Made by a program: the position numbers and the translations under genes
In this document: positions 1-29,988 of the stretch, piece after piece
Layout of the letters: the number at the start of each line of letters is the position of its first letter
Position numbering within the stretch: the first letter of the stretch is position 1
Notes under the pieces: generated by a model
The model's database searches: none
Told to the model about the DNA's origin: nothing
The model's input: the letters and a program-made list of their open reading frames with translations, nothing else
NCBI GenBank assembly: GCA_029933535.1
Contig: JAOZNZ010000003.1
Coordinates: 1 to 29,988, forward strand
DNA from: a bacterium
Lineage (GTDB): Bacteria; Auribacterota; UBA3054; B51-G9
Reading direction: 5' to 3'
Length of the DNA: 29,988 nucleotides

Positions 1-1267
1 GGTTATTCATATCAAGTTCAACGATTTCATTTTGTTGTAAATTTTTCAGAGAGGATTTAACACGTAAATAATTTTCTGAAAATCCTTCCCAATAGCCTTT
101 ATTATTATGCTCAATTAAAACATTAAGTTTTTTATTTACGAATTTCTGACGACATTTTTTTGCCGCTGCATCTGCACATTTAGTCAGCCTTTTTTCCCTT
201 TTTTTAATTTCAGACGGCTGAATAAATAAATTTTTCATCTTTGCAGCTGCCGTGCCTTCGCGAGGGGAGTACTGAAAAATATGTACTTTTGCAAAAGGTA
301 TTTTTTCAACCATTTGAATCGTTTTTTCAAAATCCTCCTCTTCTTCTCCCGGCATTCCAACAATAGCATCTGTAGTAACCACAGCGTTATGAACAATTGA
401 TAAAAACCTGTCTGCAGCTTTTTCAACATCTGCCGCGAAAATTTTTCTGTTCATTAATTTTAATACTTTATCGCTGCCGCTTTGCAGGGGAATATGAATG
501 TGAGGCATCAATGTTTCGCTTTCCGCGAAAATTTTGCAAAGATTTTCTGTTATAGCTATAGCTTCAACTGAACTCAATCGAATACGCGGAACAATATTTA
601 AATCGCTTATTTTTTTTAAAATATCAGGAAGAAAATCAGATTTATAATTATATGCCGCAATATTAATTCCGGTAACAACTACCTCTTTTACATCATTTTC
701 CGCAAGTATTTTCAGTTCATCAATAATCGTATCTAAAGAAACACTTCGTGCTCTGCCGCGTGCGTAAGGAATTTTACAATACGCGCAAAAGCGATTACAA
801 CCGTCTTGAATTTTTATAAAAGCGCGTGTTCTATCTGTTGGGAGGTAGAGATTATTATAAACATCCGGGTTATATTTTTTTTCAATAAGCAGCGAGCTTT
901 CTTTTAAAAAACTTTCAATTTCTGAAAAAATTTTTTCCGGGTTATCTGATTCGATTACTAAATCAATTTCAGGAATTTTTCTTAAGCTTTCCGCATCTGT
1001 TCTTGCATAGCAACCTGAAACGAATATTACTGCCTTCCGGTTATTTTTTTTAAATTTTCTGACAAATTTTCTTGCTGTAGCATCGGCTTGAGAAGTAACC
1101 GTGCAAGAGTTTAAAATGCAAATATCGACCAAACGCGGGTCAGAGACCCGCGTCCAGTCGTGCTTTTCAGCTACAGCGGCTATCTTTTCGCTGTCACACC
1201 AGTTTACTTTACATCCAAGTGTATGAATGTAAAAAGAATTCTTTATATTTTTTTTTTTGGCTGACAT
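1..1267 (-). CDS. mtaB: tRNA methylthiotransferase, MtaB/MiaB-like radical SAM enzyme (3' end runs off the window; absent from ORF track)
   Basis: Manual translation from ATG at 1267: MSAKKKNIKNSFYIHTLGCKVNWCDSE; radical SAM motif KIQDGCNRFCAYCKIPYARG; C-terminal EGFSENYLRV; no stop in the segments translated, including the last 60 nt. Confidence 0.85.
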   Translation of the reverse strand, partial: MSAKKKNIKNSFYIHTLGCKVNWCDSEKIAAVAEKHDWTRVSDPRLVDICILNSCTVTSQADATARKFVRKFKKNNRKAVIFVSGCYARTDAESLRKIPEIDLVIESDNPEKIFSEIESFLKESSLLIEKKYNPDVYNNLYLPTDRTRAFIKIQDGCNRFCAYCKIPYARGRARSVSLDTIIDELKILAENDVKEVVVTGINIAAYNYKSDFLPDILKKISDLNIVPRIRLSSVEAIAITENLCKIFAESETLMPHIHIPLQSGSDKVLKLMNRKIFAADVEKAADRFLSIVHNAVVTTDAIVGMPGEEEEDFEKTIQMVEKIPFAKVHIFQYSPREGTAAAKMKNLFIQPSEIKKREKRLTKCADAAAKKCRQKFVNKKLNVLIEHNNKGYWEGFSENYLRVKSSLKNLQQNEIVELDMNN

Positions 1268-1273
1268 AAATTA

Positions 1274-1344
1274 TAGTGTTCAAGGTGTCAGGTGTCAGGT
1301 TTTAACTAATAACCATTAACTATTAATTATTAAATATTAACTAT
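1274..1344. repeat. Two abutting heptamer arrays: CAGGTGT-type (1281-1302) and TAACTAT-type (1303-1344)
   Basis: CAAGGTGT CAGGTGT CAGGTTT then TAACTAA TAACCAT TAACTAT TAATTAT TAAATAT TAACTAT; fills the sat-mtaB gap and overlaps the sat stop. Confidence 0.85.
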
Positions 1345-2498
1345 TTCACGGAATTAATTAAAATTTCTGCTACTTCCGGTCGAGTAAATTCTTCAGTCAA
1401 AGGTTCTCCTTTATTTAACATTTCAAAAATCTGAGTGTCAGTGTAATAAATATGTTCTTCTATACTATGGGAACATGTTTTTTGCGAAACTATACTTCCA
1501 CATTTCTTACAATATACCATGTTTTCAAATAAAAGAGGGGTTATTTCCATCTCGTGCAACCCGAATTCTTTGAAAATTTCCTGGGCATCGTATGTTCCGT
1601 AATAATTTTTTACTCCTGCGTGATCTCTGCCTACAATAAAATGTGTGCAACCATAATTTTTATGGACAATAGCATGAAAAACCGCCTCTCTTGGCCCGGC
1701 ATATTTAACAGCGGAAGGAAAAACTGAAAGAACGACTCTGTTTTCGGGGTAGTAATTTTCTATTAAAGCATTATAGCTTTTCATACGAACATCAGCGGGA
1801 ACGTTATTTTCTTCTGTTTCACATACTAACGGATGAATAAGCAAGCCGTCACAAATTTCCAAAGCGCATTTTTGAATATATTCATGAGTTCTGTGAATAG
1901 GTCTTTTGGTTTGAAAAGCAACGATTTTTGACCATCCACGCTGTTCAAATTCGTGTCTTGTTTCCAGAGGTGTTAGTCGATATTCATTAAATTGGCTGCG
2001 TTGTGGAGTATTAATCACATCGATATCGCCACCGAGTAATACGTCTCCTCGTTTATTCATTAAGTAATCAACACCAGGATGATCAGTGTTTTTCGTTTTA
2101 TAAACAAAAGCGGCTTCTCTTTCTTTATTAACAATATATTTTTCCTGAAGGTGAAGAATGGCAATTAAATTTTCTTTTTCATCTTTCAAAGCAATTTGAG
2201 CGCCAACATCAAATTCATCAGCCTGATCCGGTGATACACCAAGAACAATCGGAAGTGACCAGGGCAACCCGGAAGTTAATCTCATATGTTCAATAACATG
2301 ATTATAATCATCACGACACATAAAACCTTCAATAGGACTCATAGCTCCGCAAGCTATCATATCGATATCAGAAAGTATTGAATTATCAACAATAACGCTT
2401 GGAAGTTCTTTAGATTTTTTTATCCAAAAGTCTCTTTTTTCTCTTGTAAGAGTACAATTTACGAGTTCCCCGCCGTGTGGCGCAATTTGATTGTGCAT
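1341..2498 (-). CDS. sat: ATP sulfurylase (Sat) family protein with non-canonical active-site motifs
   Basis: PHGGELV start, YAGPREAVFHA, KNYGCTHFIVGRDHAGV, CKKC..TCSH Zn site; QTKRPIHRTH replaces canonical QTRNPxHRAH; SD AAGGAG upstream. Confidence 0.85.
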   Translation of the reverse strand: MHNQIAPHGGELVNCTLTREKRDFWIKKSKELPSVIVDNSILSDIDMIACGAMSPIEGFMCRDDYNHVIEHMRLTSGLPWSLPIVLGVSPDQADEFDVGAQIALKDEKENLIAILHLQEKYIVNKEREAAFVYKTKNTDHPGVDYLMNKRGDVLLGGDIDVINTPQRSQFNEYRLTPLETRHEFEQRGWSKIVAFQTKRPIHRTHEYIQKCALEICDGLLIHPLVCETEENNVPADVRMKSYNALIENYYPENRVVLSVFPSAVKYAGPREAVFHAIVHKNYGCTHFIVGRDHAGVKNYYGTYDAQEIFKEFGLHEMEITPLLFENMVYCKKCGSIVSQKTCSHSIEEHIYYTDTQIFEMLNKGEPLTEEFTRPEVAEILINSVK

Positions 2499-2524
2499 TT
2501 TTTTTGCTCCTTTTTTGAATTTAT

Positions 2525-4096
2525 TTATTTTTGTTCTTCTCTATAATGACATCCTTTACTACGGGCATTGCGAATTGCACCATATAAAACGGCTCTTGCT
2601 GTTTGTAATCCGTTTCTTAATCCTATGATTTCATCGCTCATTGCAACCCGTCGATAAAAAGTTTCTACTTCTGTTTGTAATTCACGTAAAATTCTCTGTG
2701 CTCGTCGTAATCTTCTTTCGCCCCGAATTAAGCCCACATAATTCCACATAGTGTGTCTAATAATCATCCAATCCTGATTTAACAAACTAATATCTACTTC
2801 TTCATTTTTTTCAATCCATGGTGCGATTTTGGGAAAGAAAAATTTTCTTTTTTCACTTACTTTCTTTACTATATCTTTTCCTGTCCATATACCCCAGACA
2901 AGTGCTTCAAGTAAAGATGTACTGGCAAGTCTGTTTGCTCCATGAACTCCTGTACAACTAACTTCACCAACCGCACGCAATCTCGGAACGGAAGTTTGGC
3001 CTAATTTATCAACCATTACTCCTCCGCAGGCATAATGAGCTGCCGGAACGATAGGAATTGGCATTTTAGTAATATCGATTTTATGTTCAAGACATTTTTT
3101 ATAAATTGTAGGAAATCTCTTTTTCAGCCATTCGGCAGGTTTATGTGAAATATCAAGATAAACAAATGACTGGTGATTTTTTTGCATTTCATTATGAATT
3201 GCCCTTGAAACAATATCCCGTGGTGCTAGTGAACCGAGTTTATGATATTTTTTAGCAAATTTTTCTCCATCAGCATTTATTAAAATTCCTCCTTCGCCTC
3301 TTAAAGATTCCGTAATTAAAAAATTATCGGCATCTGTGCCATAAAGAGTTGTAGGATGAAATTGTACAAATTCCATATTCGCAATTCGCGCACTTGCGCG
3401 TAAAGCCATAGCGAAGCCGTCTCCTCTTGATCCTGCACCATTTGTTGTATGAAGGTAAACTTGTCCCAATCCGCCTGTAGCGAGGACTGTTTCTTTTGCG
3501 AGAATTTTAATTGTTTTATGAGGAGTTTGTTTTAAAACATAAGCTCCAACACAAGTAATAGGACGATATGTATCAGCAAAATTTAAAGAATGATGACTTG
3601 TTGTTATTAAATCTATAGCTGTTGTCTTTGTAAAAACAGTTATATTTTTATGCTTCCTTATTTGTTTCCAAAGCGCTTCAGCTATACTTTTACCCGTGCT
3701 GTCAGAACAGTGAATAATTCTTTCTACACTATGCCCGCCTTCCCTGGTTAAGTCAAATTTACCTTTTTTATTTTTATCAAATAATACACCGACTCTATCA
3801 ATCAAAAAACTTTTTACAAGTTTTGGTCCTTCTTTTACAAGATGTCTTACCGCTTCAGGATTACATATTCCGTCTCCTGCGCTTTCAATATCATTAACTA
3901 AAGATTTCTGCGAATCTTTAATTCCTTTATAAATAATTCCGCCCTGTGCACGTGTAGTTGAAGATTTTTCAACATCTTTACCACTTGTCAATATTATTAC
4001 TTTACAACCACTGTCAGCAGCGGTTATTGCGGTAGTGCATCCACCAATACCGGTACCAATAATTAAAATATCTGTTTTAAAAGTTGTTTTCATCAT
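2525..4096 (-). CDS. nadB: L-aspartate oxidase
   Basis: FAD motif IIGTGIGG, AQGGI, TREGGHS..RIIH, QFHPT, TESLRGEG, LAPRDIVSRAI, GVHGANRLAS; start moved from 4183 to ATG 4096 (or 4093) because of the promoter at 4106-4134. Confidence 0.92.
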   Translation of the reverse strand: MMKTTFKTDILIIGTGIGGCTTAITAADSGCKVIILTSGKDVEKSSTTRAQGGIIYKGIKDSQKSLVNDIESAGDGICNPEAVRHLVKEGPKLVKSFLIDRVGVLFDKNKKGKFDLTREGGHSVERIIHCSDSTGKSIAEALWKQIRKHKNITVFTKTTAIDLITTSHHSLNFADTYRPITCVGAYVLKQTPHKTIKILAKETVLATGGLGQVYLHTTNGAGSRGDGFAMALRASARIANMEFVQFHPTTLYGTDADNFLITESLRGEGGILINADGEKFAKKYHKLGSLAPRDIVSRAIHNEMQKNHQSFVYLDISHKPAEWLKKRFPTIYKKCLEHKIDITKMPIPIVPAAHYACGGVMVDKLGQTSVPRLRAVGEVSCTGVHGANRLASTSLLEALVWGIWTGKDIVKKVSEKRKFFFPKIAPWIEKNEEVDISLLNQDWMIIRHTMWNYVGLIRGERRLRRAQRILRELQTEVETFYRRVAMSDEIIGLRNGLQTARAVLYGAIRNARSKGCHYREEQK

Positions 4097-4105
4097 ACAA
4101 AAATT

Positions 4106-4134
4106 ATTATACAATATAGTGAAATAATCGTCAA
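4106..4134 (-). promoter_or_regulatory. Sigma70-type promoter for nadB
   Basis: TTGACG (4134-4129) - 17 nt - TATAAT (4111-4106) on the minus strand. Confidence 0.65.
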
Positions 4135-4291
4135 GTAAGTAAAAAAAGTATGTATTTATTGTATAAAAATTGAAAAAATTCATTATAAATTACTTTTCGT
4201 TTTTTTAAAATCAATATATTGTAGTTAAAGTATAGTATTATACATTATAAATGATAAAGTTTTTTAATAATTACCCTTTTATGAAACACAC

Positions 4292-4320
4292 TTTACAAAT
4301 GATTTTTTTTTAGTTATACT
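4292..4320 (+). promoter_or_regulatory. Candidate sigma70 promoter for dnaA
   Basis: TTTACA (4292-4297) - 17 nt - TATACT (4315-4320). Confidence 0.55.
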
Positions 4321-4380
4321 ATTCACGCTATCTGCATTTTTGCTGATGCGGTTTGGAATTTAGACTTAAGATTATAATAT

Positions 4381-4569
4381 TGTGAATAACTTTAATTTTT
4401 TTGTTTTTTAAGTTGTGGGGACACTTAAATAAATCTGTGATTCAATCACCAAAAAAATTGTTATAAGTTACTTTAAATAGCTACTTTAAGTTCAGAATAG
4501 GTTTACTTATTTATATTACTATTATTGTATATTCGGTATTTAAATTTATTGTGGATAACTTGTGCATAA
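4381..4569. promoter_or_regulatory. DnaA boxes upstream of dnaA (left part of oriC / autoregulation)
   Basis: Exact TTATNCACA matches on the minus strand at 4381-4389, 4550-4558 and 4561-4569; the last overlaps the predicted GTG start. Confidence 0.75.
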
Positions 4570-5920
4570 CTTGAGGAAAACTGTGACTGATTTTGAAATA
4601 TTATGGGGTGATGTGCTTAGTGTGGTAAAATCGTCAACCAATGAAGCGATTTTTCAATCCTTTTTTTCTGTTGTTCATCCTTTATTGTATAAGGATAACA
4701 AATTCATTATAAAAGTTGATTCTCCACTCGTTGCGGATTGGATTAAACAAAAATATTTTTCTATAATAGAAAAATCGTTATCTAAATCTTTAGGTACAAA
4801 TGTTCAACTTGTTATACAATGCGAAGGCATTCAGGAAAATATTATCGCTCCTGTTACCAAAATTTCTAGAAAAAAGAAAAAAATTAATATTACTAATTTA
4901 AATTCTAATTTTCTTTTTAATAACTTTATTGTTGGTAATTCTAATCAAATGGCCCATGCAGCCTCTTATGCAAGCGGACAAAATCCTGGTCATGCATATA
5001 ATCCTTTATTTATTTATGGTGGAGTTGGACTTGGTAAAACACATCTTATGCAGGCGATTGGCCACGCTGCAATTGCAAAAAACAAGGATTTAAATGTTCT
5101 TTACATTTCTTCTGAAAAATTTTTAAATCAATATATTGATGCTCTTCAAACCAAAAGTTTATCAAAATTCAGAGAATATTATCGTTCAAATGTGGATATA
5201 CTTCTTGTAGATGACATTCAATTCTTATCGAAAAAAGAGCGAACTCAAGAAGAATTTTTTCACACATTTAATGCATTACATAATGAAGGTAAACAAATTG
5301 TAATGACAAGTGATAAATCTCCACATGAACTTAAAGGTATTGAAAATAGACTCGTTAATCGTTTTGAATGGGGAATGGTAGTTGATATTCAATCACCTGA
5401 TTTTGAAACGCGAGTTGCTATTATTCATAAAAAATTGGAACAATACGGTCAAAATTTTGATGAGGATATCTGCTTCTATCTCGCAAATAAAGTTAGAAAT
5501 GATGTAAGAAAAATTGAAGGAGCTATAATAAAATTACTTGGTTATGCATCTATACAAAACGAGCCTGTTAATCTTGAAATGGCAAAAGAGTGTCTAAAAG
5601 ACTATGTATCTTCTCATACTGTTACATTAGATTTAATACAAAAATCTGTCGGAGAATTTTTTGATCTTAGAATAACCGACCTGAAATCAAGCAGAAGACC
5701 TAAATCTATATCTTATCCAAGACAACTTGCAATGTATTTGTGTCGGAATATGACTAATAGTTCTTTAACTGAAATTGCACAATCTTTTGGTGGTAAAGAT
5801 CATACTACAGTTTTGTATGCATGTCGAAAAATTGAAAGTCAAAAAAGCGAAGATGAAATAATAAGACAACAACTTTTAACACTTGAAAAAAACATAATAG
5901 GGAGTGTAAAAATGATGTGA
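4562..5920 (+). CDS. dnaA: Chromosomal replication initiator DnaA
   Basis: YNPLFIYGGVGLGKTHL Walker A, LLVDDIQF Walker B, QEEFFHTFN, domain IV GGKDHTTVLYA; start codon uncertain (GTG 4562 or 4583). Confidence 0.97.
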   Translation: MHNLRKTVTDFEILWGDVLSVVKSSTNEAIFQSFFSVVHPLLYKDNKFIIKVDSPLVADWIKQKYFSIIEKSLSKSLGTNVQLVIQCEGIQENIIAPVTKISRKKKKINITNLNSNFLFNNFIVGNSNQMAHAASYASGQNPGHAYNPLFIYGGVGLGKTHLMQAIGHAAIAKNKDLNVLYISSEKFLNQYIDALQTKSLSKFREYYRSNVDILLVDDIQFLSKKERTQEEFFHTFNALHNEGKQIVMTSDKSPHELKGIENRLVNRFEWGMVVDIQSPDFETRVAIIHKKLEQYGQNFDEDICFYLANKVRNDVRKIEGAIIKLLGYASIQNEPVNLEMAKECLKDYVSSHTVTLDLIQKSVGEFFDLRITDLKSSRRPKSISYPRQLAMYLCRNMTNSSLTEIAQSFGGKDHTTVLYACRKIESQKSEDEIIRQQLLTLEKNIIGSVKMM

Positions 5921-6145
5921 ATAAACTTGTGAAAAGTAATGTGAAAAAAATGTGAAATTAAAATTTTAGATATTTATACACAAAAAAATAATCTTTTATA
6001 CAAATTATCACAACTTTTTCACAGGATAAGTAACCATTATAACGCTTTATTCACATATTACACATCCTATATTACTACTAATATATTTTAAAATAATTTA
6101 ATATATAGTATAATTATATATAGAATTGTGAATTATTAATTAACT
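5916..6145. other. oriC unwinding region between dnaA and dnaN: DnaA-box cluster, DnaA-trio-like repeats, AT-rich DUE
   Basis: Exact TTWTNCACA at 5916-5924, 5940-5948, 5974-5982, 6015-6023, 6047-6055; one-mismatch boxes at 5928, 5996, 6056, 6127; bottom-strand TAT TAG TAG TAA TAT at 6069-6083 followed by an almost pure A/T tract. Confidence 0.85.
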
Positions 6146-6163
6146 TGTAGGAGATTTAATAGA

Positions 6164-7255
6164 ATGAAAATAGAATGCCAAACCGCTCTTTTAAGAAACG
6201 CTGTTCAACTTTTGCAGCCGGTATGCCCTCTTAGAACAACTATGCCTATACTTTCAAATTTGTTAGTAAAAGCTTCAGCCGGCCAAATAGAATTAGTAGC
6301 AACTGATCTTGATCTTACTGTAAAAACTAAAATTCCGGCAGATGTTATTGAGGAAGGTGAAACTACAATTCCTGTCCGATTTTTTCTTGACGCGCTTCGT
6401 AAAATGAATTCGGATACTATTGAGCTTTCAGTTGATGAAGCTAATGTATCAACAATTCGTTCCGGAAATAAGGTAAAATGCAGCTTACGTGGAATGGATC
6501 CAAGTAATTTTGCTAATTTTCCTGTAGTTGAAACTGATATTTCAATTGAACTTCCTACAAAAGATCTTGCAACTATGCTTAAATACACAAGCTATGCAGT
6601 TTCAAGAGATGAATCAAAATCTATGCTTAATGGTGTTTGTTTTAATTTCAGTGATGATCTTGATGTTGTCGCAACAGATGGAAAACGTCTTGCGAAATAT
6701 GTTTGTGTTGGAGTGAAACAAGAAAAAGCCATGCAGGTAATAGTTCCTTCAAAATCAATTTCTGTAATTCATCAGATTTTAAATACTGAAGGAACAGCTG
6801 AAATAAAATATACATCTAATCTTATGCAAATAAGCACTTTGAACAGTGTTCTTGTTACAAGACTTGTTGATGAACATTATCCAAATTATAATCAGGTTAT
6901 TCCAAAAAGTTGTCAGGCAATTATTAAAGTTAATAGATTAACATTTCTTAACGCGATAAATCTGGCAACTGTTGTAACGGAAAAAAGTAAACAAGCTGTT
7001 GTAAGATTAAATTTTGAAGATAATAAACTCTCTGTTAACGCAAATACAGCTGAAATAGGTGAAGTAAATGATGTTCTTGAAGTTAAATATGATGGCGAAC
7101 AGGTCGATTTAGCAGTTAATCCGACTTATCTTACCGATGTATGTCAAAATGTTGAATCAGAAGAAATTACAATCGAAATTACTGGCAGCGGCAGCCCTCT
7201 TGTTATTCGTTCCGGTGAAAACTTTCTTTGTATTATAATGCCGATGAGAGTTTGA
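6164..7255 (+). CDS. dnaN: DNA polymerase III beta sliding clamp
   Basis: 363 aa, PILSNLL, ATDLDL, VATDGKRLA, YPNYNQVIP, C-terminal IIMPMRV; AGGAG SD at 6149-6153; follows dnaA. Confidence 0.97.
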   Translation: MKIECQTALLRNAVQLLQPVCPLRTTMPILSNLLVKASAGQIELVATDLDLTVKTKIPADVIEEGETTIPVRFFLDALRKMNSDTIELSVDEANVSTIRSGNKVKCSLRGMDPSNFANFPVVETDISIELPTKDLATMLKYTSYAVSRDESKSMLNGVCFNFSDDLDVVATDGKRLAKYVCVGVKQEKAMQVIVPSKSISVIHQILNTEGTAEIKYTSNLMQISTLNSVLVTRLVDEHYPNYNQVIPKSCQAIIKVNRLTFLNAINLATVVTEKSKQAVVRLNFEDNKLSVNANTAEIGEVNDVLEVKYDGEQVDLAVNPTYLTDVCQNVESEEITIEITGSGSPLVIRSGENFLCIIMPMRV

Positions 7256-7291
7256 AGGTTTGAAGGTTGAAAGGTTGAAAGGTTGAAAGGT
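7248..7291 (+). repeat. Octamer array AGGTTGAA covering and following the dnaN stop
   Basis: GAGTTTGA AGGTTTGA AGGTTGAA AGGTTGAA AGGTTGAA AGGT. Confidence 0.85.
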
Positions 7292-7337
7292 GCGAGTATC
7301 TTATTTCGACATTTTAATCCGGCGTTCAACTTAATTA

Positions 7338-7362
7338 TCCCACCGACACAGGGTCGGCGGGA
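7338..7362. repeat. GC-rich REP-like hairpin
   Basis: TCCCACCGAC-ACAGG-GTCGGCGGGA, 9/10 paired. Confidence 0.55.
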
Positions 7363-7392
7363 CATTTACCTTTTCGAGCAATCCCTAATTCA

Positions 7393-7431
7393 TTGCCCGT
7401 TTATATTTTTAAACGGGTAATTTTATTTTTT
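7393..7431 (+). terminator. Intrinsic terminator after dnaN
   Basis: TTGCCCGTTTA-TATTTT-TAAACGGGTAA stem followed by TTTTATTTTTT. Confidence 0.6.
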
Positions 7432-7447
7432 AAAATTTATTAATTAA

Positions 7448-7471
7448 CTTAGTGTCTTGGTGTCTTAGTAT
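7448..7471 (+). repeat. Octamer array CTTAGTGT before the DUF721 gene
   Basis: CTTAGTGT CTTGGTGT CTTAGTAT. Confidence 0.7.
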
Positions 7472-7485
7472 CATTATTTAGAATT

Positions 7486-7779
7486 ATGAAAAAAAAATCT
7501 TCTTTTAAATCTATTGGATCAGTTATTGAAGAAATAATTGAACATATTAAACCTCCGGCTGATTTATGGCTTGATGATGTTAAAGATAATTGGGTGAAAA
7601 TTGTTGGACCTGAAGTAGCTAAAAATACAAAAGTTGAACGTATTGAAGAATCAGTACTTTTAGTTAGTGTATCATCTCATATTTGGAAAAATGAATTAAG
7701 AGGCGGGCTCGGAAGAATAATTTTAAAAAGAATTCAAAATGAAATTACAGATAAAATTAAAAGAATTCGCTGGCAGTAG
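7486..7779 (+). CDS. dciA: DUF721 / DciA-like replicative helicase-loading protein
   Basis: 97 aa; SIGSVI N-terminus, W..IVG..VA..T, VLLVSVSS..W..EL pattern typical of DUF721; usual position downstream of dnaA-dnaN. Confidence 0.75.
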   Translation: MKKKSSFKSIGSVIEEIIEHIKPPADLWLDDVKDNWVKIVGPEVAKNTKVERIEESVLLVSVSSHIWKNELRGGLGRIILKRIQNEITDKIKRIRWQ

Positions 7780-7790
7780 GAGGAAAAAAC

Positions 7791-7854
7791 TGGAATATTG
7801 GATTAATGGAATGATGGATTAATGGAGTGATGGAGTAATGGAGTGATGGAGTAA
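7791..7854 (+). repeat. Octamer array TGGA(G/T)TRA x8
   Basis: TGGAATAT TGGATTAA TGGAATGA TGGATTAA TGGAGTGA TGGAGTAA TGGAGTGA TGGAGTAA, starting 11 nt after the DUF721 stop. Confidence 0.9.
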
Positions 7855-8020
7855 GCTACGTTTTTGGCCCACGCCGTGACTTGCATATGTCGGGATATGT
7901 TGAATTTCCAGCGAGAGCCGTGAATTCACGTAAAACGTGTTAATATAAAATAATAAAGAACAAATAAAAAATTAGTTAATTTAAGAATTTTAGACATTAT
8001 TTTTTAAAAATATTGTATTC

Positions 8021-8092
8021 ATTCGTGTTAATTTGTGTCCATTAGTGGTAAAAAATATTATTTAATCCGTGATAATCCGTGAAATTCGTGTC
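8021..8092 (+). repeat. Two 9-10-mer arrays of the ATTCGTG/ATCCGTG type
   Basis: ATTCGTGTTA ATTTGTGTCC ATTAGTGGTA (8021-8050); AATCCGTGAT AATCCGTGA AATTCGTGTC (8064-8092), overlapping the next start codon. Confidence 0.7.
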
Positions 8093-10664
8093 AAAAATAT
8101 TTTTATTTCTTCTTTTTATTTTTTCAGCAAATATTTTTGCTTTGAATTTAAATGAAAATTCTATTACCGGGAAAACAGCTTCAGCATTAAATTACGCATT
8201 TAAAAATCTTGGTATTTCCCGTAGAAGTCTTGGATTTGAAAAAGCCTGGTATAAAGATGAATTCCGTCTGCCAATTCAGGAAAAATGTCTTGCAGATCCT
8301 GTTTTTCCAATTGAAATGAGTGATAAACTGATTTCTAATATTGATAATTTATCCCCTCTACAAATTATTTCTGAAATTACATCTGTTCCTTACTCAGAAA
8401 AAAATTCAACTAATTCAATTGAAAATCTGATTCAAATCCGCGAAAAATTATTTGTTTTTTTTCAAAAATATCAAAACAAAAAACTTTATAATTATTTGAT
8501 TTTTAATTTTAGTAACGTTAAAGAAAAAAGAAACGAATTCGATAATCTTATTAATGCAGGCGCAAATAAACAAATTATTAATAATTTGATTAATCAAGCT
8601 GATAATTATTTACTTCAGGAAGAAAATATTAATCAATATATTTTTACTGAATTATCAAATTTTTCAGTTTCTCAATGTATTTCCTATGTTTATGAAGTTA
8701 TTAATAATGCAAACAAAATAACTTTTGATGATAAATTTATAAAATTAAAAGATGATTTTATAAAAAAAGGTATCCAAATAGGTTCTTATGGCAGAGATGT
8801 TTATACAAATAAAAATACGTGGCTTATTATTGATCCGGGGGGCGATGATATTTATGATAATTTATCAGGTTTTGCTTCAATTGAAATTAATCAACCACTA
8901 AAAATTATTATTGATTTTGACGGCGATGATGTTTATAAAAATGATTTTTCTTTTGGCGCAGCTTGCGGTATTTTTGGAATAAGTGTTTTAATTGATAAAA
9001 ATGGAAATGATAGTTATAAAAATGGATCTATGGCTCAGGGAGCAGGATTGGGTGGAGTAGGAATTTTAATGGATTCTAATGGTGATGATTTTTATTCTGC
9101 TGATAATTATTCCCAGGGCGCGGGATTTTTTGGACTTGGTGCGCTTATTGATAATAACGGTAATGATAATTTTAATGTTAGTTCTTATGGTCAGGCTATT
9201 GGCTTTACAAAAGGTTATGGTTTTTTAATTGATAATAATGGAAATGATATTTATTATGCCGGAGGTGTTTATCCGGATATCGGAAGATATGATAATAATT
9301 ATATTTCTATGAGCCAGGGAATAGGTATTGGTAAACGTCCTTTTGCTTCCGGGGGTATTGGAACCCTAATTGATAAAAACGGGAATGATACATATATTGC
9401 TGATGTTTTCGGTCAGGGATCTGCTTATTGGTTTGGGTTAGGTATGCTGATCGATAAACGTGGTCAGGATACTTACAATTTATATGAATATGGACAAGGT
9501 GCAGGTATTCACATGGGTTGCGGGATTCTTGCTGATGGAGAAGGTAATGATGTCTATACTTTGAAAGGTGGAATTGGTCAGGGAGCCGAACATGATTTTT
9601 CGGTTGGTCTTCTTAGAGACTATTCAGGAAATGATAAGTATAATGGAAATATTACCGTTCAGGGAGGAGCAATAAATAACGGCGTTTCTTTCTTAATTGA
9701 TGATAAAGGCAATGATTGGTACAGTTCCTGGAGCAATATTTCTCATGGTGATGGAGAATGGGCTGAAAGGCGAGATTTTGGTTCTATAGGATTTTTACTT
9801 GATTTATCCGGAAAAGATAAGTATGGAATAAAAGAAACAAATAATTTTAAAAAAATAAACGGCTTAATAGGCATTTGTGTTGATTTCCCCACTAATTTTA
9901 TCTATACAAATAAAATTAATTTAATTAATAAAAAATTAGCAATAAATAAATTTGAAAACTGCTACCCTTATTCACTTAAATATAAATCACCCAAAATTGA
10001 AAATGTTAATTTTGAAAGATTATATCGAATGGCTATTGAATCTTCATATTCAAAAGAAAAAAATATATTATCAGAAAAAGCTGTAAATAAATTAAAACAA
10101 CTCGGACCAAAAATTATTCCTTTACTCGCTAAAAAAATCGAACATCCGTGTAATCAAAGCAGTTATGCAATTCAGAATATAATTATGTCGTGGAAAACTA
10201 ATGCAATTCCAATGTTACTGGAAGCATATAATTCAACAACAAATCAACGGGTTAAACGTGTATTAATATATTTTATGGGATTAAATCGTGACAACAGAAT
10301 TGAACCTGCTGCAGTTAAAGAATTAAATGATAATAAAAACAGATCAATAGCTTTGTGGGCACTTGGAAATTGTGGAGTTACTCAATCAATTGAATATGCA
10401 GAAAAATATTTATTTGAAGGTGAAACTGAAATGACACGTGTCCGCAGCGCGGGAATTTTAAGAAAAGTAGGTTCAACGAATGAAACAGCTATGTTGGTTG
10501 ATATTTTGAAATTACCGGATGATAATATGTGGAATTTAAAATGTGCAGCGGTTAAAGCATTGGAAAAGCAAAGCAATACGGTTATTTCAGTAATAAAAGA
10601 AGAGTGGGAAGAATTACCTGAAGACTCGAAAGCACTGATAAACAGTGTTTTTAAGGTAAATTAA
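8079..10664 (+). CDS. Large secreted hypothetical protein with 12 LxDxxGxDxY repeats and a C-terminal HEAT-like helical region
   Basis: Signal peptide-like MKFVSKIFLFLLFIFSANIFA; repeats such as VLIDKNGNDSY, FLIDNNGNDIY, TLIDKNGNDTY; C-terminal RSIALWALGNCG and VRSAGILRKVG. Confidence 0.75.
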   Translation: MKFVSKIFLFLLFIFSANIFALNLNENSITGKTASALNYAFKNLGISRRSLGFEKAWYKDEFRLPIQEKCLADPVFPIEMSDKLISNIDNLSPLQIISEITSVPYSEKNSTNSIENLIQIREKLFVFFQKYQNKKLYNYLIFNFSNVKEKRNEFDNLINAGANKQIINNLINQADNYLLQEENINQYIFTELSNFSVSQCISYVYEVINNANKITFDDKFIKLKDDFIKKGIQIGSYGRDVYTNKNTWLIIDPGGDDIYDNLSGFASIEINQPLKIIIDFDGDDVYKNDFSFGAACGIFGISVLIDKNGNDSYKNGSMAQGAGLGGVGILMDSNGDDFYSADNYSQGAGFFGLGALIDNNGNDNFNVSSYGQAIGFTKGYGFLIDNNGNDIYYAGGVYPDIGRYDNNYISMSQGIGIGKRPFASGGIGTLIDKNGNDTYIADVFGQGSAYWFGLGMLIDKRGQDTYNLYEYGQGAGIHMGCGILADGEGNDVYTLKGGIGQGAEHDFSVGLLRDYSGNDKYNGNITVQGGAINNGVSFLIDDKGNDWYSSWSNISHGDGEWAERRDFGSIGFLLDLSGKDKYGIKETNNFKKINGLIGICVDFPTNFIYTNKINLINKKLAINKFENCYPYSLKYKSPKIENVNFERLYRMAIESSYSKEKNILSEKAVNKLKQLGPKIIPLLAKKIEHPCNQSSYAIQNIIMSWKTNAIPMLLEAYNSTTNQRVKRVLIYFMGLNRDNRIEPAAVKELNDNKNRSIALWALGNCGVTQSIEYAEKYLFEGETEMTRVRSAGILRKVGSTNETAMLVDILKLPDDNMWNLKCAAVKALEKQSNTVISVIKEEWEELPEDSKALINSVFKVN

Positions 10665-10688
10665 GCTCTTGACCGGCGCATGCCGAGT

Positions 10689-10764
10689 CTCCCTTTATTA
10701 AAGGGAGTACCCGCAATAGCGGGGGAGGGATTTAAATCCCCCTAACCCCCTTTAGGAAAGGGGG
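10689..10764. repeat. Head-to-head pair of REP-like palindromic units (BIME-like)
   Basis: Hairpins CTCCCTTT-ATT-AAAGGGAG, CCCGC-AATA-GCGGG, GGGATTTAAATCCC, CCCCCTTT-AGG-AAAGGGGG between convergent genes. Confidence 0.7.
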
Positions 10765-10771
10765 AATCGAT

Positions 10772-10794
10772 AAGTTTGCCTGTCAGGCAAACTT
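10772..10794. terminator. Probable bidirectional terminator
   Basis: Perfect inverted repeat AAGTTTGCCTG-T-CAGGCAAACTT between convergent genes. Confidence 0.6.
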
Positions 10795-10803
10795 TTGCTT
10801 TGA

Positions 10804-11229
10804 TTACTCTTCAGCTATTTCAATTCCTTTATCTTTTAAAAATGTCCCGAATTCCAGATCTACTACACAAATATGTTTGACAAGCCAATTAATTAACAGA
10901 GTATCAATTGAATCGGCAAGTTGATGTGTAGCCCCGTCTTCAGTAAAATAATCTACTAAATCGTTTAATGTTGTTTTGAACTCATCATGTTTTAATTTTT
11001 GATGTTCAAGACCGGGATAATTAGTTTCACTCATATGTTTTTCTTCGGCAGAAAAATGATAATTAGTATATTCAATCAAAAAATCAAGTGTTTTAACAAT
11101 TTGATTAACGCTATGATGTGATTCTATAGCATTTGTCAGGTCGTTAAGATGTTGTATAAGCAATTTATGCTGTTCATCAACTAATTCAACACCAATAGAC
11201 ATATCATCGGTCCATAGTATTTTTTTCAT
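10804..11229 (-). CDS. Bacteriohemerythrin-like protein
   Basis: W...MSIGV..VDEQH, YTNYHFSAEE, YP..EHQKLKH, WLVKHICVVD. Confidence 0.9.
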   Translation of the reverse strand: MKKILWTDDMSIGVELVDEQHKLLIQHLNDLTNAIESHHSVNQIVKTLDFLIEYTNYHFSAEEKHMSETNYPGLEHQKLKHDEFKTTLNDLVDYFTEDGATHQLADSIDTLLINWLVKHICVVDLEFGTFLKDKGIEIAEE

Positions 11230-11309
11230 AATATTTTTTCCTTTATTTTATTATTATCCCGTTGAGAGAGAAATAAGTCTTTATAACGCATTAATTTAAT
11301 ATACTTATC

Positions 11310-11338
11310 ATAATATCAAAATTAATATTTATTGTCAA
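11310..11338 (-). promoter_or_regulatory. Sigma70 promoter for the hemerythrin gene
   Basis: TTGACA (11338-11333) - 17 nt - TATTAT (11315-11310). Confidence 0.65.
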
Positions 11339-11342
11339 ATTA

Positions 11343-11996
11343 TTAATATCCAAAAGAATATACTTTCTCCAATTCTTCAGCTTCTGAAAGATGTTTTGGG
11401 GTAATCATTATTCTGTTAGTCGGTACCGGGCCGGCTTCTACCATTTCTAAATCATTTTTATAAGGTTTCCAATCTAATTCGCCAAGGGAATACAATTTCC
11501 CTAATTCAATTTTACTTACATCTTTGAAGGCTTTAAATACTAATTCTGAGCAATAAATATTTTCGTCATCCATTTTATAATTAATATCATATAATCTGCC
11601 TTGATATTTATTAAGAGCGTTAACAAAATCAGGAATAAATTTTGAATATGATTTTTTAACTCTGAAAACTTCAATTGCTGAAGACCTTCCTCTCAAAATC
11701 CACAGATATAATGGAGTTGAATGAACGTCACCGATAGCTTCATTTACAACCCATTTATCATTTTCTTTTATAACTACACCACAATGTGAAAATGGGGAAT
11801 GTGTTACACCTTCAATAATATTAACTAAGATACATTTTGGAAGTGATTGAAAAACAATATCTCCTTCTTGTGGACTATAAGACCATAATGGATATGCAGG
11901 AAAAAGAAGAACATAAAATGCTGTTATTATACCGAAACCGATAATAATAAAAAACCTTATTTTTCCGCCTTTTGATTTTGGAAATAAAATATCCAT
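11343..11996 (-). CDS. YiiX/YebB-like permuted papain-like (NlpC/P60) amidase with N-terminal membrane anchor
   Basis: GDIVFQ, FSHCGVV (His) before G..YD....D...IYCSELV (Cys), final ITP; hydrophobic segment near N-terminus. Confidence 0.85.
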   Translation of the reverse strand: MDILFPKSKGGKIRFFIIIGFGIITAFYVLLFPAYPLWSYSPQEGDIVFQSLPKCILVNIIEGVTHSPFSHCGVVIKENDKWVVNEAIGDVHSTPLYLWILRGRSSAIEVFRVKKSYSKFIPDFVNALNKYQGRLYDINYKMDDENIYCSELVFKAFKDVSKIELGKLYSLGELDWKPYKNDLEMVEAGPVPTNRIMITPKHLSEAEELEKVYSFGY

Positions 11997-11997
11997 T

Positions 11998-12705
11998 TTA
12001 TTCTATGGCTGCGAATTTTTTTACATCGTTTTCTTTACCTGCAACGACGAGAATATCATCTTTTTCAAAAATATCTTCAGGAGAGAAAGTTAAAAGAAAA
12101 TTTCTAATTTCTTCTTTATCGTTGTCATTATCAGTTTCTTGTTTTTTGTTTTCTATAAGCCTTCTGATTCCTATGACATTTATACCATATCTTGAGCGAA
12201 CTCTCAAATCATAAATATTTTTACCAATAAAACTTTCAGGTACTTTTAATTCAGCAATTGCCGCGTTATCAGATAAAGGAATAAGTTCTGTAAGTCCCGG
12301 TGTGGCAATTTTTTGAGCTGTTCGCAATCCCATTTCCTTTTCAGGATTTACTACTTCGTCAGCTCCAACAACTTTAAGGATTCTGGCGTGTAAGTCTGTT
12401 GAAGCTCTTGCAATAATTCTTGTTACACCGAGTTGTTTTAGTAAAGCGGTAGTAAGAATATTATTTTGAATATTATTGTCACCAATTGCACAAATGACAG
12501 TATCTATTTCTTCAATTCTCGCTTCGCGCAAAGCAGATTCGTTTGTACTGTTAAAAGACAACGCATTGTCAACATCTTTGCTGATATCCTGAACAAGATT
12601 ACGATTTATATCAATAGCGAGTACCGGGAAATGATGTTGTGATAGCCATAAGGCCACTTCTGTTCCAAAACGTCCGAGACCGATAACTGCGAATTTTTTG
12701 CTCAT
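11998..12705 (-). CDS. ktrA: KtrA/TrkA-family K+ uptake regulatory RCK subunit
   Basis: FAVIGLGRFG, VLAIDIN, IIARAS...HARILKVVGADEVVNPEKEMG, RCK_C domain; SD AAGGAG. Confidence 0.9.
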   Translation of the reverse strand: MSKKFAVIGLGRFGTEVALWLSQHHFPVLAIDINRNLVQDISKDVDNALSFNSTNESALREARIEEIDTVICAIGDNNIQNNILTTALLKQLGVTRIIARASTDLHARILKVVGADEVVNPEKEMGLRTAQKIATPGLTELIPLSDNAAIAELKVPESFIGKNIYDLRVRSRYGINVIGIRRLIENKKQETDNDNDKEEIRNFLLTFSPEDIFEKDDILVVAGKENDVKKFAAIE

Positions 12706-12745
12706 AATATCTCCTTACAGTTCGATTAAAAAATAAATTAAAAAT

Positions 12746-12843
12746 AGCCACAAAGTCACAAAGCCACAAAAAGAAAAGACTCATGATAATTAGTGTAATT
12801 AATATCAAAAAAATTATATTCATATTTTTAGTGCCTTAGTGGC
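12746..12843. repeat. Inverted pair of octamer arrays around a 57-nt AT-rich spacer
   Basis: AGCCACAA AGTCACAA AGCCACAA (12746-12769) and TTTAGTGC CTTAGTGGC (12827-12843); 13/16 complementary. Confidence 0.75.
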
Positions 12844-12872
12844 AAATTTGAATTATAATAATAAATAAAAGT

Positions 12873-14945
12873 TCAACCTACCATTATATCAGCTTTAGGA
12901 TAAAATATTTCCTGCCTCTTCATCGGCTGCATTGACAATACAAGAGTAAGAGGTCCAACGCGACCGATAAACATTAAAACAATAATTACAAGTTTACCGA
13001 AAGTATTTAAATTAACGGTATCGCCCATACTCAAGCCAACAGTTCCAAACGCGGAAACGGTTTCAAAAGCGATAGATTCAGGGGAAAAAGACTGTGTAGC
13101 AATTAAAAAAGCAAAGCCTAAAACACAAGTAGTGATTCCCAGAAAAAAGACGGCAGCTGCACGATAAATTGTGCTATTAGATATAGAATAATTAAATCCT
13201 TGTGTTTCTTTATCACCGCGCATTAAAGTCCGAACAGTTAACAAAAGAATAAAAATAGTTGTTATTTTTACCCCGCCACCGGTTGATCCGGGAGCAACCC
13301 CGATAAACATAAGAACGATTGTAACAAATCTTGTAAGTGGAGAAACAGAATCAACAGTAATGGTATTAAAACCTGCGGTACGCGGAGTAACGGAATAAAA
13401 CCACGCGTTAGAGATTTTATCTATAACAGAGAAATTTTTAAGGGCTCCATTATTTTCGAATAAAAGAACAAAGCAAGTCATTCCGACAAGTAAAATAATA
13501 GTGGAATAGAAAACAACTTTTACATGAAAGCTAATTTTTCTATGTTTAAAAGTCATTATTTCAAAAAACCAGTAAAGAACTCCAAAACCCAGGCCGCCAA
13601 TAATTATAAGAGCAGAAAAAGTAAACAAAATTCCCGGATTATATTGAAAAGGTATTAAACTGTCGGTTTGAAGAGAAAAACCGGCGTTACAAAACGCGCT
13701 AATGGAATGAAAAACACTTTTCCAAAGGTTTGTTTTTAAAGGAATATTGAGTGACGAAAACTGTAAAAATAAAGTCGCTGCGCCAATAATTTCGATTATA
13801 AAAGTAAAAAGACAAATAAATTTTATCAGTCTGTATACCCTGTTAACACTTGCCTCTCCGGTCATTTTTGTGAGAGAATATTCCTGTCCTAATCCCACAT
13901 TTCTTCCAATAATAATTGCGGCAAAAGTTGATATTGTCATAATGCCAAGTCCACCGACTTGTATTAAAATCAGAATAATTGACTGGCCGAAGACAGTAAA
14001 GTCATGAGGAGTATCAAGAACTATTAATCCTGTAACACAGGTAGCGCTTACAGCGGTAAAAATGGCATCAATTGCTTTAATAGAAGAATCACCGGCTGAG
14101 GCATAAGGAAAAGAGAGTATAATTGCTCCGATACTTATTACAATAAAAAAACTTAAACCCAATAATTGTGCCGGCCTGCGAAATAAATATTTACTTAATT
14201 TCCCTGCGAACTTTGTTTTTGAAAAATATCGGATTGTAACAATTACTTGTCTAAAAGCAATAAGCGCGATAACAGTAAACAGATTATTAGTTAATAAATA
14301 CGTAAAAATAATTAGAGGAATAAGAAGCCATTCAATATAAGGACCATGTCGGAAAGAAGGGCGATTAATTCTCCATTCCTGTTTGCAGGAAACAAATAAA
14401 ACACTTAAAAATAAAATTATAATGGAAATGATGCCAATATGCGAGTTAACTATCCGATAACCCGCTTCCAGGATAGCGAGGCAAATAACAACACCATTCA
14501 ACCATAATAGAATACGTCCCCAAACACCCGGTTGAAATTTATCGTTATCCGATAAGCCGGCAACATTTTTATTAAAATTTTTACTATCTTTTAAAAGTAA
14601 AAAACCGGTAATTAAATTAAATAAAATACCAATAAAATTAATTGTCCAATCATTTGCAAAACAGTAAGCGAAACAGCATGACATACCAAAAAAAGCAAAA
14701 GCGCCAATAAAAAAGCCTGATTTTTTTCTTGAATATAAAAAAGAAACAGCAATAACAGCAAGAATTATAAAACATATAATGGCAATAATTCCGGTAAAAG
14801 AAATATGATCCCGTGCTCCGAATAAATTACCATAATTATTAATAGTAACGAGTAAAAAAATATTTACAGGTATAGCAGTTAATAATTGTACAATTCTCAG
14901 CAGAGAAGTGCGTCGTTGTTTAATATTTAATAAATGAAGGTTCAT
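12873..14945 (-). CDS. ktrB: KtrB/TrkH-family K+ uptake membrane subunit with long N-terminal membrane extension
   Basis: Four pore motifs SATCVTGL, SAFCNAGF, TPRTAGF, SAFGTVGLS; MFIGRVGPLT; start ATG 14945 or GTG 14951. Confidence 0.9.
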   Translation of the reverse strand: MNLHLLNIKQRRTSLLRIVQLLTAIPVNIFLLVTINNYGNLFGARDHISFTGIIAIICFIILAVIAVSFLYSRKKSGFFIGAFAFFGMSCCFAYCFANDWTINFIGILFNLITGFLLLKDSKNFNKNVAGLSDNDKFQPGVWGRILLWLNGVVICLAILEAGYRIVNSHIGIISIIILFLSVLFVSCKQEWRINRPSFRHGPYIEWLLIPLIIFTYLLTNNLFTVIALIAFRQVIVTIRYFSKTKFAGKLSKYLFRRPAQLLGLSFFIVISIGAIILSFPYASAGDSSIKAIDAIFTAVSATCVTGLIVLDTPHDFTVFGQSIILILIQVGGLGIMTISTFAAIIIGRNVGLGQEYSLTKMTGEASVNRVYRLIKFICLFTFIIEIIGAATLFLQFSSLNIPLKTNLWKSVFHSISAFCNAGFSLQTDSLIPFQYNPGILFTFSALIIIGGLGFGVLYWFFEIMTFKHRKISFHVKVVFYSTIILLVGMTCFVLLFENNGALKNFSVIDKISNAWFYSVTPRTAGFNTITVDSVSPLTRFVTIVLMFIGVAPGSTGGGVKITTIFILLLTVRTLMRGDKETQGFNYSISNSTIYRAAAVFFLGITTCVLGFAFLIATQSFSPESIAFETVSAFGTVGLSMGDTVNLNTFGKLVIIVLMFIGRVGPLTLVLSMQPMKRQEIFYPKADIMVG

Positions 14946-14986
14946 TAACACATATTATACAAAAAAATATAAAATTATAACAGAAT

Positions 14987-15017
14987 AAAAAAGCTCTTCT
15001 AAAAAAGAAGAGCTTTT
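14987..15017 (-). terminator. Intrinsic terminator after the 424-aa gene
   Basis: AAAAGCTCTTCT-AAAAA-AGAAGAGCTTTT 12-bp stem (14989-15017) ending in a T run on the minus strand. Confidence 0.75.
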
Positions 15018-15046
15018 AAAAATAAAATAAAATAATAATATATAAT

Positions 15047-16321
15047 TTATTTAACTTGTTTGCCTTTAGCTTTTTTCTCATTCTTTTTATTGTAAGTAAG
15101 AGAAATACTGCTTGGAATAATCCATACCTGCCCGCCTTTTTCGGTATCCTGAGAATTATTACCGGTTAAAACAAGAGTAACAGGAAGCATAATAGCAAGG
15201 TTTTTACCATTTGGAGAAGTGTCGGTTAGCATTGTTGCGCCGCTAATGTCAGATTTTGAAGAATTAAAAGTAAAGTCGAGATATTTATTACCTTTTTTAT
15301 TTTTTGTTTTAAGAGTTAACTTCTTTTTCCCATTATTATCCAATTTAAGAACTAACTTTTTTGTTTTAACTTTATCTTCGCTTCCATCATCAGGAACAAA
15401 AGCTATATAATCACCAATCATAAATGAAACATCCAGATTTCCGAGATTATCTAGATCCGTACCATATTCTGAAATATTAACGCTGCCTTTAATTGTAATT
15501 TTATCTTTGTTAGCTTTATTAAATCTTTGAGAAAATTTTGCTTTTTTAATTTCAATTTTCGTATTATCAGGAACATTAACCGGTGTATTAGCGGAAAAAG
15601 AACTCATAGCTTGTATTTCAGGATCGCTTGAAGCAACCATTAGTTTTGTTCTTACAATTTGAGGAGTTCCATCAAAAGATGATGCATTCCAAGCTACAGC
15701 TCCGGCTGCATTTTCTAAATTTAGTTCTTCAATAATTGTACTTGATGCGGTTTGAAGCCAATTAAGCACAGTATCAAGTCCGGAATAGATATGAGAAGTA
15801 GTTTTTGCGTCATTTAACCTTGCGGCAAAGCCAAGAAAAATGGAATCTTGTTCAAACATCAAAGTTTGATTTGCGATATTAAAACTTCCTATGTCATTTG
15901 TTTCTGTCTGCATTACTCTTGAATCTACAGTATAGCTCATTTTGAGTTGAGTATCTTTTCGCATTGTATAAACAAGAGTTTGATCGAGATTGCTATTAGA
16001 GCCTTCAATGTATGAAACGGTATAAACGTAAAAATTTGAGGAAGAATCTCTGCCATAACCGGTAAACATTTTTCTTTGAGCAAAATTATTATAAAGTTTC
16101 TCTACACCAAGAATATAATCCATGTCATGTAAACTACTGTCATAATGCAAATTAACGCCTACAAGACTTACATGATTAGTTCCCGGAACGGGATCATATT
16201 CAACAAGACCTACGTCTCCATCTCCATCAACTTCGATAGTAATATTTCCGTTATTTAAGGAAGCGGAAAAAGCAAAACCTGTTATAAGCAGAGATAAAGT
16301 AATAATAATTTTTTTCATCAT
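15047..16321 (-). CDS. Secreted hypothetical protein with Lys-rich C-terminal domain
   Basis: Signal peptide-like MMKKIIITLSLLITGFAFSA; own promoter and terminator; no family recognised. Confidence 0.75.
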   Translation of the reverse strand: MMKKIIITLSLLITGFAFSASLNNGNITIEVDGDGDVGLVEYDPVPGTNHVSLVGVNLHYDSSLHDMDYILGVEKLYNNFAQRKMFTGYGRDSSSNFYVYTVSYIEGSNSNLDQTLVYTMRKDTQLKMSYTVDSRVMQTETNDIGSFNIANQTLMFEQDSIFLGFAARLNDAKTTSHIYSGLDTVLNWLQTASSTIIEELNLENAAGAVAWNASSFDGTPQIVRTKLMVASSDPEIQAMSSFSANTPVNVPDNTKIEIKKAKFSQRFNKANKDKITIKGSVNISEYGTDLDNLGNLDVSFMIGDYIAFVPDDGSEDKVKTKKLVLKLDNNGKKKLTLKTKNKKGNKYLDFTFNSSKSDISGATMLTDTSPNGKNLAIMLPVTLVLTGNNSQDTEKGGQVWIIPSSISLTYNKKNEKKAKGKQVK

Positions 16322-16364
16322 TTTGTCCTATGTTTTAAATATATTTAGTTATTATGTTTATTTC

Positions 16365-16393
16365 ATTATACCATATTTAGTATATTAAGACAA
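16365..16393 (-). promoter_or_regulatory. Sigma70 promoter for the 424-aa gene
   Basis: TTGTCT (16393-16388) - 17 nt - TATAAT (16370-16365) with extended -10 TG. Confidence 0.6.
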
Positions 16394-16425
16394 TTGAATT
16401 CACAAAGAGAGAAATAAATAAATTT

Positions 16426-16488
16426 TATGAATGCGGGAATGGGAAATATGGGAATCATATCTTCCAACCTTCCAACTTTCCAACCTTA
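16426..16488. repeat. GGGAAT-type degenerate array plus CTTCCAAC octamer array abutting the methyltransferase stop
   Basis: GGGAAT GGGAAATAT GGGAATCAT; CTTCCAAC CTTCCAAC TTTCCAAC (16461-16484). Confidence 0.75.
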
Positions 16489-17373
16489 TTTCAAGTTACA
16501 AGCTTTTGAAATCTCTTGAATGTGTTCCGGTGTTGTTCCGCAACAACCGCCAATCATATTTGCGCCAGCATTTATAAGTTCGGGAATTTTTACCGCCATT
16601 TCTTCCGGAGTGGCAGGAAAAACAGTTTCGCCGTTAATAAGTTGTGGAACCCCTGCGTTAGGACGAGCCCAGATAGGTTTATCGGTAAATTTGCGTAATT
16701 CTTTTACAACTTCAATCATATTTTCAATTCCATTACCACAATTTGTGCCGATAATATCAGCTCCGGCAGCGTCAAAATGTGTTGCAGCCTGTTCCGGAGT
16801 AACGCCCATCATTGTAGCGTATCCATTAAGGCCTTTGTCAAAAGTAATAGAGACAGCAACCGGCAAATCAGGAGCGACAGATTTTGCTGCACGTAACGCG
16901 CAGGAAGCTTCTTCTATATCGGTCATAGTTTCGATAATAATACCATCGGCTCCGCCATTTTCAAGTGCGAGAATTTGTTCAGCGAAAGCTTTTTCCATTT
17001 CCTCTTTAGAAATGAGGCCGAGGGGCTGAAGAAATTCGCCTGTAGGGCCAACAGACGCGAAGACGTATGTATTATTATCCACGGCATTTTTAGAAATTTC
17101 GGCGCCTTTTTTATTAATTTCAGCAATTTTATCTCCAAGACCGGATTTTTCAAGTTTAAATTTATTACCGCCAAAAGTATTTGTAATAACTATTATTGCA
17201 CCGTTGTCAGCATAAGATTTTGGTATTTCCGCGACTTTATCAGGGAAATCAAGGTTCCATTTTTCCGGAGTTTCACCCGGAGGAAGGCCGCGTCTTGAAA
17301 GTTCGGTACCCCAGGCACCATCGAGAGGAATAACGGGATAAATTTCGAACAATTTTTCTAATAATCTATTCAT
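16486..17373 (-). CDS. Homocysteine S-methyltransferase family protein (stand-alone MetH N-terminal-like domain)
   Basis: LDGAWGTEL, TNTFGGN, ASVGPTG, IIETM, Zn ligands GTNC and IGGCCGTTPEHI. Confidence 0.9.
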   Translation of the reverse strand: MNRLLEKLFEIYPVIPLDGAWGTELSRRGLPPGETPEKWNLDFPDKVAEIPKSYADNGAIIVITNTFGGNKFKLEKSGLGDKIAEINKKGAEISKNAVDNNTYVFASVGPTGEFLQPLGLISKEEMEKAFAEQILALENGGADGIIIETMTDIEEASCALRAAKSVAPDLPVAVSITFDKGLNGYATMMGVTPEQAATHFDAAGADIIGTNCGNGIENMIEVVKELRKFTDKPIWARPNAGVPQLINGETVFPATPEEMAVKIPELINAGANMIGGCCGTTPEHIQEISKACNLK

Positions 17374-17412
17374 TTTAATTTCTTTTAATGGTTAAAAATT
17401 TATTAAGCATTA

Positions 17413-17441
17413 AGTGTATCAAAAAAGGGACAAAGAGTCAA
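17413..17441 (-). promoter_or_regulatory. Sigma70 promoter for the methyltransferase gene
   Basis: TTGACT (17441-17436) - 17 nt - TACACT (17418-17413), extended -10. Confidence 0.6.
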
Positions 17442-17452
17442 AAAGGTTTATA

Positions 17453-17481
17453 TTGCAAAAAAAAACGGTTTTTGGTATAAT
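17453..17481 (+). promoter_or_regulatory. Sigma70 promoter for ptsI (divergent)
   Basis: TTGCAA (17453-17458) - 17 nt - TATAAT (17476-17481), extended -10. Confidence 0.65.
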
Positions 17482-17565
17482 ATCAAACAATTAAAGTTAA
17501 GTTAAATGAGTTGATTTTTCCTTGGATTACAACAATTTATTTATTACTCACATTTTATAACTAAC

Positions 17566-19386
17566 GTGCAAAAAGAACTACAAATAACAGCTATAAGAAC
17601 ATCTGAAGGCATTGTAATTGGCAAAGCTTATATTTTTAGCCAGATTACAGAAGAGTGCCTTGGTATTTCCGGAATCAGAATATCAGAAGAGCAAACTGAT
17701 AGTGAAATTAAACGCTTAGAAGACGCTTTAAAGAAAACCCGTGACGAAATTGAATCTGTAAGGAATGAAGTAGCAAAAAAAGCCGGACTCAAGCATGCTC
17801 AGATATTTGACGCTCACCTGCTCATTCTTGAAGATCAGGTTTTTATCAATCAGATTAAAAAGTTAATTACTAAAAAGCATTATAATGTTAAGGATGCTTT
17901 TTGCACAATTGCAAAAGAATATTTAAAATCTTTTGAAGGAATAACCGATAAATATTTCCGCGAGAGAACAGCTGATATTAAAGATGTTTTTCGTCGTGTA
18001 ATCCATAATTTGACGGGTTATACAAAAATATCTCTCGCAGGTCTTAAAGAAGATGTTATTGTTATTGCTCACGATCTTTCTCCATCGGAAACTGCGACTA
18101 TGCACAAAGAACGTGTAATAGGATTGGTTACCGAAATTGGTGGCCCGACTTCTCATACCGCAATTATGGCGCGTGCAATGGAGATTCCGGCTGTTACCGG
18201 TGCGGATAAAATCACAGAAATTATTCATGAAGGGGATTTATTAATCGTTGACGGTTCAGCAGGAATAATAATAATTAATCCTTCTGAAAAACAGATTGAC
18301 CAATATAAACATAAACAACAAATCGCTCTTGAAAGAAAAGCACGCCTGTTTATAATAAAAGACGAGCCTGCGATAACTGCTGACAATCACAGGGTTTCTC
18401 TTCTCGCAAATATTGAAATTCCTGAAGAAGCGAAACATGCTATGAATCAGGGAGCTGAAGGTATAGGTTTATACAGAACAGAATTTTTCTTTATGAATCG
18501 AAACGATCTTCCAAGCGAGGACGAGCAGTATGAAGCTTATGCCCATGTTGCCCGTGTTTGCGGTAAGAAGCCTGTGGTTATCCGTACGCTTGACCTTGGC
18601 GGGGATAAATTTGCGTCTGCGTTGAATATTCCTAAAGAAATGAATCCTTTTATGGGTTGGCGTGCAATAAGGATGTGTCTTGAAAGAACAGATATTTTTA
18701 AAGCTCAATTACGCGCAATTCTTCGCGCAAGCGAAACAGGAAATGTTAAAATTATGTTTCCGATGATTGCTACTGTTCAGGAAGTCCGCTCAGCAAAAAA
18801 AATTATCGAAGAAGCTAAAAATGAGCTTAGAAACGAAGGAAAATCTTTTGATGAAAATATTCAAATAGGGGTGATGATCGAAATTCCTTCCGCGGCGATC
18901 ATTGCAGATATTCTCGCGGAAGAAACGGATTTCTTTTCTATCGGCACTAATGATTTAATTCAATATTGTCTGGCAGTAGACCGTGTAAATGAAAAGACCG
19001 CGCATATGTATGACCCGTTAAATATAGCGATAATCCGTATGATAAAAGTTGTAATTGACGCGGCACATAATGTTTCTTACATAAATGAAGATTGTAGAAA
19101 AAATGAAGTTTGTCCGTTTACATGGAACACCAACCGCAAACCAATAAAAGTTTGTGTTTGCGGCGAAATAGCATCAGAACCACTTCTTGCGTATCTTTTA
19201 CTCGGGCTTGGCATAGACGAATTAAGCACAGCAGCGATATCGATACCTCAAAACAAGCAACTTTTACGAGCGTCTTCTTATCAATCGGCAGTAAAAACAG
19301 CTGTTGAAGCGCTAAAAATGTACAACTCAGATGATGTAAAAGAATTACTTATCAAACAAATTCTTGATTTGAATCTTGAGAAATAA
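17566..19386 (+). CDS. ptsI: PEP-protein phosphotransferase (PTS Enzyme I)
   Basis: [12 protein letters not shown] phospho-His motif, [50 protein letters not shown]. Confidence 0.95.
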
Positions 19387-19398
19387 CAGCGATAATAA

Positions 19399-19488
19399 TG
19401 AATTAATGGATTAGTGGATTAATGGATTGATGTTCTCAACCTTCCAACCTTCCAACCTTCCAACCTTCCAACCTTTTAACCTTCTAAC
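19399..19488 (+). repeat. Two abutting octamer arrays filling the ptsI-leuS gap
   Basis: TGAATTAA TGGATTAG TGGATTAA TGGATTGA (19399-19430); TTCTCAAC CTTCCAAC x4 CTTTTAAC CTTCTAAC (19433-19488). Confidence 0.9.
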
Positions 19489-19495
19489 AATCATA

Positions 19496-21970
19496 ATGGA
19501 ATCTAAGTACAATCACCTAGAAATAGAACCTAAATGGCAACAAAAATGGCTCGATAAAAATGCCTTTGCTGCTGAAGATAATAATAAAACAAAAAAACCG
19601 GTCTATGTTCTCGATATGTTCCCTTATCCGTCTGGCGCAGGGCTACATGTCGGTCACCCGGAAGGTTACACCGCAACTGACATTTTTTGTCGATATCTCA
19701 GAATGGCGGATTTTAATGTCCTTCATCCTATGGGATGGGATGCGTTTGGCCTGCCTGCGGAGAATTATGCAATAGAGACGGGAACTCAACCAAGAGTTTC
19801 CACTGATAAAAACATTGCGCGTTTTAAAGAGCAAATTCAATCCCTTGGTTTCTCTTACGACTGGGACAGAGAAATTGATACAACTGACCCGGAATATTTT
19901 AAATGGACACAATGGATTTTTCTTCAGCTTTTCAAAAAAAACCTTGCTTATGAAGCTGAAATCCCGGTTAACTGGTGCCCGAAATTGAAAACTGTTCTCG
20001 CTAACGAAGAAGTTATTAACGGAAAGTCCGAACGTGGCGGTCATCCGGTTATTAAAAAACCTATGCGGCAGTGGATGCTTAAAATTACAGCTTATGCTGA
20101 AGAGTTACTTAATGATTTAGAACTTGTTGATTGGTCAGAACCAATTAAATTAATGCAGAGAAATTGGATTGGAAAATCCATCGGCGCGGATGTTGATTTT
20201 AGTATTCAGGTGTCAGGTGTCAGGTGTCAGAAGACAGAGGTCGGAGAACAGAGTTCAGAGTTCAGAGTTCAGGAAAAAGATACGGACCACGATCTTAATA
20301 TTCAAGTTTATACAACACGTCCTGATACACTTTTCGGTGCAACGTACATGGTTCTTTCTCCGGAACATCCTCTTGTTGATAAAATTACAACAGAAGAGCA
20401 GAAAGCAGCTGTAAAAAAATATCAGGAAACCGCATCTCACAAATCAGATCTTGAACGCACGGATCTTGCAAAAGACAAAACCGGTGTTTTTACCGGTGCT
20501 TATGCTATAAATCCGGCTAATCAAAAAGAAATTCCTGTGTGGATTTCCGATTACGTTTTAATGAGTTACGGTACCGGTGCGATAATGTCGGTTCCCGGCC
20601 ATGATCAACGCGACTATGAGTTTGCTAAAAAGTTTAATTTACCGATTATCCAGGTTATTTCCGGTGGGAATATTGAAAAAGAAGCACATGAAGGAGATGG
20701 AGAGCTGATAAATTCAGATTTTCTCAACGGCCTTTACGTTAAAGATTCTAAAAAGAAAATGACAGAATGGCTTGAAGAAAAAAATCTCGGAAAATATACC
20801 GTAAATTATAAACTTCACGATTGGGTTTTCTCGCGACAACGTTATTGGGGTGAACCTATTCCAATTATCCATTGCGAAAAATGCGGGCTTGTTCCCGTTC
20901 CGGAAGATCAGCTCCCCGTTACTTTGCCCGAAGTCGAAAAATACGAACCTACAGGAACAGGAGAATCTCCGCTTGCTAATATTGATGAATGGGTAAACAC
21001 AACCTGTCCGGAATGCGGTGGCGTGGCTAAACGCGAAACCAATACTATGCCTCAATGGGCCGGCTCAAGCTGGTATTATCTTCGCTATGCCGATCCGCAT
21101 AACAACAAAAGATTAATTAATCCTGAAAAAGAAAAATACTGGTTACCTGTTGATGTTTATGTTGGCGGCGCTGAGCACGCGGTATTGCATCTTTTGTATG
21201 CGAGATTCTGGCATAAAGTCCTCTATGATATTGGTGCTGTTTCTTCAAAAGAACCTTTCATAAAATTGCATAACCAGGGAATGATTCTCGGCGAAGACGG
21301 CGAAAAAATGAGTAAATCCCGCGGGAATGTTATCAACCCCGATGATGTTGTTAAAGAATACGGCGCGGATTCGCTCCGTCTTTACGAAATGTTCCTGGGA
21401 CCGCTTGAACAGCAGAAACCCTGGAATACGCACGGTGTTGAAGGCGTTTACAGGTTTTTACAAAAAGTATGGCGGCTGACTCAACATGAACTTGCTGAAA
21501 AACAGGATGCAGATTTAGAAAAAGCACGTCATAAAATGATAAAAAAAGTTACCGAAGATATTAAAAATTTTCGATTTAATACCGCTATCAGCGCAATGAT
21601 GATTTTCACAAATGAAGCGCAAAGTAAAAGCGCGACTCGCGAAGATATTGAAGCATTATTGAAATGTCTTTCTCCTTTCGCGCCGCATTTAGCCGAAGAA
21701 ATCTGGCAGAAATTTGGACATGAGGACTTAATTTGTTCAACAAAATGGCCAGCTTACGATGAATCAAAAACTATTGATAAAACAATTCAAATTGTTATTC
21801 AGGTCAATGGAAAACTACGCTCGAAATTAGTTTCTGAACTCAACGCGGACAAAAACGGTCTTCTTAAAATGGCGAAAGAGGATGAACACGTCCAAAAATG
21901 GCTTGAAGGAAAAACAATTATCAAAGAAATTTTTGTACCGAATAGATTAATAAATTTTGTCGTGAAGTAA
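19496..21970 (+). CDS. leuS: Leucine--tRNA ligase with 21-aa repeat-derived insertion
   Basis: [14 protein letters not shown] (HIGH), [51 protein letters not shown]; start moved from 19427 to ATG 19496. Confidence 0.97.
20207..20269 (+). repeat. Nine heptamers (63 nt) in frame within leuS
   Basis: CAGGTGT x3, CAGAAGA, CAGAGGT, CGGAGAA, CAGAGTT x3. Confidence 0.9.
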
Positions 21971-21981
21971 AATTCATTAAC

Positions 21982-22050
21982 CACATAAGGAACATAAGGA
22001 ACATAAGAAAATATAAATATTTATTTTAAAAACCGTAAAAACCGTAAAAA
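21982..22050 (+). repeat. Two 9-mer arrays after leuS
   Basis: CACATAAGG AACATAAGG AACATAAGA (21982-22008); AAAAACCGT x2 AAAAA (22028-22050). Confidence 0.75.
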
Positions 22051-22058
22051 CAAAAATT

Positions 22059-22379
22059 ATGAATGAAAAATATTTCCCATTTATTTTTTTTACGGTAATG
22101 ATATTAATGTTTGTTAATTTTTATCATCGTTTCTTAAAATTAAGAAATTTACTAAGAAAACACCACAAACCAGTATCAAATATTTTATGGGGTTTGGGGT
22201 TAGCCAGGGATATAAAACAAGCGAAACTGTTAATCAAAGAACTTGAAGATTCACAAGAAATTAAAGAAGTTAAAACAGCATTAATACAAACTAACATAGC
22301 TTATTTAATGATTTTTGTAATATTTTTTACTTTAGGTGCACTGCTTTTAATGTCTCCAAATATAAAATTTTCTTTTTGA
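22059..22379 (+). CDS. Small hypothetical membrane protein, two predicted TM helices
   Basis: Hydrophobic segments YFPFIFFTVMILMFVNF and IAYLMIFVIFFTLGALLLM. Confidence 0.6.
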   Translation: MNEKYFPFIFFTVMILMFVNFYHRFLKLRNLLRKHHKPVSNILWGLGLARDIKQAKLLIKELEDSQEIKEVKTALIQTNIAYLMIFVIFFTLGALLLMSPNIKFSF

Positions 22380-22401
22380 ACCACAACTTCAAATATCAGA
22401 T

Positions 22402-22449
22402 TTGACTTTATGCATAAAAAATGTTATTATTATGTATAGCTAATACATA
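22402..22449 (+). promoter_or_regulatory. vapBC promoter with palindromic operators
   Basis: TTGACT (22402-22407) - 17 nt - TATTAT (22425-22430); palindromes TTATGCATAA (22408-22417) and TATGTAT-5-ATACATA (22431-22449). Confidence 0.7.
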
Positions 22450-22463
22450 AAAGGAAGCATATT

Positions 22464-22664
22464 ATGAGAACAACAATCGATTTAGATGATGCAATTATTA
22501 AAGCCGCTATGAAAGTTACCGGCGCTAAAACAAAAAAAGAAGTCGTTCACCTGGCGCTTGATGAACTGGTACGTAAACAGCGTCAGGAAAATATGACAAA
22601 ATTACGGGGAACATTTCCCGATATGTTGACGGTATCTAATCTTCAAAAACTTCGCGCACAATAA
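22464..22664 (+). CDS. vapB: VapB-type antitoxin (ribbon-helix-helix, DUF2191-like)
   Basis: MRTTIDLDD...AMKVTG.KTKKEVV..AL.ELVR; TAATG overlap with the PIN gene. Confidence 0.85.
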   Translation: MRTTIDLDDAIIKAAMKVTGAKTKKEVVHLALDELVRKQRQENMTKLRGTFPDMLTVSNLQKLRAQ

Positions 22665-23041
22665 TGATTACTCTCATTGACACCTCTGCGTGGATAGAAT
22701 ATCTGCGACCTCATGGCAACAGTGCCGTTGCTGATACTGTTGAGGAAGTTTTACTAACAGGCAACGCCGGTTTATGTCCGTTAATTGAATTAGAGCTTCG
22801 TGTAGGTTCGCGCAGCAAAACTGAAGACAAGCAACTTTCAGAATTATTTAATTCTTTAATCCAATTACCGATGTCTGATAAAGTGTGGAATTATGCTTAT
22901 CATTTATCTACTACACTGAGAAGAAACGGACATACTATTCCGGCAACCGATATTGCAATTTATTCTTGTGCGAAAGTTAATAACGCAAAATTACTTGCAA
23001 ACGACAAACATTATTTGTTGATAGCAAATAACATAAAATAA
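22664..23041 (+). CDS. vapC: PIN-domain VapC toxin
   Basis: LIDTSAWIEYLR, ELEL, IPATDIAI, LLANDKHY. Confidence 0.9.
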   Translation: MITLIDTSAWIEYLRPHGNSAVADTVEEVLLTGNAGLCPLIELELRVGSRSKTEDKQLSELFNSLIQLPMSDKVWNYAYHLSTTLRRNGHTIPATDIAIYSCAKVNNAKLLANDKHYLLIANNIK

Positions 23042-23080
23042 GAGTACGTGCTTTGGAATCCATTTAATCCAAAATAAAAC

Positions 23081-23117
23081 ATCCCGCCCTATCGGGCACC
23101 CCTCTCAAGAGGGGATT
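23081..23117. repeat. REP-like double hairpin related to 10689-10764
   Basis: ATCCC GCCC-TATC-GGGC A CCCCTCT-CA-AGAGGGG ATT. Confidence 0.65.
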
Positions 23118-23140
23118 TAATCCAATAATCCAATAATCCC
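23118..23140 (+). repeat. TAATCCAA octamer array before rph (reverse complement of the TGGATTA family)
   Basis: TAATCCAA TAATCCAA TAATCCC, ending 7 nt before the ATG. Confidence 0.75.
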
Positions 23141-23147
23141 TCTTCAA

Positions 23148-23918
23148 ATGACACAAATAAAAAATTTAAAAGATCTTGAAATTGATATTGCAAGAAATGA
23201 CGGTAGAAAAGAAGACCAGCTTCGCGAAATTAAAATTACTCCAAACTATATCAAAAACGCGACAGGAAGCGTTTTGATTGAAGCCGGAAACACTCGCGTT
23301 GTGTGCGTTGCATCAATCGAAAACAAAATCCCGAGATGGATGATGCAGCAAGGCATCAGAAAACAAGGATGGATTACCGCTGAATATAATATGCTGCCAT
23401 ATGCAGGCGGGCAAAGAAAAATGCGTGAATCAACTATGGGGAAAGTTTCCGGCAGAACTCAGGAAATTCAACGACTCATCGGTAGATCTTTTCGCGCGGT
23501 AGTTGATTTGAAAGCTCTTGGCGAGCGGACAATTTGGATTGACTGCGATGTTCTTGAAGCTGATGGAGGAACAAGAACGGCATCAATCACCGGAGCTTAT
23601 GTTGCGCTATCATTGGCGATAAAAAAGTTACAGAAAAAAAATATTATTAAAGGTAATCCACTTAAGCAGCAAGTTGCAGCTATTTCTGTTGGGATTGTTG
23701 ATGGAAAAGCTCTATTGGATTTGGATTATAGTGAAGATTTTGCCGCGGAAGTTGATTTTAACGTCGTTATGACCGATTCCGGCGAATTTATTGAAGTGCA
23801 GGGTACAGCTGAAGAAAAACCTTTTACCGGCGATCAACTTTCACAGATGCTTAAATTAGCTGAGAAAGGCTGTAAAGAAATTTTTGAATTGCAGAAATCC
23901 GTGATCTGTAATCCGTAA
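23148..23918 (+). CDS. rph: Ribonuclease PH
   Basis: [63 protein letters not shown]. Confidence 0.97.
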
Positions 23919-23959
23919 TCCGTGGTCCGATTAACAATTAACGAATAACTAATAAAGAA
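23897..23959 (+). repeat. Continuous period-7 array overlapping the rph C-terminus
   Basis: ATCCGTG ATCTGTA ATCCGTA ATCCGTG GTCCGAT then TAACAAT TAACGAA TAACTAA TAAAGAA. Confidence 0.8.
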
Positions 23960-23991
23960 CAACTTTAATTGACCCAACAAACGAAAAACGA

Positions 23992-24020
23992 TTGACAAAA
24001 GTGACTGAATTTAATATAAT
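23992..24020 (+). promoter_or_regulatory. Consensus sigma70 promoter of the ATPase gene
   Basis: TTGACA (23992-23997) - 17 nt - TATAAT (24015-24020). Confidence 0.8.
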
Positions 24021-24081
24021 ATAGTCATTTAACTGACCGAATTAAATATAATTAAGTTTTTTATTAATTGATTTTAGCATA

Positions 24082-25212
24082 ATGTATGTTCATCAAAAAC
24101 AACTGGATAATCTTCACAAACTGCTACAAAAAGGCAAAGTTGTTGTAATATATGGTCCACGCCGATGTGGTAAAACGACTTTACTCAAAGCTTTTTTAAA
24201 AAGTTACAAAGAAAAATTTTTAATGGTGAGTGGCGAAGATATTAATGTACAAAATTATTTATCTTCTCAAAACATTGAAAAGCTTAAAAATTTTGTTGGT
24301 GAAGTAAAATTACTTGTAATTGACGAAGCCCAAAAAATTAATAAAATTGGATTAAATCTAAAATTAATTGTTGATCATATTGAGGATATAAGTATTATAG
24401 CAACAGGTTCTTCAGCGTTTGATCTCGCAAAAAATATTGGTGAACCACTAACAGGTAGAAAGGTAACATTAAAATTATATCCATTTTCTCAAATTGAACT
24501 TAATGCAATAGAAAATAGTCTGCAAACAGATTCTTTATTGGAATCAAAATTAATTTATGGTTTATATCCGGAAGTTATTTTATCAACTAATAATGAATTT
24601 CGACAGCGTTATTTAAAAGAACTAATAGAATCATATTTATATAAAGATATCCTTGAATTAGACGGAATACGACATTCGGGGAAAATTATTAAGTTGCTTC
24701 AATTACTTGCTTTTCAAATAGGAAAAGAAGTTTCTTTTAATGAACTTGGAACACAACTTGGAATGAGCAAGAACACTATTGATCGTTATCTTAATTTGCT
24801 CGAAAAAACTTTTGTAATTCAAAGACTTAATGGTTTTAGTCGTAATTTGCGAAAAGAGATAACTAAAAATCCAAGATTTTACTTTATTGACATTGGTATT
24901 CGTAATGCTTTGATAAATAATTTTAATACAATTGATATGCGTAATGATATAGGTGAATTATGGGAAAATTATATAATTATGGAGCGGTTTAAAAAACAAG
25001 AATATTTTTCTCTTTTTACAAATAATTATTTTTGGAGAACTTATAACAAAAATGAAATTGACTTGGTTGAAGAGCATAACGGAGAACTTCACGGCTATGA
25101 AATAAAATGGAAATCCAAAAAATCTAAACCTCCTGCTTTATGGAAATCAACTTACCCAACCGCTGAATACAAAGAAATAAATTCAAACAATTATCTTGAA
25201 TTTATTAGTTAA
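24082..25212 (+). CDS. AAA+ superfamily ATPase (AAA_14 / DUF4143 type)
   Basis: Walker A GPRRCGKTT, Walker B LLVIDEAQ, ATGSS, EPLTGR, C-terminal EIDLV...YEIKW nuclease-like motif. Confidence 0.85.
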   Translation: MYVHQKQLDNLHKLLQKGKVVVIYGPRRCGKTTLLKAFLKSYKEKFLMVSGEDINVQNYLSSQNIEKLKNFVGEVKLLVIDEAQKINKIGLNLKLIVDHIEDISIIATGSSAFDLAKNIGEPLTGRKVTLKLYPFSQIELNAIENSLQTDSLLESKLIYGLYPEVILSTNNEFRQRYLKELIESYLYKDILELDGIRHSGKIIKLLQLLAFQIGKEVSFNELGTQLGMSKNTIDRYLNLLEKTFVIQRLNGFSRNLRKEITKNPRFYFIDIGIRNALINNFNTIDMRNDIGELWENYIIMERFKKQEYFSLFTNNYFWRTYNKNEIDLVEEHNGELHGYEIKWKSKKSKPPALWKSTYPTAEYKEINSNNYLEFIS

Positions 25213-25213
25213 T

Positions 25214-25241
25214 AAACAAATAACGATTAACAAATAACAAC
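25214..25241 (+). repeat. TAACNAW heptamer array before lysA
   Basis: AAACAAA TAACGAT TAACAAA TAACAAC, ending 2 nt before the ATG. Confidence 0.7.
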
Positions 25242-25243
25242 TC

Positions 25244-26491
25244 ATGAATTATTTTAATTACAAAAACGGAAATTTGTTTTGTGAAGATGTTTCTGTGGAA
25301 GAACTTGCAAAAAAACACGGAACACCACTTTATATCTATAGTAAAAACTTCTTTGTTGAACAGTATAATACTTTATGCTCCGTGCTTAATGAATTGGATT
25401 ATATGATCTGTTTCGCGACAAAATCTAACAGCAATCTCGCCGTTATAAAAACTTTCGCGGAACTCGGCTCGGGATTTGATATTGTTACAGCAGGAGAACT
25501 GTTCAGAATAGTTAAAGCTGATGGAGATACAACAAAAGTAGTTTTTTCCGGAGTTGGAAAAACAGTTGAAGAAATAAAATATGCCATAGAACAAAATATT
25601 TTATTCTTTAATGTTGAATCGGAAGTAGAACTTCAAAGAATAAATGAAATTGCCGGTGAATTAAACAAAAAAACCCGGTTTTGTGTGCGTGTGAATCCGG
25701 ATGTAGATCCTAAAACACATAAATACATTACTACCGGGAAAAGCGAAAATAAATTCGGACTTGATTTTGAAGCAGCAAAAATTCTTTATAAACACGCGGA
25801 AAATTATGACAATGTTAAAGCAGTAGGCGTGCAAATGCATATTGGTTCGCAAATCACAACTACAGAACCTTTTGTTGCCGCGATTAAAAAATTATCAAAA
25901 TTAATTGATGAATTGCGAGAACAGGGGGTAAATGTACAATATGTTGACATTGGCGGCGGATTAGGGATTATTTACAAAGATGAAACCCCTCCAATTCCTG
26001 AAGAGTTTGCTGCCGCGGTAATTCCGGAACTAAAAAATTTTAAAGCAAAAATTATTTTTGAACCCGGAAGATTTCTTGTTGGTAACGGCGGAATAATGGT
26101 TACAGAAGTTCAGTACATAAAAAAAACTGCCATGAAAGAATTTGTTATTGTTGACGCAGGAATGAATGATTTATTAAGACCGTCTTTATATGAAGCTTAT
26201 CACGAAATAATTTCTGTAAAAGAAAGCAGTAACAAGAAAAAAGCAGATGTTGTAGGTCCCATTTGCGAATCAAGCGATTTTTTTGGAAGAGAAAGAGAAT
26301 TACCGGAAGAAATTAAAAGTGGTGATTTTATAGCCTTGAAAAGTTGCGGCGCTTATGGATTTGTAATGGCATCGAATTATAACACCCGCCCTCGCGGAGC
26401 GGAAATAATGGTTGATGGAAGCGAAGTTACAATTGCTCGAAAGCGAGAGACATTGGAACAATTAATAGAGAACGAAATTTTTCAGAGTTGA
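25244..26491 (+). CDS. lysA: Diaminopimelate decarboxylase
   Basis: GTPLYIYS, FATKSNSN (PLP Lys), RVNPDVD..TH.YI.TG...NKFG, HIGSQ, EPGRFLV, GPICES, GAYG..MASNYN.RPR. Confidence 0.97.
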   Translation: MNYFNYKNGNLFCEDVSVEELAKKHGTPLYIYSKNFFVEQYNTLCSVLNELDYMICFATKSNSNLAVIKTFAELGSGFDIVTAGELFRIVKADGDTTKVVFSGVGKTVEEIKYAIEQNILFFNVESEVELQRINEIAGELNKKTRFCVRVNPDVDPKTHKYITTGKSENKFGLDFEAAKILYKHAENYDNVKAVGVQMHIGSQITTTEPFVAAIKKLSKLIDELREQGVNVQYVDIGGGLGIIYKDETPPIPEEFAAAVIPELKNFKAKIIFEPGRFLVGNGGIMVTEVQYIKKTAMKEFVIVDAGMNDLLRPSLYEAYHEIISVKESSNKKKADVVGPICESSDFFGRERELPEEIKSGDFIALKSCGAYGFVMASNYNTRPRGAEIMVDGSEVTIARKRETLEQLIENEIFQS

Positions 26492-26526
26492 AAAAAAGGC
26501 CACTTTATGTTAAACTATAGTTGAAC
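26488..26526 (+). promoter_or_regulatory. Promoter and operator of TA module 2
   Basis: TTGAAA (26488-26493, overlaps lysA stop) - 17 nt - TAAACT (26511-26516); near-palindrome GTTAAACTATAGTTGAAC (26509-26526, 16/18). Confidence 0.65.
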
Positions 26527-26547
26527 TTAATCAACATAAAAACTAAG

Positions 26548-26790
26548 ATGAATATTTTAAATACAAAAGAATTAAGAAATCAACTGTCTGAAATTGTAAA
26601 ACGCACAAAACGCGGTGAGCAATTTACTATTCTTTATCGTAGCAAACCTGCTTTTCGCATAGTTCCTGTTATGCCAACAGTCGAAGAAAACATTAAAGTA
26701 AAAAAAGACTCTCTTTATAAAATGAAAGCATTGGGAGCATCTAATGACAGTTTAACCGCGGCTGATCATGATTCGGTCTTATATGGGTAA
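26548..26790 (+). CDS. Phd/YefM-type antitoxin
   Basis: NTKELRNQLSEIV.R.KRGE..TI.YRSKP.F.IVP; start moved from TTG 26521 to ATG 26548, downstream of the promoter. Confidence 0.8.
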   Translation: MNILNTKELRNQLSEIVKRTKRGEQFTILYRSKPAFRIVPVMPTVEENIKVKKDSLYKMKALGASNDSLTAADHDSVLYG

Positions 26791-26792
26791 TT

Positions 26793-27209
26793 ATGAAAGC
26801 AATTTTTGTTGATACAGCGGGCTGGATGTTATTATCAGATTCAAACGATCCTTTTTATTTGAAAGGAACTGAATTTCGTGATAAATGGTTAAATAAAGGT
26901 GGAATTTTTGTTACAACAGATTATGTGGTAGATGAAACTTTAACTTTATTGCGAACAAGACTTAATCTTATTGCTGCTGAAAAATGGTGGCAGGCTGTAT
27001 CCAATAGTTCCCGAATTAGCTGGGAATATATTAATAGTGTCAGATCGGAAGAAGCAAGAGCGTTATTTTTTGGATGGCGCGACCAAAAGTTTTCTTTTAC
27101 TGATTGTACCAGTTTTGTTGTAATGCGGGAATTAGGAATTGATAAAGCATTAACTTCAGACAAGCATTTTGTTCGTGCAGGATTTACATTAGTGCCTGGG
27201 AAAGGTTGA
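26793..27209 (+). CDS. vapC: PIN-domain VapC toxin
   Basis: IFVDTAGW, TTDYVVDETLTLL, FSFTDCTSFVVM, ALTSDKHF..AGF. Confidence 0.9.
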   Translation: MKAIFVDTAGWMLLSDSNDPFYLKGTEFRDKWLNKGGIFVTTDYVVDETLTLLRTRLNLIAAEKWWQAVSNSSRISWEYINSVRSEEARALFFGWRDQKFSFTDCTSFVVMRELGIDKALTSDKHFVRAGFTLVPGKG

Positions 27210-27229
27210 ATTGCATTGTGTAACAAAAC

Positions 27230-27270
27230 TTGAAAAAAAGACGGATTTATGTTATACTTTAAAGTGTAAC
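27230..27270 (+). promoter_or_regulatory. Promoter and operator of TA module 3
   Basis: TTGAAA (27230-27235) - 17 nt - TATACT (27253-27258); near-palindrome GTTATACTTTAAAGTGTAAC (27251-27270, 18/20). Confidence 0.7.
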
Positions 27271-27295
27271 TATTAATCTTAAAATATAATAAACA

Positions 27296-27544
27296 ATGAA
27301 TGGAACTTGCTCAATAAAACATTTAAGACAACATACACGAGAAATATTAGATCTTGTGGATGCAGGAAATGAAGTGTTGATAACTTATCGCGGAAAAAAG
27401 AAAGCGAAAGTTGTTCCGCTTTCAGTTGGGAAAAAAATGTTTGAAAACACAGGATTTGGAATATGGGCAGACAGGGAAGATATTAAAAAAGACTCTAAAG
27501 AACATGTACGCAATATAAGAAAAGGCCGTTACAATGATAATTGA
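27296..27544 (+). CDS. Phd/YefM-type antitoxin
   Basis: SIKHLRQHTREILDLV..G.EVLITYRGK..AKVVP; overlaps downstream PIN gene. Confidence 0.85.
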   Translation: MNGTCSIKHLRQHTREILDLVDAGNEVLITYRGKKKAKVVPLSVGKKMFENTGFGIWADREDIKKDSKEHVRNIRKGRYNDN

Positions 27545-27908
27545 TACAGATATACTTATAGATTATTTTAGAGGAAAAGAGCAAGCTAAAAAACAATTAT
27601 TAAAAATTGAAAAGCGATCAATAAGTATGGTAACTCAATTTGAATTGTTTCAGGGAGCAAGGAATAAAAAGGAATTGAATTTATTAAAACAATTTATTAG
27701 AGAATGGGCTTTTAATGTATATTCAATTAATGAATTTATTTCTTTTGAAACGTTGTTTTTATTGGAAAAATATTCGCTTTCACATGGCTTAAAAATGGCA
27801 GATTCATTAATTACCGCTACAGCTATTCATTATGATGAAGAACTAATTACCGGAAATTATAAAGACTTTCAGTTTATAAAAGAAATAAAAGTAAAAAAAT
27901 ATAAATGA
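27534..27908 (+). CDS. vapC: PIN-domain VapC toxin
   Basis: MIIDTDILIDYFRG, FELFQG, MADSLI.ATA, LITGNYKDF. Confidence 0.9.
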   Translation: MIIDTDILIDYFRGKEQAKKQLLKIEKRSISMVTQFELFQGARNKKELNLLKQFIREWAFNVYSINEFISFETLFLLEKYSLSHGLKMADSLITATAIHYDEELITGNYKDFQFIKEIKVKKYK

Positions 27909-28744
27909 AATTAAATTTTACTAAAATGCACGGTTGCGGAAACGATTTCGTCGTTATTGACGCAACAACCAATTTGAAGAATTGGCAGCCTTCAGTTAAC
28001 GAAGCCGCTTTTCTGCTCGATAGACATTTCGGTATTGGTGGAGATCAACTGCTTGTTATATACCCTTCGGAAGTTGCTGATATGAAAATGGTAATTTTTA
28101 ATCCGGATGGTGGTGAAGTAGAAATGTGCGGTAACGGAATTCGTTGTTGTGCACTTTATGCAAAAAATCATAAGCTTGTTGATAAAAATGAAATGACTGT
28201 TGAAACGCTTGCGGGAATAATTAAACCCGTAATAGAAGATGAATGTGTTTGTGTTGATATGGGAGAACCGAAACTTTCTGCTTCAGAAATACCTGTTACA
28301 GGTTATTCCGGGAAAATAATTAATGCTGAACCACCTGAAATTGAAAGTGATTTTCCTTTGCCGCTGATGAATTGTGTATCCATGGGAAATCCTCACACGA
28401 TTTTCTTTGTTGATGACATTAACGCTGTTCCGCTTGAGGAAATCGGCAAAAAAGTCGAAAACAGTCCTGTTTTTCCAAATAAAACAAATGTTGAATTTGC
28501 ACAGATTTTAGACGTCAAAACTATAAAAATGCGCGTTTGGGAGCGCGGAGCAGGAATAACTCTTGCATGTGGAACAGGAGCTTGTGGCACAGTAGTTGCC
28601 GGTATTCTTTCGGGCAGGATTGAAAATGAGGCAACAGTAATACTTGACGGTGGAGAACTAAATATTTCCTGGCAGGGAGAAGGAACGTCTGTTTTCATGA
28701 CAGGACCTGCAGAAGAAGTATTCAGCGGAGAGCTGGAAAAGTAG
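27905..28744 (+). CDS. dapF: Diaminopimelate epimerase
   Basis: FTKMHGCGNDF, EMCGNGIRC, SMGNPH, TNVEF, VWERGAGITLACGTGAC; ATGA overlap with the toxin stop. Confidence 0.97.
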   Translation: MKLNFTKMHGCGNDFVVIDATTNLKNWQPSVNEAAFLLDRHFGIGGDQLLVIYPSEVADMKMVIFNPDGGEVEMCGNGIRCCALYAKNHKLVDKNEMTVETLAGIIKPVIEDECVCVDMGEPKLSASEIPVTGYSGKIINAEPPEIESDFPLPLMNCVSMGNPHTIFFVDDINAVPLEEIGKKVENSPVFPNKTNVEFAQILDVKTIKMRVWERGAGITLACGTGACGTVVAGILSGRIENEATVILDGGELNISWQGEGTSVFMTGPAEEVFSGELEK

Positions 28745-28754
28745 CACAAACACC

Positions 28755-28852
28755 GGGGTATTGGAATGGAGGGACGCTGTTCTCAGCGTCCTAAATGGAG
28801 TAATGGAGTAATGGAATAATGGGAAACCATAAAAATCCATTGTCCCAACCCC
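28755..28852. repeat. AATGGAGT array interrupted by a GC hairpin, with a degenerate inverted arm
   Basis: GGGGTATTGGAATGGA, GGACGCTG-TTCT-CAGCGTCC, AATGGAGT x2 AATGGAAT AATGGGAA, then TCCATTGTCCCAACCCC. Confidence 0.7.
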
Positions 28853-28901
28853 TAATATATTGCAAAATTGCGTTTTTGAACCTTAAATTCGCGACAGCGA
28901 A

Positions 28902-28936
28902 CAACCTTGCAACCTTGCAACCTTACAACTTTGAAC
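28902..28936 (+). repeat. CAACCTTG octamer array before the ABC ATPase gene
   Basis: CAACCTTG CAACCTTG CAACCTTA CAACTTTG AAC. Confidence 0.8.
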
Positions 28937-28946
28937 GAAGAGAAGA

Positions 28947-29642
28947 ATGACAGATCATAACAAAAAAGAAATAATTCTCAAATCTGACAGTATTCTAAAA
29001 GAATATAAAACAGGGGTGTTACCACTTACTGTTTTAAAAAAAATTGATATTGAAATCCAAAATGGTGATTTTACAACTATTGTCGGTTCGTCAGGTGCGG
29101 GAAAAAGTACTCTGCTTCATATTCTTGGCGCTTTAGACAGACCAACCAAAGGTGCAGTATATTACAAAGGAGATAATTTATACAAATTATCTGATAGTCA
29201 GCGTGCTTTAATCAGAAACGAGGATTTTGGTTTTGTTTTTCAGTTTTATCACTTAATGCCGGAATTTACAGCTTTGGAAAACATCATGATGCCGGGATTG
29301 ATTTCCAGAAAAGAGAAAAGCAACCTGAAAAAAACAGCATTAAATTTGCTTGGTGCTGTTGGGTTGGCAGAAAGAGCAAAACATTTTCCTAACCAGCTTT
29401 CCGGCGGAGAGCAGCAGAGAATAGCGATTGCCCGTTCATTATTTAATCAGCCGAAAATTTTATTTGCGGATGAGCCTACAGGAAATCTTGATGAAAGCAG
29501 TAGTGGGACAATAATAAATTTACTTCAAAAATTGCAAAAAGAATTAAATTTTGCTTTAATAATGGTAACACATAATACCGAACTTTCCGATCTTGGCACG
29601 ACAAGATTAAGAATAAAGAACGGGATGTTAATAACCAACTAA
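28947..29642 (+). CDS. lolD: ABC transporter ATP-binding protein, LolD-like
   Basis: VGSSGAGKSTLLHILGALDRPT, GFVFQFYHLMPEFTALEN, LSGGEQQR, ADEPTGNLD. Confidence 0.75.
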   Translation: MTDHNKKEIILKSDSILKEYKTGVLPLTVLKKIDIEIQNGDFTTIVGSSGAGKSTLLHILGALDRPTKGAVYYKGDNLYKLSDSQRALIRNEDFGFVFQFYHLMPEFTALENIMMPGLISRKEKSNLKKTALNLLGAVGLAERAKHFPNQLSGGEQQRIAIARSLFNQPKILFADEPTGNLDESSSGTIINLLQKLQKELNFALIMVTHNTELSDLGTTRLRIKNGMLITN

Positions 29643-29657
29643 ATTAAAAACAGATAA

Positions 29658-29988
29658 ATGAAAGAGCCAAAAGTAAACATTAACGGTGAAATTTTTTCTC
29701 CGGAAGACGCAAAAATATCCGTTTTTGATCATGGGCTTCTTTATGGTGATGGAGTTTTTGAAGGAATTCGTTTTTATAACGGAAGAATTTTTAAATTTGA
29801 CGAGCATATAGATCGCTTAGAAGAATCAGCCCGGCATATTATTTTAAAATTACCAATGTCATTAGATGAAATTAAGCGGGAAACCATTAAAACCATTAAA
29901 GCTACCGGAATGGAAAACGGATATATTCGTCTGATAGTAACTCGTGGTATTGGAACGCTTGGGATAAGTCCATACACATGCGCAAAAG
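29658..29988 (+). CDS. ilvE: Branched-chain amino acid aminotransferase (5' part; runs off the window; absent from ORF track)
   Basis: Manual translation MKEPKVNINGEIFSPEDAKISVFDHGLLYGDGVFEGIRFYNGRIFKFDEHIDRL...GYIRLIVTRG. Confidence 0.9.
   Translation, partial: MKEPKVNINGEIFSPEDAKISVFDHGLLYGDGVFEGIRFYNGRIFKFDEHIDRLEESARHIILKLPMSLDEIKRETIKTIKATGMENGYIRLIVTRGIGTLGISPYTCAK

Follow-up and report, generated by a model that had tools for sequence, protein, structure and literature searches.

The short tandem arrays at the gene junctions of the window, the whole 29,988-nt stretch of DNA analysed here, belong to a genome-wide population of fast-evolving 7-10-nt tandem repeats of the STRR/long-simple-sequence-repeat class. 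Within a unit family, arrays point the same way relative to the nearest gene end, at starts and stops alike. We lean, by a modest degree, towards viewing the arrays as in-place slippage repeats whose orientation is filtered by translation signals, with arrays acting as arms of S23p genes elsewhere in the genome.

Array population

The window derives from an uncultured sediment bacterium and holds ~20 junction arrays detected with TRF, which recovered every array named in the initial annotation at its position and at a gene junction. Across the 4.5-Mb genome TRF returned 4856 merged arrays, with dominant periods of 7 (1460 arrays), 9 (894), 8 (735), and 10 (393). Arrays make up ~10% of the intergenic DNA of the whole genome, and 78% of array bases are non-coding compared with 15.5% of the genome. 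For periods of 7-10 and at least 2.5 copies, real intergenic DNA contained 2062 arrays, while shuffled or third-order-Markov intergenic controls contained 41-56. Arrays are thus 40-50 times commoner than in shuffles, which upholds the earlier claim of non-randomness. More than 1300 distinct unit families were present in the genome, the commonest being ACACCTG/CAGGTGT (181 arrays); TAACTGA was almost absent, with a single array of at least three copies. The class is widespread across many phyla, and the proposed link to cyanobacterial STRR was borne out. The arrays of the window, with one adjoining hairpin, are as follows.

1283..1300, AGGTGTC x2.6, 16 nt ahead of the 2-1267 (-) start; gene sense GACACCT, of the ACACCTG/CAGGTGT family
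1302..1345, degenerate TTAACTA x6.3, overlapping the stop of 1341-2498 (-); gene sense strand TAGTTAA, rich in stop codons
7255..7291, + strand, AAGGTTGA x4.6; the first unit includes the dnaN TGA stop (7253-7255)
7448..7469, + strand, CTTAGTGT x2.8; dciA ATG (7486) 16 nt downstream
7791..7854, + strand, TGGAGTAA/TGGATTAA x8, equal to a 16-nt super-unit x4, starting 12 nt past the dciA stop
8063..8090, + strand, TAATCCGTGA x2.9, upstream of an 840-861-aa ORF
12746..12770, AGCCACAA x3.1, separating the 11998-12705 (-) start from the 12873-14951 (-) stop; in the sense of the flanking genes TTGTGGCT, G-rich
16461..16487, CTTCCAAC x3.4, overlapping the stop of 16486-17373 (-); sense GTTGGAAG
19396..19432, + strand, TAATGGAT x4.6, 10 nt past the ptsI stop
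19437..19488, + strand, CAACCTTC x6.5, G-free; leuS ATG (19496) 8 nt further
20206..20272, + strand, TCAGGTG x3.6 and CAGAGTT x3.4 in frame within leuS, a variable surface-loop insertion
21983..22007, + strand, ACATAAGGA x2.8, 13 nt past the leuS stop
22027..22051, + strand, TAAAAACCG x2.8, preceding a 106-aa ORF (22059-22379) that matched no Pfam family
23118..23139, + strand, TAATCCAA x2.8, G-free; rph ATG 9 nt beyond the array end
23896..23923, + strand, AATCCGT x4, including the rph TAA stop (23916-23918)
23928..23963, + strand, degenerate CGAATAA x5.1, downstream of rph
25215..25240, + strand, AACAAAT x3.7, G-poor, filling the 31 nt that separate the AAA ATPase gene from lysA
28768..28793, + strand, REP-like hairpin, one copy: GGAG, 8-bp stem, loop TYCY, stem complement, TA
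28794..28822, + strand, AATGGAGT x3.6, directly 3' of the hairpin, 50 nt past the dapF stop
28902..28933, + strand, CAACCTTG x4; lolD ATG 14 nt beyond the array end

Polarity relative to gene ends

Outward orientation agreement, measured leave-one-out against the nearest gene end, was 660:166 over the whole genome. The ratio was 304:34 at up to 10 nt from the gene end and fell to ~50:50 past 120 nt, and the bias was present in all four junction types. The polarity described from the window therefore extends to the genome, as does the occurrence of one family at both gene ends as reverse complements. Two arrays had been placed differently in the initial annotation. The supposed ktrA leader array (12746-12770) is G-rich in the ktrA sense and fits the after-stop role for 12873-14951, while the array at the rph end (23896-23923), listed as an exception to the polarity, is no true exception, the rph TAA stop itself coming from the array. 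Family AATAGTT, that of the 1302..1345 array, lies in sense after stops at 47:3 in the genome, and (CAGGTGT)n has the same polarity in other phyla (31:9 at starts, 20:7 at stops). The 9-mer family AACCTAATT is in sense after stops at 22:0; neither selection on stops nor selection on G/C explains this ratio, as both of its orientations bear stop codons and its sense strand is C-rich. Its orientation is that of the left arm of an S23p cassette (23:0).

Composition, folding, and translation signals

Read into a gene, the array strand is poor in G, almost devoid of GG, SD-like motifs, and ATG/GTG/TTG, and unfolded. Among leader arrays, those no more than 30 nt from a start, GG occurred in sense in 6 versus antisense in 93, SD-like motifs in 9 versus 85, and start codons in 35 versus 108. 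The mean folding energy from -60 to +20 was -5.6 kcal/mol for native leaders and -10.0 kcal/mol with the array flipped (p 3e-20), compared with -9.0 kcal/mol for leaders without arrays. In 365 genes (~13%) an array lies no more than 15 nt from the start. An SD-like 4-mer accompanies 26% of genes overall and 8.5% of those in which an array abuts the start; ahead of leuS, the 19437..19488 array leaves no space for an SD.

Past a stop, the outward-reading array strand bears TGA/TAA. Stop codons were found in sense only in 143 trailer arrays versus antisense only in 41, and the bias was still 82:34 for arrays 3-40 nt past the stop and 17:5 among GC-neutral units. TAG showed no bias in trailer arrays (75:78), so that TGA and TAA alone carry the stop-codon rule. 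YC dimers are depleted in the sense orientation of trailer arrays (84:169), and the genome encodes Rho. Flipping the trailer arrays left the folding energy unchanged. Non-array DNA beside genes is far less skewed in base composition than the arrays, implying either that the filter acts specifically on arrays or that another cause orients them.

If slippage repeats are filtered in this way, purifying selection on translation signals in a low-SD host would retain only the inert, unstructured leader orientation before starts, and similar selection would retain the stop-bearing, YC-poor trailer past stops. The window arrays would then be spacers shaped by such selection. The handedness of inverted-arm modules would yield the same start and stop geometry automatically and may provide a second origin of the polarity.

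Origin and turnover among relatives

Arrays arise in place from local proto-repeats and gain or lose whole units. The array between the AAA ATPase gene and lysA (25215..25240) expanded from sequence that is single-copy, a proto-repeat, in congener G002. Among nine assemblies of 99-100% identity, aligned over ~27 kb, the only indel was a 16-nt (two-unit) deletion in the 7791..7854 array. With growth from local proto-repeats and variation by whole units, the assertion that the arrays are not random slippage was mistaken as to their origin.

Unit families are also replaced by others between species of one genus, and at three orthologous junctions they differ among congeners at 79-93% identity. 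Congener G001 has another 9-mer array instead of AAGGTTGA at the dnaN stop, and G002 has AATCCATT x4.1 in the rph leader at the position of the TAATCCAA array. A G-free array ahead of the leuS start is kept in all four species, a different one in each of G003, G002, and G001. The 7791..7854 array is missing in G001, where 8063..8090 has a degenerate counterpart, and the 19396..19432 array is missing at the orthologous junction in G001, G002, and G003. In G002 the 23896..23923 array is likewise missing, and the 202-nt dapF-lolD spacer, which holds the 28794..28822 array, corresponds to a 4-nt gap. Array survival is nearly confined to intergenic DNA or in-frame tolerant loops. In-frame arrays also occur within leuS (20206-20272); this insert is 21 nt (three heptamers) longer in G003 and missing in G001, G006, and G007.

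S23p cassettes

Of the 12 S23p (PF05635, Avd-like) genes in this genome, ten are bracketed by matched inverted arrays. The initial annotation had mentioned similar arms around small cassette genes in other anaerobes, and in this respect its cassette idea is partly supported, for one gene family only. The cassette arms are of the same unit families and the same handedness as the genome-wide arrays, and their outermost 20-bp stem encloses the ORF. The left-arm orientation of each cassette is the genome-wide outward orientation of its family (47:6, 23:0, 7:0, 8:3), an agreement that extends to the C-rich family left unexplained by the composition rule.

S23p cassettes come and go at orthologous junctions, and both filled and empty junctions are seen among congeners. 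Cassette C157 is missing in three congeners, one with 94% identical flanks, and C145 is present in G003 and missing in G001 and G002. At one junction three congeners each have their own different matched inverted pair, which favours modules over independent arrays. S23p genes lie between matched inverted arrays in 4 of 5 cases in relatives, and in 5 of 5 cases in four further lineages (one Lentisphaerae, two Planctomycetota, and one deltaproteobacterial MAG), genomes of other phyla that were chosen for having arrays. Array-rich genomes contain 6-21 S23p copies each, a co-occurrence that is non-independent among kin, and the family occurs in 1 of 14 control genomes. In family f2 S23p was found in none of nine genomes, and the sampled f2 and f8 DNA was array-free.

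These cassettes raise the possibility, which we judge distinctly less probable than filtered slippage, that most or all arrays are arms or decayed arms of mobile or self-propagating S23p/Avd-like inverted-arm hairpin modules. Polarity would then be module handedness, with the 5' arm beside the left gene and the 3' arm beside the right whichever way module or genes point; solitary arrays would be remnants of modules that had lost their cargo or one arm, and S23p or a partner enzyme may make or spread the repeats. The enclosed genes, their stems, the presence and absence of C157 and C145, the left-arm agreement, and the co-occurrence all speak for it, as does a doubling of inverted partners, found in the same junction for 23% of arrays compared with 12% in control junctions. 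However, 77% of arrays, including all those of the window, have no such partner, and arrays outnumber S23p genes by ~300 to 1. Some arrays were born in place, as between the AAA ATPase gene and lysA, or inside genes, as in leuS. The 'empty' orthologous junctions hold other unit families rather than the same arms without cargo, and the cassettes could be linked to no enzyme, whether recombinase, reverse transcriptase, or any other. The relatedness of the co-occurring genomes and the choice of those from other phyla further weaken this view.

Other explanations

It is improbable that the arrays are sequence-specific sites for a nucleic-acid-binding protein (ribosomal protein S1, cold-shock, or CsrA-like) in a post-transcriptional network. 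The leader arrays at the ribosome-binding position of 365 genes and the GGA carried by many trailer units would suit such a protein, and there are published precedents, one a hypothesis (PMC4679880) and one in which Nostoc heptamers affect expression (bioRxiv 10.1101/2022.06.06.494920). A sequence-specific regulon would require conserved sites, but the many unit families switch at orthologous junctions between close species with composition alone kept, and the flanked genes are unrelated housekeeping genes.

Still more doubtful is the view that replication or repair prone to slippage in this lineage left the arrays as neutral by-products whose orientation has no effect, and that their polarity is an artefact of gene calling. 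Unit-step indels, in-place births, and the spread of the class over many phyla agree with it. Gene starts were taken from our own ORF/dicodon caller. Against an artefact, polarity persists when arrays are masked ahead of ORF calling and when ORF-absorbed arrays are added back, counting of arrays absorbed into called 5' ends bringing the leader tally to at most 18:101. The polarity is also family-specific, up to 47:3, and was independently reported on annotated genomes (PMC4692102). We consider this explanation largely refuted already.

At the window junctions we found no complementary or identical arm pairs, and no matched arrays bound the differences in gene content from G002 (a TA module, 26548-27209, and a VapBC block, 22464-23041). 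The AAA ATPase gene looked bracketed by arrays, but G002 has it at the orthologous position with no arrays. RNA pairing, also proposed initially, is no general property of the paired arrays at a junction, with inverted partners for 23% of arrays versus 12% in controls. The gene-cassette arms of the initial annotation thus hold for S23p genes and fail in the window and for genes generally, and we infer that the window arrays are not recombination arms. General insertion/excision cassettes for ordinary genes, its main reading, are hardly credible: the polarity does look like paired arms, and some junctions differ in gene content between congeners, but of 78 genes with an array at each end only 7 have matching arms (strict test), and 22 of 158 do under a looser test, in which the large genes (>170 aa, 17 of 141) are near the ~12% control-junction rate and so at chance level, the flanked genes are essential and single-copy (dnaN, leuS, rph, lysA), and no recombinase family is among the Pfam matches recorded for the listed window genes.

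Comparison with known systems

STRR heptamers of heterocystous cyanobacteria were reportedly described by Mazel et al. in 1990. Long simple sequence repeats were presented by Mrazek et al. 2007 (summary in PMC4679880). STRR and long simple sequence repeats resemble the arrays here in their short tandem units, with heptamers commonest, in their many dispersed, mostly intergenic copies, and in having an unexplained function and slippage as the proposed origin. Unlike both, the present arrays belong to another lineage (one congener is deposited under Chlamydiota as a MAG) and have other unit sequences.

The class and its polarity are already known, having been described for Xanthomonas and Nostoc by Rehm et al. 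2015 (PMC4692102). In those genomes dispersed, intergenic GGGAATC / GGGGA(C/T)T heptamers have the G-rich strand antisense up to 50 bp upstream of an ORF and in sense up to 50 bp past a stop, with the nearest ORF 5' of the repeat regardless of ORF direction. The published polarity of the GGGNATC repeats is that of the arrays here, and length and sequence likewise vary widely between close species at the same junctions. In contrast, units here hold at most one GG and can form no G-quadruplex, periods of 8, 9, and 10 are almost as common as 7, >1300 families take the place of one dominant motif, and in some families the outward strand is rich in C.

TAACTGA direct repeats occur in marine Beggiatoaceae, cyanobacteria, and some Bacteroidetes, and a post-transcriptional regulatory network was proposed for those of Beggiatoaceae (MacGregor 2015, PMC4679880). 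The Guaymas 'Maribeggiatoa' (BOGUAY) genome came from hydrothermal sea-floor sediment (PMC4679880), a habitat like that of the runs holding the window, whose labels read marine sediment or hydrothermal vent metagenome. In both systems heptamer arrays abut start codons in one orientation, replacing the SD region, and the flip in orientation past a stop is shared with Flexibacter litoralis. Unlike that system, ours nearly lacks TAACTGA, has many families rather than one, and has trailer arrays as common as leader arrays.

PF05635 resembles the DGR accessory protein Avd (PMC10053308), but beside the S23p cassettes we saw neither a reverse transcriptase nor a template/variable repeat pair. As in 23S rRNA intervening sequences, a PF05635 ORF of ~120-150 aa lies in the loop of a long inverted-repeat stem; the cassettes differ in lying between protein-coding genes and in having a stem of tandem 7-9-nt units. 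They share with integron attC cassettes small promoterless genes, imperfect inverted boundaries, and presence or absence between relatives. Unlike integron cassettes, they have arms of variable-unit tandem arrays rather than attC, they are single and scattered among housekeeping genes with one cargo family, and no integrase or attI was seen.

REP-like hairpin

The dispersed 26-nt hairpin, though not the tandem arrays, resembles REP/BIME with RAYT (Y1) in its compensatory stems and its position mostly past stops, and the genome has 11 Y1_Tnp matches. It differs in that no RAYT was shown flanked by the 26-nt hairpins. The element is present in 64-82 copies genome-wide, with compensatory stem variants. 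Its copies lie in sense after stops at 38:6 and are often set within TGGAGTAA-type arrays.

Short tandem arrays at gene junctions

The window corresponds to the entire contig C20 of a fragmented metagenome-assembled genome, G000 (4.49 Mb in 1046 contigs, 79% complete, 38% GC). The sequencing runs that hold the window are labeled as marine sediment, hydrothermal vent or sediment metagenomes, and an identical DciA protein is found in nine independent assemblies. Every array listed in the initial annotation was recovered by TRF, and its placement of the window arrays at gene junctions was confirmed with ORFs plus gene calls from our own dicodon-based caller. At dnaN, rph, and the minus-strand genes at 1341 and 16486, the array contains the gene's own stop codon, and other arrays end 3-16 nt upstream of the start codons of leuS, rph, lysA, lolD, and dciA.

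A genome-wide tandem-repeat search with TRF returned 4856 arrays, among which periods of 7-10 nt predominate (7 nt, 1460; 9 nt, 894; 8 nt, 735; 10 nt, 393). The arrays occupy 3.4% of the genome and ~10% of its intergenic bases, and 78% of array bases are non-coding compared with 15.5% for the genome. The proposal that the arrays are not random was upheld, as 2062 intergenic arrays with a period of 7-10 nt and at least 2.5 copies were present, compared with 41-56 in shuffled or Markov controls. The commonest unit families, CAGGTGT (181 arrays) and AACTATT (122 arrays), head a long tail of 1336 families. Since ~11% of the contig ends in G000 fall within an array, these repeats contribute to the fragmentation of the genome; arrays break up assemblies and can lengthen or shorten ORF calls at both ends.

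Polarity of the arrays

The initial annotation described G/A-rich strands after stops and C/T-containing strands before starts. This polarity is real and broader than stated there, with the same geometry observed in all four junction types. At co-directional junctions, stop-proximal arrays carry more G than C on the sense strand, that of the adjacent gene, and start-proximal arrays carry more C than G. The use of one unit family in both roles as reverse complements could be followed family by family: for AATAGTT the ratio is 47:3 after stops, and for its complement it is 21:4 before starts; the corresponding ratios for CAGGTGT and its complement are 26:12 and 34:5, and the NACCTAATT 9-mers undergo the same role-dependent flip. 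When the unit is read away from the nearest gene end, this outward orientation is identical at starts and stops. Agreement with the outward orientation was 660:166 overall and 304:34 within 10 nt of the gene end, and was random beyond 120 nt. General gene-adjacent base composition does not account for the skew, since DNA that lies beside genes but outside arrays is far less skewed; the orienting force therefore acts on the arrays themselves.

Arrays of (CAGGTGT)n also occur in loci of many other phyla. With the arrays masked before ORF calling, the orientation among the matches listed was 31:9 at starts and 20:7 at stops. The listed loci contain further 7-10-nt arrays at a density similar to that in G000. 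Viral contigs gave 2 (CAGGTGT)n matches compared with 0, 2, and 1 for composition-matched controls.

Translation signals in leader and trailer arrays

Leader arrays within 30 nt of a start codon differ sharply between their two strands. GG is present on the sense strand of 6 arrays and on the antisense strand of 93, SD-like triplets on 9 and 85, and start codons on 35 and 108. The region from -60 to +20 folds with -5.6 kcal/mol in the native orientation and with -10.0 kcal/mol when the array alone is flipped (p 3e-20); array-free leaders gave -9.0 kcal/mol. An SD-like 4-mer at -20 to -4 is present for only 26% of G000 genes, and for 8.5% of the 365 genes with an array right next to the start. 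The leader bias was not overturned by arrays absorbed into called 5' ends. In leaders of this SD-poor organism, the arrays take the orientation that eliminates SD-like motifs, start codons, and RNA structure, and flipping an array is accordingly predicted to carry a measurable cost.

For trailer arrays, the discriminating feature is the presence of stop codons on the sense strand (143 vs 41), with TGA at 125:34, TAA at 91:35, and TAG unbiased. The bias was kept in arrays lying clear of the stop codon (82:34) and in GC-neutral units (17:5). An excess of G over C as the trailer rule was rejected, being non-significant among stop-neutral units (66:53), and RNA structure was likewise rejected as the basis of trailer polarity because the folding energy was unchanged on flipping trailer arrays. 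Sense trailers are also poor in YC dimers (84:169). Since YC is depleted in these trailers and Rho is encoded in G000, it is possible, judging from the sequence, that trailer arrays avoid Rho loading inside operons. The stop codons used in G000 are TAA (59%), TGA (25%), and TAG (16%).

Turnover of arrays between strains and species

Within one unit family the flanks are unrelated, and arrays shade into variant units. Growth from one array tip was rejected, as the mismatch load per unit did not differ between gene-proximal and distal halves (69 vs 91 arrays, p 0.10). Among the nine assemblies, which share 99-100% identity, the sole indel was a 16-nt deletion of two units in the 7791-7854 array of one assembly. 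Contigs with identical rph or lolD proteins had unchanged junction lengths and yielded no further population variants. The dnaN-dciA, dciA-next-gene, and ptsI-leuS junctions carry different unit families in the congeners G001, G002, and G003, and a G-free array precedes the leuS start in all four species. The array between the AAA ATPase gene and lysA has expanded from a sequence of which G002 has one copy, and the dapF-lolD spacer measures 202 nt in the window vs 4 nt in G002. Such turnover, together with births in place, is what slippage filtered by selection would give.

Intergenic-type heptamer arrays also lie in frame inside an essential gene, leuS, at 20206-20272. The loop encoded there exceeds that of G001 and of two further relatives, G006 and G007, by 25 aa, and the insert in G003 has 21 nt more, equal to three heptamers.

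S23p genes between inverted arrays

The initial annotation suggested that the arrays are left and right arms of a gene-cassette insertion and excision system. This does not apply to the window or to ordinary genes; it does apply to S23p genes (PF05635, Avd-like) elsewhere in G000. PF05635 gave 14 matches in the genome, 12 above the cut-off, and the identity of one was established by hmmscan (69.9 bits). Ten of the 12 genes lie between long matched inverted arrays, an arrangement we call the S23p cassette, for example CAGGTGT x24 with ACACCTG x12, or TGGAGTAC x11.5 with ACTCCATC x10. The cassette arms are predicted to fold as the outermost 20-bp stem around the ORF (z = -2.55). The same architecture was present at 4 of 5 loci in relatives and at all 5 loci from one Lentisphaerae, two Planctomycetota, and a deltaproteobacterial MAG.

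Filled and empty orthologous junctions, which the arm proposal anticipated, were found for S23p cassettes only. The cassette on contig C157 is absent from all three congeners, even though the G003 flanks are 94% identical. G003 shares the cassette on contig C145, G001 and G002 lack it, and at this junction the congeners without the cassette carry other matched inverted pairs from different unit families. In every cassette the left arm has the orientation in which its unit family reads outward from gene ends across the genome; AACCTAATT, which falls outside the composition and stop rules, is found 23:0 in left-arm orientation. S23p genes and arrays co-occur in four families of relatives (f1, f3, f4, f5), and neither occurs in the small-genome family f2 or in G020.

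A literature search found no publication linking PF05635 to STRR-class repeats. The family resembles the DGR protein Avd (PMC10053308). The cassettes share with the 23S rRNA intervening sequence a PF05635 ORF inside a long stem of inverted repeats; unlike that element, the cassettes on C145, C157, and C194 lie between protein-coding flanks conserved in congeners. That these repeats, in unchanged handedness, surround a mobile Avd-like gene in phylum after phylum makes its protein a candidate partner for the arrays; several phyla are involved.

Two S23p genes (C722:14822-15193 and C872:4945-5163) are without short-unit arrays. Their arms consist of ~24-nt hairpin-containing repeated units starting TTAAGGTT, a second kind of arm.

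Origin of the window arrays

Slippage plus selection on translation signals is the best account of the window arrays. Arrays would arise by slippage in place and would then be filtered by selection on translation signals. We prefer this account because arrays outnumber S23p genes, mostly lack partners, and arise in place. The S23p module is a real and related system, and possibly a causal one. As the arm order is the same whichever way the module inserts, it would generate a geometry that is identical at starts and stops without any selection. We nonetheless consider it unlikely that the inverted-arm module is the main source of the arrays, given an array to S23p gene ratio of ~300:1, the 77% of arrays without an inverted partner in their own junction (23% have one, vs 12% in controls), and the arrays demonstrably born in place.

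A wider and rather doubtful form of this proposal is that an S23p/Avd-like module, mobile across phyla, makes, spreads or maintains STRR-class repeats, with solitary arrays as orphaned arms or as targets created in trans. If true, repeats that have been unexplained since 1990 would gain a molecular origin in the S23p module, together with a candidate protein, and their facing starts and stops alike would have a geometric explanation.

For ordinary genes, a cassette system is disfavored. Genome-wide, matching arms around one gene were found in 7/78 cases by a strict test and 22/158 by a looser test; for large genes the looser test gave 17/141, near the ~12% rate of control junctions. No complementary or matching array pairs were found within the window. 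An integron-like arrangement, with each mobile gene bounded by matching sites, was seen for S23p genes as the sole exception. Differences in gene content between the window and G002 are also not array-bounded, contrary to the cassette proposal. Between lysA and dapF, G002 lacks the first Phd/YefM-type TA module (26548-27209) and has a 142-nt gap, and the ORF106 and VapBC block between leuS and rph (22059-23041) corresponds to a different two-gene block in G002, with no matching arrays. The AAA ATPase gene keeps its position between rph and lysA in G002.

No recombinase is present among the Pfam hits listed for the window genes. Y1 transposases were rejected as the partner enzyme, as they showed no linkage and their distribution does not separate the array families. 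Y1_Tnp (PF01797) has 11 matches genome-wide, none linked to arrays, cassettes or hairpins, and is numerous in large-genome relatives and nearly absent from family f2. The G000 contigs with Y1_Tnp matches include C713, C733, and C426.

Relation to known repeat classes

The window arrays belong to the prokaryotic STRR, or long simple sequence repeats (LSSR), with 5-11-nt units. To our knowledge, there is no accepted explanation for the origin or the strict polarity of STRR-class repeats. A substantial fraction of the non-coding DNA is occupied by heptamer-type repeats in cyanobacteria, in Xanthomonas, in giant sulfur bacteria, and, according to the present scans, in many uncultured phyla. Like other members of the class, the arrays consist of head-to-tail 5-11-nt units with heptamers commonest, exceed chance and are concentrated in non-coding DNA, have unit families that recur at many dispersed loci, and vary by whole units between strains with turnover between species. 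The repeat class, still unexplained, and its polarity were already known. New are the lineage, the wide range of periods and families, a quantitative tie of leader orientation to avoidance of SD motifs, start codons, and structure, and the confirmation that S23p genes lie in stems of such repeats in G000 and 4-5 other lineages and are gained or lost between congeners.

The polarity of the arrays relative to the nearest ORF agrees with that described by Rehm et al. 2015 (PMC4692102). That paper gives this polarity geometry for GGGNATC heptamers of Xanthomonas and Nostoc, and an equivalent geometry is hinted at for TAACTGA repeats (PMC4679880). The assignment is to the STRR/LSSR class and not to the sub-families STRR1-3, TAACTGA or GGGNATC; TAACTGA x3 occurs only once in G000, and the top G000 families are other words.

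Other known elements fit less well. A MITE with conserved flanks was rejected, as the flanks of CAGGTGT arrays are unrelated and the arrays grade into other unit families. Contingency loci, the phase-variable repeats in surface or virulence genes, do not match arrays that flank housekeeping genes (dnaN, dciA, ptsI, leuS, rph, lysA, dapF, and lolD in the window) and that gave just one length variant in ~27 kb among nine assemblies. G-quadruplexes were ruled out by unit sequences without G runs, and no Rfam family matched within the window.

Hairpins and other repeated elements

A separate repeated element was identified within the window:

28768-28793, REP-like hairpin, composed of GGAG, an 8-bp stem, a TCCC or TCCT loop, the stem complement, and TAA; 64-82 copies genome-wide

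The stem variants of this hairpin are compensatory (GGACGCTG, 45-49 copies; GGTCGCCG, 6-15 copies; GGACGTTG, 7-8 copies), and only 5 copies have a single mismatch. After stops, the hairpin is oriented 38:6 in sense. Its copies often sit within TGGAGTAA-type arrays, where the TGGAGTAA unit equals the two flanks of the hairpin joined.

The convergent spacer at 10664-10804 contains several different GC-rich hairpins, resembling a BIME cluster, without tandem arrays. A dispersed repeat of ~50 nt at 7341-7392, distinct from the tandem arrays, recurs with 85-95% identity on at least six other contigs (C905, C130, C410, C305, C157, C791). A CRISPR-like repeat of period 61, with 29-nt repeats and 32-nt spacers, is present in a same-order relative (L184:55-633, G005:C1). 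Downstream of dciA, the 840-aa ORF at 8142-10664 has no Pfam match above the cut-off, with a weak HEAT_2 match alone, and is more variable than its neighbors among the nine assemblies.

Follow-up and report, generated by a model that had tools for sequence, protein, structure and literature searches.

The window analyzed here, a stretch of 29,988 nucleotides of contig JAOZNZ010000003.1 (assembly GCA_029933535.1), encodes a homolog of ATP sulfurylase (Sat) in which the fold is conserved and several of the motifs that bind sulfate and pyrophosphate are substituted. At a probability of about one half, we favor reading this Sat-like protein as a sulfurylase-like pseudoenzyme that stands alone and binds a nucleotide, a partner in sulfur-nucleotide metabolism, or both. 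Conservation extends over the fold, the N-terminal domain, the Zn site and much of the adenosine pocket, the residues for phosphosulfate and pyrophosphate (PPi) have been released, and an alternative enzyme is encoded in the genome; this combination is the signature of a pseudoenzyme.

Features of the Sat-like gene and its product

The window gene is a full-length Sat homolog. Its product consists of a PUA_2 domain (PF14306, E = 1.5e-50) followed by an ATP-sulfurylase domain (PF01747, E = 6.3e-89), and it scores above the cut-offs of both NF003166 (495.5 bits, cut-off 387) and TIGR00339 (395.4, cut-off 322.95). An AF2 model (pLDDT 92.8, pTM 0.91) was compared with known structures by Foldseek and contains the three-domain ATPS fold (TM 0.93 and rmsd 1.7 to 8A8G). 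The architecture, length and fold are those of the homo-oligomeric Sat enzymes (EC 2.7.7.4) of Methanothermococcus thermolithotrophicus (8A8D/8A8G), Allochromatium vinosum (4DNX) and Thermus thermophilus (1V47), and the identity to 8A8G is ~40%. The neighboring genes pass the nadB model TIGR00551 (499.4, cut-off 452.75) and the mtaB model TIGR01579, which confirms the position between nadB and mtaB that an earlier note had given from the sequence alone. The motifs quoted in that note are all located where it had placed them, within an intact open reading frame, and the strong Shine-Dalgarno sequence, the full length, the GRDHAG loop and the Zn site that it had described are likewise present (Table 1).

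Table 1 Positions of the Sat-like gene, its motifs and its neighbors in the window.
Feature	Positions	Strand	Remarks
Sat-like CDS (P0001)	1341..2498	-	one intact ORF, 385 aa, stop codon included
Shine-Dalgarno AAGGAG	2507..2512	-	8 nt 5' of the Sat-like ATG
N-terminal PUA-like domain, residues 5-163	2010..2486	-	Pfam PUA_2
RNP loop and HxxH, FQTKRPIHRTH, residues 195-205	1884..1916	-	canonical FQTRNPxHRAH; R198K, N199R; both His present
Lid loop LVCETEENN, residues 224-232	1803..1829	-	replaces GxxKxxD; G226C, K229E, D232N
AVKYAGPRE, residues 263-271	1686..1712	-	M264V, R265K; AGPRE intact
VHKNYG, residues 278-283	1650..1667	-	R279H
GRDHAG loop, residues 290-295	1614..1631	-	canonical in the query
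Zn site CKKC...C.H, residues 330-344	1467..1511	-	C330, C333, C342, H344
YTDTQIF, residues 352-358	1425..1445	-	replaces (I/L)SGTxxR; S353T, G354D, R358F; PPi-binding Arg gone
nadB (L-aspartate oxidase)	2525..4093	-	directly upstream of the Sat-like gene, same strand; 26-nt gap
mtaB (tRNA methylthiotransferase)	2..1267	-	downstream of the Sat-like gene, same strand

The canonical consensus, which the earlier note had quoted, was checked on 103 canonical homologs and proved accurate: R198, N199, G226, K229, D232, M264, R265, R279, S353, G354, T355 and R358 (query numbering) are each conserved in at least 97% of them. Compared with this consensus, the query is altered in four of six motifs, and its clade is altered somewhere in all six. 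In the query, QTKR stands in place of QxRN, CETEENN in place of the GxxKxxD lid and TDTQIF in place of SGTxxR, the last with R358F, and H326N is an additional change. The HxxH motif (HRTH) and the GRDHAG loop are present, and Gln196, Thr197, both histidines of HxxH and the Zn ligands are retained. HxxH, GRDHAG, AGPRE and the Cys3His Zn site are thus common to the query and canonical Sat, whereas R198K, N199R, the CETEENN lid, R265K, R279H, H326N and TDTQIF set the query apart.

The functional meaning of these changes can be read from the A. vinosum enzyme (PMC3779200). In it, sulfate is held by Gln and Arg of QxRN and by the GRDHAG Ala through its backbone NH, and the α-phosphate is held by three residues of QxRN (Thr, Arg and Asn). 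PPi binding and stabilization of the transition state are assigned to the QxRN Asn, the two HxxH histidines and the SGTxxR Arg, and the Asp in the GxxKxxD lid forms a pair with the RNP Arg. By these assignments, the query is devoid of two residues for sulfate binding, the QxRN Arg and the lid Asp paired with it, and of two residues for PPi and the transition state, the QxRN Asn and the SGTxxR Arg (roles from PMC3779200). In mammalian (human and murine) PAPSS, mutation of either HxxH histidine abolishes sulfurylase activity (PMC11697783; PMC6607087).

Orthology and family-by-family changes at one locus

The window gene is a vertically inherited ortholog of canonical homo-oligomeric sat. The block dnaA|nadB-sat-mtaB was found in all five searched families of the Chlamydiota order, and also on metagenome contigs encoding either P0010, a canonical protein of the same clade, or the very degenerate P0008. 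At the P0008 locus sat and mtaB overlap by 11 nt, and in relatives mtaB overlaps or abuts the sat stop codon. The sat genes found in the same phylum outside the order have no nadB or mtaB neighbors. In the maximum-likelihood tree, canonical and degenerate forms are mixed within a single clade of 41 rows (SH-aLRT 100), in which the canonical members, family f5 included, have short branches and the degenerate forms make up several subclades. The canonical Sats of sister families are direct orthologs of the query, with ~72% identity.

The active-site motifs are changed in four of the five searched families, differently in each. The query clade, f1, is characterized by QTKRP, CETEENN, HKN and TDTQIF; f2 carries QTHNPILRSH and GYDHAGW; f3 carries FHTHNP and GRNHAD. 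The changes in f4 are confined to the lid, except in one heavily changed member, and group X has HRAD together with VDRD/VDKN.

Since the canonical sat occupies the same nadB/mtaB block in relatives, the neighborhood gives no hint of a new function. We considered whether nadB might encode an AprA-type flavoprotein partner (APS reductase; sat-aprBA dissimilatory module) and rejected this assignment: the gene passes the nadB equivalog model, the genome encodes nadA and nadC at other loci, and it gave no match to the aprA model TIGR02061. The translational coupling of sat and mtaB in relatives prompted a complex prediction for MtaB and the Sat-like protein, which returned a score of 0.00 and gives no verdict.

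Selection, constraint and the route of sulfate activation

The Sat-like gene is neither a sequencing error nor a case of simple decay. Several ENA/JGI assemblies of independent origin encode proteins with 95–99% identity and the same motifs, as do two other metagenome-assembled genomes (MAGs), one of them labeled Chlamydiota bacterium. Public runs belonging to different studies likewise contain contigs that cover the gene, with 0–1 differences in one run and ~97% identity in another. DNA of the gene is present in marine-sediment, hydrothermal-vent and cold-seep metagenomes, with at least 72% of its words recurring in seven runs, which belong to four studies. The MAG itself is fragmented and unusually large for its genus (4.49 Mb in 1046 contigs, 78.7% complete), which could point to an artifact of sequencing, assembly or binning; given the recurrence of the same motifs in independent assemblies, in the two other MAGs and in public-run contigs, we regard the chance of such an artifact as negligible. 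In a cold-seep metatranscriptome, one contig of 151 nt (window positions 2314-2462) matched the gene with three differences; a single short contig does not suffice to call the gene transcribed, and it may stem from carried-over DNA.

Among three genomes of the same genus, dN/dS (NG86) of the Sat-like gene is 0.056–0.073, lower than that of nadB (0.09) and mtaB (0.12) and similar to that of dnaA (0.05), with the qualification that the ratios are approximate because dS is near 1 in the most distant pair. Order-wide identity is 56–68% for the Sat-like protein, similar to CysD (60–63%) and above MtaB (39–43%), and the copies found in 17 genomes of the order contain no internal stop codon. An apparent split or pseudogenized sat in one of these genomes (G009) was rejected, as the interruption consists of 12 consecutive N in the deposited sequence and not of a frameshift. 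The coexistence of two sulfate-activating systems, described below, and the differences in catalytic motifs between families would be expected if sat were a redundant gene with no retained function, slowly decaying after takeover by CysDN. The low dN/dS, below that of both neighbors, the intact reading frames and the degree of order-wide conservation argue against this explanation, which we judge very unlikely. The earlier note had argued against simple decay as well, and had suggested a search for homologs that share QTKR and the loss of SGT and a test for purifying selection. Both gave positive results: such homologs occur in MAGs of the same genus and in independent metagenomes, and the substitutions recur in these close relatives under low dN/dS, so that neither canonical motifs in close relatives combined with relaxed selection nor sequencing errors, which the note had named as refuting its reading, were found.

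Strong selection on the gene is distributed unevenly along the protein. At 24 active-site motif positions, compared with family-invariant states defined from 93 canonical Sats outside the clade, the canonical controls within the clade deviate at none (0/24), whereas deviations occur at 16/24 positions in f1 (counting positions that deviate somewhere in the clade), 10/24 in f2, 10/24 in f3, 12/24 in f4 and 18/24 in group X. In contrast, no group varies at the three Zn-binding cysteines, AGPRE, KNYGC-H-I and further residues of the core are also kept, and the invariant positions of the N-terminal domain are all preserved in f1, with only five varying in f2, f3 or group X. In f1 (nine sequences, down to ~73–74% identity), variation affects 12 of 29 active-site positions, compared with 35% of positions elsewhere (p = 0.55); in the canonical controls of the clade, the figures are 3 of 29 and 45% (p = 3e-4), both p-values being indicative only since the sequences are related and non-independent. 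In group X, 23 of the 29 positions vary. Thus, the special constraint on the sulfate- and PPi-binding loops is gone, and the fold, the N-terminal domain, the Zn site and the core remain under strong purifying selection.

The loss extends to catalytic residues that the query itself retains. The same-genus genome G001 (locus L006, with the near-identical metagenome protein P0006) has H202Y and D292N, with the loop reading GRN; P0007 has H205Q; and P0008, a deeper metagenome protein of the f1 clade, has H202Y, R291S and D292N, with the loop reading GSN. Overall, HxxH is YRTH or YKTH (P0006, L006, P0008) or HRTQ (P0007) in four of the nine f1 alignment rows. Because these relatives, with catalytic residues lost, share the strong purifying selection, the function that is preserved does not need the sulfurylase catalytic apparatus. 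We also examined whether the 'type B' states shared by P0006/L006 and P0008 (positions 202, 292 and 301-303) arose by convergence, and rejected this for residues 281-315, for which a recombination tract is the better fit (91% vs 74% identity).

Sulfate activation is encoded elsewhere in the genome. CysD and a CysN-CysC fusion (CysNC) are located on contig C145, CysH adjoins sulfite reductase on C436, and a stand-alone APS kinase, CysC (200 aa), is encoded on C791. The remark in the earlier note that the window contains no APS kinase or APS reductase gene is correct for the window; it does not extend to the genome, in which both are encoded. The second canonical sat that the note had proposed to look for was not found: there is no second PF01747 gene in this 78.7% complete genome, and CysD/CysNC are present instead. 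CysDN was assigned to the same cell through MAG binning, and this assignment is supported by the 90–97% identity of CysD in three MAGs of the same genus. A search for CysD gave matches in four of the five families, and stand-alone CysC is present in all five, including f5, which has the canonical Sat; its occurrence there indicates that the redundancy of Sat and CysDN predates the degeneration. This redundancy is a plausible reason for catalysis having become dispensable. A search for TLC nucleotide transporters gave no match, with the controls silent as well.

These observations can be combined into a tentative scheme for the pseudoenzyme reading. With sulfate activation performed by the separate CysD/CysNC route, catalysis by the Sat-like protein would have become dispensable, and the sat ortholog would no longer be selected for sulfate activation, with the folded protein being kept. 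The retained task would require the fold; it probably also requires the adenosine-nucleotide pocket, because FQT, His293, the backbone of Ala294 and AGPRE are retained. The most likely role would be that of a non-catalytic regulator or scaffold that binds an adenine nucleotide or sulfo-nucleotide or a protein partner. Our most specific guess, made by analogy, is that the protein may act in trans as a partner of the stand-alone CysC, as a sulfurylase-like domain does in cis in certain APS kinases; nothing in the gene context links the Sat-like protein to CysC.

A less likely alternative is that the protein is a rewired and still active ATP sulfurylase, in which Lys198 would bind sulfate and Arg199 would replace the PPi contact of Arg358, perhaps working slowly beside CysDN and, for example, feeding CysC. 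R198K is a conservative change, and the new Arg199 could stand in for the lost Arg358, both of which count against a pseudoenzyme. A basic residue at position 199 accompanies a non-basic residue at 358 in three separate lineages, as though the PPi pocket still required one positive charge. Judged from the sequences, this pairing suggests continued binding of an anionic ligand and would allow for some remaining catalysis. A working enzyme would also be consistent with the retention of Gln196, Thr197, HxxH and GRDHAG, with scores above the curated Sat cut-offs, with the presence of stand-alone CysC in all families, and with the strong purifying selection. However, the Gly, Lys and Asp of the lid, R265, R279 and H326 are altered as well; His202, His205, Arg291 or Asp292 are lost in relatives under the same selection, including the same-genus G001; and the clade conserves its active-site positions no better than the background. 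The canonical orthologs within the clade do not deviate at any of the 24 positions.

Eleven formerly invariant positions are fixed to new residues in all nine members of f1, C226, E229, N232, K265, H279 and D354 among them, and the lid hardly varies within f1, reading CETEE(N/K/E)N. This fixation could mean that the pocket is a new, constrained one instead of a dead one. Together with the low dN/dS, it would fit a neo-functionalized nucleotidyltransferase or hydrolase acting on a different anion or nucleotide, with K198, R199, C226, E229, N232, K265, H279 and D354 setting its specificity. We consider this unlikely: HxxH and GRD, which are needed for any reaction of the superfamily, vary within the clade, the set of substitutions differs from family to family, unlike what convergence on one new chemistry would produce, and no neighboring gene points to a new pathway, the synteny having been inherited from the canonical state. 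The earlier note had proposed either an altered substrate or a non-catalytic role. The proposal that the role is altered or non-catalytic is likely to hold, given the low dN/dS, the substitutions in relatives and the CysD/CysNC route, whereas its suggestion of a new nucleotidyltransferase is disfavored by the losses of His, Arg and Asp residues and by the unconstrained active site.

Relationship to other sulfurylase-fold proteins

The query differs from canonical Sat in its genomic setting as well as in its motifs: the gene is unlinked to cysC or aprBA and coexists with CysDN. The closest parallel to a pseudoenzyme of this fold is provided by the sulfurylase-like domain (SLD) of some APS kinases. 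The Thiobacillus denitrificans structure 3CR8 is reportedly that of an APS kinase with a fused SLD (Gay, Segel and Fisher, 2009). The model of the Sat-like protein matches 3CR8 with TM 0.75–0.78 at ~25% identity. The SLD retains the sulfurylase fold without the residues that define activity, as may hold for the query with its altered motifs, and in both cases a separate working sulfurylase is found in the organism. The differences are substantial. The SLD is fused to a C-terminal APS kinase and its gene is a kinase fusion, whereas the query is a 385-aa stand-alone ORF with no kinase domain, its gene lies in the nadB-mtaB block and both APS kinase genes are on other contigs. The query is also closer to working Sats, with HxxH and GRDHAG intact. 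The N-terminal SLDs of the T. denitrificans and Entamoeba histolytica APS kinases have no sulfurylase activity, and their proposed role is to stabilize or regulate the kinase oligomer (PMC13213808).

Such fusions to APS kinase are the sole described inactive sulfurylase folds (PMC13213808), and our search of the literature found no description of stand-alone inactive Sat proteins. What appears to be new here is a probably inactive sulfurylase-like module that is unfused and can be traced stepwise from a working ortholog.

A second parallel comes from a fungal enzyme. The Penicillium chrysogenum ATP sulfurylase (1I2D/1M8P) has a C-terminal, APS-kinase-like allosteric domain with proven binding of sulfo-nucleotide ligands. 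This domain is a pseudoenzyme of the same pathway that serves as a sulfo-nucleotide-binding regulatory module, and by analogy the query may be likened to it; the fungal domain, in contrast, is derived from a kinase and fused, whereas the query is derived from a sulfurylase and free-standing.

These relationships bear on how sat genes are interpreted. Annotation and metabolic reconstruction call every match to PF01747 or TIGR00339 a sulfate adenylyltransferase, and an order of marine-sediment Chlamydiota carries such a match that is probably not its sulfate-activating enzyme; inferences about the sulfur cycle that are drawn from counts of 'sat' can therefore be wrong. At the same time, a single orthologous locus presents a natural series from the working enzyme through loss of the lid and loss of RNP to loss of HxxH and GRD, all under strong purifying selection, and this makes it a clean system for asking which second function lets an enzyme outlive its chemistry.

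Among 142 diverse representatives of other lineages, drawn from a library of 1.84 billion proteins, about ten stand-alone proteins of ~370–420 aa deviate at 8–16 of 19 key positions. An improbable but more far-reaching reading would place the query in a recurrent class of stand-alone 'dead' Sats in several phyla, with the remodeled pocket (Lys198/Arg199, the acidic Cys-Glu-Thr-Glu-Glu lid, Lys265, His279 and Asp354) being a new active or ligand site under selection, in either an enzyme of different chemistry or a sensor of sulfo-nucleotides. To judge by these sequences, degenerate stand-alone Sat is a recurrent form that, in some cases at least, still belongs to a sulfur-assimilation setting: one such copy lies, on a 509-kb contig, between a CN-hydrolase gene and a pair formed by cysH and a uroporphyrin methylase gene.

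Sulfate-activation genes and degenerate Sat-like copies

Every family of the order encodes a pair of APS kinases, one fused to CysN (CysN-CysC) and the other a stand-alone CysC; in the source genome they are found on contigs C145 and C791. Together with Sat and CysDN, these two kinases form two parallel sulfate-activation sets.

Degenerate Sat-like proteins are also encoded at other loci. In P0190, a heavily degenerate stand-alone protein, 16 of 19 key positions are changed; its gene, on a contig of 509 kb, is flanked by a CN-hydrolase gene on one side and by cysH and a TP_methylase gene on the other. The gene for P0022, which belongs to group X, a degenerate subclade of the Sat clade, lies outside the nadB-mtaB block, where it is preceded by recG and a gene for an FG-GAP protein; possibly this copy has moved or is a paralogue.

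Positions of open reading frames, Sat-like copies and spacer repeats
Feature	Location	Strand	Remark
Long ORF, 861 aa	window 8079-10664	+	
Long ORF, 424 aa	window 15047-16321	-	
P0190	L063:4001-5113		Stand-alone Sat-like protein, unrelated lineage
P0022	L053:5001-6155		Group X degenerate Sat-like protein (HRAD, VDKN)
TTGTGGATAAC x3	window 4549-4582		AT-rich divergent nadB/dnaA spacer
AGGTGTC x2.6 and TTAACTA x6.3	window 1283-1345		Pair of heptamer arrays between sat and mtaB

The two long ORFs gave no match to Pfam or NCBIfam at E ≤ 1e-5.

Mosaic identity among relatives and the source genome

At residues 281–315, the Sat-like form of the same-genus genome G001 and its near-identical metagenome protein (L006/P0006) are 91% identical to the distant relative P0008 and only 74% identical to the query protein; outside this segment, their identity to the query is 86–97%, except at the two termini (80% and 74%). 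The segment, which includes GRN and "EEH", resembles a tract acquired by recombination.

The source MAG measures 4.49 Mb at 78.7% completeness, versus 2.4–2.9 Mb at 64–81% for three MAGs of the same genus. The bin is possibly inflated or strain-mixed, despite a unimodal GC content of about 38% and a stated contamination of 0.84%.

Start sites and repeats in the spacers

The TTGTGGATAAC unit includes the complement of the DnaA-box TTATCCACA, and the array overlies the listed GTG start of dnaA. The array is likely an element of dnaA autoregulation or of oriC, and the real dnaA start may lie downstream of the listed GTG. The nadB ORF can be extended by 30 codons (MNFFNFY..., window 4094-4183) 5' of MMKTTF, the start common to its orthologues; this extension is probably untranslated.

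Over the heptamer arrays of the sat-mtaB spacer, the summed depth of public-run contigs is 136–1423, versus about 10–40 on both flanks, and this pile-up indicates that these metagenomes contain many copies of the repeat.

Follow-up and report, generated by a model that had tools for sequence, protein, structure and literature searches.

The leuS gene, which encodes leucyl-tRNA synthetase (LeuRS), carries within its reading frame a real, inherited heptanucleotide array of nine units (63 nt, positions 20207–20269 of the window, i.e. of the whole 29,988-nt stretch of DNA analysed). With a probability of about 0.7, we interpret this as a repeat array that was seeded from a genus-specific family, altered by slippage, filtered by the reading frame and tolerated in a permissive loop of the enzyme. 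The units (CAGGTGT, CAGAGTT and G/A-rich variants) would stem from a family that occupies the spacers between genes and supplies the inverted arms of cassettes carrying genes for the PF05635 "23S rRNA intervening-sequence protein" (IVP). At the tip of the hairpin leading into the CP1 editing domain, an ancestor of the related species group would have gained a short array of the CAGGTGT type, and the tract would since have grown, shrunk and decayed, with replication slippage together with point mutation as the most likely cause. In a gene that is essential and apparently present in one copy, only frame-keeping, stop-free variants would have survived. The structural model and the hypervariability of the segment suggest that the most likely product of the array is a disordered surface loop of ~21–25 residues that is near neutral for the enzyme.

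The heptamer array in the leuS reading frame

The frame reported by the ORF caller (19427–21970) opens with a TTG (19427) that falls within an octamer array; because this upstream stretch is itself repetitive, the ATG is the likely true start of leuS (Table 1). The product matched Thermus thermophilus LeuRS (1H3N) with E = 1e-238 and contains the HVGH, KMSKS and CP1 TTRPDT motifs, as in a LeuRS with a CP1 editing domain. Five residues of TTRPDT were invariant in an alignment of 21 sequences, and P276 was conserved in at least 90% of them. This gene was the sole LeuRS-level match in the genome, a MAG of 1046 contigs with a completeness of 78.7%; given this fragmentation and incompleteness, the genome-wide counts reported here are lower bounds and the single-copy state of leuS is only apparent.

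Table 1. Coordinates of leuS, its heptamer array and neighbouring repeats in the window.
Feature	Position	Strand	Remarks
Intergenic AGGTGTC x2.6 (CAGGTGT unit)	1283–1300	+	Followed by a TTAACTA array (1302–1345)
Octamer arrays TAATGGAT x4.6 and CAACCTTC x6.5	19396–19488	+	ptsI–leuS spacer; repeat system at the junction of leuS itself
leuS (leucyl-tRNA synthetase)	19496–21970	+	824 aa from the ATG at 19496 (MESKYNH...)
(CAGGTGT)x3	20207–20227	+	Encodes QVSGVRC; commonest tandem heptamer of the genome
Variant units CAGAAGA, CAGAGGT, CGGAGAA	20228–20248	+	Encode QKTEVGE
(CAGAGTT)x3	20249–20269	+	Encodes QSSEFRV
Decayed heptamer-phase units CAGGAAA, AAGATAC, GGACCAC	20270–20290	+	QEKDTDH; common to other insert-bearing alleles
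TTRPDT, Thr-rich motif of the CP1 editing domain	20312–20329	+	14 codons past the array

An earlier note on this DNA had described a nine-heptamer, 63-nt array starting on a codon boundary in leuS, and the sequence and Tandem Repeats Finder agree on this: leuS is intact, the array starts 780 nt (260 codons) past the first base of the called ORF, and perfect period-7 arrays were found at 20206–20230 (score 50) and 20249–20272 (score 48). The absence of stop codons from every + frame, also pointed out before, is true, though automatic, because the reading of a heptamer shifts with each copy and three copies thus pass through every frame; the encoded peptide, owing to the 7-nt unit, repeats only every three units. 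The array contains TGA in the reverse orientation, and its orientation is fixed because the reverse strand of both units carries this stop codon. The CAGGTGT–CAGAAGA junction occurred outside leuS only in a DUF2961 gene on contig C951. Among the decayed units downstream of the array, the KD codons possibly date from the ancestral loop, and GGACCAC/ACCACGG is another array unit of the same genome.

Arrays of this kind can disturb an assembly: 179 of the 2092 contig ends stop inside an array, and read depth spikes over the CAGGTGT part of the leuS tract, which is due to copies elsewhere. A mis-assembly through the repeat, or removal of the segment before the protein stage (as an intron, an intein or by translational bypass), is nevertheless the least credible of the readings considered here and is already largely refuted. 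In Logan, contigs that derive from other studies run through the array from end to end with an identical sequence (record 15 of run X5 covers 20126–20598 and record 29 of run X8 covers 20134–20289), and contigs from four runs showed no indel in it, with the proviso that contigs drop rare variants. Six further assemblies (ENA, JGI and NCBI) moreover contained homologous heptamer-phased inserts, and with regard to excision, an intron or intein would need more than 63 nt and the tract has no structure, stop codon or frame change. The locus turned up in none of the RNA-seq runs. In runs X5 and X7, loose ends at 20238 were observed, variant continuations that could stem from either other loci or other alleles.

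A genome-wide heptamer family and its link to IVP cassettes

Chance does not explain the heptamer arrays of this genome: 883 period-7 arrays were detected at a score of at least 40, compared with 3 in the block-shuffled genome, and 561 compared with 0 at a score of at least 50. CAGGTGT/ACACCTG was the top tandem heptamer (132 arrays, ~924 copies), followed by TTAACTA as the second commonest unit, which bears out the earlier proposal that the leuS units belong to a genome-wide, mainly intergenic repeat system; the intergenic copy previously placed near 1281–1302 was also recovered (Table 1). The leuS tract itself has the properties of a heptanucleotide long simple-sequence repeat (LSSR/VNTR), a class of head-to-tail 5–11-nt units that occur far above chance and vary in copy number between close relatives. 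Overlapping matches to (CAGGTGT)3 numbered 323 in this genome, 51 in the congener G003, 5 in G001 and 2 each in G002 and G005, with none in 26 other relatives and none for a reversed-pattern control; the CAGGTGT arrays are largely confined to the genus. The NCBI records of the congeners are labelled Chlamydiota; other contigs encode DUF2961, FG-GAP, GH2 and PKD domains, which is unusual for chlamydiae.

Long ORFs cover 84% of the genome but hold only 11% of the period-7 arrays. Arrays of stop-containing units such as TTAACTA were never located inside ORFs, and all six CAGGTGT arrays within ORFs were in the sense orientation. Relative to their neighbours, CAGGTGT arrays displayed no clear polarity bias, the upstream neighbour being co-oriented in 37 cases and opposed in 44 (approximate ORF calls). 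The only other protein family with leuS-array units deep inside the gene were DUF2961 paralogues: the genes on contigs C951 and C567 contain in-frame arrays of leuS-type units that differ in length, and in the latter CAGAGTT alternates with CAGGTGT.

Slippage alone does not explain how one 7-mer spread to more than 130 loci and entered a coding hairpin. A possible, though rather unlikely, source is an active IVP-cassette (IVS-like) element, of which the leuS array would be a solo arm or footprint; a sequence-specific process linked to the cassettes, rather than random slippage, would then deposit CAGGTGT-type arrays at new sites, in coding DNA as well. Such an origin is compatible with later slippage of the leuS tract. 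Three paralogous PF05635 cassettes (contigs C809, C164 and C194; 83–86% identical) are bracketed by inverted CAGGTGT arms, and the right arm of the first alternates CAGGTGT with CAGAGTT, i.e. both leuS units. Inverted tandem-array arms were found at at least 7 of the 12 IVP genes of this genome, and IVP genes were multi-copy in the array-rich genomes G001, G002, G003 and G005, with none found in the array-poor G010, although these five genomes are related and thus not independent. A parallel exists in the 23S IVS of Coxiella, in which variable tandem heptamers precede the S23p ORF (PMC4990558), and an independent slippage array would have had a low chance of using the top heptamer of the genome. 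On the other hand, the leuS tract, despite sharing its units with the arms, has no inverted stem arms around a PF05635 ORF: an inverted partner was found neither in nor near leuS, no RNA structure beyond that of shuffled controls was detected in the tract (z = -0.03), and contig C20 had no PF05635 match. Solo CAGGTGT arrays (~130) furthermore far exceed the three cassettes, which may sit in or borrow pre-existing arrays. The general form of the idea, that heptamer arrays are not passive microsatellites but products of an active, sequence-specific seeding tied to IVP cassettes, with the leuS tract as a solo arm in coding DNA, appears unlikely and should be held more loosely still.

leuS alleles of relatives and the hairpin at the CP1 entrance

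The comparison of heptamer phase took in eight alleles. Among related leuS alleles, seven have inserts in heptamer phase at this position (+42, +48, +51, +63, +72, +75 and +96 nt), no two of which are alike in length and sequence. Common to them are the heptamer phase and the start, (CAGGTGT)~3 ... AAGAyAC GGACCAC; for the G002 insert, the apparent homology to the others (AAGA..TACGGAC) was assessed only visually. The closest congener, G003, has 12 units versus 9 here, exactly three more, its variant-unit block having grown to six units. The insert was missing from the G001-type sequences, from P0009 and P0025–27, and from all other orders examined except some Planctomycetota, and a well-supported sister clade keeps the short ancestral loop. 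A single origin of all insert-bearing alleles was considered as well; since an AU test rejected one clade (p = 0.02), we report that the tree requires either one gain and one loss or two gains, neither of which is preferred. The alleles suggest that the array is old and decaying and predates the split of these species, and an array already in place before that split would not be a fresh invasion. The earlier claim that the repeat system has invaded a coding sequence thus holds insofar as the array is a net insertion when set against the closest relatives that lack it and against every other order examined, but not in the sense of a recent event; likewise, removal of the 63 nt brings the spacing close to that of a normal LeuRS, as had been stated, but leaves a loop that exceeds the one in relatives lacking the insert by 4 residues.

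It had also been predicted that selection retains unit numbers divisible by three, so that relatives would carry 0, 3, 6, 9 or 12 units. This agrees with the youngest pair, the present genome (G000) versus G003, and with the +63 and +42 alleles, but not with the +48, +51, +72 and +75 alleles; the length steps are only partly multiples of 21 nt, and other indels therefore contribute. The reading frame was kept throughout, in 7 of 7 insert alleles and in every spanning contig (a small sample). This bears on the very improbable alternative that the tract is a contingency (phase-variation) switch, in which slippage of one or two units would toggle leuS. The model for such a switch is neuO of Escherichia coli K1, a phase-variable O-acetyltransferase gene with a 5'-AAGACTC-3' tract whose repeats are translated and which yields the full-length protein only if the number of units is divisible by three; neuO is a dispensable prophage gene that serves as an ON/OFF switch, with 3–53 perfect units, and is OFF in 65.6% of genomes (PMC13001214). 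leuS likewise has a 7-nt tandem repeat inside its coding sequence, and its perfect triple runs would be able to slip. Unlike the neuO tract, however, that of leuS is short, degenerate and always in frame, with two perfect runs of just three units and no common OFF alleles, and because leuS is essential, an OFF state would kill the cell; a second copy of the gene was not found in the 78.7%-complete genome.

In the AlphaFold2 model (pTM 0.80), residues 241–265 had a pLDDT below 50 and were located between strands 227–239 and 267–273, where T. thermophilus LeuRS has a mere EGKE turn. The insert is thus predicted to form a disordered loop at the tip of a beta-hairpin ahead of TTRPDT, in line with the earlier placement of the insert just before the editing site. 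The LeuRS hairpin at this position adjoins the strands that link CP1 and the catalytic core. Some Planctomycetota LeuRS have loops of ~35 aa at the same hairpin that are unrelated and apparently non-repetitive. Equally long, non-repetitive loops in distant homologues had been named in the earlier note as an observation that would speak against a repeat invasion; we read those of the Planctomycetota as a sign that the site tolerates insertions and not as an argument against a repeat origin here.

The same observations may be read as evidence that the loop has a selected function in LeuRS (acting, for example, in CP1 movement, editing, tRNA contact or binding of a partner), for which the repeat DNA was only raw material. 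The insert has been retained through several speciation events in at least six species-level lineages, which could mean an acquired use, long loops arose at this hairpin in Planctomycetota too, and the model together with general knowledge of LeuRS places this hairpin next to the strands joining CP1 to the core. We nonetheless consider a selected function improbable: every allele differs in sequence and length, with no conserved motif past the repeat-derived start, the segment is predicted to be disordered, the well-supported sister clade retains the short loop of the ancestor, and the leuS-array units recur in the unrelated DUF2961 family. The reading preferred here remains that of a repeat array tolerated in a permissive loop.

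Relation to other repeat systems and implications

Known heptanucleotide LSSRs include TAACTGA of Beggiatoaceae and cyanobacteria and the STRR heptamers of cyanobacteria (Mrazek, Guo and Shah 2007, as cited in PMC4679880), and MacGregor (2015) described TAACTGA arrays in ORFs in the single stop-free orientation, giving LSVISYQ repeats. As in these cases, the present arrays consist of head-to-tail 7-nt units, number in the hundreds, are mostly intergenic, comprise several unit families per genome and are restricted to a lineage; TTAACTA of this genome even resembles TAACTGA. Unlike the in-ORF TAACTGA arrays, the leuS array lies in a conserved essential enzyme and not in a hypothetical protein, and in contrast to earlier LSSRs its insertion site was mapped to a structural hairpin and seven diverged alleles show the tract evolving, in a lineage that, unlike earlier LSSR hosts, is labelled Chlamydiota. 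23S rRNA IVS/S23p (PF05635) cassettes share their units with leuS in the inverted arms of three of them, whereas the leuS tract is a single arm lacking a partner, an ORF of its own or a hairpin, and is found in an mRNA coding region rather than in rRNA. In Borg elements, a genome-specific burst of tandem repeats is seen in intergenic regions and in ORFs, where the repeats mostly give rise to disordered regions and evolve fast and all unit lengths are divisible by three, giving perfect amino-acid repeats (PMC9879509). The family of the leuS array is similarly a genome-specific burst, intergenic and in ORFs, and the leuS product is predicted to be disordered, but the leuS unit, at 7 nt, is not divisible by three, and the frame of leuS therefore survives only through the total length of the array.

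The earlier note had drawn a parallel to the palindromic elements of Rickettsia, and as an analogy this stands: dispersed repeat DNA is tolerated in frame in a surface part of a conserved essential protein. These elements, ascribed to Ogata et al. 2000, are reportedly palindromic units of fixed length (~100–150 bp) that are inserted in frame in surface segments of conserved, even essential, proteins. The leuS tract, unlike them, is a 7-nt tandem array that varies by unit number and, in contrast to an in-frame MITE of this type, consists of direct repeats only, with no excess structure; because it is not palindromic, the comparison does not extend beyond analogy.

The leuS array represents a clean natural case of non-triplet repeat DNA entering and persisting in an essential, highly conserved enzyme, with retention of the frame and freedom from stop codons as the sole visible filters and a hypervariable, predicted disordered loop at a permissive hairpin as the outcome. 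The seven diverged alleles and the insert-free clade form a ready series for measuring growth, decay and loss of the tract, and allow one to test whether the CP1-entrance hairpin tolerates arbitrary insertions. Arrays of this kind also fragment assemblies and, as at leuS, can lead to wrongly placed start codons. That IVP cassettes have arms with the leuS units offers a lead, open to testing, as to where bacterial heptamer repeats come from: if seeding linked to IVP were real, it would give IVP proteins a function, and in-frame arrays in essential genes would be natural footprints of a widespread, uncharacterised bacterial mobile-repeat system.

The heptamer tract in leuS and the predicted position of its loop

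The tract in leuS, which codes for the leucyl-tRNA synthetase (LeuRS), consists of CAGGTGT x3, CAGAAGA, CAGAGGT, CGGAGAA and CAGAGTT x3, starts 260 codons into the ORF and encodes 21 residues. Sequence, Tandem Repeats Finder (TRF) and translation agreed with the earlier note that nine 7-nt units lie on a codon boundary within this gene, and TRF recovered two perfect period-7 arrays at the tract (Table). The product is a full-length bacterial LeuRS (E=1e-238 against the T. thermophilus enzyme 1H3N) in which HVGH, KMSKS and TTRPDT were all found. Translation most likely begins at the ATG at 19496; the 23 codons 5' of this ATG consist of an octamer array (CAACCTTC x6.5), which is open by chance and almost certainly does not represent protein. 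The mechanical ORF begins at a TTG within this octamer array, and start codons could be mis-set by gene callers across the whole genome.

The tract is real. An assembly artefact was considered, and Logan contigs of sequencing runs from different studies ran the full length of the array without an indel: one record each of X5 and X8 spans it (Table), and overlapping pieces of X2 and X7 are concordant with its sequence. Moreover, heptamer-phased inserts occur at the same codon position in six other assemblies (ENA, JGI, NCBI). At window position 20238, contig ends of X5 and X7 run from the CAGGTGT-CAGAAGA part into differing heptamer strings, e.g. CAGAAGACAGATGTCAGACGCC, which belong either to loci elsewhere or to further leuS alleles of the same sediments. 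As had been claimed, the tract contains no stop codon in any forward frame, since three copies of a stop-free heptamer guarantee this. The reverse strands of CAGGTGT and CAGAGTT both include TGA and therefore only the present orientation could survive within a gene, an orientation constraint on the tract.

An AlphaFold2 model based on an alignment of 21 sequences (mean pLDDT 85.5, pTM 0.80; residues counted from the ATG) places the insert (residues 238-258) just ahead of TTRPDT, as previously proposed, in a predicted disordered loop: residues 241-265 have pLDDT <50 and no secondary structure and lie between strands 227-239 and 267-273. With the turn EGKE alone joining the equivalent strands in the T. 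thermophilus LeuRS, the model would have the tract, 14 residues ahead of TTRPDT, lengthen the hairpin before this motif at its tip. Low model confidence and the hairpin geometry suggest that the insert is surface-exposed. The expectation that distant LeuRS would lack equally long, non-repetitive loops did not hold: many Planctomycetota LeuRS (P0012-P0024) carry unrelated, apparently non-repetitive loops at this CP1-entry hairpin, each ~35 residues long, which argues from sequence comparison that this site is generally permissive and a recurrent insertion point across phyla.

Variation of the insert among leuS alleles

Among the LeuRS sequences compared, all those of other orders and that of the same-genus G001 have a short loop at the site. 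The congener G003, which is 95% identical, carries 12 units in this position (CAGGTGT x2, CAGTGTT, CAGAAGA, CAGAGGA, CGGAGGA x2, CAGAGGA, CGGAGTT, CAGAGTT x3), and further alleles found by database search from this region are 88-94% identical overall. About three CAGGTGT-like units in heptamer phase open the alleles of the genome under study (G000), G003, P0003, P0005, P0004 and P0008; the G002 allele starts with CAGAAGA-type units instead. A CAGnAnA AAGAyAC GGACCAC block comes next in G000, G003, P0003, P0005 and P0008, preceded in G000 and G003 by an extra unit run. From there on the alleles all differ, P0004 for example continuing with four ACCACGG-type units, and the insert is hypervariable between species. 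Measured against an insert-free segment of 42 nt, the extra length was +42 nt (P0004), +48 (G002), +51 (P0008), +63 (P0005), +72 (P0003), +75 (G000) and +96 (G003), and the reading frame is kept in seven of the seven insert-bearing alleles. The proposal that the unit number is held divisible by three stands in part: G003 exceeds G000 by exactly 21 nt, but not all of the variation is accounted for by whole 21-nt steps.

In a leuS tree from which the insert columns were left out, with its root placed on same-order genomes, the insert-free P0009 and P0025/26 are basal, and an insert-free G001-type clade is nested as sister to the insert-bearing G002 (SH-aLRT 99%). Grouping all insert-bearing sequences as one clade was rejected (AU p = 0.02). 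With this rejection and the nested insert-free clade, the insert was therefore either gained once and cleanly lost once, or gained twice. A DUF6364/PIN toxin-antitoxin-like pair lies 3' of leuS in three of the four relatives compared here (L117, L118, L120; cf. window 22059-23041). The pair is absent in L119, where gene order varies, which suggests that a variable spacer region adjoins leuS.

Repeat arrays, IVP cassettes and other coding sequences

G000 is a MAG of 4.49 Mb (1046 contigs, 78.7% complete), of which the window is contig C20; its congeners, which stem from metagenomes of Guaymas-type vents and sediments, are labelled Chlamydiota or Chlamydiae at NCBI. The size of 4.5 Mb compares with 2.4-2.9 Mb in congeners. 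After merging of overlapping TRF rows, G000 contains 1297 period-7, 703 period-8 and 850 period-9 arrays; among raw rows with a score >=40, 883 period-7 arrays were found versus 3 in a block-shuffled control. The top heptamer is ACACCTG/CAGGTGT (132 arrays, ~924 copies), followed by TTAACTA. Overlapping matches to the 21-mer (CAGGTGT)3 numbered 323 in G000, 51 in G003, 5 in G001, 2 in G002 and 2 in G005, a member of another family, with none in 26 other relatives and none for the reversed-pattern control; the tract belongs to a genus-specific repeat family. The arrays avoid genes: stop-to-stop ORFs >=150 aa make up 84% of the genome but contain, well away from their ends, only 11% of the arrays of period 7, and units with stops in both orientations (e.g. 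TTAACTA) are never among these. Of 2092 contig ends, 179 stop within a 7-9-nt array, and the repeat system is therefore a main cause of the fragmentation of this assembly.

Twelve G000 genes for 23S rRNA intervening-sequence proteins (IVP, PF05635) scored above the Pfam cut-off, at least seven of them lying between inverted tandem arrays with units of 7-11 nt. Three paralogous cassettes, on C809, C164 and C194 (Table), are 83-86% identical over ~500 nt and have a CAGGTGT-type left arm and an ACACCTG right arm; in at least four further IVP genes the inverted arms are made of other 7-11-nt units. The right arm on C809 opens with (TGACACC TGAACTC)x2, on the other strand CAGGTGT alternating with CAGAGTT, so both perfect leuS units are among those from which a single cassette family builds its arms. 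Several PF05635 genes each occur in G001, G002, G003 and G005, whereas the search of the array-poor G010 gave none, which is only a hint, from five related genomes. In Coxiella, two or three tandem GACAGAT heptamers, in strain-variable number, precede the S23p ORF of the intervening sequence (PMC4990558). The leuS tract is at most a solo arm; neither an inverted partner nor excess folding energy was found for it. Solo CAGGTGT arrays outnumber cassettes ~40 : 1, and thus either direction of cause between arrays and cassettes is possible.

A six-frame scan of G000 for peptides of the two main units gave 421 open segments, 13 of them >=150 residues; in most of these 13 the peptide lies a few residues from the ORF end, as spacer arrays running into gene ends. 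The peptide lies deep within the ORF in just two cases, leuS and a DUF2961 protein on C951. The latter and its paralogue on C567 contain hypervariable regions (Table), ~95 residues in one and ~55 in the other, flanked by conserved NEYKSLxMGM and FEFYSYWYMPFE blocks and built from CAGGTGT, CAGAAGA, CAGAGGT and CAGAGTT, as in leuS; the CAGGTGT-CAGAAGA junction occurs in leuS and C951 only. Arrays of other units lie within further long ORFs, by position in linkers between Pfam domains. Those on C757, C992, C328, C587 and C797 hold 7- or 8-nt, apparently inter-domain arrays and encode FG-GAP, GH2, PKD, BlaR1-M56/beta-helix and multi-glycosyltransferase domains, a content unusual for a genome labelled Chlamydiota, and the phylum label is uncertain.

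Features of the leuS region and of related loci in G000
Feature	Location	Strand	Remarks
leuS ORF	window 19427-21970
Octamer-array codons before the ATG	window 19427-19495
Heptamer tract	window 20207-20269
Perfect period-7 array	window 20206-20230
Perfect period-7 array	window 20249-20272
X5 record 15	window 20126-20598		spans array
X8 record 29	window 20134-20289		spans array
IVP cassette	C809:1-654		PF05635 gene between inverted CAGGTGT-type arrays, up to 24 units
IVP cassette	C164:7730-8221		PF05635 gene between inverted CAGGTGT-type arrays
IVP cassette	C194:1308-1820		PF05635 gene between inverted CAGGTGT-type arrays
DUF2961 gene	C951:168-2480	(-)	in-frame heptamer/octamer region inside Pfam domain
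DUF2961 paralogue	C567:123-2315	(-)	in-frame heptamer/octamer region inside Pfam domain

Possible origin of the tract and relation to known repeats

The observation of the earlier note was thus confirmed, and its interpretation is supported in part. Of the claim that a repeat had invaded a coding sequence, membership of the repeat family and the status as an insertion are established; the seeding itself may have occurred from the genome's repeat family by ectopic recombination with another array or by a cassette-linked process. The tract would then grow and shrink by replication slippage, frame-breaking or stop-creating variants of the essential leuS would be removed by purifying selection, and the loop would presumably be translated and near-neutral.

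The tract falls within the heptanucleotide long-SSR class, and TAACTGA arrays within ORFs in stop-free orientation have already been recorded by MacGregor (PMC4679880). It resembles neuO, whose 7-nt repeat within the coding sequence is read only if the unit number is divisible by three (PMC13001214); it is not a neuO-type phase switch. The suggested parallel with Rickettsia palindromic elements holds for the outcome, a repeat-derived peptide segment, often disordered, as also in Borg repeats, but the tract lacks the defining features of both. What is new is the gene and position in which the tract lies, the series of alleles, the lineage, and the units in common with IVP cassette arms.
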